Sequence record: OR594181 | DNA: 44,446 nucleotides | Reading direction: 5' to 3' (one strand) | Source: Escherichia phage vB_EcoM_SHAK7704 | Part shown: piece by piece, positions 1-44,446 of the stretch | Layout of the letters: the number at the start of each line of letters is the position of its first letter | How positions within the stretch are numbered: position 1 is the first letter of the stretch | Position numbers and translations under genes: made by a program | The notes under the pieces: generated by a model | Told to the model about the DNA's origin: nothing | The model's input: the letters and a program-made list of their open reading frames with translations, nothing else | Databases searched by the model: none

Positions 1-1896
1 ATGGCTAAGGCAAGAGAATCACAAGCGGAGGCCCTTGCCAGATGGGAGATACTACAGGAGTTACAGCAGACCTTTCCTTACACAGCGGAAGGTTTGCTTC
101 TCTTTGCAGACACAGTTATTCATAACTTAATTGCAGGCAACCCTCATCTGATTCGTATGCAGGCTGATATCTTGAAGTTCCTATTCTACGGACACAAGTA
201 TCGCCTCATCGAAGCGCCTCGTGGTATCGCTAAGACAACACTATCAGCAATCTATACAGTATTCCGTATCATTCATGAACCGCATAAGCGTATCATGGTT
301 GTATCCCAAAACGCCAAGCGAGCAGAGGAAATCGCAGGTTGGGTAGTTAAAATCTTCCGTGGCCTAGACTTTCTTGAGTTTATGCTACCGGACATCTACG
401 CAGGGGACCGTGCCTCAGTTAAGGCATTTGAGATTCATTACACCCTACGTGGCAGTGACAAGTCGCCTTCTGTGTCTTGTTACTCAATCGAAGCAGGTAT
501 GCAGGGTGCGCGTGCAGATATCATCCTAGCAGATGACGTTGAGTCAATGCAGAATGCTCGTACAGCGGCAGGACGTGCCTTGCTTGAGGAACTGACCAAG
601 GAGTTTGAATCTATTAACCAGTTTGGTGATATTATCTACCTTGGTACTCCTCAGAACGTAAACTCTATCTACAATAACCTACCTGCTCGTGGTTACTCTG
701 TTCGTATCTGGACTGCACGTTATCCCTCAGTGGAGCAGGAGCAATGCTATGGTGACTTCCTTGCACCTATGATTGTGCAGGATATGAAGGACAACCCAGC
801 ACTTCGCTCAGGGTATGGCTTGGATGGCAATAGTGGTGCCCCTTGTGCACCTGAAATGTATGATGATGATGTACTGATTGAGAAGGAAATCTCGCAGGGT
901 GCGGCTAAGTTCCAGCTTCAGTTCATGCTTAACACTCGCATGATGGATGCTGACCGCTATCCGCTACGCCTGAACAACCTCATCTTCACTTCATTCGGTA
1001 CAGAGGAAGTCCCTGTGATGCCTACGTGGAGCAATGATTCCATCAATATTATTGGCGATGCACCGAAGTATGGCAATAAGCCTACAGACTTCATGTATCG
1101 ACCTGTGGCTCGCCCGTATGAATGGGGCGCTGTCACTCGTAAGATTATGTATATTGACCCTGCTGGTGGCGGTAAGAATGGGGATGAAACGGGTGTGGCT
1201 ATCGTCTTCCTGCACGGCACATTCATTTACGTGTACCAGTGCTTCGGTGTGCCAGGCGGATATCGCGAATCATCCCTGAATCGCATTGTGCAGGCCGCAA
1301 AGCAGGCGGGTGTTAAAGAGGTATTCATTGAAAAGAACTTTGGTCATGGCGCATTTGAGGCCGTTATAAAGCCATACTTTGAACGAGAGTGGCCTGTGAC
1401 TCTGGAGGAAGATTACGCCACCGGACAGAAAGAGTTGCGTATCATTGAAACACTAGAGCCACTAATGGCGGCCCACAGGCTCATCTTCAACGCAGAGATG
1501 GTCAAGTCTGATTTTGAGTCGGTACAGCGCTATCCGCTTGAACTACGCATGTCATACAGCCTTTTCAATCAAATGTCGAACATCACGATTGAGAAGAACA
1601 GCCTACGACACGATGACCGCTTAGACGCTCTGTATGGTGCTATACGGCAATTAACTTCTCAGATAGACTATGACGAGGTTACACGGATTAATCGCCTCAG
1701 AGCGCAGGAGATGCGCGATTACATCCATGCTATGAACACACCTCACCTCCGTAGGGCAATGCTCTATGGAGATTATGGCACTGAGCGAAGAGTAACCAAC
1801 ACTTCCGTGGCTATGCAGCAAAGAGTATACGGTCAGAATTACAGGAGTAAATCGGCAAGCAGAAATACACTTTCTGCAAGGATTTCAAGGATTTAG
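1..1896 (+). CDS. Terminase large subunit (T7 gp19-like)
   Basis: 631 aa; motifs matching T7 gp19 as recalled (RGIAKT, DKSPSV, ADIILADDVE, IIYLGTPQ, LQFMLN, RYPLRL, HDDRLDAL). Confidence 0.9.
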   Translation: MAKARESQAEALARWEILQELQQTFPYTAEGLLLFADTVIHNLIAGNPHLIRMQADILKFLFYGHKYRLIEAPRGIAKTTLSAIYTVFRIIHEPHKRIMVVSQNAKRAEEIAGWVVKIFRGLDFLEFMLPDIYAGDRASVKAFEIHYTLRGSDKSPSVSCYSIEAGMQGARADIILADDVESMQNARTAAGRALLEELTKEFESINQFGDIIYLGTPQNVNSIYNNLPARGYSVRIWTARYPSVEQEQCYGDFLAPMIVQDMKDNPALRSGYGLDGNSGAPCAPEMYDDDVLIEKEISQGAAKFQLQFMLNTRMMDADRYPLRLNNLIFTSFGTEEVPVMPTWSNDSINIIGDAPKYGNKPTDFMYRPVARPYEWGAVTRKIMYIDPAGGGKNGDETGVAIVFLHGTFIYVYQCFGVPGGYRESSLNRIVQAAKQAGVKEVFIEKNFGHGAFEAVIKPYFEREWPVTLEEDYATGQKELRIIETLEPLMAAHRLIFNAEMVKSDFESVQRYPLELRMSYSLFNQMSNITIEKNSLRHDDRLDALYGAIRQLTSQIDYDEVTRINRLRAQEMRDYIHAMNTPHLRRAMLYGDYGTERRVTNTSVAMQQRVYGQNYRSKSASRNTLSARISRI

Positions 1897-1897
1897 T

Positions 1898-1915
1898 ATT
1901 TACTGGACACTATAG
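1898..1915 (+). promoter_or_regulatory. Phage RNAP promoter ATTTACTGGACACTATAG
   Basis: 18-mer matching the consensus repeated across the window; immediately after the terminase stop. Confidence 0.7.
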
Positions 1916-1991
1916 GAGGAAGACCAAGAGAATAAAGGAATATTATAGGATAATATAGGATTACCTATGTTATATAGGTACACCTTATTAT

Positions 1992-2020
1992 GAGGGTACT
2001 CCTGTACCCTCTTCTTATCT
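1992..2020 (+). terminator. Promoter-proximal hairpin GAGGGTAC-tcct-GTACCCTC followed by T-rich run
   Basis: Perfect 8-bp stem, then ttcttatct; about 80 nt downstream of the promoter +1 and upstream of the 2054 ORF. Confidence 0.4.
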
Positions 2021-2053
2021 ACTTCATTATTTACTAGAAACAAGGAGTATAGA

Positions 2054-2335
2054 ATGGCTAATAATTATAGTGATCAACCACTAACAGGTCGATATGATCG
2101 AAAGCAGGAGACACCTGTAAGTGAAGCGTTAATGCTCCCTGTTGTTACAGAGGAGTCTATTAAGAAGAAAGCCAATGTTATCAATGATGCAACCAAATCT
2201 GGTAAACAGAAAGCATCAATGGTGTGTCGTCCTGTAGGTGGCACTCTTGAGATTGCCATTGCTACTGGCAGCAGAGAGGATGCAGATTGGTTGTCTGTTA
2301 AAATGGATGGCGTTGGTCTTATTACACCGGCTTAA
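2054..2335 (+). CDS. Hypothetical protein, paralog A of a three-gene family
   Basis: 93 aa; AAGGAG RBS; shares an INxxxxSGKQ...IAxGS..D.W domain with the next two ORFs. Confidence 0.6.
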   Translation: MANNYSDQPLTGRYDRKQETPVSEALMLPVVTEESIKKKANVINDATKSGKQKASMVCRPVGGTLEIAIATGSREDADWLSVKMDGVGLITPA

Positions 2336-2351
2336 TAAAGGAGAAGATAAT

Positions 2352-2636
2352 ATGTCTAAGTATGGCGATGCAGGTACTACTGGTCAGGCTTTTCGTGTAA
2401 AAGCAGTACAAACTATTGCAACTGCAATCCCTATGCCTATCGTGGCAGAAGCTGACCTTAAAAAGAAAGATCATCCAATTAATATTGAACACCTATCTGG
2501 TAAGCAGAAAGGTGCTATGGTGGTTGTAGATAAAGGAGATAATAGCCTTTATATTGCTATTGCACGTGGTTCTGCACCAACTGACCAGTGGGATGTAACT
2601 ACTATGGAAGCTGTACCTGTAACACCAGGAGCTTAA
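2352..2636 (+). CDS. Hypothetical protein, paralog B
   Basis: 94 aa from ATG 2352 with AAGGAG RBS; same conserved domain as paralogs A and C. Confidence 0.6.
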   Translation: MSKYGDAGTTGQAFRVKAVQTIATAIPMPIVAEADLKKKDHPINIEHLSGKQKGAMVVVDKGDNSLYIAIARGSAPTDQWDVTTMEAVPVTPGA

Positions 2637-2637
2637 T

Positions 2638-3327
2638 ATGCTGGGAGTAACAGGACAACGCAATAAGAATGTAGCCACCAAAGTGGTGGCTGATTTAGCT
2701 ACTGCTGCTACTGTCGAGGAATTACGAAACCAACATAGCTCTATTAACCGTGCTGACCTTTCTGGTAAACAAGAAGGTTCCGCCGTTATTATTAAGAAAG
2801 AAGATGGGAATTATTCTATCTTTGTAGCAACAGGAAGCAAGCCGACTGATGTGTGGAAAGAGTTGTCTCCAACAATACCAGAGCAAGAGATGCCTGCTGA
2901 ATATATTGATATGATTGATGTTCAAATTCATCAAGATTCTGCAAGCAACTTACATATAGACTCTTCTCGCACTAGTTTAATACAAACACCAATGTGGGAT
3001 ACTGAAGGTGAGTTGTTATTCCGTAATACACTAAGTGCAACATGTTCTTGTACTATTCTTGTTGATGGTGCGTCTGGTGTTCGTCAGGATTTTACTTTTA
3101 AGATTAATGGACTTTTAGAGCAGGAAGAGCAGTATTATGATATTGACACACTTATGTGCTCTATTCACTCTGCAACAACAACTAATGGCCTTACCTTGTG
3201 TATGCCAGATGCTAAAAGTGCAAAGACTAATAAAGTGGTAGTTAAGATCGACACTATGCAGTCATTAGCTATGAGCTTTGATCTTAACTTCCTTGTAGAA
3301 TGGACGTCACCAACGAGGTTACTATAA
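2638..3327 (+). CDS. Hypothetical protein, paralog C (family domain plus ~140-aa C-terminal extension)
   Basis: 229 aa; N-terminal domain homologous to A and B; stop overlaps the endolysin start (TAATG). Confidence 0.6.
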   Translation: MLGVTGQRNKNVATKVVADLATAATVEELRNQHSSINRADLSGKQEGSAVIIKKEDGNYSIFVATGSKPTDVWKELSPTIPEQEMPAEYIDMIDVQIHQDSASNLHIDSSRTSLIQTPMWDTEGELLFRNTLSATCSCTILVDGASGVRQDFTFKINGLLEQEEQYYDIDTLMCSIHSATTTNGLTLCMPDAKSAKTNKVVVKIDTMQSLAMSFDLNFLVEWTSPTRLL

Positions 3328-3671
3328 TGCTAAATCAATACTTCAAGCGTAAAGAATTTGCTTGCCGTTGTGGGTGCGGTACATCCACTGTTGATGCTGA
3401 GTTACTACAGGTAGTAACAGATGTGCGTGAGCACTTTGGTACTCCTGTTGTTATCACTTCTGGTCATCGCTGCGCCAAGCACAATGCTAATGTAGGTGGA
3501 GCTAAGAACTCTATGCATCTTACTGGTAAGGCTGCTGACATTAAGGTACGAGGCATCTTACCTTCTGATGTACATAAGTACCTTACTGATAAGTACCAAG
3601 GCAAGTATGGTATTGGTAAATATACCTCCTTTACTCATATTGATGTACGTGACGGGTGTGCACGATGGTAG
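3327..3671 (+). CDS. Endolysin, zinc peptidase M15-like fold
   Basis: 114 aa from ATG 3327 (ORF track starts at 3300 but has no RBS); SGHRC...H...D...H motif; sits beside the spanins. Confidence 0.7.
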   Translation: MLNQYFKRKEFACRCGCGTSTVDAELLQVVTDVREHFGTPVVITSGHRCAKHNANVGGAKNSMHLTGKAADIKVRGILPSDVHKYLTDKYQGKYGIGKYTSFTHIDVRDGCARW

Positions 3672-3779
3672 GTTGTGTTGCATGGTGTGAACGCATGGTT
3701 GCTAAGGCTTCAGAGGAAGGCAACTATGAAGATTGGCAGAACTACTCAACTTTATTAGCTCAATGGAAAGGGAGATGCA

Positions 3780-3929
3780 ATGAAAAAGCTGTTCAAATCT
3801 AAGAAGGTTGTAGGTGCACTAGTTGCATTGGCAATTGCTCTTGTTTCTGTAGGTCTTGGTGTAGACCTTGGCTCTGGCACGGAATCCTCTGTGACAGATG
3901 TGGTCTGCCAAGTGATCACCTGTGAATAA
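3780..3929 (+). CDS. Small hydrophobic peptide (49 aa), possible lysis regulator
   Basis: Not in the ORF track (under 60 aa); AAGGGAG RBS 9 nt upstream; MKKLFKSKKVVGALVALAIALVSVGLGV hydrophobic segment. Confidence 0.4.
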   Translation: MKKLFKSKKVVGALVALAIALVSVGLGVDLGSGTESSVTDVVCQVITCE

Positions 3930-4143
3930 GTTTCTAGAAGTGCTGGCAGGTCTTATTGGCCTGCTTGTCTCTGCTAAGAAGAAACAAGAAGAGAAGGAGG
4001 CACAAAGTGAAGCGAATCATGCTAGCGACAACCCTGCTGATTGGTTCGCTGATCATTTCAGGGTGTCAGACGGCGTTACCAGAGAATCCAAAGGTGAAGC
4101 CTCTGAAGCCGACGCTTACGGCAGTCTACGAGGTGGACGATAA
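3922..4143 (+). CDS. i-spanin (Rz-like), candidate
   Basis: 73 aa, GTG start; N-terminal transmembrane segment FLEVLAGLIGLLVSA then charged domain; overlaps the o-spanin ORF. Confidence 0.45.
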   Translation: MNKFLEVLAGLIGLLVSAKKKQEEKEAQSEANHASDNPADWFADHFRVSDGVTRESKGEASEADAYGSLRGGR

Positions 4144-4216
4144 AGTCTGCTTCAGTAAGCCTGACGCTACAAAATTAGGTCTGTACATTCTCTCGCTAGA
4201 ACGCGGGTATAATTAA
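4007..4216 (+). CDS. o-spanin (Rz1-like outer-membrane lipoprotein)
   Basis: GTG 4007 with GGAGG 6 nt upstream (alternative ATG 4019); signal peptide with lipobox IISGC; proline-rich mature part; +1 frame over the i-spanin. Confidence 0.6.
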   Translation: MKRIMLATTLLIGSLIISGCQTALPENPKVKPLKPTLTAVYEVDDKVCFSKPDATKLGLYILSLERGYN

Positions 4217-4245
4217 TACATAGTTTTATGTATCAGTGTCTTACG

Positions 4246-4263
4246 ATTTACTGGACACTATAG
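4246..4263 (+). promoter_or_regulatory. Phage RNAP promoter ATTTACTGGACACTATAG
   Basis: Exact consensus 18-mer upstream of the tailspike genes. Confidence 0.7.
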
Positions 4264-4347
4264 AAGAGATAAGATAGTGCCGTTCTTTTGAGCGGCCTAT
4301 TACTAGCCAATCTTCATAGGGAGGATTGGGAAGTAATAGGAGAGTAT

Positions 4348-4683
4348 ATGGCTAAGTTAACTAAACCCAAGACAACTGGCTTACTACATAGAGATACTGT
4401 ACTAGCTACATTATTGGATAATTTACTATCTAAAAGGCGTGTTACATTTGAAGGTGTAGTTCCAAGTGAAGATACTAAAATTGAGATAGAAGTACCTGCA
4501 ACAGGAGATTTAGATTCTTCGTGGGCATCACTTGTATCATTAAGTACACCTACACTTTGTACAGCTTGGATTACTAAAGTGTCAGATACTAGATTAGAAG
4601 TACATGTGTTCCATACAGCACAAGTTGAAATAGACATAGATGTAGATGTTTACATTCTAGGTAAACACATTGTCAGTGCGTAA
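4348..4683 (+). CDS. Short tailspike-like protein (111 aa) in the second-tailspike position
   Basis: ATG 4348 with GGGAGG/AGGAG RBS; sits directly upstream of the endosialidase, where K1-5-type phages carry a second tailspike. Confidence 0.5.
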   Translation: MAKLTKPKTTGLLHRDTVLATLLDNLLSKRRVTFEGVVPSEDTKIEIEVPATGDLDSSWASLVSLSTPTLCTAWITKVSDTRLEVHVFHTAQVEIDIDVDVYILGKHIVSA

Positions 4684-4750
4684 GCACTGCTTTTCGCGCA
4701 ACTTTTCTTAAAGGTTATCATGATGGTAGCCTTTCAGAAAAGGAGGTTAC

Positions 4751-7186
4751 ATGATTCAAAGACTAGGTTCTTCATTAGTTAAATTCAAGAGTAAAATAGC
4801 AGGTGCAATCTGGCGTAACTTGGATGACAAGCTCACCGAGGTTGTATCGCTTAAAGATTTTGGAGCCAAAGGTGATGGTAAGACAAACGACCAAGATGCA
4901 GTAAATGCAGCGATGGCTTCAGGTAAGAGAATTGACGGTGCTGGTGCTACTTACAAAGTATCATCTTTACCTGATATGGAGCGATTCTATAACACCCGCT
5001 TCGTATGGGAACGTTTAGCAGGTCAACCTCTTTACTATGTGAGTAAAGGTTTTATCAATGGTGAACTATATAAAATCACGGATAACCCTTATTACAATGC
5101 TTGGCCTCAAGACAAAGCGTTTGTATATGAGAACGTGATATATGCACCTTACATGGGTAGTGACCGTCATGGTGTTAGTCGTCTGCATGTATCATGGGTT
5201 AAGTCTGGTGACGATGGTCAAACATGGTCTACTCCAGAGTGGTTAACTGATCTGCATCCAGATTACCCTACAGTGAACTATCATTGTATGAGTATGGGTG
5301 TATGTCGCAACCGTCTGTTTGCCATGATTGAAACACGTACTTTAGCCAAGAACGAACTAACCAATTGTGCATTGTGGGATCGTCCTATGTCTCGTAGTCT
5401 GCATCTTACTGGTGGTATCACTAAGGCTGCAAATCAGCGTTATGCAACAATCCATGTACCTGATCACGGATTATTCGTGGGCGATTTTGTTAGCTTCTCT
5501 AATTCTGCGGTAACAGGTGTAACTGGTGATATGAAAGTTGCAACAGTTATAGATAAGGACAACTTCACGGTTCTTACAGCCAATCAGCAGACCTCTGATT
5601 TGAACAATGCTGGAAAGAATTGGCACATGGGCACTTCCTTCCATAAGTCTCCATGGCGTAAGACAGATCTTGGCCTGATACCTCGTGTTACTGAAGTTCA
5701 TAGCTTTGCTACTATTGATAACAATGGCTTTGTTATGGGTTATCACCAAGGCGACGTAGCTCCACGCGAAGTTGGTCTTTTCTACTTCCCTGATGCTTTT
5801 AACAATCCATCTAATTATGTTCGTCGTCAGATACCATCTGAGTACGAACCGGATGCGGCAGAGCCATGCATCAAGTACTATGACGGTGTGTTATACCTTA
5901 TCACTCGTGGTACTCGTGGTGACAGGCTTGGAAGCTCTTTGCATCGCAGTAGAGATATAGGTCAAACTTGGGAGTCACTAAGATTTCCACATAATGTGCA
6001 TCATACTACTTTACCGTTTGCTAAGGTAGGAGATGATCTTATTATGTTTGGTTCAGAACGTGCAGAAAATGAATGGGAAGCAGGTGCACCTGATGATCGT
6101 TACAAGGCATCTTATCCCCGCACCTTCTATGCACGATTGAATGTAAACAAGTGGAGTGCAGATGACATTGAATGGGTTAACATCACAGACCAAATCTATC
6201 AGGGTGACATTGTTAACTCCAGTGTAGGTGTAGGTTCGGTGGTAGTTAAAGATAGTTACATTTACTATATCTTTGGTGGTGAAAACCATTTCAACCCAAT
6301 GACTTATGGTGACAACAAAGATAAAGACCCATTTATTGGACATGGACACCCTACTGATATATACTGCTATAAGATGCAGATTGCAAATGACAGTCGTGTA
6401 TCTCGTAAGTTTACATATGGTGCAACTCCTGGTCAGGCTATACCTACTTTCATGGGTACTGATGGTATTCGCACTATTCCTGCTCCACTTCACTTATCAG
6501 GAGAGGTAGTTGCCGCAGATATGACTGTCGAACACCTTACCTTGAAGGCAAGTACAAGTGCTAATATTCGCTCAGAGATGCTGATGGAAGGTGAATATGG
6601 GTTCATTGGTAAGACTATACCAACGGATAACCCAACCGCCCAACGTGTTATCATCTCTGGTGGAGAGGGTACAGCAGCAGATACCGGTGCGCAAATTACC
6701 TTACATGGAGCAGGTTCTAGCACTTCTAGACGCGCAGTATATAATGCCAATGAGCACTTGTTCCAAAGTGGAGCTATCATGCCATACAATGATAACGTGT
6801 ATCCTGCTGGCGGCCCTCGTAATAGATTCACTACTATCCATCTTACAAGTGACCCTATTATTACGTCTGATGCCACTCATAAGTATGGATCACAAGGTAT
6901 TGATGAGAGTGTACTAAAGGCATGGGGTAAGGTTAGCTTCAAGCAGTACAAGTTGATTGGTGAGATGTCTCGTGGTGTGCACCACACTCACTTTGGTGTA
7001 TTGGCACAAGACATTGTAGCTGCTTTTGCATCCGAAGGGTTAGATGCAATCGACTTCGGCATTGTCTCCTTCGAAGAAGGTCAGTTTGGTGTTAGATATA
7101 GTGAAATCTTAATCTTGGAGGCTGCTTATACTCGCTATCGTTTAGACAAGTTAGAGGAGATGTATGCCACTAATAAAAGCAGTTAA
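4751..7186 (+). CDS. Endosialidase tailspike (endo-N-acetylneuraminidase) with C-terminal intramolecular chaperone domain
   Basis: 811 aa; sequence recalled as near-identical to K1E/K1-5 endosialidase; C-terminal chaperone-domain motifs; strong AAAGGAGG RBS. Confidence 0.9.
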   Translation: MIQRLGSSLVKFKSKIAGAIWRNLDDKLTEVVSLKDFGAKGDGKTNDQDAVNAAMASGKRIDGAGATYKVSSLPDMERFYNTRFVWERLAGQPLYYVSKGFINGELYKITDNPYYNAWPQDKAFVYENVIYAPYMGSDRHGVSRLHVSWVKSGDDGQTWSTPEWLTDLHPDYPTVNYHCMSMGVCRNRLFAMIETRTLAKNELTNCALWDRPMSRSLHLTGGITKAANQRYATIHVPDHGLFVGDFVSFSNSAVTGVTGDMKVATVIDKDNFTVLTANQQTSDLNNAGKNWHMGTSFHKSPWRKTDLGLIPRVTEVHSFATIDNNGFVMGYHQGDVAPREVGLFYFPDAFNNPSNYVRRQIPSEYEPDAAEPCIKYYDGVLYLITRGTRGDRLGSSLHRSRDIGQTWESLRFPHNVHHTTLPFAKVGDDLIMFGSERAENEWEAGAPDDRYKASYPRTFYARLNVNKWSADDIEWVNITDQIYQGDIVNSSVGVGSVVVKDSYIYYIFGGENHFNPMTYGDNKDKDPFIGHGHPTDIYCYKMQIANDSRVSRKFTYGATPGQAIPTFMGTDGIRTIPAPLHLSGEVVAADMTVEHLTLKASTSANIRSEMLMEGEYGFIGKTIPTDNPTAQRVIISGGEGTAADTGAQITLHGAGSSTSRRAVYNANEHLFQSGAIMPYNDNVYPAGGPRNRFTTIHLTSDPIITSDATHKYGSQGIDESVLKAWGKVSFKQYKLIGEMSRGVHHTHFGVLAQDIVAAFASEGLDAIDFGIVSFEEGQFGVRYSEILILEAAYTRYRLDKLEEMYATNKSS

Positions 7187-7397
7187 GCAAGCGGCTGTAC
7201 GCCAGAACACAGAAGAACTTATTCAATCAGGACGTGACCATAAGCAGGCTTATGCCATTGCTAAGGATGTACAACGTCGTGCCGGATTTCCCCCATATGG
7301 GGGCCGCGCTGCGGTTGGCTTGGGAATTGGGCTAGGCTGGGCCGTCTTCGACGGGTGGCCTAGAGCTTGCCGAGGTCTGCTCTTAGTGGCTGCACAA

Positions 7398-7531
7398 GGA
7401 GAACGCCTAGGAAGCGCTAGGGCACGCCTTAGTATTGGACAAGGTGATTGCCTTAGTGCAACCGCTTAGGGCTTACACAGGCCGTTTTAGGGCCATTCCT
7501 GAGCGTTTGACAAGGTGGGCGTGGGTGGGCT
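7398..7531 (+). repeat. Direct repeat copy 1 (134 bp), putative right terminal repeat
   Basis: Identical base-for-base to 7532-7665 in direct tandem. Confidence 0.7.
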
Positions 7532-7665
7532 GGAGAACGCCTAGGAAGCGCTAGGGCACGCCTTAGTATTGGACAAGGTGATTGCCTTAGTGCAACCGCT
7601 TAGGGCTTACACAGGCCGTTTTAGGGCCATTCCTGAGCGTTTGACAAGGTGGGCGTGGGTGGGCT
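7532..7665 (+). repeat. Direct repeat copy 2 (134 bp), putative left terminal repeat
   Basis: Identical to 7398-7531; followed at 7666 by ATCTGTT. Confidence 0.7.
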
Positions 7666-7716
7666 ATCTGTTCGTTTCGTTCACTCCGCTTGCGCTCCGT
7701 TCACTCGCTCACGTGT

Positions 7717-7845
7717 ACCTTAGGTTATTCCTTGATGGATGGCTTAGGTTAGCCTTAGTGGGCTGCCTTAGTTAAAGCCTTAGTGCTTAGCTTAGTATCA
7801 ACTTAGTAGTGTACCTTAGTAAGTCTTAGTGTCTTCTCTTAGTGA
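7717..7845 (+). repeat. Array of about 10 short CTTAGT-type repeats next to the terminal repeat
   Basis: ccttagg, gcttagg, ccttagt, gcttagt, acttagt, tcttagt recur every 8-15 bp. Confidence 0.6.
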
Positions 7846-8027
7846 TTGCATAGCTAAAGCTATAAGATGCAATTAGGTCGCGGTCGGTAGACCGCTAAGA
7901 GTAGGTAATAGTAATAAGATGCAGTAGGAGGAACACCAGAAACCTAGCCAACCTAGCCTATCCTAGCTCTGTATCTATTGCTTTCCTTAGTCTCACATGT
8001 TAGACAACCTATGTTTATCTTAGTAGT

Positions 8028-8043
8028 TGTGACATGTATCACA
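8028..8043 (+). promoter_or_regulatory. CRP-like site TGTGA-N6-TCACA
   Basis: tgtgacatgtatcaca matches both CRP half-sites; centred about 72 bp upstream of the predicted early start site. Confidence 0.3.
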
Positions 8044-8072
8044 TAAATAATCTATCTTAGTGAAACTTAGTG

Positions 8073-8101
8073 TTGACATAGGCAATCAACTGGTATACAT
8101 T
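8073..8101 (+). promoter_or_regulatory. Host sigma70-type early promoter
   Basis: TTGACA at 8073-8078, 17-bp spacer, TACATT at 8096-8101; about 400 bp inside the left genome end. Confidence 0.5.
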
Positions 8102-8251
8102 AGCAATCACTGAGACGGACCTAGCAAGCTGTCTCAGGTTATAAGCAGGAGAATTGATGCGTAAGCCATAGCTAGTGGATGTAGTCGCATGAAGGCTTGA
8201 GTAAGGGGCCGCTTAATACCTTCTTCCTCTGGAGACAACGCTTATAACACT

Positions 8252-8264
8252 GCTCTTTAACAAT
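8252..8264 (+). promoter_or_regulatory. Conserved early intergenic 13-mer GCTCTTTAACAAT (copy 1), candidate RNase III site
   Basis: One of five near-identical copies, each 40-70 nt upstream of an early gene start and flanked by imperfect dyads. Confidence 0.4.
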
Positions 8265-8322
8265 CTGCTTAGTGTAACCTATGTATGCCGTGGTTAATTA
8301 CTTATTGAATGAAGGATTAACT

Positions 8323-8550
8323 ATGAAAGTACAAGTAAAAGCGTACAACATGCCAGTTGATGAGATTCAGCACTTCCTCGATAAAGGTTATGACTTATGT
8401 AAGATGCGCACACCAGATAACTATGACTACTCACCTAAATATCTGCATTATATTGATCTTAAGATGGGTAAGAAGTTAGTTATTACAGGTACTGCATATA
8501 ACCGCATTATCAAAGTTCTTAAAGAGGGTGCTAATCATGACATTAAATAA
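8323..8550 (+). CDS. Early hypothetical protein
   Basis: ATG 8323 with GAAGGA RBS (track ORF starts at 8281 without RBS). Confidence 0.5.
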   Translation: MKVQVKAYNMPVDEIQHFLDKGYDLCKMRTPDNYDYSPKYLHYIDLKMGKKLVITGTAYNRIIKVLKEGANHDIK

Positions 8551-8716
8551 CCGTGAACTGTCCGTTCTCTTCACTCTGTTGTGCTACATGATTCGTAACA
8601 ACGAATTACTTACAGATGATGAGTTAGCCTTGTATCACCGCTTTCTTAACGAAGGTTGGACCGATACGGTTAATCAATACCGTAACATGATAGATGAGTT
8701 GAGGGAGGGTAGATAA
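8537..8716 (+). CDS. Early hypothetical protein
   Basis: ATG 8537 after GAGGG RBS; stop overlaps the next start. Confidence 0.45.
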   Translation: MTLNNRELSVLFTLLCYMIRNNELLTDDELALYHRFLNEGWTDTVNQYRNMIDELREGR

Positions 8717-8940
8717 TGTATCAACATGAGGTATTCTTTGAATCATCTAGCGAAGCTATTCGCTTCCACGATGATATGCTACAAGCTGGCGTAGGTGTTG
8801 ATGTACATCACTTCCTACTAGATTACGACACTGAATATCACCGAGTTACCTTAGTATCTGAGTATGACAACCAAGTCATTACTGAGTATCTAGGTAGTGA
8901 AGATTATGATTACGATGAAGTAATCACGACAAATCTCTAA
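8716..8940 (+). CDS. Early hypothetical acidic protein
   Basis: 74 aa; TAATG stop-start overlap; Asp/Glu/Tyr-rich. Confidence 0.5.
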   Translation: MYQHEVFFESSSEAIRFHDDMLQAGVGVDVHHFLLDYDTEYHRVTLVSEYDNQVITEYLGSEDYDYDEVITTNL

Positions 8941-9010
8941 ATTAACTATTGACAACCACGGCATACAAGGTTACATTAAGCATCAAGACGGCGACGTCTT
9001 TAAACATCAC

Positions 9011-9023
9011 GCTCTTTAACAAT
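9011..9023 (+). promoter_or_regulatory. Conserved 13-mer GCTCTTTAACAAT (copy 2)
   Basis: Preceded by hairpin AAGACG-gcga-CGTCTT. Confidence 0.4.
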
Positions 9024-9168
9024 AGAGATTAGGCCGGGAGTATCGGTGTGAGGGACAAGGAGGCTTTCCCACAATTAAACTGGTGGCAAAAGGATTGCCC
9101 AGCTTTATAGCCCAGTTATGGATAGCAATAGCGTAAGGATGGCAGCACACCCGCGAGTCTAATCTCTA

Positions 9169-9181
9169 GCTCTTTAACAAT
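9169..9181 (+). promoter_or_regulatory. Conserved 13-mer GCTCTTTAACAAT (copy 3)
   Basis: Upstream of the 9225 ORF. Confidence 0.4.
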
Positions 9182-9224
9182 CGGGCTAGTGCCTTGGTAG
9201 GCTAACTACTTACTAAGGTGAACT

Positions 9225-9437
9225 ATGAACTACTGCGACATCGCTCACGAATTACGCATGGAACGTGAGAAACAAGAGAAGCGGATTATCAAGAAGATGG
9301 CTGTACTGCTTGCACACTATAAGGCAGACAAACAGCCAACACATGATGAGTTCGTGGACTTCTGTAACATGTATCTTAATGTGAGTAAGGCCACTGGTTA
9401 CAGATGGCTTAAAGCACTGAATGATGGAGAATTGTAG
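9225..9437 (+). CDS. Early small protein with possible HTH-like segment
   Basis: 70 aa; AAGGTG RBS; C-terminal SKATGYRWLKAL resembles excisionase/AlpA-type DNA-binding helices. Confidence 0.5.
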   Translation: MNYCDIAHELRMEREKQEKRIIKKMAVLLAHYKADKQPTHDEFVDFCNMYLNVSKATGYRWLKALNDGEL

Positions 9438-9480
9438 CAATAAGCCAGCTTAATAGCTGGCCTATCAAGGCACTAACCTA

Positions 9481-9493
9481 GCCCTTTAACAAT
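9481..9493 (+). promoter_or_regulatory. Conserved 13-mer GCCCTTTAACAAT (copy 4) inside a bulged dyad
   Basis: Flanked by cctatcaaggcac / gtgtcttgatagg imperfect inverted repeat; preceded by hairpin GCCAGCT-taat-AGCTGGC. Confidence 0.45.
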
Positions 9494-9539
9494 CTGGTTT
9501 TGTGTCTTGATAGGCTTACTAACAGAAAGGTAAATTATC

Positions 9540-9707
9540 ATGGAAACTTTAATCGTTACCACTACAATCAACGGCGTAAGTATCAGCATAACTAAGTATT
9601 CTTCCGAAGAGTATGAAGTGAATCACGGAATAGCTGCTATGGTGTATGACAACTTGGCAGATGCCGTGGAGCATTGGATACAGTCATGTAAGGCTGCAAT
9701 TAAGTAG
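9540..9707 (+). CDS. Early hypothetical protein (55 aa)
   Basis: Not in the ORF track; AAAGG RBS; METLIVTTTINGVSISITKY... Confidence 0.4.
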   Translation: METLIVTTTINGVSISITKYSSEEYEVNHGIAAMVYDNLADAVEHWIQSCKAAIK

Positions 9708-9752
9708 GAAAGAGAAGGCTGGCACTAGCCAGCCTATCAAGGCACAAGCCAC

Positions 9753-9765
9753 GCTCTTTAACAAT
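9753..9765 (+). promoter_or_regulatory. Conserved 13-mer GCTCTTTAACAAT (copy 5)
   Basis: Preceded by hairpin GGCTGGC-acta-GCCAGCC; upstream of ocr. Confidence 0.4.
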
Positions 9766-9861
9766 ATGGGTAGTCGCTTCTTAGTCTGGATAGGTTAAAC
9801 CTAGGAGATTCTCTTGAGTCTCCTATAATGTAACCTAACTAACTAAATGAGGATTAATAAC

Positions 9862-10218
9862 ATGGCTATGTCTAATATGACTTACTCTCAGGTTTACAAC
9901 ACCGCTCATGCTGCATTAGTTGAACGTATCTGGGATGATGCTATTGATTGTATCGATAACGCACATGATGCAATCCATGAGGTGGCGGGTAGTGCTGTAC
10001 CAATCTATTATGCTGACATCTTCTCGGTGATGGCCAGTGAAGGCATCGACCACTTCTTCGAGGATTCTGGCTTAATGCCAGACACTAAGGATGTGACGGT
10101 CGTACTACAAGCCCGTATTTATGAACAACTCACCATTGATTTATGGGAACGTGTTCAAGATATGATTGATGCGTACATCGATTCCGCTGAGGATTCAGAA
10201 GAAGAGGAGGAAGAATAA
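9862..10218 (+). CDS. ocr: Ocr-like DNA-mimic anti-restriction protein (T7 gene 0.3 homolog)
   Basis: MAMSNMTY...[15 protein letters not shown]...[13 protein letters not shown]...[15 protein letters not shown] with acidic C-terminus, closely matching T7 Ocr as recalled; start at ATG 9862. Confidence 0.85.
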
Positions 10219-10324
10219 AGATGGAAAGGCAATATAACTTTATCTTCTCAGACGGTGTAACCCTGAAATGTTCCTTACGATTTGCGCAGATTCGTGAGGA
10301 AGTACTAGGAACTACATACAAGCT

Positions 10325-10342
10325 ATTTAGCTGACACTATAA
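10325..10342 (+). promoter_or_regulatory. Variant phage promoter ATTTAGCTGACACTATAA (SP6-like upstream half)
   Basis: Matches the SP6 consensus ATTTAGGTGACACTATAG except G to C at one position and A in place of the +1 G. Confidence 0.4.
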
Positions 10343-10410
10343 GAGAAGACTTAACAAGGCGTTGCTACGGTAGCGCCTGATTAAACTTTCACTTACTAGG
10401 AGTTAAGATT

Positions 10411-10638
10411 ATGGATTTAGATAGCATCATTATGGCATTTGCTCTTATTGGCTTAAGCTGGTGCTCCTATCACCTTTACCGTGAGTTCTTATTTGATAAA
10501 GCTAAACGCAAACTAAGAAAGGAAGGCGGTAATTACCTTTGTATAAGAGGTGGCTTAGTCGAATACATTGCACCTAACGGCATGGAGTGCGCCATTAACA
10601 AAGATGCATTTATAGAGACGTGGCATTACATCAAGTAG
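10411..10638 (+). CDS. Early small membrane protein
   Basis: 75 aa; N-terminal transmembrane segment IIMAFALIGLSWCSY; GGAG RBS. Confidence 0.55.
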   Translation: MDLDSIIMAFALIGLSWCSYHLYREFLFDKAKRKLRKEGGNYLCIRGGLVEYIAPNGMECAINKDAFIETWHYIK

Positions 10639-10702
10639 CTAGCCTATAGCCTACCTGTGTGGGCTATGTGATATTTACTTACCACTATATAAGGTGACTA
10701 TT

Positions 10703-11587
10703 ATGACTACTGAAAACACCCTCCTGTCTGTCCGCGAAGCTGCAACCGCTGAGATTAAGCAGCATTTGGATAATATCGGCACTTCTTACATCAAAGTAGG
10801 TGCTTGTCTGAATGAGTTACGCGGAGACTTCGAAGGTCAAAAAGAGTTCTTAGCCTATGTTGAAGCAGAGTTCGGCATCAAGAAAGCACAATGCTACAAG
10901 CTGATGAGTGTAGCCCGTGTCTTTGAAGGTGACGAACGATTCAAAGGCGTGGCTATGCGTGTAATGCTGGCGCTTGTTCCTTTCGCTGATGAGAGTATCA
11001 TCATGGAGAAGGCCGCAGAACTTGCCGCAGAGGGCAAGCTGGACACTAACGCCGTAAACGCCCTAATTGAGTCTAAGAAAGAGCCAAAGGCCGAGACGGT
11101 ACAATCTAAGGCTGAGCCAGTAAAACCGCAGGAGAACGCGGCTGAGGCCGCAGAATCACAGGAAACGCAAGCGCCGCAGGTAGTGCCGCCAATGAGTGAG
11201 CCGGACACCGACGAATCCGCACCGTGGGAGGGCGAAAGCAAGCCGGAAGCACCTAAGGCTGCGCCTCTGGACAACACTGCTAACACAGAGAACGCCGCCA
11301 TGGCTGGCCTGTTGGCACAAATTAAGGCACTGACTGAGCAATTACAGGCGGCTAACGACCGCATCGCAGCTCTAACCAGTGCACGTGAAAGCAAGAAGGC
11401 AGCCGCGCCTATGCTCCCACAATTCAAATCCAAATGTTTCTATGCTCGCTTGGGTTTGAGTGCTGAGGAGGCAGAGAAGAAAACAGCAGTGAACAAGGCA
11501 CGCCGCGAACTGGTTAAACTGGGATACGGTGAAGGCCATGAGGCATGGCCCTTAATCTCTGAGGCAGTAGAAGAATTAACTAAGTAA
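10703..11587 (+). CDS. Early hypothetical protein with Pro/Glu/Ala/Lys-rich linker
   Basis: ATG 10703 after AAGG; globular N-terminal ~120 aa, low-complexity middle, conserved-looking C-terminal ~60 aa; directly upstream of the RNAP gene. Confidence 0.6.
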   Translation: MTTENTLLSVREAATAEIKQHLDNIGTSYIKVGACLNELRGDFEGQKEFLAYVEAEFGIKKAQCYKLMSVARVFEGDERFKGVAMRVMLALVPFADESIIMEKAAELAAEGKLDTNAVNALIESKKEPKAETVQSKAEPVKPQENAAEAAESQETQAPQVVPPMSEPDTDESAPWEGESKPEAPKAAPLDNTANTENAAMAGLLAQIKALTEQLQAANDRIAALTSARESKKAAAPMLPQFKSKCFYARLGLSAEEAEKKTAVNKARRELVKLGYGEGHEAWPLISEAVEELTK

Positions 11588-11650
11588 CCTTATCGGTGGC
11601 ATCTTCTTAGGTGTCACCTATTAAGGTTTCTTTCACTAGGAGTAAACAAG

Positions 11651-14278
11651 ATGCAAGACCTACACGCTATTCAACTTCAACTTGAAGAAGAAATGTTTAA
11701 CGGCGGTATCCGTCGCTTTGAAGCGGACCAACAACGCCAGATTGCATCCGGTAATGAATCAGACACGGCATGGAATCGCCGTTTATTGTCCGAGTTAATC
11801 GCGCCAATGGCTGAAGGTATTCAGGCATACAAGGAAGAGTATGAAGGTAAAAGAGGCCGTGCACCGCGTGCATTAGCTTTCATTAACTGCGTAGAAAACG
11901 AAGTGGCAGCATATATCACGATGAAAATCGTTATGGATATGCTGAATACAGACGTTACCTTACAAGCAATCGCTATGAATGTAGCGGACCGCATCGAAGA
12001 CCAAGTACGTTTTAGCAAGCTGGAAGGTCACGCAGCTAAGTACTTTGAGAAAGTGAAGAAGTCGCTTAAGGCTAGCAAGACTAAATCTTATCGTCATGCG
12101 CACAACGTAGCGGTAGTAGCTGAGAAATCTGTTGCTGACCGTGACGCGGATTTCTCCCGTTGGGAGGCATGGCCTAAAGATACCTTGCTACAAATCGGTA
12201 TAACCTTGCTAGAAATACTGGAAAATAGTGTATTCTTCAATGGTCAGCCTGTCTTTCTTCGCACCTTGCGCACTAATGGTGGCAAGCATGGCGTTTACTA
12301 CTTACAGACCAGTGAACACGTAGGGGAATGGATTACAGCATTTAAAGAACATGTAGCGCAACTTAGCCCGGCTTATGCACCTTGCGTTATACCTCCGCGT
12401 CCGTGGGTTTCTCCTTTTAATGGCGGTTTTCACACTGAGAAGGTAGCAAGTCGTGTGCGTCTTGTTAAAGGCAGCCGTGAACACGTCCGCAAGCTGACCA
12501 AAAAGCAAATGCCAGCGGTTTACAAGGCTGTTAACGCTTTGCAGGCGACTAAATGGCAGGTTAACAAGGAAGTTTTACAGGTTGTTGAGGACGTAATACG
12601 GCTTGATTTAGGCTATGGCGTACCTTCCTTCAAACCACTCATCGACCGCGAGAACAAGCCAGCTAATCCGGTGCCGTTAGAGTTCCAGCACCTGCGAGGC
12701 CGTGAACTGAAAGAAATGTTAACACCGGAACAATGGCAAGCCTTCATCAACTGGAAAGGTGAATGCACCAAGCTGTATACCGCTGAGACTAAGCGCGGCA
12801 GCAAATCGGCGGCGACCGTCCGCATGGTAGGGCAGGCCCGTAAATACAGCCGATTTGACGCAATATACTTCGTGTATGCTCTGGACAGCCGCAGCCGCGT
12901 CTACGCGCAATCTAGCACGCTCTCTCCACAATCAAACGACTTAGGCAAGGCATTGCTCCGTTTTACCGAAGGGCAGCGTCTTGATAGCGCTGAGGCGCTT
13001 AAGTGGTTTTTGGTGAACGGGGCTAATAACTGGGGTTGGGATAAGAAAACTTTTGACGTGCGCACCGCTAACGTGCTGGATAGTGAATTTCAAGACATGT
13101 GCCGCGACATTGCAGCGGATCCGCTGACCTTCACTCAATGGGTAAATGCCGACTCCCCTTACGGCTTCCTTGCATGGTGCTTTGAATATGCGCGTTATCT
13201 GGATGCACTGGATGAAGGCACGCAAGACCAATTCATGACGCACCTCCCAGTCCATCAAGATGGTAGTTGTTCTGGTATCCAGCACTACAGTGCTATGCTA
13301 CGCGATGCAGTAGGTGCGAAAGCGGTAAACCTTAAGCCCTCTGACTCACCTCAAGATATTTATGGTGCCGTTGCGCAGGTAGTAATTCAGAAGAATTATG
13401 CATACATGAATGCAGAGGATGCGGAAACCTTCACTTCTGGCAGCGTGACTTTAACAGGTGCAGAACTTCGTAGCATGGCTAGTGCGTGGGATATGATAGG
13501 AATCACTCGCGGCCTGACCAAAAAGCCTGTAATGACACTACCTTATGGCAGCACACGTCTAACCTGCCGTGAATCAGTGATTGATTATATCGTTGATTTG
13601 GAAGAAAAAGAGGCCCAACGGGCTATTGCGGAAGGGCGTACCGCCAATCCTGTACATCCTTTTGATAATGACCGCAAAGACAGCCTGACACCTAGCGCAG
13701 CTTATAACTATATGACAGCTTTAATCTGGCCTTCTATTTCGGAAGTGGTTAAAGCTCCTATAGTGGCAATGAAAATGATTCGTCAGCTTGCACGTTTCGC
13801 AGCTAAAAGAAACGAAGGCTTAGAATATCCCTTACCAACTGGCTTCATCTTGCAACAAAAGATAATGGCTACCGATATGCTCCGCGTATCCACTTGCTTG
13901 ATGGGTGAAATCAAGATGAGTCTCCAGATTGAAACAGATGTAGTTGATGAAACGGCAATGATGGGTGCGGCTGCCCCTAACTTCGTCCATGGTCACGATG
14001 CTAGCCACCTGATTCTGACTGTATGTGACCTAGTGGATAAAGGTATTACATCCATTGCAGTCATCCATGATTCTTTCGGTACTCATGCAGGACGTACCGC
14101 AGACCTGCGGGATAGCTTAAGGGAAGAAATGGTTAAGATGTATCAAAACCATAATGCCCTGCAAAACCTGCTAGATGTGCACGAAGAGCGTTGGTTAGTA
14201 GACACCGGAATCCAAGTACCAGAGCAAGGAGAGTTTGACCTTAACGAAATCTTAGTTTCAGACTATTGTTTCGCATAA
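11651..14278 (+). CDS. Single-subunit DNA-dependent RNA polymerase (T7 gene 1-like)
   Basis: 875 aa; C-terminus ...DYCFA like T7 RNAP ...FAFA; preceded by early genes. Confidence 0.95.
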
Positions 14279-14286
14279 TATTAATA

Positions 14287-14318
14287 GGCCATTCCTTAGG
14301 GAGTGGCCTTTTTCTTTA
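14287..14318 (+). terminator. Intrinsic terminator after the RNAP gene
   Basis: GGCCATTCC-ttag-GGAGTGGCC stem followed by TTTTTCTTT. Confidence 0.65.
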
Positions 14319-14351
14319 CCTACTACCTGTAACATTTCATTAACATAAAGT

Positions 14352-14367
14352 GTCTCACATGTGAGAC
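14352..14367 (+). repeat. 16-bp perfect palindrome GTCTCACATGTGAGAC (copy a)
   Basis: Directly upstream of the promoter at 14370. Confidence 0.8.
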
Positions 14368-14369
14368 TT

Positions 14370-14387
14370 ATTTACCGGACACTATAG
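14370..14387 (+). promoter_or_regulatory. Phage RNAP promoter ATTTACCGGACACTATAG
   Basis: Consensus with one substitution (C at position 7). Confidence 0.65.
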
Positions 14388-14543
14388 GATAGCCGTCGGA
14401 GACGGGAAAGAAAGGGAAGATAAAGGATATAAAGGAAGTAATAGGTATTAAAGGTTATATAGGTTATCTAGGAATACCTAGGAATACCTATTACCTTCTT
14501 CCTTCCTCTTATTACCACTTAGAGGAAGGGCAGACCTAGGTTG
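14388..14543 (+). other. Origin-like repeat region between two phage promoters
   Basis: AT-rich; AAAGGA iterons; tandem ctaggaataccta/ggaataccta; inverted repeat GGAAGTAATAGGTATT...AATACCTATTACCTTCC. Confidence 0.45.
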
Positions 14544-14559
14544 TCTCACATGTGAGACT
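14544..14559 (+). repeat. 16-bp palindrome GTCTCACATGTGAGAC (copy b)
   Basis: Directly upstream of the promoter at 14564. Confidence 0.8.
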
Positions 14560-14563
14560 TCGT

Positions 14564-14581
14564 ATTTACCGGACAGTATAG
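14564..14581 (+). promoter_or_regulatory. Phage RNAP promoter variant ATTTACCGGACAGTATAG
   Basis: Two substitutions from consensus; precedes the 14612 ORF. Confidence 0.5.
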
Positions 14582-14611
14582 ATAAGATTAACTCACTTTG
14601 GAGATTTAACC

Positions 14612-14740
14612 ATGCGTAACTTTGAGAAGATGGCCCGTAAAGCTAACCGTTTTGACATAGAAGAAGGGCAGAAGAAAGGCAAGAAGCTGAATAAACCTGT
14701 CCGTGATCGTGCATCTAAACGCGCTGCGTGGGAGTTCTAA
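14612..14740 (+). CDS. Small basic protein (42 aa), T7 gp1.1-like by position
   Basis: MRNFEKMARKANRF..., Lys/Arg-rich; first gene after RNAP; GGAG RBS; the gp1.1 likeness is from memory. Confidence 0.5.
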   Translation: MRNFEKMARKANRFDIEEGQKKGKKLNKPVRDRASKRAAWEF

Positions 14741-14743
14741 GTT

Positions 14744-14962
14744 ATGGCTAAATACAGAATCAAGACCTGTTTAAATAGTCACGGGCAAGAGTGCTACATA
14801 GTGCAACGTAAAGTATTAGGCTTAATATGGGTCACGTGTATGATGCCTATTGGCTATACTGATACAGAGGCTATCTTCTGCACCGAAAGGGATGCAAAGA
14901 AGTTTATCTCTGAGCGTAGAAAAGCTGACTCTTACCAACCCAGAACTATTAAGGTGAACTAA
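14744..14962 (+). CDS. Hypothetical protein
   Basis: 72 aa; stop overlaps the primase/helicase start. Confidence 0.5.
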   Translation: MAKYRIKTCLNSHGQECYIVQRKVLGLIWVTCMMPIGYTDTEAIFCTERDAKKFISERRKADSYQPRTIKVN

Positions 14963-16950
14963 TGGCTATTATTAATAACATCCCGTGCCCTGCCTGCCAG
15001 AAGAATGGACACGATAAATCCGGCAATCATCTCATGATATTTGATGATGGTGCTGGCTATTGTAACCGTGGTCATTTCCACGATAACGGCAAGCCTTACT
15101 ATCATAAGCCAGAAGGTGGCATCGAGATCACCGAGTTGCCTATTACTGGCAATATCAAATATACACCTTCTCAATTCAAAGAGATGGAGAAGGAAGGGAA
15201 GATAAGCGACCCTAAGTTACGCGCCATCGCACTTGGTGGTATGCGTATGAAAGACCGATGGGAGGTCATGAATGAGCAAGAAAGGGCAGACCAAGAAGCA
15301 GAGTGGAAACTTGATGTTGAATGGTTCCTCACGCTTAAGCGTAAGAATCTTGTTTCCCGACACATTCGCGGCGACATTTGCGCATTGTATGATGTACGTG
15401 TCGGACACGATGAAGATGGTAGAGTCTCACGGCATTACTATCCACGCTTCGAGAAAGGTGAGCTAGTAGGCGCTAAGTGTCGCACATTACCTAAAGACTT
15501 TAAGTTTGGTCATTTAGGTAAACTCTTTGGTATGCAAGATCTTTTCGGTATGAATACTTTGTCTCACGTGTTAGACAAGGGAAGACGAAAGGATTGCTTG
15601 CTTATTGTAGGTGGTGAACTTGATGCACTAGCAGCACAGCAAATGCTCCTTGATTCTGCCAAGGGTACTAAGTGGGAAGGCCAGCCTTACCATGTATGGT
15701 CTGTCAATAAAGGTGAGTCTTGCCTTGAAGAGATAGTACAGAACCGTGAACACATCGCCCAATTTAAGAAGATTATATGGGGTTTTGATGGCGACGAGGT
15801 GGGGCAGAAGCAGAATCAGCAAGCGGCTCGCCTGTTTCCTGGCAAATCCTATATCCTTGAATACCCTTCTGGTTGCAAAGATGCTAACAAGGCATTGATG
15901 GCTGGCAAGGCTAAAGAGTTTGTTGATGCTTGGTTTAATGCCAAGTCATCTGATGAAGTCTTTGGTAGCCAGATTAAATCTATCGCATCTCAAAGGGATA
16001 AGCTCAAGGCTGCACGTCCAGAGCAAGGACTATCATGGCCTTGGCCTAAGCTGAACAAGGTAACGCTAGGTATTCGTAAGAACCAGCTTATCATTGTAGG
16101 TGCAGGTTCTGGTGTAGGTAAGACTGAGTTCCTCCGCGAAGTGGTTAAACATCTCATTGAAGAACACGGTGAATCTGTAGGCATCATTTCTACAGAAGAC
16201 CCAATGGTCAAGGTGTCCCGTGCTTTTATCGGCAAGTGGATTGATAAGCGTATTGAGTTACCGCCAACCAACGACCCGAAAGAAGACGGATACCGTGAGG
16301 TGTTCGACTACACCGAGGAAGAAGCTAACGCTGCCATTGATTATGTAGCTGATACAGGAAAGCTATTTGTGGCTGACCTAGAAGGCGATTATTCTATGGA
16401 GAAGGTAGAGCAAACTTGCCTAGAGTTTGAGGCTATGGGCATTTCTAATATCATCATTGATAACTTAACGGGGATTAAATTAGATGAGCGTGCTTTTGGT
16501 GGGAAGGTTGGTGCACTTGATGAATGCGTCAAACGAATTGGTACTATCAAAGACCGACATGCGGTTACGATTTTCCTTGTCTCTCACCTTACACGTCCTC
16601 CGGCAAACCGTACCCAACACGAAGAAGGTGGCGAAGTTATCCTTTCTGACTTCCGAGGCTCAGGCGCTATCGGATTCTGGGCATCTTACGCCTTGGGGAT
16701 TGAGCGTAATACAAGAGCTGAAACGCTTGATGAAAGGACTACCACGTACATCTCGTGTGTCAAAGACCGCGATCAAGGTATCTACACTGGAACCAAGGTC
16801 ATGCTTAAAGGTGACATTCAGACCGGACGTTTGATGGAACCACAAGCCCGTACTAAGTCATTTGATACAGGTGAAGCAAGGCAGCAAGAGGTGCCTGATT
16901 TACCGGACACTATAGAAGAGACAAACTTTGAAGATGAACAGGAGTTTTAA
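14962..16950 (+). CDS. DNA primase/helicase (T7 gp4-like)
   Basis: 662 aa; N-terminal Cys4 zinc motif CPAC...C..GH; Walker A GAGSGVGKT; acidic C-terminus ending in Phe (EDEQEF). Confidence 0.9.
   Translation: MAIINNIPCPACQKNGHDKSGNHLMIFDDGAGYCNRGHFHDNGKPYYHKPEGGIEITELPITGNIKYTPSQFKEMEKEGKISDPKLRAIALGGMRMKDRWEVMNEQERADQEAEWKLDVEWFLTLKRKNLVSRHIRGDICALYDVRVGHDEDGRVSRHYYPRFEKGELVGAKCRTLPKDFKFGHLGKLFGMQDLFGMNTLSHVLDKGRRKDCLLIVGGELDALAAQQMLLDSAKGTKWEGQPYHVWSVNKGESCLEEIVQNREHIAQFKKIIWGFDGDEVGQKQNQQAARLFPGKSYILEYPSGCKDANKALMAGKAKEFVDAWFNAKSSDEVFGSQIKSIASQRDKLKAARPEQGLSWPWPKLNKVTLGIRKNQLIIVGAGSGVGKTEFLREVVKHLIEEHGESVGIISTEDPMVKVSRAFIGKWIDKRIELPPTNDPKEDGYREVFDYTEEEANAAIDYVADTGKLFVADLEGDYSMEKVEQTCLEFEAMGISNIIIDNLTGIKLDERAFGGKVGALDECVKRIGTIKDRHAVTIFLVSHLTRPPANRTQHEEGGEVILSDFRGSGAIGFWASYALGIERNTRAETLDERTTTYISCVKDRDQGIYTGTKVMLKGDIQTGRLMEPQARTKSFDTGEARQQEVPDLPDTIEETNFEDEQEF
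16898..16915 (+). promoter_or_regulatory. Phage RNAP promoter ATTTACCGGACACTATAG inside the primase/helicase 3' end
   Basis: 18-mer lies in coding sequence and encodes ...PDTIEE... Confidence 0.6.
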
Positions 16951-17111
16951 TGGAAATTATTAAACCAGTATTGAATATCGGTATTGAGATCCTATTCATG
17001 CTTGTGATCGCAGATTATGCTGCACGATATGGATTCAAGAAAGCGGTGAAACTTATCGTTGCATCTGGTTTTCTTATGTCAATGTTCTTTATTGTAACAC
17101 GCCTTATCTAG
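16950..17111 (+). CDS. Small membrane protein (53 aa)
   Basis: Not in the ORF track; TAATG overlap with the helicase stop; two hydrophobic segments. Confidence 0.4.
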   Translation: MEIIKPVLNIGIEILFMLVIADYAARYGFKKAVKLIVASGFLMSMFFIVTRLI

Positions 17112-17124
17112 TGTATTTATCAGG

Positions 17125-17148
17125 GCTTGTCTCACATGTGAGACAGGC
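17125..17148 (+). terminator. Palindrome-family hairpin with T-rich tail (copy c)
   Basis: GCTTGTCTCACATGTGAGACAGGC followed by tcttatt. Confidence 0.45.
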
Positions 17149-17183
17149 TCTTATTAAGTACATTAAATAACTGGAGATTGATT

Positions 17184-17867
17184 ATGTATAAATTAGTATT
17201 GAATGCAGGTGATTATGTTCGTAACATCAATGCAACCTCACGTAGATATCGTTGCCGTGGTACTGTGACTAATGTAAGTGAAAACAGCTACTATGTAGAG
17301 TACAGTAATGGTATTAGACAGGCTTATCAAAAGGAATCAGCACATAACTACCTTGAGAAGATTGGAGAGGTAAGCAATCAATGTAAGTGCGTACACGATG
17401 AGATTTGCGATAAGTGTGCCCGCCAGATGCATAAAATGCTATTATACCCTCTTCGCTATGGTGCTGGCATTCAAACCTTAGCAGAGGCATATGGCAAAGG
17501 TAAGACTACACTTAATAAAGATCGCCGCAATGTAATCACTGGTAAGACTCAAAGTGAAATGATTAAGCAATGTGGCACTGCACTAGGTGTTACGCAGTTT
17601 AACACTCGTGCTCTTGGTAAATCCACAGGACAAGCTATGGTGAAGATTGGTGAAGCCATGATGCACCCAAATGTACCTGTGCGAATCATGGATGTTGACC
17701 ATGCAATCACAGAACACGGTACACCACGACGTGTAGCTAATAAGCATTTTGCCGACACTATAGAAGTTATTATCCGTAAGCAAGGGTTGAAAGGTCTTCA
17801 CCTCTTGAATGGTGAAGAATTACTGTATCTCCCTATTGTTACTGAAGAAACCTACGTGAATATTTAA
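17184..17867 (+). CDS. Hypothetical protein with Cys cluster
   Basis: 227 aa; GGAG RBS before ATG 17184; CKCVHDEICDKC cluster; contains promoter-like 18-mer at 17746-17763. Confidence 0.6.
   Translation: MYKLVLNAGDYVRNINATSRRYRCRGTVTNVSENSYYVEYSNGIRQAYQKESAHNYLEKIGEVSNQCKCVHDEICDKCARQMHKMLLYPLRYGAGIQTLAEAYGKGKTTLNKDRRNVITGKTQSEMIKQCGTALGVTQFNTRALGKSTGQAMVKIGEAMMHPNVPVRIMDVDHAITEHGTPRRVANKHFADTIEVIIRKQGLKGLHLLNGEELLYLPIVTEETYVNI
17746..17763 (+). promoter_or_regulatory. Variant phage promoter ATTTTGCCGACACTATAG, intragenic
   Basis: Conserved GACACTATAG core with a divergent upstream half; encodes ...ADTIEV... Confidence 0.35.
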
Positions 17868-17877
17868 GGAGTTAATC

Positions 17878-18093
17878 ATGACTAAAGTTCTAATTTATAA
17901 ACAACGAGGTCTTAAGGCTTATGCTATTGTAGCACCAAATGGTGTTAAAAAAGTAAGTTGTAAGCCTCTTGCAATAAAAGGTGCAGGTATGTCTGCTAAC
18001 TTCCAATTGCAACTTTTTGGCAATTTCACAGAAGCGCAATTCCGCAATAAACATGAAGTTATTGGTTCTTTTATGGTGAAACATGCAGAATAA
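17878..18093 (+). CDS. Hypothetical protein
   Basis: 71 aa; AAGGAG RBS. Confidence 0.55.
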   Translation: MTKVLIYKQRGLKAYAIVAPNGVKKVSCKPLAIKGAGMSANFQLQLFGNFTEAQFRNKHEVIGSFMVKHAE

Positions 18094-18292
18094 ACACAGC
18101 CTTAAGATGTTTGATGGTCACGAAGACCTGCAAGCACACATCACTAACCAAGCCTTCCTGTTTGCACAGTTAACTATGGCTGAAGCAAAGAAGAATAGTC
18201 TGACACGTGAGCAGGTTATCAAGGAGGCAACTTGGGAGCCACACCAAGGCAAATACATGGGCCAGAGATTAACTGTAACACGCAGTCGATAA
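18083..18292 (+). CDS. Hypothetical protein
   Basis: 69 aa; overlaps the previous stop; followed by hairpin d. Confidence 0.5.
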   Translation: MQNKHSLKMFDGHEDLQAHITNQAFLFAQLTMAEAKKNSLTREQVIKEATWEPHQGKYMGQRLTVTRSR

Positions 18293-18298
18293 GTAAAG

Positions 18299-18322
18299 GG
18301 TTGTCTCACACGTGAGACAGCC
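18299..18322 (+). terminator. Palindrome-family hairpin (CACGTG core variant) with T-rich tail (copy d)
   Basis: GGTTGTCTCACACGTGAGACAGCC followed by tttcatc. Confidence 0.45.
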
Positions 18323-18350
18323 TTTCATCATATTGATTGGGAGGTATTAA

Positions 18351-18503
18351 ATGACTAAGTTTACTATGCAAGACCTCATTAAATTACGTGATGAAATAGA
18401 ATCACCGGAAGTTAATACAGAGTTTCACTACATTGATCCACGAGATAAACGAGAGATTCCTGATTATCAGATTGAGACGGAGTTAATGTATGAAGATTAT
18501 TGA
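18351..18503 (+). CDS. Small acidic protein (50 aa)
   Basis: Not in the ORF track; GGGAGG RBS; overlaps the DNA polymerase start. Confidence 0.4.
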   Translation: MTKFTMQDLIKLRDEIESPEVNTEFHYIDPRDKREIPDYQIETELMYEDY

Positions 18504-21036
18504 TTGGAAGAAGGAAGCAGAAGGCCGTATCCTAGTGATGGATGCAGAGGCTAAAGGCCTGCTGAATGCTATCCGCTATGGTCATCGTGAAGATGTGCAT
18601 ATCATTTGCTGCATGGACTTGCTTACTACCGAGGAGTTTCTCTTCTTTGACCCGTATGAGATGCGTGACCCTGAAGCAAGAGAACACCTGAAGGAATGGG
18701 AAGGTCATCAAGATGGTGACTTGGTTGATGGTGTTAACTTCCTGAAGCACTGTGAAGCTATTGTGTCGCAGAACTTCCTAGGGTACGACGGCCTTCTATT
18801 TGAGAAAGCATTCCCTGATATCTGGAAAGGATTTAACTATACCGAGAGACGCGGCAAGGGCAGACTCCGCGCTGACCTGTGTCCGGTACGCGTCATGGAT
18901 ACGCTGGTCATGAGTCGCCTGTTAAACCCCGATAGACGCCTCCCTCCGCAAGCATACGCCAAAGGCATGGGTAACGTCGCCCCTCACTCAATTGAGGCGC
19001 ACGGCATCCGTATAGGCCGTTATAAGCCGGAGAACGAGGATTGGTCTAAGCTAACTGACCACATGGTTCACCGTGTACGGGAGGACGTGGCGATAGGCCG
19101 TGACTTGTTCCTCTGGCTCTTTAACGGGGAATGGATGGAGCACAAACGCCGTGGCGTGAATAAACGCACTGGCCTAGGTATTGAGACAGCCTTCCACATG
19201 GAGTCCATTGTGGCGCTGGAGATGAGCCGTCAGGCCGAGCGTGGATTCCGTCTGGATATAGATAAAGCATTAGCACGATGCGAGGAATTGGACGCTAAGA
19301 TTGATGAGACAGTCGCAGCGTTCCGTCCGCACATGCCTATGCGTATCAAGTCTAAACCTTTTAAACCGGAAGAAAAGAATGAAGTATGCCAACGCGCAAA
19401 TGAGTATGGAGCTAGCAACAATATACCTACTGTCCTTGACCCCTCTCACTTTCTTCACGCAGAGAGACGAGGAGATCGCAAGACAGTATGGAGTGTCACT
19501 ACTAAGTCTGGTGATTGGTCGGCTAGCGTCAAGAAAGACTTTCCTCACCTTAGAGGAAACCGTAATGACACGCCAAGCATCAAGTGGATTGGCGCTTACT
19601 CGCCTGTTACTTTCGAAGAGATTCCCTTGGGTAACAGGGATACAGTTAAGCAAGTGCTTTATGATTATGGATGGAAAGGTGTTGAATTTAACGATACCGA
19701 GCAAGCGCATCTCGATGAGCATGGCGTATTACCCAAGCCTTGGAGTGGGAAGATAAATGAAAAGTCCCTTACTTTATGGCAAGAGAGAGCCGCACGTGAA
19801 GGTAAAACAGTCCCTGATTGGTGCTTGGGTATCGCTGCATGGTACATACTCGTATCCCGTCGTGGTCAGATCCTCAACCGTGGTGACGTTGAAGCCTTCG
19901 ACCAGAAGGGGGTGTGGCCTTCGCAAGCTGGTATACGAAAGTGTCGCGGCCTTGTACCTGTAGCATTTAACAAGGAGTTAGGAATCAATGCGCAGCAATA
20001 CTACGAAAGGTACGGATGCTGGCCTACGTCAGACAAGGATGACGGAGAATGGCGTGTGCCAGCTATTGCTATTAGTATTGGAACTTCTACGTTCCGTATG
20101 CGTCATCGTAACGTGGTTAATATTCCTGCCCGTGGTTTGTATCCTTTACGTGATTTATTCATAGCCGGTAAAGGTAAGCTAATCCTTGGTTGTGATGGTG
20201 CTGGTCTTGAACTACGTGTACTGTCTCACTTCATGAATGACCCTGAATATCAAGATATTGTACTGCATGGTGACATTCACACCCATAATCAAATGAAGGC
20301 TGGTCTTCCTAAGCGTGACATGGCGAAGACATTTATATATGCCTTCCTATATGGGTCTGGTATAGCTAACCTTGCAGCAGTATGTGGTGTTACTGAGGAA
20401 GAAATGGAGGAAGTTGTGGCAAGATTTGAGGTTGAACTACCATCTCTTGCACGCCTTCGTGAGAATGTTATCGCACAAGGTAACAAGTTTGGCTACCTAC
20501 AAGCACCTGATGGTCATTGGGGTCGCATCCGTATGTCTGGTGGTGAACTTAAAGAGCACACTATGCTTAACGTACTACTCCAGATGACGGGTTCTCTGTG
20601 TATGAAATACGCATTGGTCAGAGCGTTTGCAGTGATGCGCAAGGAAGGTGTGGCCTTAGATAGTATGGGAAACCCTTGCGGTATAGCTAACGTGCACGAT
20701 GAAATCCAGATGGAAGTCCCTGAAGATGAGGTCTTGTATCTCAACTACGACTTGCCTTTCACCTTAGAAGGGTTCGAAACAGAGAAGGCTGCTGTGAAAG
20801 CAGTGTTCGATGCAGAGGAGAAACGTGTTCATGTGGATTCTGAAGGACGTATGTGGTCTGCTGCAAATCTCGTTAGCGTTGATGCTGATGCTGGTGTACT
20901 TCATTGCCAGCGTCGTTATCACCGTGCAGGGCATATCATTGCCGATGCAATGACTTGGGCTGGTCATTATTTGAAGATGCGTTGTCCGATGGCAGGTGAG
21001 TATAAGATTGGTGCAAGCTGGAAGGAAACACACTGA
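18490..21036 (+). CDS. DNA polymerase, family A
   Basis: 848 aa; motif A DGAGLELRVLSH, motif B K...FIYAFLYGSG, motif C VHDE. Confidence 0.95.
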   Translation: MKIIDWKKEAEGRILVMDAEAKGLLNAIRYGHREDVHIICCMDLLTTEEFLFFDPYEMRDPEAREHLKEWEGHQDGDLVDGVNFLKHCEAIVSQNFLGYDGLLFEKAFPDIWKGFNYTERRGKGRLRADLCPVRVMDTLVMSRLLNPDRRLPPQAYAKGMGNVAPHSIEAHGIRIGRYKPENEDWSKLTDHMVHRVREDVAIGRDLFLWLFNGEWMEHKRRGVNKRTGLGIETAFHMESIVALEMSRQAERGFRLDIDKALARCEELDAKIDETVAAFRPHMPMRIKSKPFKPEEKNEVCQRANEYGASNNIPTVLDPSHFLHAERRGDRKTVWSVTTKSGDWSASVKKDFPHLRGNRNDTPSIKWIGAYSPVTFEEIPLGNRDTVKQVLYDYGWKGVEFNDTEQAHLDEHGVLPKPWSGKINEKSLTLWQERAAREGKTVPDWCLGIAAWYILVSRRGQILNRGDVEAFDQKGVWPSQAGIRKCRGLVPVAFNKELGINAQQYYERYGCWPTSDKDDGEWRVPAIAISIGTSTFRMRHRNVVNIPARGLYPLRDLFIAGKGKLILGCDGAGLELRVLSHFMNDPEYQDIVLHGDIHTHNQMKAGLPKRDMAKTFIYAFLYGSGIANLAAVCGVTEEEMEEVVARFEVELPSLARLRENVIAQGNKFGYLQAPDGHWGRIRMSGGELKEHTMLNVLLQMTGSLCMKYALVRAFAVMRKEGVALDSMGNPCGIANVHDEIQMEVPEDEVLYLNYDLPFTLEGFETEKAAVKAVFDAEEKRVHVDSEGRMWSAANLVSVDADAGVLHCQRRYHRAGHIIADAMTWAGHYLKMRCPMAGEYKIGASWKETH

Positions 21037-21318
21037 TGGACAGGTTTGATGTTGTTTGCCTATTCTCTATCTTCTTTCTTATATTCCTTATGCTTGCTTG
21101 CTATGGAAGTATGCGATTAGATATACCTGATGAAGAGGAGGGTTACGATTGATGCAAACTGCTTTTATCATTCTTGGGATCATATTATTTATGGTAGTAT
21201 TCTGGGCTTTCTCTGGCATTGACCCAGATTGTGATGGTAACTACGACTGAGTTATACTCAAGGTCACTTACGAGTGGCCTTTATGAATAACTTATTCCTA
21301 CTTATTTTGTCTAACATG

Positions 21319-21336
21319 ATTTACTGGACACTATAG
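21319..21336 (+). promoter_or_regulatory. Phage RNAP promoter ATTTACTGGACACTATAG
   Basis: Exact consensus. Confidence 0.7.
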
Positions 21337-21406
21337 AAGGAAAGCCTAGGTAATCTAGGTTTATAAGGTAGTATAGGTAATTAAGTAAATATAGGAGATA
21401 TAAAAT

Positions 21407-21784
21407 ATGTCTATGGTAACTACTCTGGTATTCGTGGCTCAATACTTTCGTGGTCTTGCTAATAAGTTCAAGTCCAAGGCTATCAAAGCTATTGAGGCTC
21501 GCATCGAAGCAGTACAGGCAGAGCAAGTTAAAGTTGAAGAACATCGTAGTTCTCAAATGATTGACTGCCATAACCGCTACTATGCATCTCGTGATGAACT
21601 AAATGCACGTCAAGTCAAAGAGGTAGAAGATATGCTGGCACGTCACCAGCAAGAGCGTGACAGCCTGAAAGCTGAATTTGAAGAGAACAAGGCATCAATT
21701 GCTCTTGTAAATCAAGCTGCATCTGACAGCCTGAAGAAAGAGATTGTTATGCTGGAAATAGAACTGGACAACTTGACTAAATAA
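21407..21784 (+). CDS. Hypothetical coiled-coil protein
   Basis: 125 aa; AGGAG RBS; heptad-like charged sequence. Confidence 0.6.
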   Translation: MSMVTTLVFVAQYFRGLANKFKSKAIKAIEARIEAVQAEQVKVEEHRSSQMIDCHNRYYASRDELNARQVKEVEDMLARHQQERDSLKAEFEENKASIALVNQAASDSLKKEIVMLEIELDNLTK

Positions 21785-21789
21785 GGGTT

Positions 21790-22089
21790 ATGATGGAAGA
21801 AGTGATTCAAGCTAAACATGTAGGTATCATCTTTCGTGATCTAGAGCAGCGTAAAGTTGCAGGTCACACTCGTCTGGCTAAAGAAGACGATACAGCAATC
21901 ACTACTGTGGAACAAGCAGATGCCTATCGTGGTCCAGAGTTTACTCAAGGTGAAACTTGTCATCAATTGAGCCTTTCACTTTGTGACACTATGGCTAGTG
22001 TAAATGTACAAGAGGTTGAAGATGGTGAATGTGTTAGTTATGTCTACCCTCTCGATACTATTGCACGTATTAAGGTAGTTCATAAGTAA
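21790..22089 (+). CDS. Hypothetical protein
   Basis: 99 aa. Confidence 0.55.
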   Translation: MMEEVIQAKHVGIIFRDLEQRKVAGHTRLAKEDDTAITTVEQADAYRGPEFTQGETCHQLSLSLCDTMASVNVQEVEDGECVSYVYPLDTIARIKVVHK

Positions 22090-22104
22090 TTACTGGACAC
22101 TATA
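22087..22104 (+). promoter_or_regulatory. Phage RNAP promoter AATTACTGGACACTATAG
   Basis: Consensus with one upstream substitution. Confidence 0.65.
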
Positions 22105-22166
22105 GAACAATAGGTCGGCTTAGTTCGGCCTATGATTGTGTAGTGTAACAATAGGAGACTAAATAA

Positions 22167-22973
22167 ATGGCACGTGGTGATTTTGATTTTGGTGCTCAGG
22201 TTACTAAAGCTGAAGGTAAAGTATTTAAGAACCCTGAAGTTGGTGATCATGAAGCAGTAATCTCTGGCATCATTCATGTTGGTTCCTTCCAAGATATCTT
22301 TAAGAAAGGTAATACCACTGAAGTTAAGAAGCCAGCAAACTTTGTTCTTGTTAAGATTATCCTGATGGGTGACGACGATAAGAATGAAGATGATTCTCGC
22401 ATGGAACAATGGATGGCTGTGCCTCTGAAGTCTGGTGATAAGGCAACGCTGACTAAGTTCCTGAATGCAGTTGACCCTAAAGAGTTGCTGGGTGGCTTCG
22501 ATGATTTTATCGGTGAATGTCTGACTGCAACTATGGTTGGCTCTGGTGACAAGAATGATGATGGTACTTTCAAGTATGTTAACTGGAAAGGCTTTGGCGG
22601 TATGCCTGATAAGTTGAAGAAGCTTGTACTGGCTCAGGTAGAAGAGGAAGGTCTGTCTATGACAGGTCATATCACCTTCGACAAGCTGACCAAAGAAATC
22701 CTTGATGACATCCCAGCTAACTTGGTACGTCAATACTTCCTGAATGAGACACCTCGTGGTAAGAACCTGTCTGTTGCTGGCTCTCACGTAGAAGCTATTA
22801 TCAAAGCTGCTCGTGAAGAAGACCCTGAATGGAAGAAGGCTAAGAAGAAAGATGAGGAAGATGCTACCCCAGCTAATCGTAAATCTCTGGATACTGGTGA
22901 GTCTGTTCCACAGGAAGTACCTGAAGCAGAAGATACTCCTGCACCGGAGATGGATGAGGACGCGGAATATTAA
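22167..22973 (+). CDS. Putative single-stranded DNA-binding protein (T7 gp2.5-like architecture)
   Basis: 268 aa; AGGAG RBS; acidic C-terminal tail ending in an aromatic residue (...EMDEDAEY); in the replication cluster. Assigned by architecture, not by alignment. Confidence 0.5.
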   Translation: MARGDFDFGAQVTKAEGKVFKNPEVGDHEAVISGIIHVGSFQDIFKKGNTTEVKKPANFVLVKIILMGDDDKNEDDSRMEQWMAVPLKSGDKATLTKFLNAVDPKELLGGFDDFIGECLTATMVGSGDKNDDGTFKYVNWKGFGGMPDKLKKLVLAQVEEEGLSMTGHITFDKLTKEILDDIPANLVRQYFLNETPRGKNLSVAGSHVEAIIKAAREEDPEWKKAKKKDEEDATPANRKSLDTGESVPQEVPEAEDTPAPEMDEDAEY

Positions 22974-22982
22974 GGAGAAAGG

Positions 22983-23201
22983 ATGAAAGTACAAATCGTA
23001 ACCCTGCACTGCAAGAAAGGAATTACAACTCTTGGCGGCAACACTTTTCACTCCTTCTCTGAAGGGGACACATATGCCGACCTGCACTACATCTGGCGCG
23101 ACGGACAGCACGTGGTGAACTACAGCGATCCAGCTACGGGGAAACGCCACGGCGTATCGCTTCCGGCGCATGACATTGCTCAGGTGAACACAGTTTTATA
23201 A
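22983..23201 (+). CDS. Hypothetical protein, locally GC-rich
   Basis: 72 aa; strong AAGGAGAAAGG RBS; GC-rich codons unlike neighbours. Confidence 0.55.
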   Translation: MKVQIVTLHCKKGITTLGGNTFHSFSEGDTYADLHYIWRDGQHVVNYSDPATGKRHGVSLPAHDIAQVNTVL

Positions 23202-23202
23202 A

Positions 23203-23218
23203 GTCTCACGTGTGAGAC
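23203..23218 (+). repeat. 16-bp palindrome GTCTCACGTGTGAGAC (copy e)
   Basis: Perfect palindrome; directly upstream of the promoter at 23234. Confidence 0.8.
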
Positions 23219-23233
23219 AAATCGGTGTCCGGT

Positions 23234-23251
23234 ATTTACTGGACACTATAG
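23234..23251 (+). promoter_or_regulatory. Phage RNAP promoter ATTTACTGGACACTATAG
   Basis: Exact consensus. Confidence 0.7.
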
Positions 23252-23306
23252 AAGAGAAGAATTTTAATCGGCGATAATGCCATAACCAACAAAAGGAGAA
23301 TTTAAT

Positions 23307-23678
23307 ATGTTCAAGATTGAAACTATCGTAAACCGTGTTGTTAAAGGTGCTGCTCTGGTATCCGTTGAGTCTTTCATTATCGTCGATGAAGCTGATCAAC
23401 TGGTAGCTGGTACTAAGGCTTACGATACCCGTGAAGAAGCTCAGGCTAAGATTGACAGCATGGGTAACTTCGCTGCTGGTCTGGAGTTCGCTCGTGCTTG
23501 CTTCCCTGAGCAGGCTGACAAAGCCCAGATCGGGAAGGCTAACATCGTAGCTGAATATCTGGATTGGATTGCTGCTGGTAAACCAGTGAAAGAAGTTAAA
23601 GCTGCTGAAGAAGCTGAAGCTCCTGCAGTAGAAGTGTCTGCACCGGAAGCTCCGGTTAGCGAAGAGGAAGAGTTTTGA
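23307..23678 (+). CDS. Small acidic protein, apparently highly expressed
   Basis: 123 aa; own promoter and terminator; AAAAGGAG RBS; C-terminus ...VSEEEEF. Confidence 0.65.
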   Translation: MFKIETIVNRVVKGAALVSVESFIIVDEADQLVAGTKAYDTREEAQAKIDSMGNFAAGLEFARACFPEQADKAQIGKANIVAEYLDWIAAGKPVKEVKAAEEAEAPAVEVSAPEAPVSEEEEF

Positions 23679-23746
23679 TAATAGCAGGTGTAGCCTCTGT
23701 TAGTCCTAGTTGACTATCACGCTCACCTCATCTAATGCCCTGTCTG

Positions 23747-23773
23747 CCTTAGTGTAGGCAGGGTCTTTTGCGT
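23747..23773 (+). terminator. Intrinsic terminator, same family as the one after the capsid gene
   Basis: GCCCTGTCTGCC-ttagtg-TAGGCAGGG then TCTTTTG. Confidence 0.6.
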
Positions 23774-23795
23774 AATAGTTATTGGAGAATGAATT

Positions 23796-24068
23796 ATGCC
23801 GACTATTGAATCTCGAATTGAACTGGACATTAGCTACAATGCAATCACCAGACAGTATATTGGGGTTGCCTATGATTACAAAACTGGTGAGAAGCTAGTG
23901 GAGGTGAGACAATGGGATGACTATTGGTTAAGACAGAACCTCCATGATGCGGTGTCCTCCTTCTTGAAGGAGTGGCCTACATGCGACCAAACTTCGACTT
24001 CGGAGCTACAGTATCGGAAGACAATAATCTCATCCTGTGGCCGACTGAAGGTAATCGAATCGCTTTAA
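23796..24068 (+). CDS. Hypothetical protein (3' end overlaps exonuclease)
   Basis: 90 aa; GGAG RBS; last ~29 codons overlap the exonuclease in another frame. Confidence 0.45.
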   Translation: MPTIESRIELDISYNAITRQYIGVAYDYKTGEKLVEVRQWDDYWLRQNLHDAVSSFLKEWPTCDQTSTSELQYRKTIISSCGRLKVIESL

Positions 24069-25009
24069 TAGATGCTGATATGTTACCCTACATCGTAGGT
24101 TATACAATCAGTGACATGACTTATTTACGAGCCACAACTCGTGTTAAGTCAGGACAAGTCCCATCAATCAAAGATACACCTGAGTGTAAGCAAGCATGTG
24201 ACCGTGTGAACTCCTTGCTTAACTCTTGGGTGTATGCAGCAGAGTGTGATGCAGCTAAGCTATTCATGACGAAATCAGAAGCTAACTTCCGTGTCCGCCT
24301 AGCATTCACAAAGCCTTATAAGGGTCAACGTAAGACCGAGAAGCCTCCGTTCTTCTATGAATTGCGAGAGCATCTCTTAGAGGTTCACGGTGCAATCTTG
24401 GCAGATGGAGAAGAAGCTGATGACCTCATGAGCATCGCACAATGGGATAGCCACCGCCGCTTCCTGCAAGATACAGGTAACGAGTTCCCTATCGGTAGTC
24501 CAGAGCATAAAGCATTCTCTGATACTTGCATCGTTTCCTTAGATAAGGATTTGATGATTGTTCCCGGTTGGCATCTTCAGCCGGGTCAAGAGAAGAAGTG
24601 GGTAGAGCCTATGGGCTGGCTTGAGCTATGCCGTAAGGCTAATGGGCAAGTCAAAGATCTAAAAGGTGCTGGCCTCATGTTCCACTATGCACAGATGATT
24701 ATCGGTGATGATATTGATAACTATGCTGGCATACCAGGTCGTGGTGCTAAATATGCCTATGATCTTCTCAAAGATTGTAAGACAGAGAAAGAGTTGTACA
24801 TGGCAGTGCTGGGTGCTTACAAGGCTAAGTTCGGGCATGGACAAGTTAAAATTAAGAATTACCGAGGTGGTTATCGTATCGGCAAAGCCTTTGACCTTAT
24901 GCTTGAATGCGGTCGCTTAGCTCACATGGCTAGGTTCAAAGGTGATATATGGCGAGCCGATAAGAACCCAATCTTGTGGGGAGATGATGCGGAATGGTTA
25001 GCAAATTAA
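23981..25009 (+). CDS. 5'-3' exonuclease (T7 gp6-like, FEN family)
   Basis: ATG 23981 with AAGGAG 9 nt upstream (track starts at GTG 23972); IALIDADMLPY... N-terminal motif. Confidence 0.8.
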   Translation: MRPNFDFGATVSEDNNLILWPTEGNRIALIDADMLPYIVGYTISDMTYLRATTRVKSGQVPSIKDTPECKQACDRVNSLLNSWVYAAECDAAKLFMTKSEANFRVRLAFTKPYKGQRKTEKPPFFYELREHLLEVHGAILADGEEADDLMSIAQWDSHRRFLQDTGNEFPIGSPEHKAFSDTCIVSLDKDLMIVPGWHLQPGQEKKWVEPMGWLELCRKANGQVKDLKGAGLMFHYAQMIIGDDIDNYAGIPGRGAKYAYDLLKDCKTEKELYMAVLGAYKAKFGHGQVKIKNYRGGYRIGKAFDLMLECGRLAHMARFKGDIWRADKNPILWGDDAEWLAN

Positions 25010-25407
25010 AAGCATCGGAGGTGGCAGCTTATAAGAAGGAATTGCTAGATAAGCAAGGATGGAAATGCCCTCTGTGTGGTGGCAGTCTCAAAGCTGTCAC
25101 ACCTGTAAACCGTGTACTTGACCATGACCATGAGACAGGATTCTGCCGTGCTGTTGTATGCCGAGGTTGCAATGGTGCGGAAGGGAAGATTAAGGGTGTT
25201 ATCTCTGGTTATGGCAAGGCGGGTAATAACCGTTACTTCCAGCTTCAATGGTTAGAGAGATTGTACGAATACTGGAAGTTACATAGTACGCCTCAGACAG
25301 ATAAGTTATATCACAAACATCAAACGGAGGCAGAGAAGCGCGAGGCTAAGAACCGTAAGGCACGCCTTGCTTATGCAAGAAAGAAGAAGGAGGTTAAAGT
25401 TGGGTAA
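24994..25407 (+). CDS. Endonuclease VII-like junction-resolving nuclease
   Basis: 137 aa; CPLCGG...DHDHETG...CRGCNG pattern. Confidence 0.7.
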   Translation: MVSKLKASEVAAYKKELLDKQGWKCPLCGGSLKAVTPVNRVLDHDHETGFCRAVVCRGCNGAEGKIKGVISGYGKAGNNRYFQLQWLERLYEYWKLHSTPQTDKLYHKHQTEAEKREAKNRKARLAYARKKKEVKVG

Positions 25408-26407
25408 GCTTCGCAGCTTGTACAAAGACTCCGAGGTACTTGATGCAATCGAGCAAGCTACCGACGAGAAAGGTAATGTTAACTACAACGAGATGGCACG
25501 GGTATTATCGTGTCACCCTGTGGGTAAGAAGATTACCCGCCAGTTGGCTCGATACTGGCATGGTCAATTCAAGAAGACCAAGAAGAATGGTGATTACTAC
25601 CAGACTCTTCTGCAAGAGGATAAGCGTATCAAAGAAGAGCGTAAGCTCAGGACTCCTGACCGCTACGAGGATTTGGCTATTGTACCACTGCCTGACTCGC
25701 CTCATCGAAGTGTACTGGTAATCCCTGACACTCATGCACCTTACGAGCACCCAGATACCTTAGAGTTCCTTGCAGCAGTGGCAGCACGTTACCGTCCTGA
25801 TACGGTGGTTCATCTTGGAGATGAGGCAGACAAACATGCCTTATCGTTCCACGATTCGGACCCAAATCTGGACAGTGCTGGCATGGAATTAGAGAAGGCT
25901 CGTGTCTTCATGCACAAGTTGCACAAGATGTTTCCTGTGATGCGCCTGTGTCATTCTAATCACGGCTCTATGCACTTCCGTAAGGCAAGCGCCAAGGGTA
26001 TTCCAGTGCAATATCTTCGTACATACCGTGAAGTCTTCTTCCCAAATGGAGGTGGCGACCAGTGGGATTGGCAACATACACACGTACTTGAGTTGCCGAA
26101 TGGTGAACAGGTAGCATTCAAGCATCAACCTGCTGGCTCTGTCTTAGCAGATGCAGCGCATGAGCGTATGAACCTTGTGTGTGGTCACTTGCATGGTAAG
26201 ATGTCTGTGGAGTACGCACGTAATACACATGAACAGTATTGGGCTGTGCAGGGCGGCTGTTTGATTGATGAGTCATCTCGTGCATTTGCCTATGGTCGTG
26301 AGTCCAAATACAAGCCAGCATTAGGTTGTGTGGTTATTCTGGAGGGTGTGCCGCACATTGTCCCGATGCAGACCAATAGTGACAATCGCTGGATTGGTAA
26401 GATTTAG
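25373..26407 (+). CDS. Calcineurin-like metallophosphoesterase
   Basis: Motifs PDTH, GDEADKH, SNHG, GHLHG; start uncertain (ATG 25373, or TTG 25400 with AGGAGG 6 nt upstream; track 25367). Confidence 0.65.
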   Translation: MQERRRRLKLGKLRSLYKDSEVLDAIEQATDEKGNVNYNEMARVLSCHPVGKKITRQLARYWHGQFKKTKKNGDYYQTLLQEDKRIKEERKLRTPDRYEDLAIVPLPDSPHRSVLVIPDTHAPYEHPDTLEFLAAVAARYRPDTVVHLGDEADKHALSFHDSDPNLDSAGMELEKARVFMHKLHKMFPVMRLCHSNHGSMHFRKASAKGIPVQYLRTYREVFFPNGGGDQWDWQHTHVLELPNGEQVAFKHQPAGSVLADAAHERMNLVCGHLHGKMSVEYARNTHEQYWAVQGGCLIDESSRAFAYGRESKYKPALGCVVILEGVPHIVPMQTNSDNRWIGKI

Positions 26408-26419
26408 TTGACACTATAG
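26402..26419 (+). promoter_or_regulatory. Variant phage promoter ATTTAGTTGACACTATAG (SP6-like)
   Basis: One mismatch from the SP6 consensus; overlaps the phosphoesterase TAG stop. Confidence 0.55.
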
Positions 26420-26475
26420 AACAAAGGGTAGGTATTAGCTTACCCTTGATTGTATAGTGAATGGAGGAATTAATT

Positions 26476-26946
26476 ATGTCAAAGATTTATATTGGCGAAT
26501 ACGTCGTACGCCGTGCAGCTTACCGAGATGCCTTCTGGAATAAACTGTGTGAAAGCCTAGGCAAGAAACCAGATGGGGTATTCAAAGTATCCCGTGCAGA
26601 ACCTAATTATAACTCTATTATGTTAGAAGGTGTTGAGAAGCGCGAATGGTATGCACCTTACTTCAAGGTTGTTGACTCATTGCAAGATGAAGATCCTAGC
26701 ACGTTGGACAACAATATGGTTACTAAGCCTAAGCACTATGAGTTCTTCGATGGGGTAGAGGCAATCACTATCATTGCTCGTAGTATGACCGAGAAGCAAT
26801 TTGCTGGATATTGCATGGGTAATGCTTTGAAGTATCGTCTGCGTGCAGGGAAGAAATTCAACACGGAAGAAGATCTGAAGAAAGCAGACTACTACAAAGA
26901 GCTATTCCAGAAGCATCGTCACGAATGTATTGATGAGGATATTTAA
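26476..26946 (+). CDS. T7 gp1.7-like protein (nucleotide kinase family)
   Basis: C-terminal KPKHYEFFDGVEAITIIARSMTEKQFAGYCMGNALKYRLRAGKK...YYKELF matches the T7 gp1.7 C-terminus as recalled; ATG 26476 after GGAGGA. Confidence 0.6.
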   Translation: MSKIYIGEYVVRRAAYRDAFWNKLCESLGKKPDGVFKVSRAEPNYNSIMLEGVEKREWYAPYFKVVDSLQDEDPSTLDNNMVTKPKHYEFFDGVEAITIIARSMTEKQFAGYCMGNALKYRLRAGKKFNTEEDLKKADYYKELFQKHRHECIDEDI

Positions 26947-26947
26947 T

Positions 26948-27064
26948 ATGACTTGTCCTAATTGTGGAAGTGAAGAAACAGAACATGTAGTTATGTCAGA
27001 TACTTATCATTTCTACTTCTGTCATAGCTGCGACACCACCATTGAAGAGGAAGAAGCTGTATGA
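26948..27064 (+). CDS. Small zinc-ribbon protein (38 aa)
   Basis: Not in the ORF track; CPNC...CHSC; ATGA overlap with the ligase start. Confidence 0.4.
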   Translation: MTCPNCGSEETEHVVMSDTYHFYFCHSCDTTIEEEEAV

Positions 27065-28008
27065 ATATATTCCAATTCCTAGGTCTTCCAGAAGACCACC
27101 GCAATCACCCATTCATGCTGGTGAAACATCGCGGTGAAGTACCTGAGAAGAAATTAACTTTTCCATGTTATGCACAGGTAAAACGAGATGGTATATTTAG
27201 TGCTGTGGTTGTTCGCAACGATGGTGACGTTGGTATCTTTGGACGCACTGGAAAGAAACTGGCTAACACGGAAACCTTGGAAGAATCTTATTCAGCTTTC
27301 CCTACTGGCATTTATCTCGGTGAGTTGCAATCTATGGCTATTGATGTCTACCTTGAAGCACTTTCTGGAGTAGTTAACCCTAACCGCACTGAGCCACTAG
27401 ATTTCATAGGCCAGCAGATTAAAGACAACCTGTATATTGACTTCTTCGATATGTTAACTATTAAGGCATTCCATGATGGATTCACTGATGTTTCTTATCT
27501 CAAACGTTACGATGCTTTACATCGTCGCATCGGCGCTCATCTTAGCGGGTACAACGCTATCCTTCCTATTACTCCTTGCCATAATGAGCGAGAAGTTGAA
27601 GCGTTTGCGCAAGAGCAAATAGACGCAGGCCGAGAGGGTGCTGTGTTTAAACTGGACTGTGATTATGAAGCAGGCCACAAAGGTTATCGTCAGACTAAAG
27701 AAGTCCGTAAGGTAACTTATGACCTTACTTGTATTGGCTTTGAAGAAGGCAAAGGTAAGTACAAAGGTAAGGTAGCTAACCTCATTTTCAAATGGAAAGG
27801 GGGCAAGACAATCAAAGCTATGTTAGGTAAAGGGTGGACTCATGCAGATGCAGAACAGATGTTCCACGATATTAAACATGGTGGACGATTGAATGTCATT
27901 GGTAAAATCTTTGAAGTAAAAGGTCTTCAGGATTCAAGCAAGGGCAACATTCGTCTGCCCAAAGCGGGAGAATTAAGACATGACAAAGATGAACCAGATT
28001 TCTTTTGA
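27061..28008 (+). CDS. ATP-dependent DNA ligase
   Basis: 315 aa; KRDG adenylation motif (KxDG). Confidence 0.75.
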   Translation: MNIFQFLGLPEDHRNHPFMLVKHRGEVPEKKLTFPCYAQVKRDGIFSAVVVRNDGDVGIFGRTGKKLANTETLEESYSAFPTGIYLGELQSMAIDVYLEALSGVVNPNRTEPLDFIGQQIKDNLYIDFFDMLTIKAFHDGFTDVSYLKRYDALHRRIGAHLSGYNAILPITPCHNEREVEAFAQEQIDAGREGAVFKLDCDYEAGHKGYRQTKEVRKVTYDLTCIGFEEGKGKYKGKVANLIFKWKGGKTIKAMLGKGWTHADAEQMFHDIKHGGRLNVIGKIFEVKGLQDSSKGNIRLPKAGELRHDKDEPDFF

Positions 28009-28195
28009 TAGCATGAAGGCAACTCGTGCAGTTGAGGTAGCAGAAGCTATCTTTGAAACTTTATCCTGTGGCATGGAATTGCCGTATACTTTACTGGCTG
28101 ATGCAGAAGAGCTTGGTCTTTCTGTAGAAGCTATCCAAGAGAAGGTTGAAGAACTCTATGGTACAGACGAAGAAGAAACCGACGATTTCATTTGA
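27980..28195 (+). CDS. Hypothetical acidic protein
   Basis: 71 aa; overlaps the ligase 3' end. Confidence 0.45.
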   Translation: MTKMNQISFDSMKATRAVEVAEAIFETLSCGMELPYTLLADAEELGLSVEAIQEKVEELYGTDEEETDDFI

Positions 28196-28200
28196 GGGTA

Positions 28201-28328
28201 TGGAGATGCTTGAGATGATTCTCAAGCCTTCTTCTCCGAAGGTGACTAAGACTCACGAAGAATTAATCGTAGATGAAGTTAAGCGTTACATAATGGATTG
28301 TGTCAGAGCACAACTGGTGGTCCAATGA
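28201..28328 (+). CDS. Hypothetical small protein
   Basis: 42 aa from ATG 28201 after GAGGG (track ORF 28146-28328); ATGA coupling to the next gene. Confidence 0.35.
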
Positions 28329-28786
28329 TACGTCCAGCTTCATTCCTAGATATTCCTGAGATTATAAACCTTGGGAATAAGTATGTGGAAGAGGAAGTCA
28401 AGGTTGTAGCCCATCACTCAGCCTCATGGAGTGCAGAACAAAGTGCACATAACCTTTGTGCATCTCTTAGTAGAGAAGATTTATTCCTATGGGTTGCTGT
28501 AGATGAAGGGCGGATTGTAGGGTTCCTGTGGGCTGGCTATCACGAGTTGGCCCCTTGGACACCTGTAATGGTTGCCTCTGACATTCTCTTTTATATTATA
28601 CCAGAGAAGCGAGGAACCCTACTTGGTATGCGTCTCATCAAAGCCCTAAAGCAATGGGCTAGTGATAATGAATGCTCTGAGGTTCGCCTGTCTATCGCCT
28701 CTGGTATTAATGAAGAACGTGTCGGACGTATGTATAAGCGACTTGGCTTTGAACCGTTTGGCACTGTGTACAACCTGAAGTTCTAA
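28325..28786 (+). CDS. GNAT-family N-acetyltransferase
   Basis: 153 aa; acetyl-CoA motif PEKRGTLLGMRLIKAL. Confidence 0.65.
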   Translation: MIRPASFLDIPEIINLGNKYVEEEVKVVAHHSASWSAEQSAHNLCASLSREDLFLWVAVDEGRIVGFLWAGYHELAPWTPVMVASDILFYIIPEKRGTLLGMRLIKALKQWASDNECSEVRLSIASGINEERVGRMYKRLGFEPFGTVYNLKF

Positions 28787-28795
28787 GGAGATAAC

Positions 28796-29005
28796 ATGGG
28801 TGTTGTAAAGAAAGCATTTAAGGCTATCGGTCTTGCTCAAGATGCACCACGTATTGAAGCCAAAGTCCCAGCACAGCAGCTTGAGCGTAAGCCTGAGACT
28901 GAAGCTGAAGATATTCAAATTGGTGCAGGTGGTGATGATGCGACTGCATCTGCAAAAGGTAAGCGCGGCCTTGTCCGTCCGGTAGCTTCTAGCTTGAAGG
29001 TGTAA
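28796..29005 (+). CDS. Small virion-associated protein (gp6.7-like by position)
   Basis: 69 aa; AAGGAG RBS; charged with basic C-terminus; directly upstream of portal. Confidence 0.5.
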   Translation: MGVVKKAFKAIGLAQDAPRIEAKVPAQQLERKPETEAEDIQIGAGGDDATASAKGKRGLVRPVASSLKV

Positions 29006-29006
29006 T

Positions 29007-30557
29007 ATGAAACAGAGCACAGATTTGGAGTATGGAGGTAAGCGGTCTAAGATACCTAAGCTATGGGAGAAGTTCTCCACTAAACGTAGCTCTTTCCTTG
29101 ATAGGGCGAAGCATTACTCCAAATTAACCTTGCCCTATCTGATGAATGACAAAGGTGATAACGAGACTTCGCAGAATGGATGGCAAGGTGTAGGTGCTCA
29201 GGCAACTAATCATCTAGCCAACAAGCTAGCGCAAGTACTATTCCCTGCACAGCGTTCCTTCTTCCGTGTAGACTTAACTGCACAAGGTGAGAAGGTTCTT
29301 AATCAGCGTGGCCTGAAGAAGACAGAGCTAGCTACCATCTTCGCTCAAGTGGAAACACGGGCAATGAAAGAGTTAGAGCAACGTCAATTCCGGCCTGCTG
29401 TAGTGGAAGCATTCAAGCATCTTATTGTTGCTGGTAGCTGTATGCTATACAAGCCGAGCAAAGGTGCAATCAGTGCTATCCCAATGCATCACTATGTAGT
29501 TAACCGTGATACCAATGGCGACCTGTTAGACATTATCTTACTGCAAGAGAAAGCCTTACGCACCTTTGACCCAGCTACACGTGCTGTAGTAGAGGTTGGC
29601 CTGAAAGGTAAGAAGTGCAAGGAGGATGACAGCGTTAAGCTGTACACACATGCTAAGTATCTTGGTGATGGCTTTTGGGAACTCAAGCAATCTGCTGATG
29701 ATATCCCTGTGGGTAAGGTGAGTAAAATCAAATCAGAAAAGCTACCTTTCATCCCATTAACTTGGAAGCGAAGCTATGGTGAGGATTGGGGTCGCCCTCT
29801 TGCAGAGGATTACTCCGGTGATTTATTCGTTATCCAATTCTTATCTGAAGCGGTTGCCCGTGGTGCTGCGCTGATGGCAGATATCAAGTACCTGATTCGT
29901 CCGGGTGCTCAGACTGATGTTGACCACTTTGTTAACTCTGGCACTGGTGAGGTTGTCACTGGTGTAGAAGAAGACATCCATATTGTACAGTTAGGTAAGT
30001 ACGCAGACCTCACACCTATTAGCGCGGTTCTAGAGGTGTACACTCGCCGTATCGGTGTCGTATTCATGATGGAGACAATGACACGCCGTGACGCCGAACG
30101 TGTTACTGCTGTAGAAATCCAGCGAGATGCGTTAGAGATTGAGCAGAACATGGGTGGTGTATATTCCCTCTTTGCTACTACTATGCAATCGCCAGTAGCG
30201 ATGTGGGGTCTGCTGGAGGCAGGGGAGTCCTTCACTAGTGACTTAGTGGACCCTGTGATTATCACAGGTATTGAAGCTTTAGGACGCATGGCTGAGTTGG
30301 ATAAACTGGCTAACTTTGCTCAGTATATGTCACTGCCATTACAATGGCCTGAGCCTGTCCTAGCTGCTGTGAAATGGCCTGACTATATGGATTGGGTGCG
30401 TGGTCAAATCTCTGCTGAACTGCCGTTCCTTAAATCGGCTGAAGAGATGGCACAAGAACAGGAAGCACAGATGCAAGCACAGCAAGCACAGATGCTTGAA
30501 GAAGGTGTGGCTAAGGCCGTGCCGGGTGTAATTCAACAAGAACTTAAGGAGGCGTAA
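29007..30557 (+). CDS. Portal (head-tail connector) protein
   Basis: 516 aa; WQGVGAQATNHLANKLAQVLFP and RVTAVEIQRDALEIEQNMGGVYS resemble T7 gp8 segments as recalled. Confidence 0.9.
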   Translation: MKQSTDLEYGGKRSKIPKLWEKFSTKRSSFLDRAKHYSKLTLPYLMNDKGDNETSQNGWQGVGAQATNHLANKLAQVLFPAQRSFFRVDLTAQGEKVLNQRGLKKTELATIFAQVETRAMKELEQRQFRPAVVEAFKHLIVAGSCMLYKPSKGAISAIPMHHYVVNRDTNGDLLDIILLQEKALRTFDPATRAVVEVGLKGKKCKEDDSVKLYTHAKYLGDGFWELKQSADDIPVGKVSKIKSEKLPFIPLTWKRSYGEDWGRPLAEDYSGDLFVIQFLSEAVARGAALMADIKYLIRPGAQTDVDHFVNSGTGEVVTGVEEDIHIVQLGKYADLTPISAVLEVYTRRIGVVFMMETMTRRDAERVTAVEIQRDALEIEQNMGGVYSLFATTMQSPVAMWGLLEAGESFTSDLVDPVIITGIEALGRMAELDKLANFAQYMSLPLQWPEPVLAAVKWPDYMDWVRGQISAELPFLKSAEEMAQEQEAQMQAQQAQMLEEGVAKAVPGVIQQELKEA

Positions 30558-31477
30558 TGTCTTTCTCATTTACTGAACCGTCAACCACTCACCCTACTAC
30601 TGAAGAGGGTCCGGTAGAAACCAAGGAGGTAACAACTGATGCTGCTACTACTGATGCTCCTGTTGACGCTGGCACTGCTGTACAAGATGACAATGCTGGT
30701 GCACAACCTACTGAAGACACCGGAGGAGAAGCTTCTGGACAGCCTTCAGAAAAAGGAGACAATGGCGGAGAGAATGGTGAACCTAAGCCAGATGATACCG
30801 CGACCGACACTGAGGAAGTGCAATACTTCTTCGGAGCACATGAAGTAACAATAGACATCCCACAGGATGTAACTGACAGCCTTAAAGAGAAAGGCATTGA
30901 TGCCAAGCAGGTTGCCAAGGAACTCTATTCCAAAGGTGGCAAGTTTGAACTGTCAGATGCAACCAAGCAGAAATTGTATGATGCTTTTGGCAAGTTTGCG
31001 GTAGATGCTTACCTGTCAGGTCTTAAGGCTCAAAATGAAGCCTTCTTCCTGAAAGAAGCCAACGCAGCTAAAGAGTTGGAAGCAGCTAACACCCAACGCT
31101 TCTCTGATGTTTCTAAGGAAATTGGTGGCGAAGAAGGTTGGTCCCGTCTTGAGGAGTGGGCGCTTGAAACGCTATCAGATGACGAACTCACGGCATTCAA
31201 TGCGGTGATGGAGTCTGGCAACCAATACCTTCAGCAATATGCTGTGCGTGAACTAGAAAGCCGCCGGAAAGCTGCACAGGGTGATGACAAGCCAAACTTG
31301 ATTGAACCCTCTGCACCTGCTGCTGCGTCTGAAGACAACGGCCCACTATCTCGTGAGCAGTACCTGCGTGAGCTGATGACCCTTAGCTCTCGTTTCGGTA
31401 CAGACAAGAAAGCGGCTGCTGAGTATCAGGCTAAACTGGATGCTCGCCGTCGTGCTGGGATGGCTCGCGGTCTGTAA
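30557..31477 (+). CDS. Scaffolding protein
   Basis: 306 aa; acidic; between portal and capsid; TAATG coupling. Confidence 0.75.
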   Translation: MSFSFTEPSTTHPTTEEGPVETKEVTTDAATTDAPVDAGTAVQDDNAGAQPTEDTGGEASGQPSEKGDNGGENGEPKPDDTATDTEEVQYFFGAHEVTIDIPQDVTDSLKEKGIDAKQVAKELYSKGGKFELSDATKQKLYDAFGKFAVDAYLSGLKAQNEAFFLKEANAAKELEAANTQRFSDVSKEIGGEEGWSRLEEWALETLSDDELTAFNAVMESGNQYLQQYAVRELESRRKAAQGDDKPNLIEPSAPAAASEDNGPLSREQYLRELMTLSSRFGTDKKAAAEYQAKLDARRRAGMARGL

Positions 31478-31482
31478 TCAGT

Positions 31483-31500
31483 ATTTACTGGACACTATAG
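31483..31500 (+). promoter_or_regulatory. Phage RNAP promoter ATTTACTGGACACTATAG (capsid gene)
   Basis: Exact consensus; transcript begins with hairpin GGGAGA-aatg-TCTCCC. Confidence 0.75.
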
Positions 31501-31553
31501 AAGGGAGAAATGTCTCCCTAAATTATCAATTTGATTTATAAGGAGGTTTATTA

Positions 31554-32762
31554 ATGAGCACCCCGAATAACCTGACCAACGTTGCAGTCTCCGCTTCCGG
31601 CGAGGTAGACAGCCTTCTCATTGAGAAATTCAATGGCAAGGTAAATGAGCAGTACCTGAAAGGTGAGAACATCATGTCCTACTTTGATGTTCAGACTGTT
31701 ACTGGTACTAACACTGTAAGCAACAAATATTTGGGTGAAACCGAGTTGCAGGTTCTGGCACCGGGGCAGTCTCCGGCTGCAACTTCTACTCAGGCCGATA
31801 AAAACCAACTGGTAATCGATGCCACTGTTATTGCTCGTAACACAGTTGCTCACCTGCATGATGTACAGGGTGACATTGATAGCCTGAAGCCGAAGCTGGC
31901 TACTAACCAAGCTAAGCAGCTTAAGAAGATGGAAGATGAAATGCTGATTCAGCAGATGCTGCTGGGCGGTATTGCTAACACTCAGGCTAAGCGTACTAAT
32001 CCGCGTGTTAAAGGCCATGGCTTCTCTGTCAACGTAGAAGTTGCAGAAAGTGAAGCACTGGTCAACCCGCAGTATGTAATGGCGGCTGTAGAGTTTGCTC
32101 TTGAGCAGCAGCTTGAGCAGGAAGTAGACATCTCTGATGTGGCTATCCTGATGCCGTGGCGCTACTTCAACGTACTGCGTGATGCAGACCGTATCGTTGA
32201 CAAGAGCTACACCATTAGCCAGTCTGGTGCAACCATTCAGGGTTTTGTTCTGTCTTCTTACAACTGCCCTGTTATCCCGTCTAACCGCTTCCCTAAATTC
32301 TCTGCGGGTCAGAAACATCACCTGCTGTCAAATGAAGACAACGGTTATCGTTATGACCCGACTGCAGAAATGAATGGCGCTATCGCTGTACTGTTCACAG
32401 CTGACGCTCTTCTTGTTGGCCGTTCAATTGATGTAACAGGTGATATCTTCTATGAGAAGAAAGAGAAGACCTATTACATTGACACCTTTATGTCTGAAGG
32501 TGCAATCCCTGACCGTTGGGAGGCAGTGTCTGTAGTTACCACCAAGCGAGAGACAAATGGCACGCCTACCTCTACTGCAACTCAGGCTGCACAGCATACT
32601 CAGGTTCTGAACCGTGCACAGCGTAAGGCGGTGTATGTCAAGAGCGCTAACCCGGCAGGTGCTTTCGCTGCTGCTAGCTTGTCTGCTGAAGACTTGGTTG
32701 CTGCTGTACGTGCAGTGATGGCTAATGACATTAAGCCGACTGCAATGAAACCTGCTGAGTAA
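31554..32762 (+). CDS. Major capsid protein
   Basis: 402 aa; strong AAGGAGG RBS; own promoter and downstream terminator; highly-expressed-type codon usage. Confidence 0.85.
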   Translation: MSTPNNLTNVAVSASGEVDSLLIEKFNGKVNEQYLKGENIMSYFDVQTVTGTNTVSNKYLGETELQVLAPGQSPAATSTQADKNQLVIDATVIARNTVAHLHDVQGDIDSLKPKLATNQAKQLKKMEDEMLIQQMLLGGIANTQAKRTNPRVKGHGFSVNVEVAESEALVNPQYVMAAVEFALEQQLEQEVDISDVAILMPWRYFNVLRDADRIVDKSYTISQSGATIQGFVLSSYNCPVIPSNRFPKFSAGQKHHLLSNEDNGYRYDPTAEMNGAIAVLFTADALLVGRSIDVTGDIFYEKKEKTYYIDTFMSEGAIPDRWEAVSVVTTKRETNGTPTSTATQAAQHTQVLNRAQRKAVYVKSANPAGAFAAASLSAEDLVAAVRAVMANDIKPTAMKPAE

Positions 32763-32769
32763 TACCTAT

Positions 32770-32805
32770 GCCCTATCTACCTTGCGTAGGTAGGGTTCTT
32801 TTGTT
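32770..32805 (+). terminator. Intrinsic terminator after the capsid gene
   Basis: CCCTATCTACC-ttgcg-TAGGTAGGG stem then TTCTTTTGTT; homologous to the terminator at 23747. Confidence 0.7.
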
Positions 32806-32815
32806 AGGAGGATTC

Positions 32816-33553
32816 ATGCCTGTAATTAGACAAACCAGTAAAGTAGGACATATGATGGAAGATGTGGCCTTCCAGATTATTGATAGTAAGCTGGAAGCGG
32901 TAAACTTGTGTATGCGAGCTATTGGTCGTGAGGGTGTGGATTCTCTCGACTCAGGTGACTTGGACGCAGAAGATGCAAGCAAGATGATCGACATCGTATC
33001 CCAGCGATTCCAGTACAACAAAGGAGGTGGCTGGTGGTTCAATCGTGAACCAAACTGGCAGATTGCACCTGATACCAATGGTGAAGTCAATCTACCTAAC
33101 AACTGCCTAGCAGTATTGCAGTGTTATGCTTTGGGTGAGAAGAAAGTACCCATGACTATGCGAGCAGGTAAGCTCTACTCTACTTGGAGTCACACCTTTG
33201 ATATGCGTAAGCATGTTAATGCTAATGGTATGATTCGTCTTACCTTACTCACCTTACTGCCCTACGAGCATTTACCTACAAGTGTAATGCAGGCTATTGC
33301 CTATCAAGCTGCTGTAGAGTTTATTGTGTCTAAGGATGCAGATCAGACTAAGCTAGCCACTGCGCAGCAGATAGCCACTCAGCTTCTTATGGATGTACAA
33401 TCTGAGCAAATGTCACAGAAGCGATTAAACATGCTGGTACATAACCCCACTCAGCGTCAGTTTGGTATCATGGCTGGTGGCTCTCAGAATGTACCTGCTT
33501 ACTCTCATTCACCTTATGAGAGTTGGGCGCTCCGTCCGTGGGAGGATCGTTAA
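32816..33553 (+). CDS. Tail tubular protein A (T7 gp11-like)
   Basis: ATG 32816 after AGGAGG; pattern shared with T7 gp11 as recalled. Confidence 0.8.
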   Translation: MPVIRQTSKVGHMMEDVAFQIIDSKLEAVNLCMRAIGREGVDSLDSGDLDAEDASKMIDIVSQRFQYNKGGGWWFNREPNWQIAPDTNGEVNLPNNCLAVLQCYALGEKKVPMTMRAGKLYSTWSHTFDMRKHVNANGMIRLTLLTLLPYEHLPTSVMQAIAYQAAVEFIVSKDADQTKLATAQQIATQLLMDVQSEQMSQKRLNMLVHNPTQRQFGIMAGGSQNVPAYSHSPYESWALRPWEDR

Positions 33554-35955
33554 TGGAAGTACAAGGTTCATTAGGTAGACAAATCCAAGGGATTAGCCAG
33601 CAGCCGCCAGCGGTACGCTTGGATGGTCAGTGCACAGCTATGGTTAATATGATACCTGATGTAGTGAATGGTACTCAATCACGCATGGGTACAACTCATA
33701 TTGCAAAGATACTTGATGCGGGGACTGATGACATGGCTACTCATCATTATCGCAGAGGTGATGGTGATGAAGAGTATTTCTTCACGTTGAAGAAAGGACA
33801 AGTTCCTGAGATATTTGATAAGTATGGGCGCAAATGTAATGTGACTTCACAAGATGCACCTATGACCTACCTCTCTGAGGTTGTTAATCCAAGGGAAGAT
33901 GTACAATTCATGACGATAGCTGATGTTACTTTCATGCTTAATCGTAGGAAAGTAGTTAAAGCTAATAACAGGAAGTCACCTAAAGTTGGAAACAAAGCCA
34001 TTGTGTTTTGTGCGTATGGTCAATATGGTACATCTTATTCCATTGTAATTAATGGGACCAACGCTGCTAGTTTTAAAACACCGGATGGTGGAAGTGCAGA
34101 CCATGTTGAACAAATTCGAACTGAACGTATCACTTCTGAATTGTACTCTAAGTTGCAGCAATGGAGCGGTGTGAGTGACTATGAAATACAAAGAGACGGT
34201 ACTAGTATATTTATCGAGAGACGGGATGGTGCTAGCTTTACAATAACAACCACCGATGGTGCAAAAGGTAAGGACTTAGTGGCTATCAAGAATAAAGTTA
34301 GCTCTACTGACCTACTCCCTTCTCGTGCGCCTGCTGGTTATAAAGTACAAGTGTGGCCTACTGGCAGCAAACCTGAGTCTCGTTACTGGCTGCAAGCTGA
34401 GCCTAAAGAGGGGAACCTTGTGTCTTGGAAAGAAACAATAGCTGCTGATGTATTACTTGGGTTTGATAAAGGCACAATGCCTTACATCATTGAACGTACA
34501 GGTATCATTGACGGCGTAGCTCAATTCAAGATAAGACAAGGTGATTGGGAAGATCGTAAAGTAGGGGACGACTTGACTAACCCTATGCCCTCTTTTATTG
34601 ATGAGGAAGTACCCCAGACAATAGGTGGGATGTTCATGGTGCAGAACCGCCTATGCTTTACAGCAGGTGAAGCGGTTATTGCTTCTCGTACATCATACTT
34701 CTTCGATTTCTTTCGTTATACGGTTATCTCTGCATTGGCAACTGACCCATTTGATATTTTCTCAGATGCTAGTGAAGTCTACCAGCTAAAACATGCAGTG
34801 ACCTTAGATGGCGCTACCGTGTTGTTCTCTGATAAGTCACAATTCATACTGCCAGGCGATAAGCCTTTAGAGAAGTCAAATGCACTGCTTAAGCCTGTTA
34901 CAACATTTGAAGTGAACAATAAAGTGAAGCCAGTAGTAACTGGTGAATCGGTAATGTTTGCCACTAACGATGGTGCTTACTCTGGTGTCCGAGAGTTCTA
35001 TACAGACTCTTATAGTGACACTAAGAAGGCACAAGCAATCACAAGTCATGTGAATAAGCTTATCGAAGGTAACATTATCAACATGGCAGCAAGTACCAAT
35101 GTCAACCGATTGCTTGTCACTGCTGATAAGTATCGTAACATAATTTATTGCTATGATTGGTTATGGCAAGGTACAGACCGTGTACAATCAGCATGGCATG
35201 TATGGGAGTGGCCTATGGGTACAAAGGTGCGAGGTATGTTTTATTCTGGTGAATTACTTTATCTACTCCTTGAGCGAGGCGATGGCGTCTATCTGGAGAA
35301 GATGGACATGGGTGATGCACTAACCTATGGTTTGAATGACCGCATCAGAATGGATAGGCAAGCAGAGTTAATCTTCAAGCATTTTAAAGCAGAAGATGAA
35401 TGGATATCTGAACCACTTCCTTGGACTCCTACTAACCCAGAACTTTTGGATTGCATCTTAATAGAAGGGTGGGATTCATATATTGGAGGTTCTTTCCTGT
35501 TCAAATATAACCCTAGTGATAACACCTTGTCTACAACCTTTGACATGCATGATGATAACCACGTAAAAGCGAAGGTTATTGTTGGTCAGATTTACCCTCA
35601 AGAGTTTGAACCAACACCTGTAGTTATCAGAGATAGGCAAGACCGTGTATCCTATATTGATGTACCTGTTGTGGGGTTGGTTCACCTTAATCTTGATATG
35701 TATCCTGATTTCTCCGTGGAAGTTAAGAATGTGAAGAGTGGTAAAGTACGCAGGGTGCTAGCGTCAAACCGTATAGGTGGCGCTCTCAACAACACAGTAG
35801 GTTATGTTGAACCAAGGGAGGGTGTCTTCAGATTCCCACTGAGGGCTAAGAGCACGGATGCTGTTTATCGTATTATTGTAGAATCACCTCATACATTCCA
35901 GCTTCGCGATATTGAGTGGGAAGGGAGCTACAATCCAACCAAAAGGAGGGTCTAA
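33553..35955 (+). CDS. Tail tubular protein B (T7 gp12-like)
   Basis: 800 aa from ATG 33553 (GGAGG RBS); position and size. Confidence 0.8.
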   Translation: MEVQGSLGRQIQGISQQPPAVRLDGQCTAMVNMIPDVVNGTQSRMGTTHIAKILDAGTDDMATHHYRRGDGDEEYFFTLKKGQVPEIFDKYGRKCNVTSQDAPMTYLSEVVNPREDVQFMTIADVTFMLNRRKVVKANNRKSPKVGNKAIVFCAYGQYGTSYSIVINGTNAASFKTPDGGSADHVEQIRTERITSELYSKLQQWSGVSDYEIQRDGTSIFIERRDGASFTITTTDGAKGKDLVAIKNKVSSTDLLPSRAPAGYKVQVWPTGSKPESRYWLQAEPKEGNLVSWKETIAADVLLGFDKGTMPYIIERTGIIDGVAQFKIRQGDWEDRKVGDDLTNPMPSFIDEEVPQTIGGMFMVQNRLCFTAGEAVIASRTSYFFDFFRYTVISALATDPFDIFSDASEVYQLKHAVTLDGATVLFSDKSQFILPGDKPLEKSNALLKPVTTFEVNNKVKPVVTGESVMFATNDGAYSGVREFYTDSYSDTKKAQAITSHVNKLIEGNIINMAASTNVNRLLVTADKYRNIIYCYDWLWQGTDRVQSAWHVWEWPMGTKVRGMFYSGELLYLLLERGDGVYLEKMDMGDALTYGLNDRIRMDRQAELIFKHFKAEDEWISEPLPWTPTNPELLDCILIEGWDSYIGGSFLFKYNPSDNTLSTTFDMHDDNHVKAKVIVGQIYPQEFEPTPVVIRDRQDRVSYIDVPVVGLVHLNLDMYPDFSVEVKNVKSGKVRRVLASNRIGGALNNTVGYVEPREGVFRFPLRAKSTDAVYRIIVESPHTFQLRDIEWEGSYNPTKRRV

Positions 35956-36677
35956 TGGCTATAGGTTCAGCCGTTATGGCTGGTATGTCTTCTATTGGTA
36001 GCATGTTTGCAGGCAGTGGTGCAGCAGCCGCTGCTGGAGGTGCTGCCGCAGGTGGCGGAGGTTTGCTAGGTTCACTAGGTGGATTCCTAAGTGGCTCTAC
36101 TGCTGGTTTCTCTAATGCCGGCCTTCTTGGTGCTGGCCTTCAAGGGTTAGGCTTGATTGGTGATCTATTTGGTGGAAGTGATGAAGCCAAGGCGATGAAG
36201 AAAGCACAAGAAGAGCAATGGCGGCAGCAGCTTATTGCTACACAAGAGGCGTACAAGACAGTGGCAGACGCAGAACGTTCTGCTGCTAAACAATATCATG
36301 CAGATGCAATCAGTAATCAGGCTTCACTGCTACAGCAGCGAGCACAGGTTGCATTACTTGCTGGGGCTACTGGTACTGGTGGTAATTCTGTGTCCTCTAT
36401 GCTTAACGACTTAGCAGCAGATGGCGGCAGGAACCAGAGTACTATCATTGATAACTATGAGAATCAGAAGATTAATTTCACCAACCAGCTTAAGTCTATC
36501 CAACGTGGTGGTCAGATGCAGATGCGTGAGTTTAAGAAGCCTTCTGCTATGAATACCTTGGTTAAAGGTATTCCAAGTCTGGCATCTGCCTATGTAACTG
36601 GTAGTAAGTCTGGCAAGGCATTGGGTAAAGCCTTAACTGATTCTCGCACATATTCATCTGGAACAAGAGGTATTTAA
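35955..36677 (+). CDS. Internal virion protein (Gly/Ala-rich)
   Basis: ATG 35955 after AAAGGAGG; Gly/Ala-rich N-terminus. Confidence 0.65.
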   Translation: MAIGSAVMAGMSSIGSMFAGSGAAAAAGGAAAGGGGLLGSLGGFLSGSTAGFSNAGLLGAGLQGLGLIGDLFGGSDEAKAMKKAQEEQWRQQLIATQEAYKTVADAERSAAKQYHADAISNQASLLQQRAQVALLAGATGTGGNSVSSMLNDLAADGGRNQSTIIDNYENQKINFTNQLKSIQRGGQMQMREFKKPSAMNTLVKGIPSLASAYVTGSKSGKALGKALTDSRTYSSGTRGI

Positions 36678-39625
36678 TGGCAATTGAGCGACAAGCAGTA
36701 CAAGGTCTGCCACAAGTGCAGGCCACTTCTCCTAATGTCATGACCTTTGCACCTCAACAAGTGGGAGGTGTGGAGGCTGGCGTGGCTTCTACCTCCGGTA
36801 GTAGATTTATCGAAGACCTTATTCGTGCAGCAAGCAGCGTGGCTGATGTTACCACTGGTATCCTTAATCAGAAGATTGAGGAAGATAAGGTTGTTCAGAT
36901 GGAACGGGCATATAACGGATTAATGCCTTCTGAGGATGCAACTCGTGGTGGCGCTCGTGCTAACATGCTTGTCAAAGCTCAACTGCTAGCTAATGATGAA
37001 GCAGCACGAATGAAAGACATGGCTACTCGTTTCCAAGGGACGGATGACGAGTGGACACAACTTATGGTTGACTCTCGTAATGAGATGCAGAATAAGCTGT
37101 TCCAGCAATACCCTGAGTTGCAAGGTGACAAAGATACTATGCGTATGGTCACTAATGTCTTCCAAGAACAGCAGCCTCAGATTTGGGCTACACGGACCCA
37201 GCATAAACTTGACCGTGAACAAGCAGACCGTGAGGATACCTTTGACGGGCGAGTGGCTTCTACTTGGGATTCTAATATTGACCCTGAAGCTTCTGGCTAT
37301 GCTTTACAGGAACGAATCCGCGAAGGTCTTACTCAAGGATTACTACCTGAACAGATGCACAAGAAGTTAGTCCAGCGAGCAATTTCACTTGCACAAGGCG
37401 GTGATGTTAGCATGGCTGAAGCCCTGAAGTATGTGAAGGACGATAATGGTGTTTCTGTTTATGCTAAGAATCCACAGCTTATCACAGCCATCACTAGTGG
37501 TAATGCAGTTTGGGCTAGGAATAATGTAGCTGATGTAACTCGTATGTCTTTCGAAGTTAAAGAATCATACCTTGCAGGTGATTTAACTGATGAAGAATTG
37601 TTGGAACGAGCACAGCACATTAATAATCTGACAGGTAACTATGTCTTCTCTAATCCAGAACTAGAGGCACTGATGCGCCAAAGGGCTAAGCAGAATGCAG
37701 AGCTAGGTGCAATGCAGGATATGCGACGTGAGCTTTACTCCGACCGCCTGACTGGCTTCCAAGGTAAGACTGATAAAGAGAAGAAGGCTTACATTGATGT
37801 TATCAAACAGGATAGCCAACTTTATGCAGACCAGCAAATCAAACAACGTGGCTTGGATCCTTACAGTCAAGAGGCTGAAGCTATTCGTGGTGCAGTGGAA
37901 GTGCAGCGTCTGCAATTCATGAACTCCAAAGGCTTAGTGGATGACACCTTTGAGTCTCGTATCAAAGCCATGGAATCTATGCTATCGCCTGAGCACTTTG
38001 CCAAGGGCGAACCACAGGAGTTGATGACTATTCGCCAGTTGTGGGAACAGTTGCCAGAAGAGAGCCGAGGTGTCTTTGGTGACACGGTTAATGGCTACAT
38101 GGATAACTACAACACTGCACTACAAATGGGAGAGACACCTTTGCAGGCTGCAAGGTTTGCGCGTGAAGCACAGCAGAAATTCTCTCGTACTGAGAAGGAA
38201 ACCAAGAAGTTCAACTCAGCTATTGGAGATGCGCTGGATGAGGTATCTGGTGCTGGCTGGTTTGATGGTAAAACCGAAGTGTCAGACTTAGGTAAAGCTA
38301 TTGCGGAAGAAGAGTTACGAGCTAAGGCCAATATGTTGTGGTCTAGCGGTATGCGTAACATGGATTCTATCAAGAAGGCTTTAATTACTTGGGGCAATAA
38401 ACGCTACACTCAATCAGAGGATGCAAAGACTTCCGGTGGCTATTTCATTAAAGGTGATTACACTTCTGCATCTGATATGCTTATGTCAGTTGGGAAAGGC
38501 GTAAACCCTACCGATGTACCTCTGGCGCTTGGTAGGTATGTAGAAACACAGATGCCAGAATTGAAGAAGGAGCTTCAAGAGTGGGAAACTAAAGATGATA
38601 TATACATTGATTACAATGAACAGAAAGGAACTTTTGTGATTCGTGCTGGTGCAGCAGGTCGCCCTCTTTCTGGAGTAATCCCTGTAACCTCTTTAGATAC
38701 TACTTCACTACTAGATTCTGCCTATCAGAAGAAAGTAGAGGAACGAGATAAAGGCGAGTATGTTCACCCGTATCGTACAGATATTGGTGCACAAGAGCCT
38801 ATGCCAGCTAAACCAACTGCCAAAGATATTGGTAAATTTGGACTAGCTAACTTCCTCATGTCTTCTGCTTTTGCTTCTGGTGAGAATCTACCTTCTAACT
38901 TCGAGATTAACTATCGAGGTAATATGCAACAATTCTATGACAAGCTAGCTATGGATGAGAATAAAGATAAAGTTGGCTTTAATAAGGCAACTGGAACCTT
39001 TACTCCATATAAAGACGCTCACGGTGAGTCTATCGGTTACGGTCATTTCTTAACGGAAGAAGAGAAGCGAAACGGGTATATTAAGATTGGCGATGAACTA
39101 GTTCCCTATCGAGGGTCTATGTCTCAGCTTACAGAGAGTAAGGCTCGCGCTCTTATGGAGCAAGATGCTAAGAAGCATGTGCCTCCTACTCGTGACTGGA
39201 AGATTCCGTTTGACCAGATGCATCCTGCACAGCAACGTGGCTTGATGGATTTAACCTACAATTTAGGTAAAGGTGGAATCCAGAACTCACCGCGTGCTCT
39301 TGCTGCATTCAAAGCTGGTAAGCTTACGGAAGGCTTTATCGAAATGCTGGGCACTGCATCAAGTGAAGGTAAGCGTATTCCTGGCCTACTGAAGCGACGC
39401 GCTGAGGCATACAATATGGCATCTGCTGGTGGTGTGCCTAAGATTACCGAAGTGGAGACTCGTGAAGATAGCTCCATGTGGGTTAGGTTTGGTGGACCTA
39501 TGCCAGCAGGTTCTGTCTCGGCATGGACTCATAAACGTATTGGCGCGGATGGTTGGTATCAGGTTTATGAGGCTGCACCTACCAAGTTAGCTAAAGGTTC
39601 TAAGGTAGGTAAAGTTAAGTTGTAG
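36677..39625 (+). CDS. Internal virion protein with C-terminal lysozyme-like domain
   Basis: 982 aa; C-terminal region has GESIGYGH in a T4-lysozyme-like context. Confidence 0.7.
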   Translation: MAIERQAVQGLPQVQATSPNVMTFAPQQVGGVEAGVASTSGSRFIEDLIRAASSVADVTTGILNQKIEEDKVVQMERAYNGLMPSEDATRGGARANMLVKAQLLANDEAARMKDMATRFQGTDDEWTQLMVDSRNEMQNKLFQQYPELQGDKDTMRMVTNVFQEQQPQIWATRTQHKLDREQADREDTFDGRVASTWDSNIDPEASGYALQERIREGLTQGLLPEQMHKKLVQRAISLAQGGDVSMAEALKYVKDDNGVSVYAKNPQLITAITSGNAVWARNNVADVTRMSFEVKESYLAGDLTDEELLERAQHINNLTGNYVFSNPELEALMRQRAKQNAELGAMQDMRRELYSDRLTGFQGKTDKEKKAYIDVIKQDSQLYADQQIKQRGLDPYSQEAEAIRGAVEVQRLQFMNSKGLVDDTFESRIKAMESMLSPEHFAKGEPQELMTIRQLWEQLPEESRGVFGDTVNGYMDNYNTALQMGETPLQAARFAREAQQKFSRTEKETKKFNSAIGDALDEVSGAGWFDGKTEVSDLGKAIAEEELRAKANMLWSSGMRNMDSIKKALITWGNKRYTQSEDAKTSGGYFIKGDYTSASDMLMSVGKGVNPTDVPLALGRYVETQMPELKKELQEWETKDDIYIDYNEQKGTFVIRAGAAGRPLSGVIPVTSLDTTSLLDSAYQKKVEERDKGEYVHPYRTDIGAQEPMPAKPTAKDIGKFGLANFLMSSAFASGENLPSNFEINYRGNMQQFYDKLAMDENKDKVGFNKATGTFTPYKDAHGESIGYGHFLTEEEKRNGYIKIGDELVPYRGSMSQLTESKARALMEQDAKKHVPPTRDWKIPFDQMHPAQQRGLMDLTYNLGKGGIQNSPRALAAFKAGKLTEGFIEMLGTASSEGKRIPGLLKRRAEAYNMASAGGVPKITEVETREDSSMWVRFGGPMPAGSVSAWTHKRIGADGWYQVYEAAPTKLAKGSKVGKVKL

Positions 39626-39638
39626 TACCTAACTCAAG

Positions 39639-39662
39639 GCTTGTCTCACATGTGAGACAGGT
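39639..39662 (+). terminator. Palindrome-family hairpin with T-rich tail (copy f)
   Basis: GGCTTGTCTCACATGTGAGACAGG followed by tctttat. Confidence 0.45.
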
Positions 39663-39689
39663 CTTTATGATAGGCACTATGGAGGAATT

Positions 39690-42600
39690 ATGGAACAAGA
39701 CATTAAGACTAATTGGGCTGGATATGTCCAGTCTACTCCTGAGCCGTTTTCTATTGAGGCGGCTCCGGTATCGGCTCCTACGATACGCCAGCGTAATGAG
39801 TTACAAGAGCAAGTTCTTGAAGCTAAAGCTGACGCTGATATTTTAGGTGCTGTAGGTGCTGCCTTCCAGAATGAGTGGTTGGCATTCGGAGGCAAGCGGT
39901 GGTATGACCGTGCCACTGCTGATTTCACACCTCAACCAGACTTTGAGATACAACCTGAGCAACGTGAAGCACTACGTTTCAAATATGGTACGGATATGAT
40001 GCAGACAATCACTGAGGGTGTTCGTTCTGAGGATGAATTGAACTTCCGTATTCAGAATGCTGATGAAGACCTTGAGCGCAATAAGCGCATTGCTCAGGCT
40101 GGCTGGGTTGGCTCTGTGGCGACGATTGGCGCTGCTGTGCTTGACCCTGTGGGATGGGTTGCCTCTATTCCAACCGGTGGTGCCGCTAAAGTTGGACTCG
40201 TAGGACGTGCTGTGCGTGGCGCTATCGCCGCTGGCGTGAGTAATGCCGCTATTGAATCCGTATTGGTCCAAGGTGACATGACTCGTGATTTAGATGACAT
40301 TATGGTAGCACTAGGTTCCGGTATGGCGATGGGTGGCGTTATTGGCGCTGTAGCGCGTGGTAGGGCCACTAAGCTCAGTGAGCAAGGGGATGACAGGGCT
40401 GCGAGCATTGTGCGCAGTGCAGACGCAGGGGACCGCTATGTGCGTGCTGTTGCTGATGATAGTATCGGTGCGATGCGTGTTAAGGGTGAAGAGGTACTCA
40501 CGGAGGGTGCATTTGATGTCTCTAGCAAAGGTGAAGATTTGCTGAAAACCCTACAGCGGGAAGGTAATGCAATTGATATGACCCCTCGCCGCTGGGCCGG
40601 AACTCTGTCTGCCCTTGGTACTGTCGTACATTCCTCTCAGGATGCAAGTGTACGCGGCCTTGGTGCTCGCCTGTTTGAGTCCCCCCAAGGCTTAGGTATG
40701 CAGAAGGCATCTGCTAGTCTCATGCAGAATACTAACTTGAACCGTCTGAAATCTGCTGATATGAATCGTTTCAACGATGGGTTCGATTTATGGCTCAAAG
40801 AGAATAATATCAACCCGGTTGCAGGTCATACTAACTCTCACTATGTGCAGCAATATAATGAGAAGGTATGGGAAGCTGTACGCATCGGTATGGACGAGTC
40901 TACGCCTAAGTCTATCCGTATGGCAGCAGAGGGGCAGCAAGCTATGTATCGTGAAGCATTAGCATTACGTCAACGCTCTGGTGAAGCTGGGTTTGAAAAG
41001 GTTAAAGCAGATGATAAGTACATGCCTGATATTTTTGACAGTATGAAGGCTCGTCGTCAATTCAGTATGCACGATAAAGAGGACATCATTGAGTTATTCT
41101 CTCGTGCATACCAGAATGGTTCTCGTAAGGTTCCAAAGGAAGTGGCTGATGATATTGCACGAGCACAAGTAAACCGCGTTGCTGATGCCACCTTGACCGG
41201 ACAGCTTAGCTTTGAAAAGGCTATGTCTGGTCAAACCAAAGCAGAATATGAAGCACTCATGCGCAAAGCAGGCTTTAGTGATGAAGAGATTGAAAAGATG
41301 GTAGAAGCTCTGGATAATAAAGAAACCAGAGATAATATCTCTAACCGAGCTAAGATGAGTTTAGGCTTAGATGTTACTCAAGAGTACAATGGTATTCGTA
41401 TGCGTGACTTTATGAACACTAACGTGGAAGAGTTAACAGATAACTACATGAAGGAAGCGGCAGGTGGTGCTGCCTTGGCTCGTCAAGGTTTCTCTACCTA
41501 TCAGGCTGCACTTAATGCAATTGATCTTGTAGAGCGAAATGCACGAAATGCAGCTAAAGATACAAAAGCACACGCACAATTTGAAGCGGAGTCGGCTAAG
41601 ATCCGTCAATCAGAGCCTGATTACAAGAAGGCACAAGAGAAGATTGAAGAGTTAAAGAAGCGACTTAAATTGAAAGAGAAAGATGAAGCAGCAGGTCTGG
41701 CTATTGATGAAGAAATCCGTCAGATGCGAGAGGGGCTTCGCTTGATTATGGGTAAATCTATCGATTCAAACCCACAAGATTTGTCTACTAAAATGCTGCG
41801 TCGTGGGCGTGACATTACAGGCGTACTTCGCTTAGGTCAGATGGGCTTCGCACAGCTAGGTGAACTTGCTAACTTCATGGGTGAGTTTGGTATTGCTGCC
41901 ACCACTATGGCTTTAGGTAAGCAATTCCGCTTCACCTCTAAGGCGTTGCGTAATGGCGATGGCTTCTTTCGAGATAAGAATTTAGCTGAGGTTGAGCGAA
42001 TGGTAGGTTACATTGGTGAAGACAACTGGCTAACAACTAAGGGTGCGCGTCCAGATGAGTTTGGTGATGTAACCACAGTGCGAGGTATGATGGCCCATTT
42101 TGACCAGTCCATGAACTCTATACGACGTGCTCAGACAAACCTATCCCTCTTCCGCATGGCACAGGGTTCTCTGGAGCGAATGACCAATAGGCAAATAGCT
42201 TTGTCTTTCATTGACCACCTTGAAGGCAAGAAGATTATCCCTCAGAAGAAACTGGAGGAACTTGGTCTTACTCAGGAGTTCATGACTAACCTACAGAAGC
42301 ACTATGATGCTAACTCTAAAGGTTCTGGCTTGCTTGGCTTTGATACAATGCCTTATGCCATGGGTGAAACTTTAGCTAATGCTATTCGTCGTAAGTCAGG
42401 TCTAATTATCCAACGTAACTTCATTGGTGATGAAGGTATCTGGATGAACAAAGCACTAGGTAAGACATTTGCACAGCTTAAGTCATTCTCTCTTGTATCT
42501 GGTGAGAAGCAATTTGGTCGAGGGATTCGACACGATAAAATTGGTCTTGCTAAGAAGACAGCTTACGGGTTTGCTTTGGGTTCAATAGTGTATGCGGCAA

Positions 42601-42998
42601 AAGCCTATGTGAACTCTATTGGGAGAGAAGACCAAGATGAATATTTGGAAGAGAAGTTATCGCCTAAAGGGTTGGCCTTTGGTGCAATGGGTATGATGAG
42701 TACAACTGCTGTATTTAGTCTAGGTGGAGATTTCTTAGGTGGCCTAGGTGTTCTACCTTCTGAGTTAGTACAATCCCGTTATGAGGCTGGCTTTCAGACT
42801 AAGGGTTTGATAGACCAAATACCACTAGTAGGTGTTGGTCAAGATGCATATCGTTTAGCAGATTCTATAACTAAATATGCAGAGGGTGATACAGAAGGTG
42901 TAGATGTGGCACGTAGGGCTTTACGCTTAGTGCCTCTAACTAATGTAATAGGAATCCAGAACGCATTGCGTTATGGCTTAGATGAACTGGAGGATTGA
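39690..42998 (+). CDS. Large internal virion (ejection) protein (gp16-like)
   Basis: 1102 aa; largest structural gene before the tail adaptor. Confidence 0.75.
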   Translation: MEQDIKTNWAGYVQSTPEPFSIEAAPVSAPTIRQRNELQEQVLEAKADADILGAVGAAFQNEWLAFGGKRWYDRATADFTPQPDFEIQPEQREALRFKYGTDMMQTITEGVRSEDELNFRIQNADEDLERNKRIAQAGWVGSVATIGAAVLDPVGWVASIPTGGAAKVGLVGRAVRGAIAAGVSNAAIESVLVQGDMTRDLDDIMVALGSGMAMGGVIGAVARGRATKLSEQGDDRAASIVRSADAGDRYVRAVADDSIGAMRVKGEEVLTEGAFDVSSKGEDLLKTLQREGNAIDMTPRRWAGTLSALGTVVHSSQDASVRGLGARLFESPQGLGMQKASASLMQNTNLNRLKSADMNRFNDGFDLWLKENNINPVAGHTNSHYVQQYNEKVWEAVRIGMDESTPKSIRMAAEGQQAMYREALALRQRSGEAGFEKVKADDKYMPDIFDSMKARRQFSMHDKEDIIELFSRAYQNGSRKVPKEVADDIARAQVNRVADATLTGQLSFEKAMSGQTKAEYEALMRKAGFSDEEIEKMVEALDNKETRDNISNRAKMSLGLDVTQEYNGIRMRDFMNTNVEELTDNYMKEAAGGAALARQGFSTYQAALNAIDLVERNARNAAKDTKAHAQFEAESAKIRQSEPDYKKAQEKIEELKKRLKLKEKDEAAGLAIDEEIRQMREGLRLIMGKSIDSNPQDLSTKMLRRGRDITGVLRLGQMGFAQLGELANFMGEFGIAATTMALGKQFRFTSKALRNGDGFFRDKNLAEVERMVGYIGEDNWLTTKGARPDEFGDVTTVRGMMAHFDQSMNSIRRAQTNLSLFRMAQGSLERMTNRQIALSFIDHLEGKKIIPQKKLEELGLTQEFMTNLQKHYDANSKGSGLLGFDTMPYAMGETLANAIRRKSGLIIQRNFIGDEGIWMNKALGKTFAQLKSFSLVSGEKQFGRGIRHDKIGLAKKTAYGFALGSIVYAAKAYVNSIGREDQDEYLEEKLSPKGLAFGAMGMMSTTAVFSLGGDFLGGLGVLPSELVQSRYEAGFQTKGLIDQIPLVGVGQDAYRLADSITKYAEGDTEGVDVARRALRLVPLTNVIGIQNALRYGLDELED

Positions 42999-43960
42999 TG
43001 AGTTATACTTTCACAGAACATATAGCCAACGGTACGCAAGTAACCTATCCCTTTAGATTTGCTGGCAGGGATAAAGGCTATCTTCGTGCCTCAGATGTGA
43101 TAGTGGAATCTCTTCAAGGTAACACTTGGATTGAGGTTACATCTGGCTGGCAATTAACTGGTACGCATCAAATCACTTTTGATGTAGCACCTGTTGCAGG
43201 TTTGAAGTTCCGTATTCGAAGGGAAGTACAAAAGGAGTATCCATACGCTGAGTTTGACCGTGGTGTTACCTTGGATATGAAGTCTTTAAATGGTTCTTTC
43301 ATTCATATACTGGAGATTACACAGGAGTTACTTGATGGGTTTTATCCAGAAGGATACTTCATTAAGCAGAATGTAAGCTGGGGCGGCAATAAGATTACTG
43401 ACCTAGCTGATGGTGAGAATCCAAAAGATGCAGTAAATAAATCACAGCTAGATGCTATCGACAAGAAGCATACTGATTGGAACTCTGCACAAGATATAGA
43501 GATTGCTGGTATTAAGAGAGGAATGGTGTCTGGTGTATCTCATCGCACTATTCCTTGGTATATGGTCGCCTCCGGTGGAGAGCAAATCATTCGACCACCT
43601 TACTCATTTGATGATGCTATGGTGTTTATAAACGGTGTATTCCAGCATGAACTAGCAGGTGCAGTATCAGTGGGGTATAATGTTATAACCCTGTCCGAGC
43701 CATTACAGGCTGGGGATGAAGTTTATGTGCTTATAGGTAGTCGCTTAACCCCACCTACAAGTGCGGATACTATCCTCTTTACACAAGCAGTGAGTGAAGG
43801 TACACAATCTATCGACATTGTAACGGCTTTCCAACGTCTTGATGTATACTTGGATGGCCTGTATCAACCTAATAATGCTTATGAAATCGTAGGGTCTACT
43901 ATCACTTTCAGTGAGCCATTACCTGAGTGTGTCGTAAGTATGAAGCTACAACTAGTGTAA
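42998..43960 (+). CDS. Tailspike adaptor protein (T7 gp17 N-terminal-domain-like)
   Basis: 320 aa; ATG 42998 overlapping the upstream TGA; position before holin as in SP6-like phages. Confidence 0.7.
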   Translation: MSYTFTEHIANGTQVTYPFRFAGRDKGYLRASDVIVESLQGNTWIEVTSGWQLTGTHQITFDVAPVAGLKFRIRREVQKEYPYAEFDRGVTLDMKSLNGSFIHILEITQELLDGFYPEGYFIKQNVSWGGNKITDLADGENPKDAVNKSQLDAIDKKHTDWNSAQDIEIAGIKRGMVSGVSHRTIPWYMVASGGEQIIRPPYSFDDAMVFINGVFQHELAGAVSVGYNVITLSEPLQAGDEVYVLIGSRLTPPTSADTILFTQAVSEGTQSIDIVTAFQRLDVYLDGLYQPNNAYEIVGSTITFSEPLPECVVSMKLQLV

Positions 43961-43969
43961 GGAGGTGAG

Positions 43970-44164
43970 ATGATTAACTCCGAACTGGTAGATAGTGGTG
44001 TGAAGCTTGCGCCACCTGCATTAGTCTCAGGTGGGTACTTCCTCGGTATCAGTTGGGATAATTGGGTGTTAATAGCAACATTCATTTATACCGTGTTGCA
44101 AATTGGAGACTGGTTTTATACCAAGATTAAACTATGGAGGAAGAATCGTGAGCGTCCACAATAA
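43970..44164 (+). CDS. Holin (T7 gp17.5-like, class II)
   Basis: 64 aa; WDNWVLIATFIYTVLQIG resembles T7 gp17.5 LNEWFYVAAIAYTVVQIG as recalled; AAGGAGG RBS. Confidence 0.75.
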   Translation: MINSELVDSGVKLAPPALVSGGYFLGISWDNWVLIATFIYTVLQIGDWFYTKIKLWRKNRERPQ

Positions 44165-44446
44165 ACATGCAGCTACAGAAGATGAGGTTGGCATCCTGCA
44201 TGGTGCTATTACCAAAATCTTTAATAAGAAAGCACAGGCAATACTGGACACTATAGAAGAAGACCCAGATGCAGCACTGCATTTAGTCTCTGGTAAAGAT
44301 ATTGGAGCTATGTGTAAGTGGGTTCTTGATAATGGTATTACCGCTACACCTGCTGCACAGCAGGAGGAGTCCAAGCTATCTAAGCGCCTCAAGGCTATCC
44401 GAGAGGCATCAAGTGGCAAGATTATTCAATTCACTAAGGAGGATTG
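44148..44446 (+). CDS. Terminase small subunit (3' end wraps to position 1)
   Basis: GTG 44148 with GGAGG 7 nt upstream; ORF runs to the window end; last two bases tg plus first base a make a TGA stop overlapping the terminase ATG. Confidence 0.65.
   Translation, partial: MSVHNKHAATEDEVGILHGAITKIFNKKAQAILDTIEEDPDAALHLVSGKDIGAMCKWVLDNGITATPAAQQEESKLSKRLKAIREASSGKIIQFTKED
44259..44276 (+). promoter_or_regulatory. Phage RNAP promoter variant CAATACTGGACACTATAG, intragenic
   Basis: Conserved -12 to +1 region; encodes ...LDTIEE... of the small terminase. Confidence 0.5.

Follow-up and report, generated by a model that had tools for sequence, protein, structure and literature searches.

Does the exact tandem of two 134-bp copies in sequence record OR594181 of Escherichia phage vB_EcoM_SHAK7704 reflect the ends of the phage genome joined by rotation, a genuine internal duplication or an error made when the sequence was assembled? 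This question was addressed by analysing the window, i.e. the whole stretch of 44,446 nt, together with relatives and independent assemblies. The initial annotation had reported two identical copies in direct tandem, which is borne out by string comparison, in which every base of 7398-7531 equals its counterpart in 7532-7665 without any spacer, and by Tandem Repeats Finder (period 134, 2.0 copies, 100% matches, score 536). The 134-bp pair was also returned by the repeat-family search (family D2). The unit starts with GGAGAACGCC, and both copies finish with GGGTGGGCT. The repeat does not extend on either side, not even by one base; the left flanks differ (...GCACAA before copy 1, ...GGGCT before copy 2), as do the right flanks (GGAGAA after copy 1, ATCTGT after copy 2). 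No further occurrence of the unit was found in the 44,446-nt window. An exact tandem of 134 nt cannot arise by chance.

The window represents a complete K1E-like genome (Vectrevirus, SP6 group) with 94-98% identity to Vectrevirus records, and it contains 12 SP6-type phage promoters with the consensus ATTTACTGGACACTATAGAAG, every one on the + strand, in line with the previous assignment to T7/SP6-like phages. The rotation suspected in the initial annotation was likewise confirmed. Position 1 of the record is the ATG of the large terminase gene terL (Table 1), hence, the sequence was handled as a circle and rotated computationally. In agreement, position 44446 of the window aligns to K1E 37389, and K1E gp40A (terL) begins at 37390. 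The Pfam domain Terminase-T7_RNaseH-like was found on the identical terL gene of an independent assembly, the Logan contig described below. As a side observation, terL is uninterrupted in the window, whereas the corresponding region of K1E (AM084415, 37390-40034) is split into gp40A and gp40B by the putative homing endonuclease gene gp40.5. The endosialidase tailspike gene, for which the Pfam domains End_N_terminal, End_beta_propel, End_tail_spike and Peptidase_S74 were detected on an identical protein, is the final large gene ahead of the right end of the genome. The duplication is situated directly downstream of it, and the physical ends of the linear relatives map to the same site just past the endosialidase. 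Biologically, the region is the site in a K1E-like phage where the terminal repeat and the concatemer junction are located.

Table 1. Features of the window that are relevant to the duplicated region (DTR, direct terminal repeat; L014, coordinates in the Logan contig SRR23502025_193).
Feature	Position	Strand	Remark
Large terminase gene (terL), 631 aa	1..1896	+	ORF; ATG is record position 1
SP6-type promoters 1-6	1896-1926, 4244-4274, 10671-10701, 14368-14398, 14562-14592, 16896-16926	+	
SP6-type promoters 7-12	21317-21347, 22086-22116, 23232-23262, 26400-26430, 31481-31511, 44237-44267	+	
Endosialidase tailspike, 811 aa	4751..7186	+	ORF; homologue of K1E gp47
First ~40 codons of the conserved 49-codon ORF	7164..7283	+	Truncated, fused into the repeat
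Omission junction CGT[GCC]	7278..7283		342 nt missing, L014 ~12531/12534 to 12872/12875; GCC microhomology, 3 nt
DTR positions 17-267 of ~268 nt	7281..7531	+	Exactly 251 nt; anomaly at each side
Palindrome CCCCCATATGGGGG	7290..7303		Near DTR left end; conserved in relatives (multiple alignment)
Copy 1 of the 134-bp unit	7398..7531	+	DTR positions 134-267; ends ...GGGCT
Copy 2 of the 134-bp unit	7532..7665	+	Colinear with the left unique region that follows; same in all relatives
ATCTGTT, core of the class II T7-type RNA polymerase pause/termination signal	7666..7672	+	Directly after the DTR
CTTAG(T) short-repeat array	7719..7842	+	Just inside the left unique region; more copies in the DTR
TTGTCTCACATGTGAGACA palindromes	17120-17154, 18294-18328, 39634-39668, 14534-14568; related copies 7989-8018, 14339-14368		

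Exact DTRs are present in four linear relatives, namely K1E (288 bp), mutPK1A2 (286 bp), Mt1B1_P10 (267 bp) and KAW1A4500 (267 bp). The DTRs of all four start with (T)CTCGCCCTCGCCCTCGCCGGATTTCCCCCATATGGGG and end with ...GGGCTA, and the left copy is followed by TCTGTT; the motif TCTCGCCCTCGCCCTC opens three of the four records, and the fourth has CTCGCCC... one base in. Projected on the window, these repeats correspond to 7281-7531 plus 16 nt that are absent from the window and one A. The block 7281-7531 aligns with positions 17-287 of K1E, 16-285 of mutPK1A2, 17-266 of KAW1A4500 and 2-252 of Mt1B1_P10. By homology, the 134-bp unit comprises positions 134-267 of a DTR of ~268 nt, i.e. only its 3' half, and matches K1E 156-287, mutPK1A2 152-285 and KAW1A4500 133-266. 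It does not cover a whole DTR, which has 267-288 bp in the relatives, and the proximal DTR part (7281-7397) occurs only once. The unit opens with GGAGAACGCC instead of the conserved left terminus (T)CTCGCCCTCGCCCTC. Both copies, in contrast, close with the conserved right terminus ...GGGCT(A), and after copy 2 the sequence goes on with ATCTGTT. Compared with the ...GGGCTA end in the four records, copy 1 lacks the last base, and the joint between the copies, GGGCT/GGAGAAC, lies at most 1 nt from the right physical end of the linear relatives. With regard to this last base, the terminal repeat of KAW1A4500 has been published as 266 bp (PMC6563267), and the exact repeat in its record (MK373773.1) is 267 bp, ending GGGCTA; this one-base ambiguity of the right terminus concerns the same base that is missing from copy 1 of the window.

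Compared with the DTRs of K1E/SP6-like phages, the locus shares its site (downstream of the endosialidase and small ORFs, upstream of the early region), the 93-99% identity of the unit to their 3' half, the right boundary GGGCT(A) followed by TCTGTT, the internal palindrome and the CTTAG motifs. It differs from them in that the tandem is restricted to the distal 134 nt and lies inside a rotated record, and in that the first 16-19 nt of the repeat, including the conserved terminus, are absent. Two complete DTRs abutted by rotation would be expected to read ...GGGCTA/TCTCGCCCTCGCC..., whereas the window reads ...GGGCT/GGAGAACG. The initial annotation had interpreted the copies as probably both terminal repeats, joined. 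The place that it assigned to the tandem is right, since the joint falls on the right end of the relatives to within 1 nt, but the copies are not the two terminal repeats, because the unit is the 3' half of the DTR and the beginning of the DTR is not contained in the window. An arrangement of two complete DTRs in tandem was rejected on the same grounds.

A second anomaly is found upstream of the tandem. The homology of all relatives to the window breaks at 7280-7283, where they carry 225-449 extra bases. The left terminus TCTCGCCCTCGCCCTCGCC was not found anywhere in the window with up to three mismatches allowed; 16 fetched loci, the independent assembly included, do contain this motif. In the multiple alignment, all seven other genomes (7/7) continue in conserved form with ...CGTCGTGCC ATGAAGAAACCTTCTGCATCTTCTGCGTAAGCAGG..., which is the end of a 49-codon ORF, and only the window jumps to GGATTTCCCCC, its junction reading CGTCGTGCC/GGATTTCC. 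The break at 7283 was also considered as a natural mosaic boundary or a strain bubble, which was discarded because the seven aligned genomes are conserved for at least 70 nt beyond it. The missing 342 nt contain the last part of the small ORF, the canonical left terminus TCTCGCCCTCGCCCTC and ~320 nt of non-coding DNA. The independent assembly contains the intact 49-codon ORF (MPLIKAVKQ...QRRAMKKPSASSA, followed by the stop), and in five of five contigs obtained by exact-protein look-up the endosialidase gene is followed by an intact gene of 49 aa. In the window, the truncated ORF and the repeat together form a spurious 101-aa ORF (7164-7469), and the exact-protein look-up returned no match for this fusion.

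Both anomalies were compared with an independent assembly. Using the endosialidase in an exact-protein look-up, a Logan contig of run SRR23502025 (SRR23502025_193, 44,670 nt) was found, of which positions 438-44670 were rebuilt with two further exact-protein look-ups. Over all retrieved bases (~44.0 kb), this contig is 100.000% identical to the window with 0 mismatches and 0 gaps, the matches spanning 39197-44446, 1-7283, 7281-7531 and 7532-38775 of the window. It departs from the window at two points only, as it contains one copy of the unit and 342 nt more. The sole copy of the unit is located at L014 12990-13123; the block 7281-7531 is 100% identical to L014 12873-13123, and L014 12990-22436 equals window 7532-16978 at 100%. 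The extra 342 nt (L014 ~12534-12872) contain the end that completes the small ORF and the canonical left terminus, which lies at L014 12857 (TCTCGCCC; complementary strand ...GGCGAGGGCGAGGGCGAGA), 268 nt upstream of the right end. The ends of the Logan contig overlap when mapped on the window, hence, the closed unit has ~44,654 nt, corresponding to 44,446 - 134 + 342. Since there are 0 mismatches, SRR23502025 probably derives from the same isolate as the record; the literature search turned up no paper on this run. The exact-protein look-up gave no match for the 982-aa gp35 homologue, because the Logan contig breaks inside this gene. The Logan contig, a de Bruijn contig with k = 31, passes unbroken through the region, which argues against a well-covered alternative junction in the reads of SRR23502025. 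Judged by this comparison, one of the two copies in the record is surplus, and the assembly of the same phage with a single copy speaks against the idea of two joined terminal repeats.

One could still assume that the phage possesses a DTR of only 134 bp, of which a complete right copy (7398-7531) and a left copy (7532-7665) were abutted by the rotation. Copy 1 indeed ends at most 1 nt from the right end of the relatives in a rotated record, the length of the DTR varies in the SP6 group (179 bp in UAB_Phi78, 267-288 bp in the relatives), and the absence of the canonical left terminus would demand a different left end if the record were correct. However, the left end would then be GGAGAACGCC..., which is mid-way in a sequence 93-99% identical to the DTRs of the relatives and unlike the conserved terminus TCTCGCCCTCGCCCTC. 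Moreover, in the identical independent assembly the conserved terminus precedes the right end by 268 nt, and a 134-bp DTR would need the 342-nt omission to be real. We regard this explanation as extremely improbable.

The survey of relatives and sequence collections gave the same picture as the Logan contig. In 60 of the 60 GenBank relatives listed, the 134-bp unit falls on a single interval of ~134 bp; the value "100% covered" in this listing does not indicate a tandem, because both halves of the query fall on the same interval. One copy of the unit together with the terminus was directly verified in five permuted GenBank relatives and four metagenome or Logan contigs, among them three near-identical metagenome contigs (95-99% identity). 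The duplication junction had 0 matches in IMG/VR and the JGI metagenomes, and the omission junction had 0 matches in IMG/VR. The tandem duplication was thus not seen in the independent assemblies, the relatives, IMG/VR or the JGI metagenomes searched. Two candidates were rejected in this context. The four pieces over 554 bp in vB_EcoP_K (KY295897), the one odd entry among the 60 relatives, could have represented joined DTRs, however, they are one DTR and a stray 61-bp fragment. An artefact of a pipeline common to unverified records rotated to terL (PhiNW-E1, Phi100-A and the OZ0357xx series) does not apply either, because these records are canonical with one copy and the terminus. Independently of the present question, vB_EcoP_K (KY295897.1, 37,775 bp), which is labelled a complete genome, looks scrambled: it is ~7 kb shorter than its relatives, its DTR region abuts the helicase gene in inverted order, and the 61-bp repeat fragment recurs ~430 bp downstream.

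These data bear on the possibility of a genuine rearrangement, i.e. a viable mutant in which the concatemer junction has lost 342 bp including the left-end site and has gained the distal half of the repeat in tandem, for example if a mature right end was ligated to a left end that had been resected. End-joining would place a duplication junction at the mature right end, where it is observed, the phage encodes a DNA ligase, and there is a 3-nt microhomology at the deletion junction; this GCC would also fit a real deletion by illegitimate recombination. On the other hand, both changes are missing from an assembly that is otherwise identical in every base, from all relatives and from the public collections searched. 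The rearrangement would remove a terminus conserved in every relative and truncate a conserved ORF, and it would take two rare, mutually independent events within 251 nt, a spacing that coincides with a sequencing read length, in a genome without any point difference elsewhere. A derived stock that is free of SNPs and yet rearranged at its end is formally conceivable, however, we consider a genuine rearrangement highly unlikely.

We therefore favour an error of assembly or closure as the most likely explanation, given that a single copy was found when the same phage was assembled independently. The record very probably misassembles the end of the genome, so that the tandem would be an artefact at the DTR of a K1E-like phage rather than something contained in its DNA. 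The best reading of the duplication is that it represents neither two complete terminal repeats nor a genuine duplication. An artefact of this kind is expected to be absent from an independent assembly, as found in the one-copy Logan contig, and to consist of exact, abutting copies in a computationally rearranged record, as found here with 100% identity, no spacer and a start at the terL ATG. Furthermore, the two anomalies flank a single block, 7281-7531, of exactly 251 nt, which equals the MiSeq read length, and this block ends where the right end of the virion DNA falls.

According to our proposal, the replicating genome unit would measure ~44,654 bp, its right and left unique regions being separated by one ~268-bp repeat (TCTCGCCCTCGCCCTC...GGGCTA), and the virion would carry the repeat at both ends, giving ~44,922 bp. 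Two errors would then have been introduced into the record. One would be the loss of 342 nt, which comprise the terminal part of the right unique region and the initial 16-19 nt of the repeat; the other is that the final 134 nt of the repeat would have been entered twice, with the joint exactly at the right end of the virion DNA. Reads piled up at this physical right end might have produced a contig end, which could have been joined to the other contig end with the 134-nt overlap left unmerged; the joined sequence might then have been treated as circular and rotated to terL, by which the error was moved to the interior. In a circular assembly with a collapsed DTR, virion molecules would end at both borders of the repeat; 16 nt inside the left border is where the omission stops, and the duplication junction is located on the right border. 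The exact software step is our inference. In this regard it has to be considered that 134 nt does not correspond to a usual assembler overlap, and that a 251-nt read starting from a right end ...GGGCTA, as present in four records, would cover repeat positions d18-d268 and not d17-d267, a shift of one base relative to the observed block.

A simpler version of an artefact would be the plain overlap of a circular contig, in which k or k-1 bases are repeated at an arbitrary break and rotated untrimmed, the genome ends being irrelevant. Such overlaps are common, the copies are exact and abutting in a rotated record, and a length of 134 would result as k-1 if k were 135, a setting that some assemblers allow for 251-nt reads. 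However, the usual assembler overlaps are 127 for SPAdes and 141 for MEGAHIT, and 134 matches neither of these defaults, hence, this simplest version would not readily fit. Moreover, the break lies at most 1 nt from the physical right end, for which the chance is ~1 in 15,000 if an arbitrary break in a circle of 44.6 kb is assumed, and the 342-nt omission exactly 251 nt upstream is left unexplained. A plain overlap is in our opinion very unlikely. The locus resembles an untrimmed circular-contig overlap (the "DTR" completeness flag) in having exact copies at the contig ends before rotation (start 7532, end 7531), and it differs in that the length is not a usual k and the break is at a real genome end instead of an arbitrary place.

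Artefacts of a related kind are known from T7-like phages, in which short-read assemblies contained spurious repeats near or within the DTRs in 7 of 10 phages, and in most of these the repeats were proved to be artefacts by Sanger sequencing (Elek et al. 2023, PMC10438801). As in these cases, the DTR region of the record analysed here contains an exact extra repeat, which an independent assembly does not show, and collapse of the DTR as well as placement of the repeat in the middle of a contig were routine in that study. There are also differences, because the repeats reported there have ~79 bp compared to 134 bp here, the 342-nt omission is found only here, and the artefact is deduced here by comparison whereas it was demonstrated there by Sanger sequencing.

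Several motifs are present in and around the repeat. The T7 genome has the palindrome CCCCCATAGGGGG near its left end, which the palindrome CCCCCATATGGGGG of the window resembles. The first A of the ATCTGTT motif is the final DTR base in the records of the relatives, and the presence of ATCTGTT at the right edge of the DTR is conserved in all aligned relatives. In the whole window this motif was found 7 times compared to 7.9 expected occurrences, i.e. it is not enriched, hence, only its position is meaningful. The T7 concatemer junction has one repeat between the units with ATCTGTT at the right edge; the independent assembly and all permuted relatives show the same arrangement, whereas the window has 1.5 repeats minus the left terminus. 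The T7 terminal repeat is also flanked by short-repeat arrays. The CTTAG motif occurs 18 times in 7281-7900 compared to 0.9 times expected for a uniform distribution (~20-fold), it spans 7382-7842 and is dense in 7719-7842, and this CTTAG(T) array is taken as analogous to the short-repeat arrays of T7. An Rfam scan of 6900-8400 (E ≤ 1) gave no match, and the sigma-70 and terminator scans gave no significant result within the repeat; the promoter-like sites at 8029-8101, two in number, are at background level.

Two further observations were made elsewhere in the genome. First, there is a conserved family of palindromes, TTGTCTCACATGTGAGACA, with four to six copies, several of which are situated beside SP6-type promoters; these may represent candidate terminators, processing sites or operator-like elements. 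Second, a mosaic segment was noticed at 2610-3324 of the window. Three metagenome relatives that are otherwise 99% identical, ENA ERZ28588574, ENA ERZ27238488 and Logan SRR8427707, have ~88% identity over 1-2640 and are unaligned over ~2640-3324.

Collectively, the finding is mainly one of data quality, as the record has 134 surplus nt, lacks 342 nt including the left terminus and contains a spurious 101-aa ORF. Repeat counters, terminus callers and gene-content comparisons would be misled by it. When an untrimmed contig is rotated to terL, an artefact of its end lands inside the sequence and mimics a real duplication. The practical value is the correction of record OR594181. If the record were correct instead, which we consider most improbable, a viable phage lacking 342 bp with the left-end site would mature at a relocated left end, GGAGAACG..., and carry a new 134-bp repeat; in that case, the left-end cut of SP6-type phages would not be fixed by the conserved terminus sequence. 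With the favoured explanation of an assembly or closure error, the locus has little biological weight, because the short DTR and concatemer junction of K1E-like phages are well known. By analogy to T7, the conserved position of the pause signal at the right edge of the repeat suggests that the coupling of transcription pausing to concatemer processing may also exist in SP6-type phages.

Follow-up and report, generated by a model that had tools for sequence, protein, structure and literature searches.

The DNA analysed here, called the window below, is the whole 44,446-nucleotide sequence record OR594181 of Escherichia phage vB_EcoM_SHAK7704, read on one strand, 5' to 3'. The segment 7666-7845 carries the heptamer ATCTGTT, which directly follows a tandem repeat, and a cluster of short CTTAGT-type repeats. 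The features of the window that bear on this segment are listed below.

1..1896, plus strand: terminase large subunit, T7-type (Pfam PF22530), the ATG being record position 1
3300-3671: lysin (Peptidase_M15_3)
4246..4268, plus strand: last phage-type promoter before the junction (ATTTACTGGACACTATAGAAGAG)
4751-7186: endosialidase tailspike
7281..7531, plus strand: homologue of the direct terminal repeat (DTR) of relatives, corresponding approximately to positions 18-267 of the K1E-type DTR, with the left terminus TCTCGCCCTCGCCCTC missing
7398-7531 and 7532-7665, plus strand: exact tandem duplication (2 x 134 bp) of the right half of the DTR homologue
7661..7679, plus strand: conserved block GGGCTATCTGTTCGTTTCG, which spans the boundary between the DTR and the unique DNA on the left of the genome
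7666..7672, plus strand (the non-template strand when phage transcription runs rightwards): heptamer ATCTGTT, the same sequence as the class II signal of T7
7680..7718, plus strand: C/T-rich spacer with short repeats of the CACTC/CGCT type, varying in length among relatives
7719..7843, plus strand: ten CTTAG[T/G] units in a phased array, repeating every 10-13 bp apart from one 24-bp gap
7986, 8019, 8056, 8066 and 8268, plus strand: dispersed CTTAGT copies, which reach and flank the early host-type promoter
8073..8101, plus strand: sigma-70-like early promoter, TTGACA-17-TACATT, by consensus match only (10/12)
11651..14278, plus strand: single-subunit phage RNA polymerase (RNAP; Pfam RNA_pol and RPOL_N)
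44154..44446, plus strand: terminase small subunit (phrog_891, E=4.7e-25), whose stop codon wraps onto base 1

Positions 7000-8500 match 105 phage records at 88-95% identity, most of them Escherichia Vectrevirus (K1E, K1-5, PhiNW-E1), while the structural-gene half is 97.5% identical to K1E-type phages. Compared with K1E-type Vectrevirus genomes, the window shows 94-97.5% identity, and the source genome is a K1E-type Vectrevirus (Autographiviridae, Molineuxvirinae; SP6 group). As the record opens at the terminase ATG and the stop codon of the small terminase wraps around, it represents a complete genome that was handled as a circle and re-oriented; therefore, the physical genome ends lie inside the window, near 7.3-7.7 kb.

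All large ORFs of the window are on the plus strand, and so are the eleven phage promoters of the form ATTTACTGGACACTATAGAAG. The last promoter before the junction, at 4246..4268, is the likely source of transcripts that cross the endosialidase gene into the repeat, and no terminator-like site was found on the plus strand between 6800 and 7666. With all promoters directed rightwards and no terminator before the heptamer, read-through transcripts on a concatemer would meet ATCTGTT on the non-template strand. The candidate early promoter at 8073..8101 marks the inner limit of the non-coding end region, and the first phage promoter is at 14380. Two further repeated elements were observed. Four copies of GCTCTTTAACAAT, which may be a processing or regulatory site, are found on the plus strand of the early region (8252, 9011, 9169 and 9753), the first of them just upstream of the first early ORF. 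The perfect palindrome TGTCTCACATGTGAGAC also occurs four times (14351, 14542, 17128 and 39642), with a half-site at 7990; these palindromes may be hairpin terminators or operator-like sites.

The initial annotation had placed ATCTGTT straight after the second repeat copy, and this was confirmed: the heptamer at 7666-7672 abuts the 134-bp copy at 7532-7665. It had also suggested counting the heptamer genome-wide, and had stated that many random occurrences together with lack of conservation of the array in related phages would speak against its reading. The count is at the chance level (seven copies found, 7.94 expected), and genome-wide enrichment was thus rejected as evidence; both the heptamer and the array, on the other hand, are strongly conserved in relatives (see below), so that the earlier interpretation stands despite the count. 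Since the count is uninformative, the argument rests on position, conservation and strand bias. By an arithmetic estimate, a copy would fall by chance at the repeat boundary (+/-1 nt) and on the correct strand with a probability of about 2e-4.

The strand bias concerns copies away from the junction. In the window, one such copy is in the sense orientation, with 3.6 expected under a first-order Markov model, and five are antisense, with 4.3 expected. The same model gives 3.05 expected and none found for the sense strand of SP6 (antisense: one found, 4.0 expected), and 2.7 expected and none found for that of T7 (antisense: four found, 3.3 expected). Pooling the window, SP6 and T7 yields one sense copy against approximately 9.4 expected, with Poisson P ~1e-3, a value that treats the three genomes as independent, which is only partly true. 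In 166 kb of IMG/VR relatives, the non-boundary copies comprise one sense and eight antisense; here as above, the sense-strand counts are small and the relatives are non-independent samples. The sole extra sense copy in the window (12127-12133) is inside the RNAP gene and upstream of the promoter at 14380, and hence the DNA around it is expected to be transcribed by the host enzyme. In one relative (L018), a sense copy is found at a comparable distance from the boundary (+4013). The strand bias suggests that, both in the SP6 group and in T7, the heptamer is selected against in all DNA transcribed by the phage polymerase, and this avoidance on the sense strand argues that polymerases of the SP6 type read the signal too.

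We then compared the end architecture with that of SP6 and K1-5, as the initial annotation had proposed, and found ATCTGTT at the repeat boundary, followed by the same CTTAGT array, in SP6, K1-5 and K1E. In relatives whose ends are defined, the DTR measures 174-288 bp and runs from TCTC(G/T)C... to ...GGGCTA. It closes on the A of ATCTGTT in SP6 (174 bp), K1-5 (234 bp), K1E (288 bp), mutPK1A2 (286 bp) and Mt1B1_P10 (267 bp), the DTRs of the latter three having been annotated or computed. In T7 (160 bp) and T3 (231 bp), the DTR ends with ...CCCT and ATCTGTT begins at the next base; the T7 copy at 161-167, straight after the 160-bp repeat, agrees with the earlier description of the heptamer as a T7 junction signal. 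The difference of one nucleotide in register between the SP6 group and T7/T3 could be real or could reflect a non-templated A from run-off end sequencing, an effect that was explicitly discounted in one paper (PMC4925675). The heptamer of the window was assigned to the boundary by homology to these relatives, as the ends of the window phage itself are not defined.

Conservation was measured in 20 IMG/VR contigs, selected by a hairpin about 210 bp downstream (GGTCGCGGTCGGNAGACCGCT), and in reference phages; the use of the hairpin as an unrelated marker avoids circularity in the choice of loci. Of the loci, 28 extend far enough upstream, and each of these has a single ATCTGTT, located 185-272 bp upstream of the hairpin, and six to nine CTTAGT on the strand of the heptamer, with none on the other strand. 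This bears out the expectation that the heptamer and the array are conserved in related phages. Across 27 distinct aligned sequences, no heptamer column varies (100% invariant), and GGCTATCTGTT is likewise invariant in these relatives. The mean column identity is 80% in the 20 bp upstream, 87% in the 7 bp following the heptamer and 65% in the 7680-7718 spacer. Outside the SP6 group, T7 and T3, the boundary signal decays to ATCTGTA in K1F and to ATCTATC in Era103, and nothing similar is found in phiKMV. Given the first two variants, conservation extends most widely for CT/ATCT, and a cleavage site would account for this no less well than a pause site.

The array was described initially as about ten CTTAGT-type repeats. 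It indeed consists of eight CTTAGT units, starting at 7754, 7767, 7779, 7791, 7802, 7815, 7825 and 7838 on the plus strand, and two CTTAGG units on the same strand, at 7719 and 7743, with successive spacings of 24, 11, 13, 12, 12, 11, 13, 10 and 13 bp. The motif was also said to occur within the repeat unit, and each 134-bp unit contains two CTTAGT and one CTTAGG. CTTAGT is frequent in the whole window (52 copies against 28.5 expected; 0 of 100 shuffles reached 52), and the eight copies on one strand of 180 nt, with 0.058 expected, correspond to P ~3e-15. Between 7382 and 8273 there are 18 copies on the plus strand and none on the minus strand. Columns of the CTTAG[T/G] motif are 95% conserved versus 75% for the spacers (permutation p<1e-4), and the array is common to the SP6 and K1E types although the spacers have diverged. 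The positions of the dispersed copies (7986-8273) are occupied likewise in SP6 and K1-5. CTTAGT also occurs within the DTR, and relatives carry it in the unique DNA left of their right-hand DTR as well; being inside the repeat and on both its flanks, the motif brackets the junction.

Two other explanations of the array were rejected. It is not coding, as no ORF crosses 7719..7843 on either strand, and CTTAGT is not a part of the phage promoter, which has the form ATTTACTGGACACTATAGAAG and does not occur within 7666-8300. An Rfam scan of 7000-8600 matched no family.

Several observations were made on the DNA around the array. In one IMG/VR contig (L023), the spacer between the heptamer and the array has an expanded CTCACTCACTGCTC repeat, with approximately three extra copies, which indicates that this spacer is prone to slippage and that its length is unconstrained. 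Right after the array, at 7836-7901, there is a two-hairpin element with an RNA MFE of -24.5 kcal/mol (z = -3.4). The palindrome ATAGCTAAAGCTAT (7850-7863) is swapped for ACATGCAAGCATGT in nine of 23 relatives, the three pairs altered on both sides having probably changed as one event. The GC hairpin GCGGTC-GGTA-GACCGC at 7880-7895 is invariant, and the last CTTAGT of the array is able to pair with CTAAGAG at 7896-7901. About 2.8 copies of a tandem AACCTAGCC-type repeat, lying at 7941-7967 between these hairpins and the early promoter, are conserved in SP6, K1-5 and K1E.

Another account of the locus would be that the heptamer is there by chance and that slippage generated the short repeats, which non-coding end DNA tolerates as neutral. 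ATCTGTT is as frequent genome-wide as expected, and repeats clearly tend to expand in the spacer that separates heptamer and array, as in L023. However, the heptamer is invariant in 27 distinct relatives and stands at the same boundary in T7 and T3, the CTTAGT columns are significantly better conserved than the spacers, and the array has been preserved between the SP6 and K1E types in spite of the diverged spacers. We regard this account as hardly credible, and for practical purposes it is refuted by the conservation data.

The two 134-bp copies in front of the heptamer had been taken for the terminal repeats. This was not borne out, as the unit covers no more than the right half of the relatives' DTR, and the reading was rejected: the left terminus and the element upstream of it are absent, and the length falls short of 174-288 bp. 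The DTR homologue was aligned with five close relatives, including PhiNW-E1, UTI89UKE2, K1E and vB_EcoP_C. All relatives retrieved across that region contain TCTCGCCCTCGCC, the motif of the DTR left terminus, which is absent from the whole window. The same is true of the element AAATTTTGATRTAGGCGTGTGT, which is located upstream of the left terminus in 16 of the 16 relatives with that region, including SP6 and K1-5, and is absent from the whole window even when three mismatches are allowed. Both were lost in a deletion specific to the window (junction at 7280-7283), which removed the stretch between ...CAACGTCGT and GCCGGATTT, about 225-330 bp long in relatives and containing there the left terminus TCTCGCCCTCGCCCTC with AAATTTTGATRTAGGCGTGTGT just upstream. 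The deletion joins a small gene-48-like ORF (7164-) to approximately position 18 of the DTR, and the ORF 7164-7469 consequently reads into the repeat as an apparent fusion.

Neither of the two private junctions, that of the deletion and that of the duplication (GGGCT/GGAGAAC), has a match in 50,697 phage records, IMG/VR or JGI metagenomes. An assembly artefact is a likelier cause of both than a real rearrangement. The duplication would be accounted for by a contig that retained parts of both DTR copies before re-circularisation; the deletion would not. We consider it very improbable that the rearrangement is real, in which case the window would represent a viable K1E-like phage that lacks the canonical left-end cleavage site together with the conserved element upstream of it and has re-specified its terminal repeat as the 134-bp unit, with GGAGAAC... 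as the left end and ...GGGCT as the right end. If this were true, GGGCT/ATCTGTT and the CTTAGT array would be sufficient to direct end formation, and the left cut would be placed by a rule other than sequence recognition. With respect to the left end, we also observed an A-rich motif, AAAA[AT]TnTGA, in the DNA just left of the right-hand DTR; it precedes the left-end cut site by 11-20 nt in T7, T3, K1F, SP6, K1-5 and K1E. It looks like a cis element for left-end formation shared across subfamilies, and it is the element missing from the window.

Class II signals share ATCTGTT on the non-template strand and act 6-8 nt downstream of it (bioRxiv 10.1101/2021.01.11.426313; PMC11617373). According to these sources, any base substitution abolishes class II function in T7 (bioRxiv 10.1101/2021.01.11.426313, citing earlier literature; PMC11617373). 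T7 and Syn5 RNAPs respond to ATCTGTT and VSW-3 RNAP ignores it, and the R173C mutant of T7 RNAP is insensitive to class II signals (PMC9624206). Residues K172/R173 of T7 RNAP align to A/S in the RNAP of the window, in a lysine-rich stretch of a poorly conserved region. The insensitivity of VSW-3 RNAP and these residues, together with the T7-lysozyme-type amidase that was looked for and not found (see below), may weigh against a pause in this phage. T7 RNAP mutants blind to class II signals are reportedly defective in concatemer processing, and the pause in T7, which is enhanced by T7 lysozyme, has been proposed to trigger maturation and packaging. In the literature searchable here, no experiment on an SP6-group polymerase at ATCTGTT was found.

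From the observed sequence, position, orientation, conservation and strand bias of these elements, we infer that 7666-7845 is fairly probably the SP6-group counterpart of the T7 concatemer junction, with its class II site and short-repeat array. The segment would be the first unique DNA to the right of the DTR, and in replicating concatemers it would form the right edge of the junction. The single-subunit RNAP would produce late transcripts that run rightwards from the last genes through the repeat and meet ATCTGTT on the non-template strand exactly at the boundary of repeat and unique DNA. The RNAP encoded at 11651..14278 is the presumed reader of the heptamer, and by analogy with T7 it may pause or be released about 7 nt past the heptamer, near 7679-7681. 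Recognition of the signal would be linked to concatemer processing and packaging, again as in T7. The CTTAGT array could then be the group-specific equivalent of the CCTAAAG 'SRL' array of T7. An array that is phased, strand-specific and conserved in its motif, and that lies beside the terminase cut site, looks like a protein-loading platform; most plausibly it would serve as a cis-acting loading or architectural platform for end processing, with the small terminase (44154..44446) as an obvious candidate binder.

Part of the evidence may also be read differently. The conserved (A)TCTGTT block could primarily be a recognition or nicking site of the terminase that sets the right repeat boundary, with the class II identity secondary or overlapping; this is a tentative possibility that we find rather unlikely. 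TCT follows both repeat boundaries: TCTC opens the left ends of T7, T3, K1F, SP6 and K1E, and (A)TCTG opens the unique DNA that follows the repeat. In T7 both boundaries read CTA/TCT (gtgacta/TCTCACAG and ccctA/TCTGTTACAG), and the variants of K1F and Era103 mentioned above keep ATCT and lose the full heptamer. A pure cleavage site, however, leaves unexplained the scarcity of ATCTGTT on the sense strand only in the window, SP6 and T7, and all seven bases are invariant in the SP6 group and identical to those of T7 and T3 despite little other nucleotide similarity. Moreover, nicking and pausing are not mutually exclusive and can coexist at one site.

For the array alone, a role in genome entry or early expression without any role in packaging is a serious alternative, which we think unlikely. 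CTTAGT would then represent, for example, sites for host or early phage proteins or an architectural element upstream of the early host promoters. The array is on the leading genome end and upstream of the sigma-70-like promoter at 8073-8101, the copies at 8056 and 8066 abut the -35 element of this promoter, and further copies run to 8268, just before the first early gene; the T7 motif likewise recurs near promoter A1. On the other hand, the motif is found in the DTR and to the left of the right-hand DTR in relatives, as expected for a junction element, and we recognised no known host-factor consensus in CTTAGT, judging by its sequence alone.

The layout is real and conserved, and it is not new: it is sequence-identical in the K1E, K1-5 and SP6 genomes, which have been public for two decades. 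The SP6-group instance has probably been described in print already; the open-access papers on SP6-like phages that we found do not discuss either element. The junction layout holds no surprise for a T7 specialist. Its recognition nevertheless pinpoints where the physical end of the genome and the concatemer junction lie in a record deposited as a re-oriented circle, which aids annotation and engineering of K1-specific therapeutic phages. It also shows that the layout of the T7 junction, in which ATCTGTT and a phased array of short repeats follow the repeat, occurs in the SP6 group with another array motif, and thereby provides an independent motif for testing the role of short-repeat arrays.

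Among known systems, the clusters of short repeats that flank terminase cleavage sites, namely the pac hexamers of P1 and the cosB R sites of lambda, can be compared with the putative CTTAGT sites in the mode of action of small-terminase motifs only, there being no sequence relationship. T7-type packaging additionally requires duplication of the terminal repeat.

The class II junction signal of T7 and T3 resembles that of the window in having the identical ATCTGTT on the same strand relative to phage transcription, as the first bases after the left-end terminal repeat, with a register offset of at most 1 nt. Both in the window and in T7, the junction heptamer is the only sense copy in the DNA transcribed by the phage RNAP. 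Unlike T7, the window phage belongs to a different subfamily and its RNAP is just 32% identical to T7 RNAP; the heptamer is followed by CGTTTCG in the window and by ACAGTCT in T7; and the end region of the window has no phage promoter equivalent to phiOL of T7. A T7-lysozyme-type amidase was not detected among the 20 ORFs scanned in the window, and any pause at the junction of this phage would proceed without a detectable lysozyme partner of the T7 style.

The initial annotation had pointed to analogous short repeats beside the terminal repeats of T7, and a CCTAAAG array with a period of approximately 13 bp does follow the T7 heptamer. Like the SRL and SRR arrays of T7, the array of the window contains a motif of 6-7 nt about ten times on one strand, at a period of 12-13 bp. 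As in SRL, it begins a few tens of base pairs after the heptamer, is placed between the terminal repeat and the early promoters (at 8073-8101 in the window), and has extra motif copies inside the repeat and near the early promoters. The motif differs, however (CTTAGT versus CCTAAAG), which makes the array an analogue and not a member of the same sequence family; the spacer between the heptamer and the array is 39 bp and variable, versus about 8 bp in T7; and the right-end counterpart of the array seen in relatives is deleted from the window. In T3, K1F, Era103 and phiKMV, the short motif that is most frequent after the repeat differs from phage to phage.

The closest counterparts are the ends of SP6, K1-5 and K1E. 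They are direct orthologues that share with the window the GGGCTATCTGTTC block, the CTTAGT array and the downstream hairpins. The window differs from them in its private 134-bp duplication and in the loss of the DTR left terminus and of the conserved AAATTTTGATRTAGGCGTGTGT.

Follow-up and report, generated by a model that had tools for sequence, protein, structure and literature searches.

What is the function of a near-invariant 13-nucleotide sequence that recurs five times between the early genes of a lytic phage? The question is raised by Escherichia phage vB_EcoM_SHAK7704, a K1E-like phage whose 44,446-bp record OR594181 was analysed over its whole length (hereafter, the window). An earlier note on this DNA had likened the arrangement to the RNase III processing sites of the T7 early mRNA, while allowing for a protein-binding or translational role on the grounds that the conservation is tighter than structure alone needs.

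Identity of the repeated 13-mer

A search of the whole window for GCTCTTTAACAAT returned four exact copies and a fifth, at 9481, with one mismatch, all on the + strand and within 8252-9765, as had been described, and no further match at one mismatch or fewer; none of 100 dinucleotide shuffles contained five matches (shuffle mean 0.11). On comparison, GCTCTTTAACAAT agreed with the boxA of the E. coli rrnB leader at 13 of 13 positions, and judged by this identity the repeat is the host rrn boxA, which is known biology rather than a new signal. In the rRNA operons of E. coli, boxA is the RNA signal that loads the Nus anti-termination factors onto RNA polymerase; NusB and ribosomal protein S10 (NusE) bind to it. 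The phage copies, having the same RNA sequence as this characterised ligand, are expected to bind NusB-S10. The gamma-proteobacterial boxA consensus is GYTCTTTAANA (PMC5725501), and four of the five copies match both this consensus and the rrn form TGCTCTTTAACAA. Copy 4 (GCCCTTTAACAAT), which carries GCCC, fails the consensus at position 3 and, given this departure, may bind poorly; the same variant occurs in phage UTI89UKE2. Compensation of this GCCC for the CGGGCTA after copy 3 was considered and rejected, since in UTI89UKE2 GCCC occurs alongside CTGGCTA.

In the predicted minimum free energy and centroid folds of every context the 13-mer stays free of pairing apart from, at most, marginal pairing at one of its ends, and information content drops to 0.6 bit or less immediately 5' of it, giving a sharp edge of conservation at a point where upstream and downstream modules have recombined freely. 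The proposal that the 13-mer is itself an RNase III site is therefore not supported, given its predicted single-stranded state everywhere and its identity to rrnB boxA, whereas the fallback role in protein binding gains support from that same identity to a protein-binding RNA element; conservation tighter than structure needs likewise implies protein binding. A -10 element and an IHF site were also considered for the 13-mer and rejected on inspection because the spacing and consensus do not fit.

Organization of the early region

All five copies lie on the coding strand, 3' of predicted sigma-70-like promoters and 5' of the first phage-polymerase promoter-like site (such sites were first found at 10327 and 14372). 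The placement of the 13-mers 40-70 nt upstream of gene starts, claimed in the earlier note, applies to three of the five sites, with distances to the ATG of 71 nt at site 1 (8323), 56 nt at site 3 (9225) and 59 nt at site 4 (9540); it does not extend to site 5, which lies 109 nt from the ocr start, or to site 2, which has no + strand gene downstream and adjoins a 145-nt stretch lacking an ORF. This insert, directly flanked by copies 2 and 3 as direct repeats, was found in eight near-identical phage records only, and searches of E. coli genomes, IMG/VR, Rfam and tRNA models returned no match to it. The first cassette contains three ORFs. A Pfam scan of the eight early ORFs recognised only Ocr and detected no N-like protein, divergent small antiterminators and small arginine-rich proteins being easily missed by such a scan. 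An Rfam E-value scan of 7300-12000 gave chance matches only, ARAGORN found no tRNA or tmRNA, and boxA sites are annotated in none of the inspected GenBank records.

Perfect hairpins, said to precede the 13-mer often, were indeed present before sites 4 and 5 (7-8 bp); site 2 is preceded by a 6-bp hairpin, and the predicted folds place none at sites 1 and 3. The hairpins before sites 4 and 5 were considered as intrinsic terminators and rejected, as they have no U-tract. The sole terminator-like prediction near them is on the non-transcribed strand. Imperfect dyad symmetry had been assigned to every site; it holds locally at site 4 (9460-9481 / 9494-9515) and weakly at site 5, and not at the others, the dyads being mostly the arms of long-range inverted repeats around whole gene cassettes.

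Table 1. Coordinates of features in the early region of vB_EcoM_SHAK7704 (positions in the window; promoters, stems and hairpins are predictions).
Feature	Position	Strand	Remarks
Sigma-70-like early promoter, TTGACA-17-TACATT	8073..8101	+	10/12 consensus; pattern match only; ~145 nt upstream of boxA 1
boxA copy 1 (GCTCTTTAACAAT)	8252..8264	+	exact; identical to rrnB leader boxA
Stem A 5' arm	8266..8295	+	inverted repeat; brackets first cassette (8323-8940)
Internal sigma-70-like promoter, TTGACA-17-TACATT	8949-8977	+	pattern match; overlaps stem A 3' arm
Stem A 3' arm	8954..8982	+	inverted repeat
6-bp hairpin, GCGA loop	8985..9000	+	precedes boxA 2, after the internal promoter; placed like the rrn boxB hairpin
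boxA copy 2	9011..9023	+	exact; ~+28 from predicted start of internal promoter
145-nt insert without ORF	9024..9168	+	~13-bp closing stem 9024-9036 / 9156-9168
boxA copy 3	9169..9181	+	exact
Stem B 5' arm	9184..9208	+	inverted repeat; brackets ORF 9225-9437
Perfect 7-bp hairpin	9444..9461	+	after ORF 9225-9437; without following U-tract
Stem B 3' arm	9454..9478	+	inverted repeat
boxA copy 4, variant GCCCTTTAACAAT	9481..9493	+	one mismatch
Stem C 5' arm	9500..9521	+	inverted repeat; brackets ORF 9540-9707
Perfect 8-bp hairpin	9716..9735	+	after ORF 9540-9707
Stem C 3' arm	9726..9747	+	inverted repeat
boxA copy 5	9753..9765	+	exact; last copy, upstream of ocr
Composite hairpin	9791..9837	+	7-bp lower stem, 4x5 internal loop, 10-bp upper stem
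ocr (T7 gene 0.3 homologue)	9862..10218	+	PF08684, E = 4e-42; first gene after the boxA array

Long-range stems around the early cassettes

A long-range stem of 20-30 bp begins with its 5' arm 0-6 nt downstream of each non-terminal boxA; its 3' arm stops shortly before the next boxA or promoter, and the stem thus brackets a gene cassette. Stem A (about 30 bp, -48.1 kcal/mol) is 99% paired with 2 compensatory pairs, and stems B/C (20 bp) are 97.7% paired with 4 compensatory pairs, a score reached by 0 of 500 shuffles; this covariation represents few independent events among closely related genomes. Over 18 loci, the 35 nt after every non-last boxA (32 cases) pair at -28 to -54 kcal/mol, and the pairing partner ends 1-29 nt before the next boxA in 29 of these cases, while control windows (n = 659) average -21.8 kcal/mol. 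Scored in the same way, rrnB gives -51.9 kcal/mol, and the phage stems thus match the rrnB 16S processing stem (arms at 421-476 / 2101-2156) in strength. Bracketing stems also occur in Pseudomonas phage Njord, one of the 18 loci, with unrelated arm sequences. The duplex is stronger on the + strand in 22 of the 32 cases, a modest strand asymmetry. Where cassettes adjoin, the 3' arm of stem B can instead pair locally with 9494-9515 across boxA 4, and such alternative pairing counts against the mechanism proposed below. The 5' arm of stem A was also inspected as a leftward promoter and rejected for its poor -35 match.

The RNase III analogy, misplaced for the 13-mer, is better suited to its flanks. 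RNase III sites comprise dsRNA of about 20 bp or more, often broken by an internal loop; stems A (about 29 bp) and B/C (about 20 bp) reach this length, and these bracketing stems would probably be cleaved by the enzyme. The composite hairpin after the last boxA (z = -4.5) has the architecture of T7 R0.3 and of the annotated R0.3 of phiYeO3-12, and relatives carry compensatory variants in it (AGGAGA/TCTCCT vs AGGGTA/TACCCT); we regard it as a candidate equivalent of the T7 R0.3 RNase III site.

The arrangement resembles the nut-like E. coli rrn leader (boxB-boxA-boxC), which has the same 13-nt boxA, a hairpin upstream as at phage sites 2, 4 and 5, a duplex with its 5' arm just past boxA and its 3' arm just past the cargo, and a second boxA after the first processed unit, in the 16S-23S spacer. 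The two differ in that the phage units carry translated mRNA of 0.2-0.7 kb, or the 145-nt ORF-less RNA, in place of rRNA, the phage stems are 20-30 bp as opposed to about 50, and up to five units are packed into 1.5 kb. Furthermore, boxC (TGTGTGGG; motif UGUGUGGG) is not conserved as such in the phage, where a search after boxA for a motif of this type gave no match, only GUGU/GUGC at the start of the 5' arm. The phage does have what would be its functional counterpart, a long-range stem arm immediately 3' of boxA.

boxA in other phages

At the level of sequence, boxA is conserved across the Autographiviridae. All nine further genomes that were sampled (phiYeO3-12, K1F, Klebsiella Pharr, Z1 and KPN7, Pseudomonas UNO-SLW3 and Njord, Kenya-K11 and T7) have at least one + strand copy in their host-transcribed early leader, and the + orientation is strict across roughly 60 sites. 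SP6, K1-5, K1E and IMG/VR relatives have 2-3 copies each, so that copy number ranges from 2 to the 5 of vB_EcoM_SHAK7704 among close relatives. In all combinations, boxA forms the exact junction of at least three upstream and at least four downstream module types. T7 has one copy, the same 12-mer at 813-824, in host-transcribed early RNA between promoter A3 and R0.3/gene 0.3; it lies about 20 nt before R0.3, in the order boxA, R0.3, gene 0.3, and shares with our phage the same boxA plus an AATCTGG extension, as well as a composite hairpin after the last boxA. In phiYeO3-12 the annotated R0.3 stem-loop (956-1009) begins 28 nt past the end of boxA (915-927). In T7 and the other five single-boxA genomes sampled there are local hairpins only and the long-range partner is weak (-21 to -29 kcal/mol), in contrast to the five copies of vB_EcoM_SHAK7704, four of which head stem-bracketed cassettes. 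A passage of PMC3709561 that cites Savalia 2010 describes the T7 boxA as a functional anti-termination element whose mutation has a genetic phenotype. Searches of the open-access literature did not find the multi-copy arrangement described in such phages, and the boxA-headed cassette architecture is apparently a variant for which we could not find a description. The SP6/K1-5 genome paper reportedly may mention boxA sequences.

Proposed mechanism

Taking the sequence identity, the position and the bracketing stems together, we infer NusB/S10 binding, anti-termination, delivery of the stem arms and cleavage by RNase III. We consider it likely that each unit loads Nus factors onto the host RNA polymerase in the manner of rrn, coupled to probable processing by RNase III. 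In the nascent early RNA made by this polymerase, the boxA copies would bind the NusB-NusE(S10) heterodimer, which would nucleate an rrn-type complex (NusA, NusG, SuhB) on the polymerase, leaving it fast and termination-resistant with the boxA RNA still tethered; homology to T7 is what suggests that boxA may promote read-through or faster elongation here. One boxA would head each transcription and processing unit, namely after the leader promoter, after the internal promoter and after each cassette. Tethering would hold the 5' arm close to the polymerase for as long as the 3' arm has yet to be transcribed; once the duplex has formed, RNase III would cut it and free a cassette mRNA whose ends are paired. 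The cut would disconnect the used boxA, so that the next copy would then reload the complex, while the last leads, as in T7, into a local hairpin of the R0.3 type and then ocr. The idea that a boxA-tethered rrn complex delivers boxC to the sequence with which it pairs comes from a published model (PMC8632103). Two points count against the mechanism: rRNA is reported to be intrinsically Rho-resistant, with folding as the main role of the Nus factors there (PMC5725501), and ribosomes translating a cassette could keep the long-range arms apart.

More tentatively, and with a probability that we place well short of even, the early region of SP6/K1-5/K1E-type phages and of Njord may be a chain of mini-rRNA-operon mimics, in which Nus factors and SuhB serve as co-transcriptional RNA chaperone and anti-terminator to deliver the arms, and RNase III excises end-paired cassettes. 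Each mimic would consist of boxA, a stem arm, cargo and the matching arm, with Njord being independent in sequence. The 5' arm would be carried with the polymerase across 0.2-0.7 kb of translated RNA to the 3' arm, and RNase III would yield cassette mRNAs with paired ends as well as a single non-coding RNA of 145 nt. An array of boxA on abundant early RNA could also have the incidental effect of titrating NusB, S10 and SuhB from the host rrn operons.

Two other systems resemble parts of this proposal. In the lambda nutL / N leader, boxA is likewise followed by an RNase III structure and then a Shine-Dalgarno sequence and gene, with Nus factors tethering the RNA to polymerase. The lambda boxA, CGCTCTTA, deviates from the rrn consensus and requires protein N on boxB, whereas the phage sequence is of the N-independent rrn type; the phage hairpins, moreover, do not resemble boxB and are found 5' of boxA rather than 3' as in lambdoid nut sites. 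The suhB 5'UTR, a case of Nus-factor autoregulation, likewise carries a consensus boxA ahead of an ORF in an mRNA, but there a single gene is repressed and Rho-terminated, unlike an early-operon array with bracketing stems.

Alternative explanations

The suhB case shows that boxA can act negatively, as a copy up to 100 nt upstream of the Shine-Dalgarno represses translation and promotes Rho termination (PMC5725501), and the sign of the boxA effect on the downstream phage genes is therefore not certain. A loop of boxA, Nus factors and polymerase might keep the next gene from being translated until its tether is cut by RNase III, thereby setting the timing or dosage of early proteins. The spacing here (56-109 nt), the candidate RNase III structure between boxA and Shine-Dalgarno in every unit and the documented analogy to the nutL / N leader (PMC5725501) fit such a role; yet a lytic phage needs rapid early expression and the T7 genetic evidence is couched in terms of anti-termination. 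We give this possibility little credence as the principal function, while noting that it is compatible with Nus loading and processing, of which it could be a side-effect relieved by cleavage. The opposite influence on translation is also conceivable, with the copies as A/U-rich enhancers (standby sites) that bind S1 and boost the small downstream ORFs. S1 binds boxA RNA specifically, rrnB boxA has been used experimentally as an 'A/U-rich enhancer' (PMC2176067) and four of the five copies are 56-109 nt upstream of start codons. In those constructs, however, boxA abuts the Shine-Dalgarno, whereas here a 20-30 nt arm or an RNase III-like hairpin intervenes; copy 2 precedes no ORF, R0.3 cleavage in T7-like genomes would strip boxA from the 0.3 mRNA, and A/U-richness would not call for anything like the observed conservation of the exact 13-mer, which together make an enhancer role unlikely in our judgement.

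It is very improbable that the 13-mer is itself a part of RNase III processing signals like the T7 early R sites. Its early intergenic location, the nearby dyads and hairpins and the closeness of the T7 boxA to R0.3 invite this reading, but the motif is predicted to be unpaired at every site, stays invariant while its flanks and pairing partners change, unlike determinants in dsRNA, and is identical to a known single-stranded protein-binding element; the R0.3 stem-loop annotated in phiYeO3-12 excludes boxA altogether. We find it harder still to credit that the repeats are mainly cassette boundaries at the DNA level, serving module exchange in co-infection with no RNA function of their own. The module junctions, the variable copy number and the 145-nt insert between direct boxA repeats are what one would predict from it, but it leaves the identity to the host rrn boxA and the strict orientation unexplained, single copies occur in T7-like phages without cassette shuffling, and recombination at a functionally constrained sequence is a simpler account of the mosaicism.

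Implications

Beyond the identity of the motif, the interest of this locus lies in the layout of its boxA-headed cassettes. Rrn-style Nus loading coupled to RNase III processing would make the early region a compact natural system for the 'delivery' model, with cassettes of 200-700 nt as compared to the 1.5 kb of 16S rRNA. The layout offers an explanation for the multiple boxA copies in several phages of the T7 supergroup, and boxA with its flanking arms would mark the limits of the modules in which relatives exchange early ORFan genes. It also indicates where foreign cassettes could enter such phages without breaking early transcription, and predicts that host nusB, nusE, suhB and rnc genotypes would shape the early expression of K1-specific therapeutic phages.

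Results

Four exact copies of the motif GCTCTTTAACAAT stand at 8252, 9011, 9169 and 9753; a fifth, GCCCTTTAACAAT at 9481, has one mismatch, and all five are on the + strand. No further match at ≤1 mismatch was found on either strand of the window, and in 100 dinucleotide shuffles the five-match level was never attained (shuffle mean 0.11), which bears out the five near-invariant copies of the earlier note. Other properties ascribed to them there hold for part of the set. Copies 1, 3, 4 and 5 lie 71, 56, 59 and 109 nt from likely start codons of early genes, but copy 2 precedes no + strand ORF; a perfect hairpin, said to be frequent upstream, is present at copies 4 and 5 (7-8 bp; 9444-9461 and 9716-9735), copy 2 having a 6-bp hairpin with a GCGA loop (8985-9000); and dyad symmetry, proposed around every copy, locally surrounds just copy 4 and, in weak form, copy 5.

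At all 13 positions the motif agrees with boxA in the rrnB leader of E. coli K-12, where it stands ~40 nt 3' of promoter P2 in the context ...GCGGCACT-GCTCTTTAACAAT-TTATCAG...; the copy in the rrnB 16S-23S spacer reads GCTCTTTAAAAAT. BoxA RNA is bound by the NusB-NusE(S10) heterodimer, which nucleates a Nus/SuhB complex on RNA polymerase (PMC5725501; PMC8632103), and the gamma-proteobacterial consensus GYTCTTTAANA (PMC5725501) is matched by four of the five copies, copy 4 deviating at position 3. Judged by sequence, orientation and context, the copies belong to the rrn-type boxA class, and the motif is accounted for by known biology.

The early region is 98.6% identical to that of Escherichia phage K1E (KY435490), its close kin being other Vectrevirus genomes (Autographiviridae, Molineuxvirinae). 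The window is a circular permutation with the terminal repeat near 7400-7665; because a ~135 bp direct duplication at 7399-7665 (ggagaacgcctaggaagcgctaggg...gtgggct twice in tandem) falls where a K1E-like terminal repeat and genome ends are expected, it looks like a circularly permuted assembly with both repeat copies. Dense CTTAG/CCTTAGT-type short repeats (ccttaggt, gcttaggt, gccttagt, ccttagt and others) occupy 7700-7860, downstream of the terminal repeat and ahead of the early promoters. All genes of the early region run rightwards, from several small ORFs through ocr, the T7 gene 0.3 homologue, to the single-subunit RNA polymerase. The five boxA copies lie 3' of the predicted sigma-70-like promoters and 5' of the first phage-polymerase promoter-like sites, and this position places them on RNA made by the host polymerase. 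Directly 3' of the phage polymerase gene, a 10-bp GC-rich hairpin followed by TTTTCTTT (together at 14286-14309) is likely the early terminator, and the first strong match to a phage-polymerase promoter, TTACCGGACACTATAG (14372-14387), lies downstream of that hairpin.

Coordinates of predicted features of the early region
Feature	Position	Strand	Details
Sigma-70-like promoters	8073 and 8949	+	TTGACA-17-TACATT; pattern match
Stem A	5' arm 8266-8295, 3' arm 8954-8982		~29 bp with one bulge; 3' arm overlaps internal promoter
Insert stem	5' arm 9024-9036, 3' arm 9156-9168		encloses 145-nt ORF-less insert
Stem B	5' arm 9184-9208, 3' arm 9454-9478		around ORF 9225-9437
Stem C	5' arm 9500-9521, 3' arm 9726-9747		around ORF 9540-9707
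Composite hairpin	9791-9837	+	7-bp lower stem, 4x5 internal loop, 10-bp upper stem; z = -4.5
ocr	9862-10218	+	Pfam PF08684, E = 4e-42
First phage-polymerase promoter-like sites	10327 (weak), 14372		
Single-subunit phage RNA polymerase gene	11651-14278	+	

An inverted-repeat search placed one arm of a long-range inverted repeat 0-6 nt downstream of each non-terminal boxA and its partner after the next ORF or ORFs, just upstream of the next boxA or promoter; the arms of stems A, B, C and the insert stem are all intergenic. When the 35 nt 3' of each boxA in 18 loci were searched for their best duplex within the next 900 nt, all 32 non-terminal copies gave -28 to -54 kcal/mol, against a mean of -21.8 in 659 control windows (5th percentile -29.3, minimum -39.2; Mann-Whitney p = 1e-21), and terminal copies ranged from -19.5 to -29.6 kcal/mol. 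For 29 of the 32, the best partner stopped 1-29 nt short of the next boxA; the exceptions were locus L018 (106 nt short) and two sites that paired best with the corresponding 3' arm of the next cassette. For the rrnB leader boxA the same procedure recovered the 16S processing stem (-51.9 kcal/mol; arms 421-476 / 2101-2156), and single-boxA T7-like genomes yielded control-like values of -21 to -29 kcal/mol. The bracketing rule is kept with unrelated arm sequences in KPN7, locus L015, contig L131 (a boxA pair bracketed by a stem of different arm sequence) and Pseudomonas phage Njord, where one duplex of 32 bp reaches -54.3 kcal/mol. The internal promoter TTGACA-17-TACATT (8949-8977) coincides with the stem A 3' arm (8954-8982), so that read-through RNA from upstream would carry the full duplex and RNA begun at the promoter would not. 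Promoter-like sequence also covers a 3' arm in Njord (~1592-1625 of its locus).

Both stem classes covary. Across 14 distinct sequences, 99.0% of cells in the 30 pairs of stem A are paired, with two pairs changed on both sides and a covariation score of 0.070 vs 0.036 in shuffles (0/500 reach the observed value); slid registers are 24-38% paired. Stems B and C (20 pairs; 11 distinct end-pairs from five different genes) are 97.7% paired, with four pairs changed on both sides (11 cells) and a score of 0.254 vs 0.181 shuffled, again with 0/500 reaching it and slid registers at ≤0.058. Mismatches are mostly G-U in the + sense and the + strand duplex is the stronger in 22 of 32 cases, which lends modest support to stems acting at the RNA level.

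Copy 2 adjoins a 145-nt ORF-less stretch (9024-9168) with a ~13-bp closing stem, boxA 2 and boxA 3 standing directly on either side. Against K1E AM084415 the 145 nt count, together with one boxA, as an insertion of 158 bp; only 8 phage records contain the stretch at ≥99% identity, and E. coli genomes, IMG/VR and Rfam gave no match to it. A minus-strand 44-aa ORF annotated in it by one record is unlikely because all inspected genes of the genome run rightwards, and the insert is possibly a small non-coding RNA cargo of an rrn-like cassette.

BoxA 5 has no long-range partner downstream. It is followed by the composite hairpin, a Shine-Dalgarno sequence and ocr, and the hairpin has the architecture of R0.3, the RNase III site upstream of T7 gene 0.3, and of the annotated R0.3 of phiYeO3-12; relatives carry compensatory upper-stem variants (AGGAGA/TCTCCT vs AGGGTA/TACCCT). 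A matching 12-mer stands in T7 at 813-824, downstream of host promoter A3 (750), ahead of gene 0.3 (925) and ~20 nt upstream of the R0.3 hairpin, and in phiYeO3-12 boxA starts 41 nt 5' of the annotated stem-loop. The last unit is thus collinear with T7 (boxA, hairpin, gene 0.3). On the strength of an open-access summary of Savalia et al. (PMC3709561), the T7 boxA was already recognised and is genetically active.

Each of the nine genomes scanned has a perfect GCTCTTTAACAA on the coding strand of the leader 5' of the phage polymerase gene, once each in T7, phiYeO3-12, K1F, Klebsiella phages Pharr and Z1 and Pseudomonas UNO-SLW3, twice each in KPN7 and Kenya-K11 and three times in Njord. SP6 has two copies and one degenerate, K1-5 three, K1E three and one with an extra T, and IMG/VR relatives two to three; the highest count seen, five, is that of the window genome and UTI89UKE2. 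In the original K1E record (AM084415, 2237-2250) the boxA 5' of ocr reads GCTCTTTTAACAAT, its extra T being a sequencing error in a homopolymer or else a true variant, which should make the site weaker. An exact IMG/VR scan for GCTCTTTAACAATNTG returned at least 120 contigs; among those listed, 105 of 120 lack a T7-type polymerase in the fetched stretch and none has 16S rRNA, so that rrn-type boxA is in wide use among phages. Examples of such contigs are L038 (2973-3223), L131 and L120, where repeated TTGACA-17-TACAAT promoters at 4150-4545 are each followed by GCTCTTTAA(C/A)AAT at ~+25. The sites are unannotated in every GenBank record inspected.

Discussion

The 13-mers had been read as RNase III-type sites, with a protein-binding or translational role as the fallback. 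For the motif itself the RNase III reading is rejected, because it is unpaired in every predicted fold and its flanks swap freely. Over 58 distinct sites, information content 5' of the motif is ≤0.6 bit at each position and the conserved 3' extension is short (T13, then T-G-G at +15 to +17), the high values at positions 1-12 being fixed by the search and high by construction. Interchangeable modules meet exactly at the motif, in all combinations: upstream either a promoter with a small hairpin or a hairpin with a stem arm, downstream at least four types. An invariant unpaired core with variable flanks points to a single-stranded protein-binding element rather than a double-stranded RNase III determinant and, with the identity to boxA, a NusB-NusE(S10) ligand, favours the protein-binding fallback. 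The flanking stems themselves are still probable targets of RNase III, an enzyme that accepts duplexes of 20-30 bp as substrates.

Enhancement of translation through S1 binding is documented for rrnB boxA beside a Shine-Dalgarno sequence (PMC2176067), but it accords poorly with the spacing seen here, leaves copy 2 unexplained and is at odds with the T7 layout; Nus-mediated translational repression is possible as a side-effect. Between window positions 8240-9800 and 19 compared loci, the mosaic joint lies at boxA, and near-identical phages differ in how many small early ORFan cassettes they have. A pure recombination linker would account for this mosaicism, which suggests cassette exchange via recombination at boxA and the arms, but would leave the identity to host boxA and the strand bias unexplained.

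The closest known systems to these boxA-headed cassettes are the rrn leader with its 16S stem and the T7 order boxA, R0.3, gene 0.3, from which the window differs in multiplicity (five units in 1.5 kb) and in long-range stems around translated cassettes. The open-access literature searched, outside which key subscription papers lie, holds no description of a multi-copy, stem-bracketed cassette architecture; relative to that literature the architecture is new, the boxA identity being already known.

In the mechanism we propose, each boxA would bind NusB-S10 and assemble an rrn-type complex on the host polymerase, giving processive, Rho-resistant and faster transcription through the leader and successive small ORFs as far as the phage polymerase gene; we infer this binding and anti-termination at the window copies from the identity to a characterised ligand and from T7 genetics. 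By its tether, boxA would hold the 5' arm beside it at the RNA exit for as long as the 3' arm has yet to be synthesised, as in the 'delivery' model published for boxC and the 16S stem (PMC8632103). An RNase III cut would then release the cassette mRNA with paired ends, and loss of the tether may also lift Nus-loop inhibition of translation, a relief suggested at suhB and in the N leader of lambda (PMC5725501). The same cut would detach the used boxA, and this would account for the fresh boxA at the head of every unit.

Follow-up and report, generated by a model that had tools for sequence, protein, structure and literature searches.

Whether the gene at positions 9862–10218 of Escherichia phage vB_EcoM_SHAK7704 (OR594181) encodes a T7-type Ocr, and whether such a protein is out of place in an SP6-like backbone, is the question raised by this locus of the window, by which we mean the whole 44,446-nt stretch of DNA that was analysed. 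T7 Ocr inhibits type I restriction–modification (R-M) enzymes, with a Kd of about 50 pM for EcoKI (PMC2731889), as well as BREX (PMC7261183; PMC11317158), and it triggers PARIS (PMC10802264). The features of the locus are collected in Table 1.

Table 1. Features in and around the ocr locus, in coordinates of the window
Feature	Position	Strand	Description
Sigma-70-like site, same hexamers as the site at 8949	8073–8101	+	Second such site; consensus scan
Sigma-70 promoter-like site	8949–8977	+	TTGACA, 17-nt spacer, TACATT; 10 of 12 hexamer positions
Two weaker sigma-70 consensus matches	9507–9536, 9541–9568		Nearer ocr; 9 of 12
GC-rich hairpin (GGCTGGCA/TAGCCAGCC)	9716–9735	+	Precedes boxA 9754–9765 (together 9716–9765)
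rrn-type boxA motif CTCTTTAACAAT	9754–9765	+	Last of five early-region copies; 97 nt 5′ of ocr ATG
Two-tier RNA hairpin, ocr 5′ leader	9792–9836	+	Between boxA and ribosome-binding site
Shine-Dalgarno GAGGA	9849–9853	+	8 nt 5′ of ATG 9862; overlaps in-frame ATG 9847; read from sequence
ocr coding sequence	9862–10218	+	ATG 9862 to TAA 10216–10218; 357 nt, 118 codons plus stop
Gene 4 (37 aa, function unknown)	10221–10334	+	Starts 2 nt after ocr stop; PHROG 11746, E=6e-30
SP6-type phage promoter ATTTAGCTGACACTATAAGAGAAG	10325–10348	+	First of the genome; downstream of ocr and gene 4

Family assignment and genome context

The predicted product matched the Pfam family PF08684 'DNA mimic ocr' over profile positions 1–100 of 101 (E=4.3e-42; 143.1 bits against a curated cut-off of 25 bits) and the PHROG 2568 family 'ocr-like anti-restriction' (E=1e-48). 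When compared by phmmer with all PDB chains, it aligned without gaps, residues 1–117 to 1–117, with the T7 gene 0.3 protein (1s7z_A, E=5.4e-41), and nine further PDB entries of T7 gp0.3 were likewise matched. Global identity to T7 Ocr reached 75 of 117 residues (64.1%), and BLASTP gave 67% over residues 1–103 (E=1e-46). By these scores the match to the Ocr family is far above chance, and the preliminary description, which had aligned the protein with T7 Ocr along its whole length, is borne out by the Pfam, PDB and BLASTP results, the gapless alignment to T7 gp0.3 being highly significant over that full length. It is therefore very probable that this K1E-like Vectrevirus encodes at 9862–10218 an anti-restriction protein of the ocr (gene 0.3) type. 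Inhibition of type I R-M and BREX would be the function predicted for the window protein, from homology only. A PADLOC scan of ocr and the neighbouring small open reading frames (ORFs) returned 0 matches.

The first 25 kb of the window are 94–96% identical to Vectrevirus genomes (PhiNW-E1, Phi100-A and vB_EcoP_D), and Vectrevirus is placed by the record taxonomy lines in the Molineuxvirinae, the SP6-like subfamily of Autographiviridae. Downstream of ocr, at 11651–14278, lies the gene for an 875-aa phage RNA polymerase (RNAP) only 32% identical to that of T7, so that the SP6-like backbone claimed in the preliminary description is right on both counts. The window holds a whole genome in permuted form, and a perfect 134-nt tandem duplication (7398–7531 and 7532–7665) is most simply read as the terminal-repeat junction. 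With the left end thus inferred at ~7532, ocr lies some 2.3 kb into the genome, in agreement with its positions 2063 in ACG-C91 and 2392 in fTuEco01.

No support was obtained for the unusualness that the same description had implied, since SP6-like phages normally have an Ocr gene at this position. SP6 (NC_004831, gp5, 1637–1996) and K1-5 (NC_008152, gp3, 1575–1907) both carry a gene annotated 'ocr-like anti-restriction' at the same locus, and an Ocr homologue was found by tblastn in 571 of 50,697 phage records, the hosts of which include Escherichia, Klebsiella, Salmonella, Yersinia, Citrobacter, Proteus and others. A 721-nt region around ocr is 99% identical in fTuEco01, PhiNW-E1, the K1E isolate KY435490 and ACG-C91, and dozens of Vectrevirus records match it at 90% identity or more. 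The proteins of ACG-C91 and fTuEco01, annotated ocr, are 97.5–98.3% identical to the window Ocr (97–99% for the genes), and annotated relatives call the gene 'ocr protein', 'protein Ocr' or 'ocr-like anti-restriction'. An 'ocr-like anti-restriction' product was also reported in a 2024 preprint on K1E-like UPEC phages, and Ocr in SP6 and K1-5 has been cited since the 2004 genome paper, according to the citation given in PMC2731889, with which the RefSeq annotations agree. Phages of this group thus normally combine an SP6-like backbone with a T7-type Ocr, and the gene was known and regularly annotated before.

Allele exchange and target range

Over the first 100 codons, the window ocr and T7 0.3 share 65% DNA identity, and 36 of the 69 codons that specify the same amino acid differ synonymously. 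This synonymous turnover, together with the low DNA identity, indicates that the similarity is old and has been under purifying selection. Judging from the codon comparison, the window ocr is a gene kept by purifying selection and not a recent copy; recent horizontal transfer from T7 was rejected on the 65% identity and on synonymous change at about half of the conserved codons. A more recent exchange would be easier to argue for the ocr gene of SP6, 81% identical to that of T7 at the DNA level, a value suggesting that ocr has to some extent moved horizontally between the two subfamilies. Measured against T7, identity is twice as high for Ocr as for RNAP, an essential enzyme (64% versus 32%).

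Vectrevirus carries two types of ocr allele, the T7/SP6 type found in the window and the K1F type found in K1-5, whose gp3 shares 83% identity with the Ocr protein of K1F, a T7-like phage. Between the window and K1-5, identity is 94% across the 146 nt upstream of ocr (100% for 9788–9847), falls to 56% in the ocr body and returns to 86–95% in the part that begins with the poly-Glu codons and takes in gene 4 and the phage promoter, the flanks of the locus being 92–95% identical. Such a sharp drop between conserved flanks indicates that the coding sequence was exchanged as a precise cassette, with its junctions at the start codon and at the acidic tail. Records under one species name carry either allele (Vectrevirus T147P1, OZ035788 versus OZ035797), and the allele swap is mosaicism of the kind usual in phages, here affecting an anti-defence locus.

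At the protein level, the window Ocr has 118 residues, among them 28 D/E and 4 K/R, and ends in the tail SEEEEEE, compared with 117 residues, 34 D/E and 6 K/R in T7 Ocr; the net charge is about −24 versus −28. Identity to T7 Ocr is unevenly distributed, amounting to 51% in residues 1–43, 87% (45/52) in residues 44–95 and 36% in the tail. Eleven of the 34 acidic positions of T7 Ocr are lost, mostly in the first helix (D12N, E16A, D26A, D29C, D32N and D42G; numbering from Ala1), 23 are retained and 4 new ones are gained. The set F53, A57 and V77 (Ala1 numbering), said in Zavilgelsky's work to belong to the interface, is conserved in the window Ocr. So are F54 and L82 (Met1 numbering), which form part of the T7 Ocr dimer interface and whose mutation leads to a monomer or to PARIS escape (PMC10802264).

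According to Roberts et al. 2012 (PMC3439906), Ocr homologues have no more than about 15 acidic residues in common, and a number well below 34 suffices; the 23 positions retained in the window Ocr exceed that conserved number. The section mutated in Mut3 and Mut12 (E59, D62, E64, E66, D67 and D73) is important for activity (PMC3439906), and within this 59–73 patch five of the six acidic residues are kept (E59, D62, E66, D67 and D73), E64 being replaced by F. Fourteen residues of T7 Ocr have been reported as BrxX contacts (PMC11317158); 11 of them are identical in the window Ocr, and 2 more contacts are changed from E to D. H48I and E65F are the non-conservative changes at reported contacts, and they could give the window Ocr a target spectrum or affinity differing from that of T7 Ocr. 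A single-sequence AlphaFold2 model of the 118-aa protein was all-helical but of low confidence (pLDDT 55.4, pTM 0.36), and we infer the Ocr fold from the 64% identity to a solved structure.

These differences raise the leading alternative, namely an Ocr-family protein with a shifted target range, which would act mainly on BREX, on another DNA-binding defence or on a host protein such as RNA polymerase, or which would avoid PARIS. Two alleles of 49% amino-acid identity are kept at one locus in one genus and swapped between flanks of 92–95% identity, and the exchange of divergent alleles as a cassette is the pattern expected under diversifying, defence-driven selection. The loss of 11 acidic positions, the non-conservative change of two of the 14 reported BrxX contacts, and the finding that single T7 Ocr substitutions alter PARIS triggering yet keep EcoKI inhibition (PMC10802264) would fit such a shift. 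Nevertheless, the core (44–95), F54 and L82, and five sixths of the key acidic patch are conserved, Ocr activity tolerates many changes of acidic residues in mutagenesis (PMC3439906), and the PARIS escape mutations of T7 map to the very two residues, F54 and L82, that are unchanged here. We therefore regard a shifted target range as unlikely, and an Ocr with the activities of its T7 homologue as the preferred reading.

An equally doubtful extension concerns the locus itself, which might be a fixed allele-exchange slot in K1-capsule-specific members of Vectrevirus, swapping T7/SP6-type and K1F-type Ocr between T7-like and SP6-like phages, with the window allele (less acidic N-terminal helix, H48I and E65F) having a profile of defence inhibition or PARIS triggering unlike that of T7. 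The bounds of the proposed slot may be the leader hairpin and ribosome-binding site on the left, and the poly-Glu tail and the ribosome-binding site of gene 4 on the right.

Start codon and early expression

A mechanical ORF list opens the gene at ATG 9847, the first in-frame start codon after a stop, and a 123-aa product from this ATG would be the alternative to the 118-aa protein. The start region reads ...AAATGAGGATTAATAACATGGCT, in which ATG 9847 has no preceding Shine-Dalgarno sequence of its own and overlaps the GAGGA that serves ATG 9862. Met-9862 is the exact point at which homology to T7 and SP6 Ocr begins, the residues MAMSNMTY being identical in all three, and neither the Ocr of T7 nor that of SP6 has residues corresponding to the additional MRINN of the longer product. 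The upstream ATG is absent from SP6 and T7, and in K1-5 it stands 14 nt instead of 15 nt from the start, one base fewer, and so is out of frame. Moreover, the ATGAGGATTAA block is kept in K1-5, CrRp3 and Koku at a spacing to the start of 14–16 nt, which means that the frame of the upstream ATG is not kept. The curated annotations of near-identical phages, which use the start equivalent to 9862, give a 357-nt coding sequence (ACG-C91, 2063–2419; fTuEco01, 2392–2748). ATG 9862 is thus well supported by sequence as the true start, and a start at 9847 is very improbable; the placing of the upstream ATG inside the ribosome-binding site, already proposed in the preliminary description, stands on the GAGGA overlap, the homology, the annotations and the leaders of K1-5, SP6 and T7.

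An even less probable reading, that ocr is decaying or already without function and persists as a passenger of the early region, would suit the dispensability of T7 gene 0.3 in laboratory hosts that lack restriction, but the frame is intact and of full length behind a strong ribosome-binding site, the gene keeps 90–99% nucleotide identity in more than 45 Vectrevirus genomes, and relative to T7 it combines heavy synonymous turnover with a preserved protein.

The core of the SP6-type promoter, GACACTATA, occurs in 18 copies where 1.85 are expected, and on the + strand the stretch from 4249, which in the physical genome belongs to the far end, to 10328 has none. The first promoter, downstream of ocr, is conserved in K1-5, ACG-C91 and SP6. 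With no phage promoter upstream of it, ocr falls in an early segment transcribed by the host RNAP only, like the class I genes of T7. The sigma-70-like site at 8949 is the nearest strong candidate for a host promoter driving ocr; in the consensus scan, the number of sigma-70-like sites was not above that in shuffled sequence. The same TTGACA...GGTTACATTAAGCA block recurs immediately 5′ of boxA and ocr in SP6, Koku, VR702 and CrRp3.

The boxA motif, which is the E. coli rrn boxA core UGCUCUUUAACAA (PMC2724277; for an rrnB boxA oligonucleotide see PMC2176067), was found in the early region at 8253, 9012, 9170, 9482 and 9754, five copies compared with 0.4 expected, the fourth and fifth of which lie within a 44-nt repeat. 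A boxA is conserved 5′ of ocr in K1-5, SP6, Koku, VR702 and CrRp3. Compared with CrRp3, an insertion of about 740 bp (9024–9765) separates two CTCTTTAACAAT copies in the window, and small ORFs of 70 and 55 aa lie within it. The GC-rich hairpin upstream of the last boxA gives the order boxB then boxA; as an intrinsic terminator of the + strand it was rejected, its T-run being present only on the − strand.

The leader hairpin of ocr has an outer stem, AGGTTA (9792–9797) with TAACCT (9831–9836), that is invariant in 8 Molineuxvirinae, and an inner stem, TAGGAGA (9802–9808) with TCTCCTA (9819–9825), that is compensated: SP6 has TAGGAGG/CCTCCTA and Klebsiella phage Koku TAAGCTA/TAGCTTA, 3 pairs having changed in both of their bases. 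When folded, the leader (9700–9870) reached z = −4.5 versus shuffled sequences. RNase III sites precede the early genes of T7, and by analogy the hairpin could be an RNase III-type processing or stabilising element. An Rfam scan of 7300–11700 gave no credible family for the leader elements, the only hit being a sub-threshold miRNA match (E=0.11), and among the small ORFs nearby Pfam gave a single match, an HTH_23 below threshold in the 70-aa ORF at 9225.

The relatives of gene 4 include protein 4 of K1-5 and a product named 'similar to SP6 protein 4' in the ACG-C91 record. Its Shine-Dalgarno sequence is made by the poly-Glu codons of ocr (GAAGAAGAGGAGGAAGAATAAAGATG; GAGGAGGAAGAATAAAGATG), and this position inside the ocr frame suggests that ocr and gene 4 might be translationally coupled.

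Taken together, the most likely account, in which we have high confidence, is that the protein would be made early, dimerise and mimic a short bent DNA. As the leading genome end enters, host RNAP would transcribe the early region from the sigma-70 candidates at 8073 and 8949, and the rrn-type boxA motifs would probably render this transcription resistant to termination. The ocr message, with its leader hairpin and strong GAGGA ribosome-binding site, would be translated from ATG 9862 into an acidic helical protein of 118 aa, which should dimerise via the hydrophobic interface and mimic about 20–24 bp of bent B-form DNA as T7 Ocr does. It would probably also occupy the groove of BREX BrxX/PglX (PMC7261183, PMC11317158), the unmodified phage genome thereby being protected, and systems that sense Ocr, PARIS among them, would be expected to respond to it (PMC10802264). 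For this account the sequence itself gives the homology, the composition, the kept interface and key acidic residues, the place of the gene and the expression signals as motifs; we infer the dimerisation, the binding targets, the timing and identity of the promoters, and any role of boxA or the hairpin.

Comparison with known systems

As a discovery the gene carries little weight, Ocr homologues of SP6, K1-5 and K1E-like phages being already in RefSeq. To users of K1E-like therapeutic phages, it indicates a phage that is probably resistant to type I R-M and BREX and possibly vulnerable to PARIS. For understanding the expression and exchange of anti-defence genes in Autographiviridae, the dimorphic ocr alleles, the boxA motifs and the covarying leader hairpin are of modest use, and novelty is not claimed for them.

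Among other DNA mimics, ArdA resembles Ocr in being an acidic dimeric protein that blocks type I R-M enzymes, but it is a separate protein, borne on plasmids or transposons, and mimics about 42 bp versus about 24 bp (PMC2731889). BREX is reportedly not inhibited by ArdA, as stated in the part of PMC11317158 that cites Isaev et al.

Within the family, K1-5 gp3 and K1F gp0.3 belong to the same Pfam and PHROG families as the window Ocr; K1-5 gp3 has 110 aa, an N-terminus of MERNANAYY... and 49% identity to the window protein. SP6 gp5 is 61% identical to the window Ocr and is closer to T7 Ocr (77% at the amino acid and 81% at the nucleotide level). The locus is common to the window, SP6, K1E, ACG-C91 and fTuEco01, with a gene 4 homologue, the phage promoter, a gp6/gp7-like 297-aa gene and the RNAP gene.

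In T7, gene 0.3 is the very first gene after promoters A1–A3 and is followed by 0.4, whereas in the window several small early genes precede ocr and gene 4 follows it, which is unrelated to T7 0.4 and shows no similarity to gp0.4. Both ocr genes are early, transcribed by the host RNAP and located 5′ of the phage RNAP gene, and the two proteins share their family, the N-terminus MAMSNMTY, a near-identical core, an acidic tail and the residues F54 and L82.

boxA motifs and an inserted module in the early region

The early region, which holds ocr and is transcribed by the host RNA polymerase, contained five copies of the boxA motif CTCTTTAACAAT, compared with 0.4 expected by chance, and the motif is identical to the boxA antitermination core of the E. 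coli rrn operons. It is also kept upstream of ocr in K1-5, SP6, CrRp3, Koku and VR702, and could recruit NusB/NusE to the host RNA polymerase on early transcripts. The last two copies in the window lie within a 44-nt repeat (9454-9497 and 9726-9769), each following a GC-rich hairpin.

A sigma-70 promoter block (TTGACA...TACATTAAGCA) and boxA immediately precede ocr in CrRp3, SP6, Koku and VR702, whereas in the window the same block and its boxA, at 8949-9023, are set apart from the gene by an insert. This insert of ~740 bp (9024-9765, compared with positions 275-450 of the CrRp3 sequence, L010) carries two small ORFs and is placed between two boxA copies, and therefore the boxA repeats may have served as junctions for the insertion of early-gene modules.

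Features of the early region and its surroundings in the window
Feature	Position	Strand	Remarks
Perfect tandem duplication	7398-7531 and 7532-7665		134 nt
boxA motif CTCTTTAACAAT	8253-8264, 9012-9023, 9170-9181, 9482-9493, 9754-9765	+	n = 5, one with one mismatch
Small ORF in the insert	9225-9437		70 aa, weak HTH_23 match
Small ORF in the insert	9540-9707		55 aa
Two-tier hairpin in the ocr 5' leader	9792-9836	+	Adjoins the ribosome-binding site on its 5' side
Glu codons of the Ocr tail and gene 4 start	10197-10223	+	GAAGAAGAGGAGGAAGAA TAA AG ATG
First SP6-type promoter of the genome	10325-10348	+	Unusual initiation region ...CACTATAAGAG

Probable genome end, ocr leader and first phage promoter

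The tandem duplication most likely arose because the assembly is circularly permuted and brings the two copies of a direct terminal repeat together; the physical left end of the genome would then lie near 7532. Many short CTTAGT(G)-type repeats follow it at ~7700-8070. In the hairpin of the ocr leader, the outer stem (AGGTTA/TAACCT) was invariant among the eight phages compared, and the inner stem (TAGGAGA/TCTCCTA) has undergone compensated replacement in the SP6-type and Klebsiella phages. The hairpin corresponded to no Rfam family in a scan of window 7300-11700, and is possibly an RNase III-type site. The first SP6-type promoter has an A after TATA, compared with the G of the other copies in the window, and K1-5, ACG-C91 and SP6 share this variant at the corresponding position.

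Possible translational coupling and allele exchange at the ocr locus

In the tail of Ocr, the Glu codons also constitute the Shine-Dalgarno sequence of the 37-aa gene 4 (10221-10334), and this dual use suggests that ocr and gene 4 are translationally coupled. The same stretch coincides with the right-hand junction of an allele swap, in which the left junction is the start codon and the right one the poly-Glu tail. Two alleles, sharing 49% amino-acid identity, occur at the ocr locus of Vectreviruses, namely a T7/SP6-type in the window and a K1F-type in K1-5. Between the window (9862-10200) and the K1-5 sequence (L004, 1575-1890), identity was 92-95% in the flanks but only 56% across the ocr gene body. 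The T7-like phage K1F has an Ocr that shares 83% identity with the K1-5 allele.

Follow-up and report, generated by a model that had tools for sequence, protein, structure and literature searches.

A KorB/ParB-fold protein with a J-like domain encoded upstream of the RNA polymerase gene in K1E-type podophages: a putative reader of dispersed phage palindromes

The window analysed in this study is the whole 44,446-nucleotide sequence of Escherichia phage vB_EcoM_SHAK7704 (record OR594181), which is the genome, in circularly permuted form, of a podophage of the K1E/K1-5 type (Vectrevirus, Molineuxvirinae). An early gene of the K1E gp6/SP6 gp6 type (PHROG 4571) is located on its plus strand, separated by a gap of 63 nt from the SP6-type RNA polymerase (RNAP) ORF beginning at 11651, and the 294-aa ORF upstream of RNAP, already recognized in a preliminary description of the sequence, was confirmed here together with its early position and the lack of an annotated function. 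The ATG was taken as the start of the 294-aa ORF because the alternative GTG at 10694 falls within the Shine-Dalgarno sequence and the K1E annotation likewise gives 294 aa. The gene and the elements in front of it are as follows.

10643..10670, plus strand: conserved RNA stem-loop of 16 pairs, directly 5' of the gene
10673..10693, plus strand: degenerate phage-promoter-like sequence ATTTACTTACCACTATATAAG, overlapping the Shine-Dalgarno region
10691..10696, plus strand: Shine-Dalgarno sequence AAGGTG, read from the sequence, ending 6 nt 5' of the ATG
10703..11587, plus strand: gene of the K1E gp6/SP6 gp6 type, ATG start, 294 aa plus stop

Across six lineages, 11 of the 16 pairs of the stem-loop are retained via compensatory changes, and the promoter-like sequence ATTTACTTACCACTATATAAG differs at four positions from the window's own promoter consensus and at five from that of SP6. 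Between 10400 and 11800 the window, including the gene, shows 100% identity to Escherichia phage vB_EcoA_fTuEco01 and about 92% to K1E, the latter figure also applying to K1E gene 6 at the DNA level, and residues 1-294 align to positions 1-287 of the 289 of the PHROG 4571 profile (E 1.1e-129). The gene is labelled 'hypothetical' in all records examined, PHROG 4571 carries no assigned function, and the function of gp6 was stated to be unidentified in one genome paper (PMC4099482). Functional data on gp6 were not found in the literature searched, nor was any prior description of the protein architecture, of the palindrome family presented below or of a link between them.

An initial homolog search returned only relatives of >90% identity, and the wider family was obtained by an exhaustive search of representatives. 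Full-length members are encoded in 213 deposited phage genomes, all of them podophages of about 42-47 kb, and form 141 clusters at 50% identity, with hosts including Escherichia, Klebsiella, Salmonella, Proteus, Erwinia, Pectobacterium, Vibrio, Pseudomonas, Ralstonia, Marinomonas and Shewanella. The gene is syntenic with RNAP in Molineuxvirinae, Colwellvirinae and beyond, and the order family gene, RNAP, primase/helicase and DNA polymerase (DNAP) is kept even at about 33% identity. Neither the gene nor the palindrome is present in T7 and phiKMV, and a recognisable DNA-binding domain was found in none of the other conserved proteins of unknown function. The preliminary description had placed the gene in the position of T7 gp0.7, which is likewise an early gene directly upstream of RNAP. 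In Vibrio phage phiA318, however, an annotated kinase sits between the family gene and RNAP, and this co-occurrence indicates that the family gene is no positional substitute for T7 gp0.7. T7 gp0.7 is a protein kinase that also shuts off host transcription, whereas the protein studied here has no kinase domain and shares neither sequence nor fold similarity with it; the earlier observation that kinase motifs are missing holds, since GxGxxG, HRD, DFG and APE are all absent, no Pfam or NCBIfam kinase profile matched, and the predicted structure is all-helical with a helix-turn-helix (HTH) and a J-like fold.

Structure prediction, composition and family conservation agree with the proposed globular N-terminal domain, Pro/Glu/Ala/Lys-rich middle and conserved C-terminal ~60 aa, and divide the protein into the following parts.

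10730..11077, plus strand: N-terminal domain of six helices (aa 10-125), its fold of the KorB/ParB DNA-binding type
10838..10924, plus strand: predicted HTH (aa 46-74), with helix 46-57, turn G58-I-K and recognition helix 61-74 (KAQCYKLMSVARVF)
10889-10891 and 10898..10900, plus strand: codons of Gln63 and Lys66, which co-vary with the three inner bases of the half-site
11078..11278, plus strand: disordered acidic Pro/Glu/Ala/Lys linker (aa 126-192)
11219..11230, plus strand: linear motif A-P-W-E (aa 173-176) in an acidic context
11279..11404, plus strand: long amphipathic helix (aa 193-234), from the AlphaFold2 (AF2) model
11405..11584, plus strand: near-invariant LPQF cap (aa 238-241) and J-like domain (aa 239-293) without the HPD tripeptide

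The N-terminal domain was modelled with high confidence (AF2 pLDDT ~97 for aa 10-125), and both structure comparison and family-level profiles showed that its fold is shared with KorB, ParB, SopB and VirB. From the helix-Gly-turn-helix pattern, the HTH is assigned to the helix pair aa 46-57/61-74, and residue 66, the sixth in the helix following the Gly-containing turn, would occupy a usual base-contacting position. DUF3102 (PF11300) was matched by 33 of 109 relatives (best E 1.5e-7) and not by the window protein at E <= 10, thus membership, judged from sequence profiles, appears to hold at the superfamily level only. Single-sequence searches with the window protein in Pfam, NCBIfam, PADLOC and PDB gave nothing usable, and Foldseek of the full-length model against PDB returned nothing significant, with KorB/ParB themes appearing only at E > 1; the informative methods were family-level profiles and structure. 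An N-terminal ParB/Srx-type CTPase domain is absent, as the DNA-binding domain (DBD) begins after nine residues, and ParBc was absent from the Pfam matches of the window protein and from the 25 commonest families matched among the 109 relatives.

The linker that follows (AF2 pLDDT ~50) consists of 18% E, 16% P, 16% A and 9% K with a net charge of -9, and its A-P-W-E motif takes the family form [acidic]-x-P-[FW]-[DE], often PFDTGA, and is found at the corresponding point of the linker in 42 of 109 relatives. Helix 193-234 carries hydrophobic residues at 9 of 12 a/d positions and, as modelled, is a probable coiled-coil dimerisation element. The C-terminal ~60 aa (LPQF...RLGL, with G251 invariant) are the most conserved part of the family and were again modelled with high confidence (pLDDT ~97 for aa 239-293). 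They show the helical fold of a J-domain, with helices I-IV and the II/III hairpin, and fold matches include the Tim14/Tim16 pair and the J-domain of SV40 T antigen. PF00226 was matched by 11 of 109 relatives (best E 1e-5), the window protein alone having no Pfam match; the family profile reached E 6e-4 against PDB, with about 20 J-domain chains at E < 1, and hhalign against DnaJ gave a probability of 72.6% (E 3.2e-5). The HPD tripeptide was found in the helix II-III loop of 0/109 relatives, being replaced by GYGEG-H or IYTxxxNPEA, and the HPD of DnaJ aligns to GYGEGH; with HPD missing, canonical stimulation of the Hsp70 ATPase is not expected. The protein had been regarded as a factor of unknown type, and HMM and structure prediction now give a KorB/ParB-fold HTH joined to a J-like domain. 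Similarity is to domains and folds only, and confident homology to a housekeeping protein was not found.

These features bear on the suggestion, made in the preliminary description, that the protein is a host-takeover factor. Such a factor would act mainly on host components, its HTH binding host DNA or merely scaffolding, and its HPD-less J-like domain, in which basic helix II is kept, might trap or mis-regulate DnaK or DnaJ in a way comparable to the regulation of Tim14 by Tim16; alternatively, the acidic P-[FW]-[DE] motif might mimic an SSB-tail-like ligand. The early gene adjoining RNAP, the J-like fold with its Tim14/Tim16 similarity, the retention of the linker motif and the strong conservation of the C-terminal module are all consistent with this suggestion. 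On the other hand, the absence of HPD from every relative speaks against a canonical Hsp70 co-chaperone role, and no match to PADLOC or to a host-factor family was obtained. Host-takeover genes are usually variable, whereas this family is a syntenic core gene over very divergent podophages infecting many host genera, unlike typical takeover accessory genes. Action mainly on the host is thus quite unlikely in our estimation, and it has further to be weighed against the candidate targets in the phage DNA itself.

The genome was searched for sites that could be read by a dimeric HTH protein, and a palindrome with the frame GTCT-NNN-(N2/3)-NNN-AGAC was found, of which the window carries the form (T)GTCTCAC-RY-GTGAGAC(A), 16 bp. 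Eight copies are present in the window, namely six perfect copies of GTCTCAC-NN-GTGAGAC, all of them intergenic, and two with one mismatch. They are listed below without strand, and the central dinucleotide is R-Y at all of them.

7990..8005: left-end copy with a hybrid half-site, GTCTCAC-AT-GTTAGAC, about 24 nt ahead of early promoters of sigma70-like type
14352..14367: GTCTCAC-AT-GTGAGAC, 2 nt upstream of the phage promoter 14370-14390
14543..14558: palindrome 5 nt upstream of the phage promoter 14564-14584
15561..15576: GTCTCAC-GT-GTTAGAC within the primase/helicase ORF, at a conserved position
17129..17144: palindrome in an intergenic 13-bp RNA hairpin (dG -19.7, z -6.4)
18303..18318: palindrome in an intergenic 13-bp RNA hairpin upstream of the DNAP region (dG -18.0, z -5.9)
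23203..23218: palindrome 15 nt upstream of the class-II phage promoter 23234-23254
39643..39658: palindrome within a 13-bp RNA hairpin that separates the genes of two internal virion proteins (dG -17.6, z -4.9)

At up to three mismatches, nine matches occur in the window versus 1.5 expected, a number attained by 0/100 shuffles, and the genomes of K1E, SP6, Era103, cp4 and K13 contain 7-9 copies each at orthologous positions versus ~0.05 in shuffles. The placement is biased towards promoters: in K1E-like phages, SP6 and cp4, a phage promoter follows within 20 nt at three of the 8-9 sites (binomial p ~1e-5), and at 2 of 7 in Era103 (p 4e-4). The promoter at 14370-14390 is the first phage promoter after the RNAP gene and that at 14564-14584 the second, and in Era103 and PM116 the equivalent of the left-end copy adjoins the first phage promoter. 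Almost all lineages have at least two sites in the RNAP-primase interval, the location of phi1.1A/B and the primary origin in T7, and the left-end copy corresponds in position to T7 phiOL.

This arrangement raises the possibility that the protein is an origin-recognition or replication-initiation factor marking the RNAP-primase region and the left end, a role that overlaps with the regulatory one favoured below. Its J-like domain or acidic motif would then load or remodel replication proteins, comparable to viral initiators that combine a J-domain with origin binding. Besides the sites between RNAP and primase and at the left end, the appearance of the SV40 T antigen J-domain among the fold matches agrees with such a role. 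Further copies are however found in the middle and late regions, between virion genes and within an ORF, origins have yet to be mapped in these phages, and to our knowledge T7 needs no such protein for replication initiation; we consider an origin factor in this sense unlikely.

No paper among the literature searched contained the palindrome sequence, but some of the positions have been called Rho-independent terminators in earlier work (PMC4837284), and record annotations likewise mark some of them as terminators. Ordinary intrinsic terminators were rejected as a general explanation because most copies have no U-tract and those near promoters fold like shuffles. A broader proposal is that the palindromes are RNA-level elements, such as RNase III or other processing sites, 3' stabilisers, terminators or pause sites, and bear no relation to the protein, their uniformity arising from a different reader or from copying and the protein binding other DNA or having a role apart from DNA. 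In addition to the published terminator calls, three window copies form the 13-bp hairpins listed above (dG -17.6 to -19.7 kcal/mol, z -4.9 to -6.4), and the intergenic placement resembles that of the RNase III sites of T7, which are intergenic. Moreover, 32 of 147 distinct sites have flank extensions of at least 5 bp that exist only through G.U pairs on the sense strand, compared with none on the antisense strand. The G.U-only extensions and the three hairpins together indicate that a subset of sites doubles as RNA hairpins, possibly serving processing or stability.

The same set of sites also argues that the core is maintained at the DNA level. Imperfections within the 7-bp arms of the 147 sites comprise 18 G.U, 15 A.C and 22 others, without wobble bias on the sense strand, and the hybrid half-sites would yield C.U or A.G mismatches in RNA. 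Promoter-proximal copies fold no better than shuffles (z ~ -1), and the left-end copy, with a z of 0.1, keeps the core upstream of the early promoters in the absence of RNA structure. Conservation of the core at every copy cannot be explained by RNA structure, and no Rfam match was obtained within the window. Elements acting at the RNA level and unrelated to the protein are thus an unlikely account of the family as a whole, and the lineage comparison below weighs against them further.

The distribution of the palindrome follows that of the protein. Dispersed GTCT...AGAC palindromes were found in the family-bearing genomes and long loci examined, with the exception of the 6.8-kb Ralstonia locus L004, which has none; perfect copies mostly number 4-9 per genome or 2-9 per 10-20 kb locus, those of SP6 being mainly hybrid. 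A scan of 2.9 million viral contigs for the N3 form gave six with at least three copies, each of which encodes the family, and 68 single-copy loci without it. One half-site is common to all copies within a genome and differs among lineages. Even the copy in the primase/helicase ORF changes its half-site along with the others across genera, at the cost of a substitution from SHVLD to SNVLD. This concerted change indicates that the reader acts in trans and is specific to the lineage, rather than being a conserved host enzyme, since a conserved host RNase would not require it.

Half-site and recognition helix were found to change together. Q63/K66 is associated with GTCT-CAC in the K1E-like, Era103-like, phiA318, Achelous-like and related lineages, Q63/N66 or H66 with GTC[CT]-AAC in SP6, cp4-like and K13-like phages, PP1 and PM116, Y63/R66 with GTCT-ACA, and W63/R66 with GTCT-AGT. 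Lys facing a G:C pair and Asn facing A are classical amino-acid/base preferences, and they fit the pattern at residue 66. As K1E (K66) nests among N66 phages in the RNAP tree, and Era103 and the Vibrio/Pseudomonas clade also have K66, at least two coupled switches are needed. In a control with the proteins shared by six genomes, 168 of 9082 columns (1.8%) showed the same split, among them 7 of 251 in the family protein and 5 of 869 in RNAP; such columns are not rare, and the initial correlation with residues 63 and 66 was therefore treated as weak when taken alone.

Half-sites were then predicted from residues 63 and 66 prior to fetching new lineages. The prediction held for the distant long-form Q/K locus L174 (four copies of GTCTCAC) and for L175 (six copies), as well as for two Y/R loci, L173 and L190, with GTCTACC and GTCTACA, respectively, L173 having two sites despite a contig of 1-2 kb. 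In L180 and L184, which are Q/K with Y65S, the half-site is GTTTCAC, so that the inner CAC is retained as predicted and Y65S marks a second co-variation, at base 3. A new H/R class carries the new half-site GTAACAC. The spacer varies between N2 and N3 independently of the half-site, which we infer is most easily accommodated by two DBDs on flexible linkers dimerised remotely, as in KorB/ParB; isolated half-sites, which monomers could use, were not enriched. The predictability of the half-site in new lineages is at odds with palindromes unrelated to the protein. Likewise, the recognition helix follows a cis-element of the phage rather than the host, making the phage's own promoter-adjacent palindromes the best candidate target, and the reading of the protein as a host-takeover factor in the position of gp0.7 is probably wrong.

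Taken together, we propose with a probability of roughly 55% that the gene encodes an early, probably dimeric, sequence-specific DNA-binding protein whose most likely targets are the dispersed palindromes of the phage itself. The ORF, its folds and the missing HPD, the conservation and synteny of the gene, and the placement, concerted evolution and co-variation of the palindromes all come directly from the computational tools; binding, dimerisation, the regulatory outcome and the partner are inferred. The protein would be produced early from transcripts of host RNAP, dimerise via its coiled-coil/J-like module and bind at the palindromes as the phage DNA enters. Every half-site would be contacted by one HTH, in which residues 63 and 66 would determine the three inner bases, and remote dimerisation by the C-terminal module would accommodate a spacer of 2 or 3 bp. 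It could thereby regulate or organise the phage chromosome globally, in the manner of KorB, at the early-to-middle switch, and might aid or gate the first phage-RNAP promoters, stop host RNAP from reading through where the early region ends, or mark regions that resemble origins. A partner would putatively be recruited by the J-like domain and acidic motif.

The closest functional counterpart would be KorB of plasmid RK2, a global transcriptional repressor of the ParB family, with its dispersed operators. KorB has an N-terminal ParB/CTPase domain, whereas the phage protein starts at the DBD; KorB also has its own dimerisation domain, in place of which the phage protein has a coiled coil and a J-like domain. 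Sequence identity between the two is only 11-14% and the operator sequence differs. The phage protein moreover belongs to a lytic phage with its own RNAP, and a KorA- or TrbA-like partner is not evident, unlike for KorB. The closest structural precedent for a ParB-fold DBD without a CTPase domain is ParT of SCP2, a CTPase-less ParB-like protein (bioRxiv 10.1101/2024.05.08.592561). The parS sequence, TGTTTCAC/GTGAAACA, and the palindrome, TGTCTCAC-nn-GTGAGACA, are alike. In contrast to ParB/Spo0J-parS and ParT, the phage half-sites are 2-3 bp apart, several single dispersed sites accompany promoters and the protein is fused to a J-like domain; a ParA partner or partition function is not expected in a strictly lytic podophage, and no ParA-like gene was seen in the annotations of K1E, Era103, PM116 and phiA318. 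For the C-terminal domain, the nearest parallels are J-like proteins without HPD, such as Tim16/Pam16. In comparison with DnaJ/Hsp40, the phage domain has no HPD, is preceded by the LPQF cap and is fused to a DNA-binding domain. Without HPD and without a CTPase domain, the protein represents a new domain combination and is a member of neither the J-domain nor the ParB family.

As a more speculative extension, which we hold only tentatively, SP6/K1E-type and related podophages may possess a hitherto unrecognised genome-wide operator system, in which a CTPase-less KorB/ParB-fold protein uses residues 63 and 66 (and 65) as a simple, evolvable code for the inner bases of the palindromes and is placed next to the first promoters for phage RNAP and the region equivalent to the origin. 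The HPD-less J-like domain and the P-[FW]-[DE] motif would couple these sites to a host chaperone or to a replication or transcription partner, and some sites would double as RNA hairpins. If true, this would add a new regulatory layer to a classic phage group, together with a DNA-binding module that nature itself reprograms. RNA polymerase from SP6-type phages is a textbook enzyme, and the phages are commonly considered for therapy against K1 E. coli, Klebsiella, Salmonella and Erwinia, but their early-to-middle switch and replication initiation are essentially uncharacterised, and the solutions of T7 (gp0.7 kinase, gp2 and lysozyme) are either lacking here or take another form. A conserved early DNA-binding protein with about eight operators of its own next to phage promoters would give early-to-middle control a concrete mechanism, provide a role for a 'hypothetical' gene that ranks among the most conserved in these phages, and account for hairpins hitherto annotated as terminators. 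The pairing of a ParB fold with a J-like domain widens the known repertoire of both folds, and the apparent two-residue code offers potential orthogonal repressor/operator parts.

The window carries dispersed copies of a parS-like palindrome, and the palindrome family, which is without earlier description, is at the core of our interpretation of the gene 6 family gene lying upstream of the RNA polymerase (RNAP) gene.

7990-8005, 14352-14367, 14543-14558, 15561-15576, 17129-17144, 18303-18318, 23203-23218 and 39643-39658: dispersed palindrome GTCTCAC-RY-GTGAGAC
about 13889-13891: codon of RNAP residue 747

Orthologous positions of this palindrome are kept across genera, its half-sites show concerted evolution, and three copies in the window directly adjoin phage promoters. 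Two family-bearing phage loci, L180 (a Vibrio phage Vc1-like contig) and L184, have palindromes with a GTTTCAC arm, which is identical to the arm of canonical parS, and in the recognition helix of their gp6-family proteins Y65 is replaced by S. Since the GTTTCAC arm goes together with this replacement, comparison of the sequences suggests that residue 65 is paired with base 3 as a third position of the half-site code. Among the six compared genomes, the RNAPs of K1E and Era103 have Ser at position 747 and those of SP6, cp4, PM116 and K13 have Arg, a split that coincides with the palindrome half-site types; judging from this correspondence, RNAP could be an alternative or additional reader of the palindrome. 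Short tandem arrays were also identified in L190 and L191, loci of distant family-bearing phages, where they are intergenic and close to the palindrome clusters.

L190, 6759-6806: short tandem array of four or more 10-bp units, GACGTCATGG
L191, 4021-4068: short tandem array of four or more 10-bp units, CTATAGTAAG

Outside its recognition helix, the gp6-family protein has a short linear motif within its acidic linker.

11219-11230 (aa 173-176): acidic P-[FW]-[DE] motif, APWE

The motif is present at the equivalent linker position in 42 of the 109 aligned relatives, where it can read DIPFD or PFDTGA, with the rest of the linker unconserved, and we presume that it is similar to the tip of SSB tails, which is likewise acidic and aromatic. 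Many distant relatives (within P0129-P0235, e.g. P0150, P0166, P0213 and P0224) have an extra N-terminal region of 70-250 aa, which contains a recurrent (L)K..K ... (A)RTKA.F motif; the window protein is without this region. In the locus of Vibrio phage phiA318, the gp6 homolog is separated from the RNAP gene by an annotated protein kinase gene, thus a 0.7-like kinase and the gp6 family co-exist in one genome.

L009 (phiA318), 1988-2884: annotated protein kinase gene

Two large internal virion proteins are encoded elsewhere in the window.

36677-39625: large internal virion protein
39690-42998: large internal virion protein

At 57 and 44 columns of these proteins, respectively, K1E-like phages and Era103 have residues in common to the exclusion of SP6, cp4, PM116 and K13, whereas 1-5 columns of the replication proteins give this split. 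At the level of sequence, this suggests that the ejection proteins have undergone mosaic exchange or have adapted convergently.

The gene 6 family gene is itself flanked by several sequence elements.

10325-10345: degenerate phage-promoter-like sequence, 5' of the target and RNAP genes
10643-10670 (aligned region 10636-10690): conserved RNA stem-loop directly 5' of the target gene
10673-10693: second degenerate phage-promoter-like sequence, 5' of both genes
11597-11623: hairpin-forming stretch GGTGGCATCTTCTTAGGTGTCACC between the target and RNAP genes

Across six lineages, 11 of the 16 predicted pairs of the stem-loop are preserved by compensatory changes, and conserved AGCCT and GTGA lie on either side of it; it could serve in processing, stabilising or attenuating the gene 6/RNAP mRNA. 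The minus strand of the hairpin-forming stretch resembles the SP6 promoter core (TAATAGGTGACACCTAAGAAG, six mismatches). The promoter-like sequences at 10673-10693 and 10325-10345 read ATTTACTTACCACTATATAAG and ATTTAGCTGACACTATAAGAG, respectively, compared with the consensus ATTTACTGGACACTATAGAAG, and if they are functional as promoters, the phage RNAP would transcribe the target gene together with its own gene.

Follow-up and report, generated by a model that had tools for sequence, protein, structure and literature searches.

Does the gap that follows the RNA polymerase gene of Escherichia phage vB_EcoM_SHAK7704 hold a replication origin of the T7 type, as the original prediction proposed for positions 14287-14611, or do the many sequence elements crowded into it serve some other function? 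Phages of the SP6 and K1E type serve in phage therapy and as sources of RNA polymerases, and a defined origin in this group would be an aid to genome engineering and to building orthogonal replicons like the T7 ori plasmids. To our knowledge, T7 is the only family member whose origins have been mapped experimentally; for the SP6 group, the accessible literature yielded no replication mapping and no statement about an origin, and the analogy with T7 may have been noted earlier. A T7 specialist would, moreover, expect an origin in just this place. The primary origin of T7 comprises phi1.1A/phi1.1B, with phiOR and phi6.5 as secondary origins, and its one indispensable element is a phage promoter (PMC8373140); the R1.1 RNase III hairpin sits between phi1.1A and phi1.1B (PMC6121014). 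Our own answer is tentative: by analogy, we take the gap of SHAK7704 to be a well-grounded candidate for a T7-type, promoter-dependent replication origin that would double as the mRNA leader of the replication genes, a reading that we favour while judging it slightly more apt to fail than to stand.

The window analysed is the whole sequence record OR594181 (44,446 nt), to which all SHAK7704 coordinates refer. This genome belongs to the genus Vectrevirus (K1E/K1-5-like coliphages of the SP6 supergroup), and 501 bases round the locus find matches in 76 phage records (90-99.6% identity), almost all of them Escherichia Vectrevirus of the K1E/K1-5 type, the whole gap region being carried by 75 of the 76. 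The RNA polymerase gene on its left is likewise annotated in K1E, K1-5 and SP6. On its right, the open reading frame of gene 8 (14612-14740) has 54% identity to T7 gp1.1 by BLASTP and matches Pfam family Phage_1_1 (PF08200, 3.1e-14), and is followed by a primase-helicase gene (14962-16950) and then by a family-A DNA polymerase gene. By its Pfam matches, namely RNA_pol, DnaB_C with Toprim_2 (just below the Pfam cut-off, 21.4 against 22.1 bits) and DNA_pol_A, the phage encodes the T7-type set of RNA polymerase, primase-helicase and family-A DNA polymerase. Neither open reading frames of at least 30 aa nor sigma-70-like promoters are present in the gap, and a search of the whole 44,446-nt record with Rfam 15 returned no matches at the gathering score, with only sub-threshold chance hits in 13800-15200. 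The features of the locus and its two flanks, from left to right, are:

11651-14278, plus strand: single-subunit phage RNA polymerase gene, the left flank (Pfam RNA_pol, 3.9e-89; RPOL_N, 4.2e-31)
14286-14319, plus strand: intrinsic terminator of the early, host-polymerase type, with a 10-bp stem, a 4-nt loop and a T-run
14325-14345, plus strand: conserved 21-nt spacer ACCTGTAACATTTCATTAACA, between the terminator and the first palindrome
14352-14367, no strand assigned: palindrome copy 1, the perfect 16-mer GTCTCACATGTGAGAC, ending 2 nt before P1
14370-14387, plus strand: phage promoter P1, an exact match to the genome's 18-mer ATTTACCGGACACTATAG, with +1 at the G at 14387
14393-14405, plus strand: 5' stem-loop of the P1 transcript, CCGTC GGA GACGG, with covariation
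14413-14482, plus strand: purine-rich, AT-rich periodic AGG array, 8 units at a spacing of 9-11 nt
14471-14490, plus strand: 10-bp tandem duplication, ggaataccta twice, which adds one in-phase unit to the array
14484-14516, plus strand: pyrimidine tract complementary to part of the array, the 3' arm of the long inverted repeat
14501-14529, plus strand: second hairpin, CCTTCCTCT ... AGAGGAAGG, formed by a 9-bp repeat (14501-14509/14521-14529)
14543-14558, no strand assigned: palindrome copy 2, GTCTCACATGTGAGAC, ending 5 nt before P2
14564-14581, plus strand: phage promoter P2, non-consensus, with one mismatch (C-5 to G) and +1 at the G at 14581
14600-14740, plus strand: ribosome binding site GGAG and gene 8, the 42-aa homologue of T7 gene 1.1 (BLASTP, Pfam)

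Every element that the original prediction had listed, from the terminator, the two palindromes and the two promoters to the AT-rich block, the tandem ggaataccta and the long inverted repeat, is present where it had been placed. What it had called AAAGGA iterons is better described as an AGG recurring every 9-11 nt in eight units.

Whether the gap occupies the place of the T7 primary origin depends on where the genome begins, and this can be read from one further feature:

7398-7665, plus strand: terminal repeat, two perfect tandem copies of 134 bp, with their junction at 7531/7532

The end sequences of SP6 map to both sides of this junction. Since these tandem copies constitute the terminal repeat, the left end of the physical genome is at 7532, and their presence inside the 44,446-nt record makes the latter a permuted or concatemer-junction assembly. 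From that end, the start of P1 is 6,856 nt away, or 15.4% of 44,446 bp, and phi1.1A/phi1.1B lie at 14.6-14.8% of the T7 genome, between gene 1 and gene 1.1. Flanked, in addition, by the polymerase gene on one side and the gene 1.1 homologue on the other, the gap is therefore the positional counterpart of the T7 primary-origin region. Beyond the terminal repeats, a run of CTTAG(T) repeats in 7720-7850 recalls the repeat arrays near the T7 genome ends.

The terminator stem (14286-14309) has 10 pairs, 6 of them G-C, and leads into the T-run TTTTTCTTT; a terminator is annotated at the equivalent site in the close relative MK373773, and a hairpin followed by a T-run is present in all relatives compared, with stems that differ. 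The spacer ACCTGTAACATTTCATTAACA is nearly identical between Vectrevirus-like (K1E) and Zindervirus-like (SP6) loci and absent from the more distant L021-L027. As for the promoters, the 18-mer has 12 matches in 44,446 nt at three or fewer mismatches, against 0.04 expected, and the P1 counterpart in each relative is that phage's own promoter sequence. P2, which starts 194 bp after P1 and ends some 30 nt before gene 8, departs from the P1 sequence in most lineages and does so in different ways (Vectrevirus and L021 have G for C at -5, the SP6 group T for A at -1, L022 G for A at -1), a pattern which suggests that it is a deliberately weaker or differently regulated promoter.

Between the two promoters lies DNA that melts easily. 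Duplex stability was scanned by the nearest-neighbour method in windows of 60-100 bp, a procedure validated beforehand on T7, where it returns as the four least stable windows the stretches that directly follow phiOL, phi1.1B, phi6.5 and phiOR. In SHAK7704, the three least stable windows begin at 21351, 1932 and 14417, and a phage promoter lies just upstream of each (transcription starts 21336, 1915 and 14387, respectively); the SP6 counterparts of these three stretches also rank high in the scan. The block from 14417 comes third with both 60- and 100-bp windows, and its 60-bp window has 25% GC against 45% genome-wide (0.05 percentile). The other two stretches belong to modules built along the same lines:

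1898-2015, plus strand: second module, with a promoter, an AGG array and a terminator-like hairpin, after the terminase gene, at the position of T7 phiOR
21319-21407, plus strand: third module, with a promoter and a 5-unit AGG array that runs into the Shine-Dalgarno sequence of the next gene

A periodic, sense-strand AGG array is common to all three modules. The SP6 counterpart of the second (37773-37851) has an array of 7 units, and the leader of the third (21336-21407) is 92% identical to SP6 12559-12629, other leaders reaching 67-74%. The AT-rich region of the T7 primary origin likewise holds the densest short reiterated motif of that genome, of the TTAAG type, with 7 copies in 90 bp. What sets the gap apart from the modules at 1898 and 21319 is only its position and its pair of promoters, the tandem arrangement occurring in none but the gap module; since the two others score equal or better (starts 1915 and 21336), the word primary is owed solely to position. 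Two further signals were considered and set aside. GC skew is uniformly positive, with no inflection in SHAK7704, SP6 or T7, and has no power here, given that even the known origin of T7 leaves no inflection. R-loop propensity, calculated as predicted RNA:DNA hybrid versus DNA duplex stability, places the P1 block third in the genome, and was not used as support because the known T7 origins rank low on it, outside the top eight of T7.

The same gap was collected from 40-odd relatives in IMG/VR and metagenomes. One order of elements, with terminator, palindrome, P1, 5' stem-loop, AGG array, pyrimidine complement, CCTAGG, palindrome (in part of the lineages), P2 and gene 1.1 homologue following one another, is kept from Vectrevirus through SP6/Zindervirus to lineages in which the C-terminus of the polymerase is 72-77% identical. 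Era103-like phages, at 62% polymerase identity, retain palindromes, promoter, an AGGT array and a terminal hairpin, and at 44-47% polymerase identity the gap architecture was no longer found. Conservation extends to the letters themselves, the gap being 93.8% identical within Vectrevirus against 73.6% at third codon positions of the adjacent polymerase gene, and 81.2% against 69.9% within the SP6 group. The 9-10-bp periodicity of AGG is found in every genus while the spacers vary, and 27 nt of the pyrimidine tract are invariant among 14 Vectrevirus sequences. This constraint on the block exceeds what a melting region needs and so points to an additional or alternative role, in RNA or protein binding.

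Individual relatives vary on this plan. The number of array units ranges across lineages from a few to about a dozen, the latter in the metagenome relative L089, where neither P2 nor a gene 1.1 start can be recognised within 260 nt; another metagenome relative, L095, carries a third promoter, of consensus sequence, inside the block. L016, L091 and L106 (PhiNW-E1) have an extra open reading frame (ATGCGTAAATCATTAGCTCAA...) between P2 and the gene 1.1 homologue, which we suspect to encode a putative homing endonuclease, and in L105 (ULINTec4) a poly-T stretch of some 200 nt at the terminator has the look of an assembly artefact. For ULINTec4 and PhiNW-E1, a rearranged block was accordingly discarded, their larger inserts being this poly-T artefact and the extra reading frame after P2.

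Two of the elements first listed for the locus prove to be no origin features. The ggaataccta duplication, real as it is, is limited to SHAK7704, L084 and PhiNW-E1 and missing from the other 12 Vectrevirus loci aligned, and thus belongs to a few close relatives. The palindromes, although present as predicted, are not specific to the locus: the genome holds 8 copies (7990, 14352, 14543, 15561, 17129, 18303, 23203 and 39643) against 0.22 expected, and these are syntenic with copies in SP6 (L034; 493, 6093, 6264, 7071, 8547, 9383, 14255, 17752 and 30569), whose consensus is GTCYAACRYGTTGGAC. The counterpart of copy 2 is missing in the distant relatives L021, L022 and L024-27. The stem sequence goes by group, with GTCTCAC... 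in K1E and Era103 types and GTCYAAC... in SP6 types, and the centre is variable in both sequence and length (17 nt in L021). Three intergenic copies have flanks that add 6-7 bp to the stem, with a U-rich tail behind them; these stem-extending flanks differ between SP6 and SHAK7704 yet stay complementary. In 6 of the 9 SP6 copies, moreover, a T4/G13 asymmetry makes a U.G pair on the sense strand only. Judged from these patterns, the palindromes are probably sequence-specific hairpins, serving as transcript punctuation or as the binding site of a factor. A copy inside the primase-helicase gene (15561-15576), conserved in SP6 (7071), is a hybrid of GTCTCAC and GTTAGAC; a perfect copy of the K1E type would create an in-frame TGA there, so that the site appears to be under coding and palindrome constraint together. 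As host operators for CRP, LacI or MetJ the palindromes were rejected, since the half-site arrangements that we take to be those of these sites do not fit.

The third pair of the 5' stem-loop of the P1 transcript is G:C in 22, A:T in 5, T:A in 5 and C:G in 1 of 33 distinct sequences, with no mismatch in any of them, which is genuine covariation; it follows that selection acts on the 5' end of the transcript made from P1. Further on, the long inverted repeat pairs 14432-14449 with 14483-14500 (18 nt, 89% complementary), and for the P1-to-P2 transcript the predicted fold, at z = -2.5 to -3.0, has a stem of 17 bp with further helices inside. In T7, the phi1.1A-to-phi1.1B segment, which contains the R1.1 hairpin, folds with z = -2.9. 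As the main rival to the origin reading, the gap could be purely an RNA-level leader, a structured 5' UTR of the P1 mRNA with the long hairpin as an R1.1-like RNase III element and with no role in starting replication, which we consider possible, if on the unlikely side. All ten of the diverged lineages folded are predicted to form a long hairpin despite their differing sequences (12-25 bp, z between -1.8 and -5.0), folding as RNA is slightly better for the plus than for the minus strand in 18 of 24 sequences, albeit by small differences, and the arrays are confined to the sense strand and resemble Shine-Dalgarno sequences, all of which such a leader would account for. Compensatory changes in the long hairpin were, however, not found: within the genus, where little variation is available, 13 of its 17 pairs are invariant and no pair has both partners changed, and over the Zindervirus sequences the covariation term comes out unfavourable, at +2.29, with a repeat alignment that is unreliable between genera. 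As DNA, both strands of the block fold equally well, Rfam has no match, and with the early transcript already ending at the upstream terminator the job that R1.1 does in T7 would be partly unnecessary in SHAK7704. An RNA leader is, in any case, compatible with an origin, as T7 has both functions in one gap.

The composition of the array bears on the remaining alternatives. Counted as a strict chain at 9-10 nt, the gap array has 7 AGG units, and strict chains of at least 4 units arise at 0.03 per shuffled genome. The purine content of P1 +1 to +80, at 0.75, is the highest in the genome; the units resemble the phage's own TAGGAG-type ribosome binding sites, and all AGG arrays lie on the transcribed sense strand. 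ATG, GTG and TTG occur 6 times in the block where 67 would be expected (11 lineages), a depletion that may be a by-product of motif composition, perhaps because the array never puts a T ahead of a G. These properties have led us to an idea of our own, which we regard as unlikely: the 9-10-nt, start-codon-free, strand-specific and Shine-Dalgarno-like AGG array, with its anti-Shine-Dalgarno-like pyrimidine tract, behind three promoters per genome might be, in place of a passive melting zone, an undescribed element of the SP6 group, acting either as RNA, in the form of a platform or sponge for ribosomes or an RNA-binding protein, or as a sequence-specific loading site for the replisome on the displaced strand, together with GTCTCACATGTGAGAC hairpins read by some factor.

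Another reading, in which promoter, AGG array and terminal hairpin would yield short abundant RNAs from three loci, a non-coding RNA family whose UAGGU/AAGGA motifs bind or titrate 30S subunits, CsrA or another RNA-binding protein, strikes us as improbable. It would fit the shared grammar of the three modules, the terminator-like hairpins that follow the arrays at 1898, in Era103-like loci and at palindrome 2, the use of TAGGAG-type sequences as ribosome binding sites by the phage, the scarcity of start triplets and the strong sequence constraint. The hairpin at 14543 is weak, however (6 bp, with no clean U-run), so that P1 transcripts probably continue past it for the most part; the scarcity of start codons may, as noted, just follow from the motif, and the array at 21319 is just the leader of a gene. 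CsrA in particular is a weakened candidate for the protein to be sponged, as its GGA core is not conserved, the SP6 units being mostly AGGU and the 5' loop being GAA in L022 and L027.

Least probable of these, in our judgement, is a DNA-level array of protein-binding sites, in which AGG units about one helical turn apart, with inverted copies, would serve as iteron-like sites for a phage or host DNA-binding protein, in an initiator-dependent origin or a region of transcription control, and the palindromes as operators: the steady periodicity, the invariant pyrimidine tract and a palindrome that is the same at 8 sites and differs between K1E and SP6 types, which suggests a factor that reads sequence, would suit it, but the core is 3-5 nt per unit, far below known iterons, duplex binding would not lead one to expect strict strand specificity, neither annotation nor search revealed an initiator-type gene nearby, and the variable centres, compensatory flanks and U.G asymmetry of the palindromes speak for hairpins and not duplex operators.

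We return, then, to the gap as a candidate promoter-dependent origin, for which a course of events, all of whose replication steps we infer, can be outlined. Transcription of the early genes by the host polymerase would stop at the terminator (14286-14319), and P1, the first consensus phage promoter, would fire rightward into the genes for the gene 1.1 homologue, the primase-helicase and the DNA polymerase. Its transcript would begin with the conserved 5' stem-loop and continue with the easily melted, purine-rich AGG array and its pyrimidine complement. Transcription from P1 would open the block and nascent RNA ends would be taken over by the phage DNA polymerase, with the displaced strand, foldable into the long hairpin, as a possible loading place for the primase-helicase. 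P2 would act as a second, weaker promoter, like phi1.1B beside phi1.1A; the DNA of the gap would double as mRNA leader, with the modules at 1898 and 21319 as secondary origins comparable to phiOR and phi6.5 of T7. The primase of SP6 is said, in work by Tseng, Frick and Richardson from 2000, to prefer 5'-GCA-3'. A top-strand GCA lies in GGGCAGAC (14530-14532), invariant in Vectrevirus and absent in several Zindervirus-like loci; being a trinucleotide, it carries no statistical weight. The comparison with T7 shows that the grammar of its origins, a promoter together with the least stable DNA, carries over to the SP6 group, and that this group has added to it a strongly constrained periodic motif, which offers a concrete target for mutation.

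Set beside known systems, the locus recalls the iteron origins of lambda (ori) and theta plasmids in having phased direct repeats next to an AT-rich zone, and differs from them in its 9-10-bp, strand-specific units with a core of 3-5 nt. Sites of about 17-22 bp with extended conservation, as in iterons, were not found, only AGG and one or two flanking bases being conserved, and an initiator gene is not evident among the neighbouring genes or in the SP6 annotation, many small early genes being without known function. With T7 R1.1, it shares a predicted hairpin segment of similar z-score between two promoters after the polymerase gene; the segment is about 100 nt long and AT-rich in SHAK7704 against 60 nt in T7, with no sequence similarity and no covariation support. 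The T7 secondary origins phiOR, phi6.5 and phiOL resemble the modules in that a phage promoter is followed by very AT-rich DNA, and phiOR also in that the 1898 module follows the terminase gene; unlike these T7 origins, the SHAK7704 modules share a specific periodic motif. The comparison with the T7 primary origin, on which the original prediction was built, does not extend to the layout, for the AT-rich region comes after both promoters in T7 and between them in SHAK7704; the promoters are, in addition, 75 bp apart in T7 as against 194 bp, TTAAG-rich DNA in T7 stands against a periodic AGG array with a complementary arm, and the host terminator and two palindromes of SHAK7704 have no equivalent in T7. 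It holds in position, promoters, melting propensity and enzymes: some 15% of the way along both genomes, where the RNA polymerase gene gives way to gene 1.1 or its homologue, stand two rightward phage promoters and one of the least stable duplex stretches, with a short reiterated motif, and the replication enzymes of the two phages are homologous.

Follow-up and report, generated by a model that had tools for sequence, protein, structure and literature searches.

A recurrent 16-base palindrome of SP6-group phages tips predicted RNase III-type hairpins and may also be an operator read by an early phage protein

Why does one 16-base palindrome recur in a phage genome both at gene ends and just upstream of phage promoters, and is it a transcription terminator? 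The question arose from an earlier note on Escherichia phage vB_EcoM_SHAK7704 (OR594181), of which the whole 44,446-nt stretch, a circularly permuted K1E-like Vectrevirus of the SP6 group, is called the window here. The entire window was searched with the pattern GTCTCACRYGTGAGAC, allowing at most two mismatches. Eight sites were found where 0.03 matches would be expected by chance, and the corresponding 16 strand matches were attained in none of 100 shuffles. The repetition reported in the note is real and non-random, but its count of seven overlooked a further copy (15561), and the site that it placed at 14544 starts at 14543. The 16-mer can be written T-GTCTCAC-RY-GTGAGAC-A. The description of the sites as perfect palindromes is correct for the ...CACATGTG... 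copies only; in the CACGTGTG and CACACGTG copies the centre is asymmetric. The copies are as follows.

7990..8005, no strand assigned: copy L (GTCTCACATGTTAGAC, one mismatch), core only, near the genome left end.
14352..14367, no strand assigned: copy D1, after the early terminator 14286-14309 and ending 2 bp before the phage promoter 14370-14390.
14543..14558, no strand assigned: copy D2, ending 5 bp before the phage promoter 14564-14584.
15561..15576, no strand assigned: copy G (GTCTCACGTGTTAGAC, one mismatch), within the primase/helicase ORF 14962-16950.
23203..23218, no strand assigned: copy E, ending 15 bp before the promoter 23234-23254.
17129-17144, 18303-18318 and 39643-39658: palindromes at the tips of hairpins A, B and C, respectively.

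The claim that three copies lie close upstream of phage promoters held, the gaps to the promoter starts at 14370, 14564 and 23234 being 2, 5 and 15 bp. The second of these promoters precedes the homologue of T7 gene 1.1 (14612-14740), and downstream of copy E a second hairpin (~23223-23247) contains the promoter's specificity region. Copy L precedes the first host-type promoter by ~85 bp. The extended flanks ascribed to 17129, 18303 and 39643 were also present (GGCTT/GGGTT on one side and AGGCT/AGCCT/AGGTC on the other). These three copies share one two-part fold of ~60 nt: the lower stem (9-10 bp) is followed by a conserved internal loop (5' UC, 3' UAU) and then by the upper stem, and the palindrome forms the apical 16 nt.

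17106..17175, + strand: hairpin A, 3' of the primase/helicase gene; fold z = -4.4; covariance model 77 bits.
18277..18349, + strand: hairpin B, preceding the region of the DNA polymerase gene; covariance model 71.6 bits.
39617..39689, + strand: hairpin C, between the internal virion protein genes gp35 and gp36; covariance model 76.2 bits.

Covariation, measured in an alignment of 35 hairpin copies from more than 10 genomes, gave these hairpins strong support. Across its 24 pairs 97.2% of cells were paired, with compensatory changes in 13 pairs, and the covariation score was 0.528 against 0.183 in shuffled alignments (attained in none of 500), falling to 0.05-0.12 when the pairing partner was slid. 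As G-U wobbles were conserved on the + strand only, the hairpins are assigned to that strand. A covariance model built from the SP6-group copies was then run on the T7 genome, where it matched six loci (847-911, 1422-1489, 5842-5908, 13848-13913, 18499-18584 and 36811-36877; E 6e-5 to 3e-3) and nothing further below E = 4. Each match lies directly upstream of gene 0.3, 0.5, 1.1, 4.7, 6.5 or 18.5, and we take these loci to be the RNase III sites R0.3, R0.5, R1.1, R4.7, R6.5 and R18.5. The sites were reportedly described by Dunn and Studier in 1983, and the T7 cleavage coordinates used in the comparison are those attributed to that work. The site names are also given in bioRxiv 10.1101/106799.

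Hairpins A-C resemble the T7 sites in their two-part architecture, in the flanks ACUCAAGG...CCUUUAUGA common to the SP6-group hairpins and T7, in carrying U-A/U-G at what would be the distal-box position, in their intergenic location just before a ribosome-binding site, and in mutual detection by covariance model. The internal-loop role, 3' hairpin product and canonical UA/UG distal box of RNase III are described in PMC1540722; directly under the palindrome, the U-G pair was kept in 30/35 copies and the U-A pair in 34/35, at a distance from the loop 2 bp shorter than in T7 R1.1. Two differences were noted: the upper stem measures 13-14 bp against ~10 bp, because the constant 16-nt palindrome replaces a short cap and tetraloop, and the palindrome also stands alone in five places without RNase III context. 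We infer from this homology that the copies at 17129, 18303 and 39643 cap predicted T7-type RNase III processing sites, at which cleavage would be expected. Three hairpins of RNase III type without the palindrome were also found.

9785..9847, + strand: directly before the ocr-like gene, positioned as T7 R0.3; z = -5.7.
11576..11642, + strand: directly before the RNAP gene, positioned as T7 R1; z = -3.6.
21243..21303, + strand: upper stem GGUCACU UACG AGUGGCC, of T7 type.

At the core-only copies (7990, 14352, 14543, 15561 and 23203) the model matched the 16-nt core alone (12-15 bits, positions 25-44), and no lower stem, and hence no two-part RNase III hairpin, was present. Folds at 7990, 14352 and 14543 were no more stable than shuffles; those at 15561 and 23203 were (z -2.3 and -2.2), solely through other helices. 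The proposal that the element occurs in two contexts was borne out, with three copies as hairpin tips and 5/8 without a lower stem. Since palindrome-free hairpins exist as well, the core is an independent module; the 16-mer core itself never covaries, while the flanking stems of the same hairpins do.

These observations bear directly on termination. The earlier note had likened the three gene-end copies, with their T-rich tail, to terminators, but each copy is the apical part of a two-part RNase III-type hairpin, and the tail forms the 3' side of the internal loop and the lower stem, where it is paired in a covarying helix and not free. The 16-base palindrome is probably not a terminator. The rival to be weighed makes the copies intrinsic (class I) terminators, or hairpins at which phage or host RNA polymerase pauses; those next to promoters would insulate each promoter against read-through. 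ARNold and MFOLD 'terminator' annotations in MK373771 and Pm5460 coincide with the copy after the primase/helicase gene, and TTTTC comes directly after the post-RNAP copies of uligo and Achelous. Seven SP6 RNAP terminators have been reported, with the nearest start site 14 bp away (PMC11347151), and some copies may be among them. In an intrinsic-terminator scan, 14352 and 14543 were weakly terminator-like (tails TTATTTAC and TTCGTATT) but reached the scan minimum and no more (6 pairs, 3 G-C), and 17129, 18303 and 23203 were unflagged (39643 lay outside the stretch scanned); the real terminators within that stretch are those of 14286-14309 and 23737-23764. Termination at 39643 would, moreover, sever genes 36-40, for which no separate promoter is present before 1898, and the left-end copy lies upstream of every rightward promoter. 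Nor would a terminator need a constant stem sequence, lineage-wide arm changes or the pair-breaking copies in the RNAP and primase genes. Against known class I terminators (T7 T-phi; SP6 t5 CCCTATCTACCTTGCGTAGGTAGGGTTCTTTTGTTT, PMC11347151), the likeness extends to a transcribed-strand stem-loop followed in some copies by a U-rich stretch, but the gene-end copies lack a G+C-rich stem with a free U-run, the stem sequence is constant, and copies are found in genes and upstream of all promoters. On this evidence termination is an unlikely function. The class II pause/termination signal HATCTGTT had seven matches in the window, against 6.2 expected, none adjoining a palindrome.

A search of SP6, K1-5 and K1E for the motif, which the note had suggested, recovered all sites at orthologous positions, SP6 having different arms. 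Orthologues of copy L were found in K1E, K1-5, SP6, ULIP33, PP1, Pm5460, phiEa100, uligo, Achelous, VEN, PP99 and P220, and the D1 arrangement of terminator, palindrome and promoter is kept in all genera examined. The landmarks are constant across Molineuxvirinae and Colwellvirinae: the left end, within the RNAP gene, in or after the primase gene, and two copies after the RNAP gene just before phage promoters, the spacing of this last pair varying from 35 to 380 bp. Within each genome, arms and centre length change together.

SP6, ULIP33, PP1 and F4M1D: arms GTCCAAC, 2-nt centre.
Pm5460: arms GTCCAAC, 3-nt centre (2-nt and 3-nt centres both present).
K1E and phiEa100: arms GTCTCAC, 2-nt centre.
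uligo, Achelous, VEN and HJG: arms GTCTCAC, 3-nt centre.
PP99 and P220: arms of other types, the two differing from each other.

GTCCAAC copies persist in some Vectrevirus genomes, e.g. at K1-5 9570. The phages that bear the palindrome infect hosts as varied as Escherichia, Pseudomonas, Vibrio and Aeromonas. A site for a host transcription factor was considered and rejected: a search for the 18-mer in 185,579 species genomes gave 53 scattered matches, none enterobacterial among the matches listed, which is close to a rough chance estimate of ~35, and no recurrent copies in host genomes.

Copy G, within the primase/helicase gene, has the codons TCT CAC GTG TTA GAC, which come as near to the motif as the reading frame permits; between genera its synonymous positions are frozen. 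At 3/4 positions (4, 5 and 13 but not 12) it follows the GTCTCAC type; the fourth change would give a TGA stop. An Asn to His change among these matches the arm type and breaks a pair. In the phiEa100 RNAP gene an identical coding-limited form, GTCTCACGTGTTAGAC, had an independent origin. With its dyad symmetry and a conservation that exceeds the needs of pairing, the element is best read from these sequence comparisons as the site of a dimeric, sequence-specific binding protein, as the note had suggested.

The same data can be set against the view that the palindrome acts solely as RNA, either as a hairpin to which a protein (gp6 or another) binds or as a stabiliser or processing signal of mRNA 3' ends. 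The three gene-end copies certainly form + strand RNA helices, all variants in gene-end contexts are wobble-compatible (U opposite G), a centre of 2 or 3 nt suits a loop, and the palindromes of prophage cassettes, at ~+10 of a T7-type promoter, run into a long 5' hairpin. However, little rightward transcription is expected at the left-end and post-early-terminator copies, C-A and C-U mismatches are tolerated where the core stands alone (window 7990 and 15561; PP1 5622; F4M1D 1099, 1845 and 7676), the in-gene copies carry pair-breaking changes made to match the arm consensus, and a 6-bp stem is weak on its own. An element acting only as RNA is a minority possibility, less doubtful than termination.

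A candidate for the binding protein was found immediately upstream of the RNAP gene.

10703..11587, + strand: gene 6, an early gene encoding a protein of 294 aa; candidate palindrome reader.

Its product, gp6, is one of only four early/middle proteins common to all phages compared; it is present in all palindrome-bearing phages and absent from T7. Residue 66, which lies in a helix, is K with GTCTCAC arms (including K66 in OR594181), N or H with GTCYAAC arms and R with other arms, and there were no exceptions among 20 genomes and contigs, six of which were fetched afterwards as a test of the pattern. Residue 66 emerged from a post hoc screen in which 3 of ~2000 aligned positions showed the initial pattern, and the correlation amounts to about three independent switches on the tree; PP99 and P220 both have R, yet their arms differ. 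A Pfam search with gp6 gave no domain above threshold, the best being a sub-threshold DUF3102 (E 0.008), a PDB sequence search gave no relative, and the AlphaFold model is unreliable (pLDDT 48). From this covariation we infer that gp6 may be the reader of the palindrome and the palindrome its operator.

Two regulatory systems offer parallels. Like the operators of the lambda and P22 repressors and Cro, the palindromes have dyad symmetry, a variable centre and several copies near promoters, and their lineage-specific half-sites match a helix residue of a conserved early protein. Here, however, the phage is strictly lytic, copies also lie in genes and hairpin tips, the distance to the promoter is unfixed, and the candidate protein gp6 belongs to no recognised helix-turn-helix family. 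As with lambda N and boxB, a short element able to form a hairpin co-varies with an early protein of the phage; in contrast, the left-end and post-terminator copies are not placed like nut sites, pair-breaking changes are tolerated, and the polymerase is a single-subunit enzyme.

A further reading is a role in DNA replication or recombination, with the copies as origin or initiator sites, or as outward-facing primase (GTC) sites flanking a T7-like origin. Most copies are located among replication genes, and two lie on either side of the promoter pair that precedes the gene-1.1 homologue, which is where T7 has its primary origin. The interval between the post-RNAP copies contains a purine-rich run and a 17-bp inverted repeat. 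The T7 primase core is 5'-GTC; all arm types start with GT and end with AC, and those that accompany K or N at residue 66 start with GTC and end with GAC, placing GTC on both strands. We know of no initiator, however; copies also lie at the left end, between virion genes and within the RNAP gene, the post-RNAP copies lie anywhere from 35 to 380 bp apart, and GTC leaves 14 conserved positions unexplained. A replication or recombination signal is about as improbable as a terminator. Far less probable again is a functionless selfish or mobile short palindromic repeat, or a product of gene conversion between copies. The identity of copies within a genome and the mixed arm types of some Vectrevirus genomes would suit it, but orthologous positions are kept across two subfamilies, synonymous sites are frozen in genes, the changes, discontinuous and coding-compatible (4, 5 and 13 but not 12), do not resemble conversion tracts, and no new 16-mer insertions were seen at non-orthologous sites between close relatives.

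The explanation that we favour, at roughly even chances, is that two elements are superimposed: RNase III hairpins at three copies, and a separate 16-mer operator that would be read by the candidate protein gp6. Cleavage by host RNase III would fall in the 3' side of the loop; this would separate the cistrons and give the upstream mRNA a protective hairpin at its 3' end, and the base of the upper stem would carry the U-A/U-G pair of the distal box. The 16-mer would be a separate cis element read by sequence, most likely as a double-stranded DNA operator of a gp6 dimer. In a compact genome, the tip of a hairpin may be among the few intergenic places able to hold a palindrome harmlessly; that an RNase III hairpin tip tolerates a palindrome would explain why palindromes occur both in tips and elsewhere. 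The operators would be placed upstream of the early promoters and, past the early terminator, beside the first phage promoters, in the region that holds the replication origin in T7. The bound protein might (this is a guess) serve as a boundary, as a roadblock or as a repressor within the early and DNA-metabolism region.

Further observations weigh against an operator. Lengthening the centre from 2 to 3 nt is more readily accommodated by a hairpin loop than by a rigid dimer bound to duplex DNA. Among the SP6 changes, U-G-compatible ones (T4 opposite G13) are more numerous than C-A ones, which would fit an RNA constraint; a mutation bias on the non-template strand would give the same result. 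The mixed arms in Vectrevirus imply either that the reader tolerates both types or that the GTCCAAC copies are decaying.

A broader proposal is offered tentatively, as a possibility with the balance against it. The SP6 group (Molineuxvirinae and Colwellvirinae) may possess a regulatory pair comprised of a candidate DUF3102-like gp6 dimer and 6-10 operator palindromes at fixed landmarks, with a specificity that switched several times and with operators written into the RNAP and primase genes; lambdoid prophages (in ~10% of complete E. coli genomes) may have copied the operator between T7-type and SP6-type promoters. If so, gp6 and the palindrome would be a previously unrecognised regulatory pair of SP6-group phages, and the prophage operator cassette would be a switch that fires upon infection by such a phage.

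Two smaller points concern placing. A copy within the RNAP gene occurs in some relatives and is absent from the OR594181 window, and the distance from palindrome to promoter is variable, ranging from 1 to 18 bp upstream of -17.

The window is a complete, circularly permuted K1E-like Vectrevirus genome (Autographiviridae, Molineuxvirinae, SP6 group), with every gene oriented left to right; where the two were compared, it is 99% identical to Escherichia phage K1E (KY435490). The palindrome GTCTCACRYGTGAGAC was located at eight sites (7990, 14352, 14543, 15561, 17129, 18303, 23203 and 39643), against 0.03 expected by chance. The recurrence described in the earlier note is thus real; that note listed seven sites, overlooked the copy at 15561 within the primase/helicase gene, and gave 14544 for the copy at 14543. 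Its distances of 2-15 bp between three copies and the phage promoters downstream were correct (2, 5 and 15 bp), and the search it proposed in K1E, K1-5 and SP6 recovered all sites at orthologous positions, with arms GTCYAAC...GTTGGAC at every site in SP6. No feature is annotated at the palindrome sites in the GenBank records of SP6 and K1-5. The exact 16-mer was not found in the literature searched, which lay outside the original SP6 and K1-5 genome papers, and an earlier description is possible. The principal genes of the region are:

11651-14278, left to right, RNA polymerase (RNAP) gene
14962-16950, left to right, primase/helicase gene
18490-21036, left to right, DNA polymerase gene

The copies at 17129, 18303 and 39643 lie at gene ends and had been likened to terminators. 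The same two-part fold was found at each (hairpins A, B and C), in which a small internal loop separates a 9-10 bp lower stem from a 13-14 bp upper stem tipped by the palindrome. An alignment (A1) that drew 35 copies of the three sites from over ten genomes and contigs gave a consensus structure of 24 pairs in which 97.2% of cells were paired and 13 pairs had compensatory double changes. The covariation score was 0.528, compared with 0.183 in shuffles (none of 500 reached the observed value), and fell to 0.05-0.12 when the pairing partner was slid along the alignment. Read from the opposite strand, the conserved G-U pairs would become A-C mismatches, and the hairpins are therefore plus-strand RNA. 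Their flanks, ACUCAAGG...CCUUUAUGA, are identical to those around the T7 RNase III sites, given T7 cleavage coordinates that we take from Dunn and Studier (1983).

A covariance model built from SP6-group copies only was then applied to the T7 genome, where it returned six matches and no others below E = 4. Each lies directly upstream of gene 0.3, 0.5, 1.1, 4.7, 6.5 or 18.5, as the annotation confirms, and the six coincide with the places of the T7 RNase III sites named after those genes; R4.7, R6.5 and R18.5 are confirmed cleavage sites (bioRxiv 10.1101/106799). An internal loop limits RNase III to a single cut that leaves a protective 3' hairpin, and the optimal distal box for the enzyme is UA/UG (PMC1540722); a U-G, U-A pair is conserved directly beneath the palindrome in hairpins A-C. 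An intrinsic-terminator scan of 14000-24000 picked out the hairpin at 23737-23764 as well as the real early terminator (14286-14309), and left 17129, 18303 and 23203 unflagged. The three gene-end copies are thus very likely RNase III sites rather than the terminators they had been taken for, on the strength of fold, covariation and flanks, and the result is a map of likely RNase III processing sites across the SP6 phage group. The SP6 terminator t5 was also considered as a palindrome copy and rejected, t5 being the capsid-gene terminator (PMC11347151).

The palindrome is a module distinct from the RNase III hairpin. Five of its copies lack the lower stem, and hairpins of the RNase III type exist without it, the covariance model having identified three in the window:

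9785-9847, before the ocr-like gene, at the T7 R0.3 position
11576-11642, before the RNAP gene, at the T7 R1 position
21243-21303, before the promoter at 21319, with an almost T7-like upper stem

In A1, moreover, the seven core pairs are near-invariant while the surrounding stems covary freely, and so pairing alone cannot account for the conservation of the core. The sequence of the palindrome is lineage-specific and uniform within each genome:

Palindrome arms by lineage
GTCCAAC-RY-GTTGGAC: SP6-like, Klebsiella and Pectobacterium PP1 phages
GTCCAAC arms, 3-nt centre: Proteus phage Pm5460, five of six sites
GTCTCAC, 2-nt centre: K1E-like phages, Erwinia phiEa100
GTCTCAC, 3-nt centre: Pseudomonas uligo and Achelous, Vibrio VEN, Aeromonas HJG (Colwellvirinae)
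GTCTAGT...ACTAGAC: Pectobacterium PP99
GTRTACT...AGTACAC: Aeromonas P220

Its places are constant across these lineages: at the left end, within the RNAP gene, and either in the primase gene or after it, with one or two further constant copies after the RNAP gene, ahead of phage promoters. GTCCAAC copies are kept at single sites in some Vectrevirus sequences (K1-5 at 9570, contig L067 at 3222, and site C of L022 and L124), which looks like an incomplete switch of arm type.

The copies inside genes were informative as to the form in which the palindrome is read. In eleven non-K1E sequences the primase/helicase copy is [ACT]TG TCY AAC GTG TTG GAC, with no synonymous variation other than the Y that the motif permits, and the codons on either side are free to vary; in Pm5460 the motif and the amino acids are both gone from this place. 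The same codons in the K1E clade are TTG TCT CAC GTG TTA GAC, so that three of the four positions that discriminate the arm types have switched (one synonymously, one from Asn to His, one synonymously); at the fourth, the switch would give TGA. Going from Asn to His costs a base pair (C opposite U), and selection therefore acted on which arm is spelled rather than on how stable the hairpin is. The same coding-limited GTCTCACGTGTTAGAC is found in the phiEa100 RNAP gene, where PP1 has GTCCAACGTGTTAGAC; in uligo, Achelous and VEN yet other amino acids stand there (VSHCET, VSRCET), and their codons give a palindrome that is perfect around a 3-nt centre. C-A and C-U mismatches are tolerated in core-only copies; the RNase III hairpin copies have wobble-compatible variants only, with a strand asymmetry that is suggestive for these copies but confounded by mutation bias. 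The in-gene arm changes and the tolerated mismatches argue that, in core-only copies, it is duplex DNA that is read, one half-site at a time. These comparisons suggest that the palindrome is probably recognized by a sequence-specific trans-acting reader, and make duplex DNA, rather than RNA, the somewhat likelier form to be read.

Several potential readers were considered. A host factor was rejected because matches in a genome scan are near chance and the phages that bear the palindrome infect very different hosts: the 18-mer gave 53 scattered matches in 185,579 species (one genome each), compared with a rough chance estimate of about 35, and no enterobacterial genome was among the matches listed. 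Promoter specificity was rejected: phages with very different promoters share GTCCAAC, making the RNAP specificity loop unlikely as the reader. Only one position in RNAP has the arm-discriminating pattern. The Cys/His-rich gp10 was rejected because the motif region is absent in Pm5460 and PP1, both of which bear the palindrome. Searches of ten early and middle ORFs against Pfam and PHROGs yielded nothing beyond Phage_1_1 and families whose function is unknown.

The early and middle proteins common to all palindrome-bearing phages are just four: gp6 (gene 10703-11587, plus strand), RNAP, primase/helicase and DNA polymerase. A residue screen required the window to match phiEa100 and uligo and to differ from every GTCCAAC phage; three of about 2000 positions passed, including gp6 residue 66, the X in the conserved helix F-x-I-K-K-A-Q-C-Y-X-L-M. 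Six further lineages were fetched after the screen as a test of this residue. It is K in Achelous, VEN and HJG (all GTCTCAC), N in Klebsiella F4M1D (GTCCAAC), and R in PP99 and P220, which have other arms; with further contigs included, residue and arm type corresponded without exception in 20 genomes and contigs. T7 has neither gp6 nor the palindrome. Structure prediction gave a helical protein in which the acidic linker is disordered, one long helix could be a coiled coil, and the C-terminal domain is nearly invariant. The model was unreliable (pLDDT 48) and too uncertain for a structure search, the homologues found for the prediction all being above 90% identity. The only family signal was DUF3102, matched below threshold by 7 of 12 members. 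From this co-variation, which represents about three independent switches, gp6 is tentatively proposed as the palindrome reader.

Under this proposal, the 16-mer would be an operator bound by a gp6 dimer, and three operators would have come to sit at RNase III hairpin tips, at which a palindrome would carry no cost. The role of such an operator is a guess: a boundary, roadblock or repressor in the early/replication region, or an origin-related function. An RNA polymerase in standard laboratory use comes from SP6 and its relatives, phage therapy candidates include K1E and K1-5, and gene regulation in the group beyond its promoters is still largely assumed to be T7-like. The analysis adds a cis element conserved across two subfamilies, with gp6, itself conserved in both subfamilies, as candidate reader and one residue predicted to set specificity; if gp6 does bind the palindromes, regulation in this model group of phages would gain a new layer and the DUF3102-like domain a function.

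In the Colwellvirinae a palindrome copy lies directly after the stop codon of the gp6 homologue (HJG, L190 2606-2660; Achelous, L188 3188), and may serve gp6 autoregulation; in HJG it is followed directly by a T7-type RNase III hairpin, CTCAAGGTCATTCAATGAGTGGCCTTTATGG. The gp6 homologue of Aeromonas phage Aer_P220 (L193 3923-4918) is labelled 'late transcription factor VLTF-4' in GenBank, a label that is probably automatic and without experimental basis.

The analysis also links the palindrome to prophage cassettes carrying promoters for two phage polymerase families. A single copy of the GTCCAAC form, GTCCAACRYGTTGGAC, was found in many prophage contigs (L023, L132, L011, L015, L018, L027, L034, L039, L093 and others) between a T7-type promoter (e.g., CAATACAACTCACTAATGGAGAGGCTT) and an SP6/K1E-type promoter, ATTTACTGGACACTATAGAAGGA, both in the same direction. 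The palindrome starts at about +10 to +13 of the T7-type promoter. Two examples are:

L023 8775-8885, minus strand, prophage cassette
L132 about 3050-3120, prophage cassette

The 111-bp cassette of E. coli is unannotated and occurs in 535 of 5426 complete genomes; its place in lambdoid prophages is upstream of iss/bor, with the terminase module on one side and the lysis module on the other. Promoter variants differ in further sequence families of the cassette, and in L093 the promoters run antisense into lysis genes. No paper describing the cassette was found in a literature search. The cassette may act as a switch responsive to RNA polymerase from an infecting phage. The uncultured Spirochaetia MAG CBDAOI01 (L133, L135, L142, L157, L176, L179) also has the 18-mer TGTCCAACRYGTTGGACA, six times over three contigs, presumably as an unrelated genomic repeat.

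Other landmarks of the genome were recorded. A 134-nt stretch occurs twice in perfect tandem (7398-7531 and 7532-7665), probably a direct terminal repeat joined in the permuted assembly, and the physical left end is near 7400-7670, at this pair. Directly after it, at 7665-7672, lies the class II pause/termination consensus TATCTGTT, which T7 also has at its concatemer junction; in the window this consensus has no association with the palindromes. Between the two promoters that follow the RNAP gene, 14390-14540 contains a small conserved hairpin, CCGTCGGAGACGG, a purine-rich run, and an inverted repeat of 16-17 bp, GGAAGTAATAGGTATT ... AATACCTATTACCTTCTTCC. This stretch is just upstream of the gene-1.1 homologue, where T7 has its primary replication origin.

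An Rfam search of the whole window gave no family match. The hairpin at 23737-23764, after gene 18, is strong and terminator-like (GCCCTGTCTGCC...GGCAGGGT, then CTTTTG). A second hairpin, at 23223-23247, directly follows the palindrome at 23203, and its upstream arm pairs with the promoter's own -12 to -3, resembling the folds predicted here for T7 R6.5 and R13, which take in promoter sequence. In the orthologues from SP6, PP1, Pm5460 and several contigs (alignment A5), this upstream arm co-changes with the promoter.
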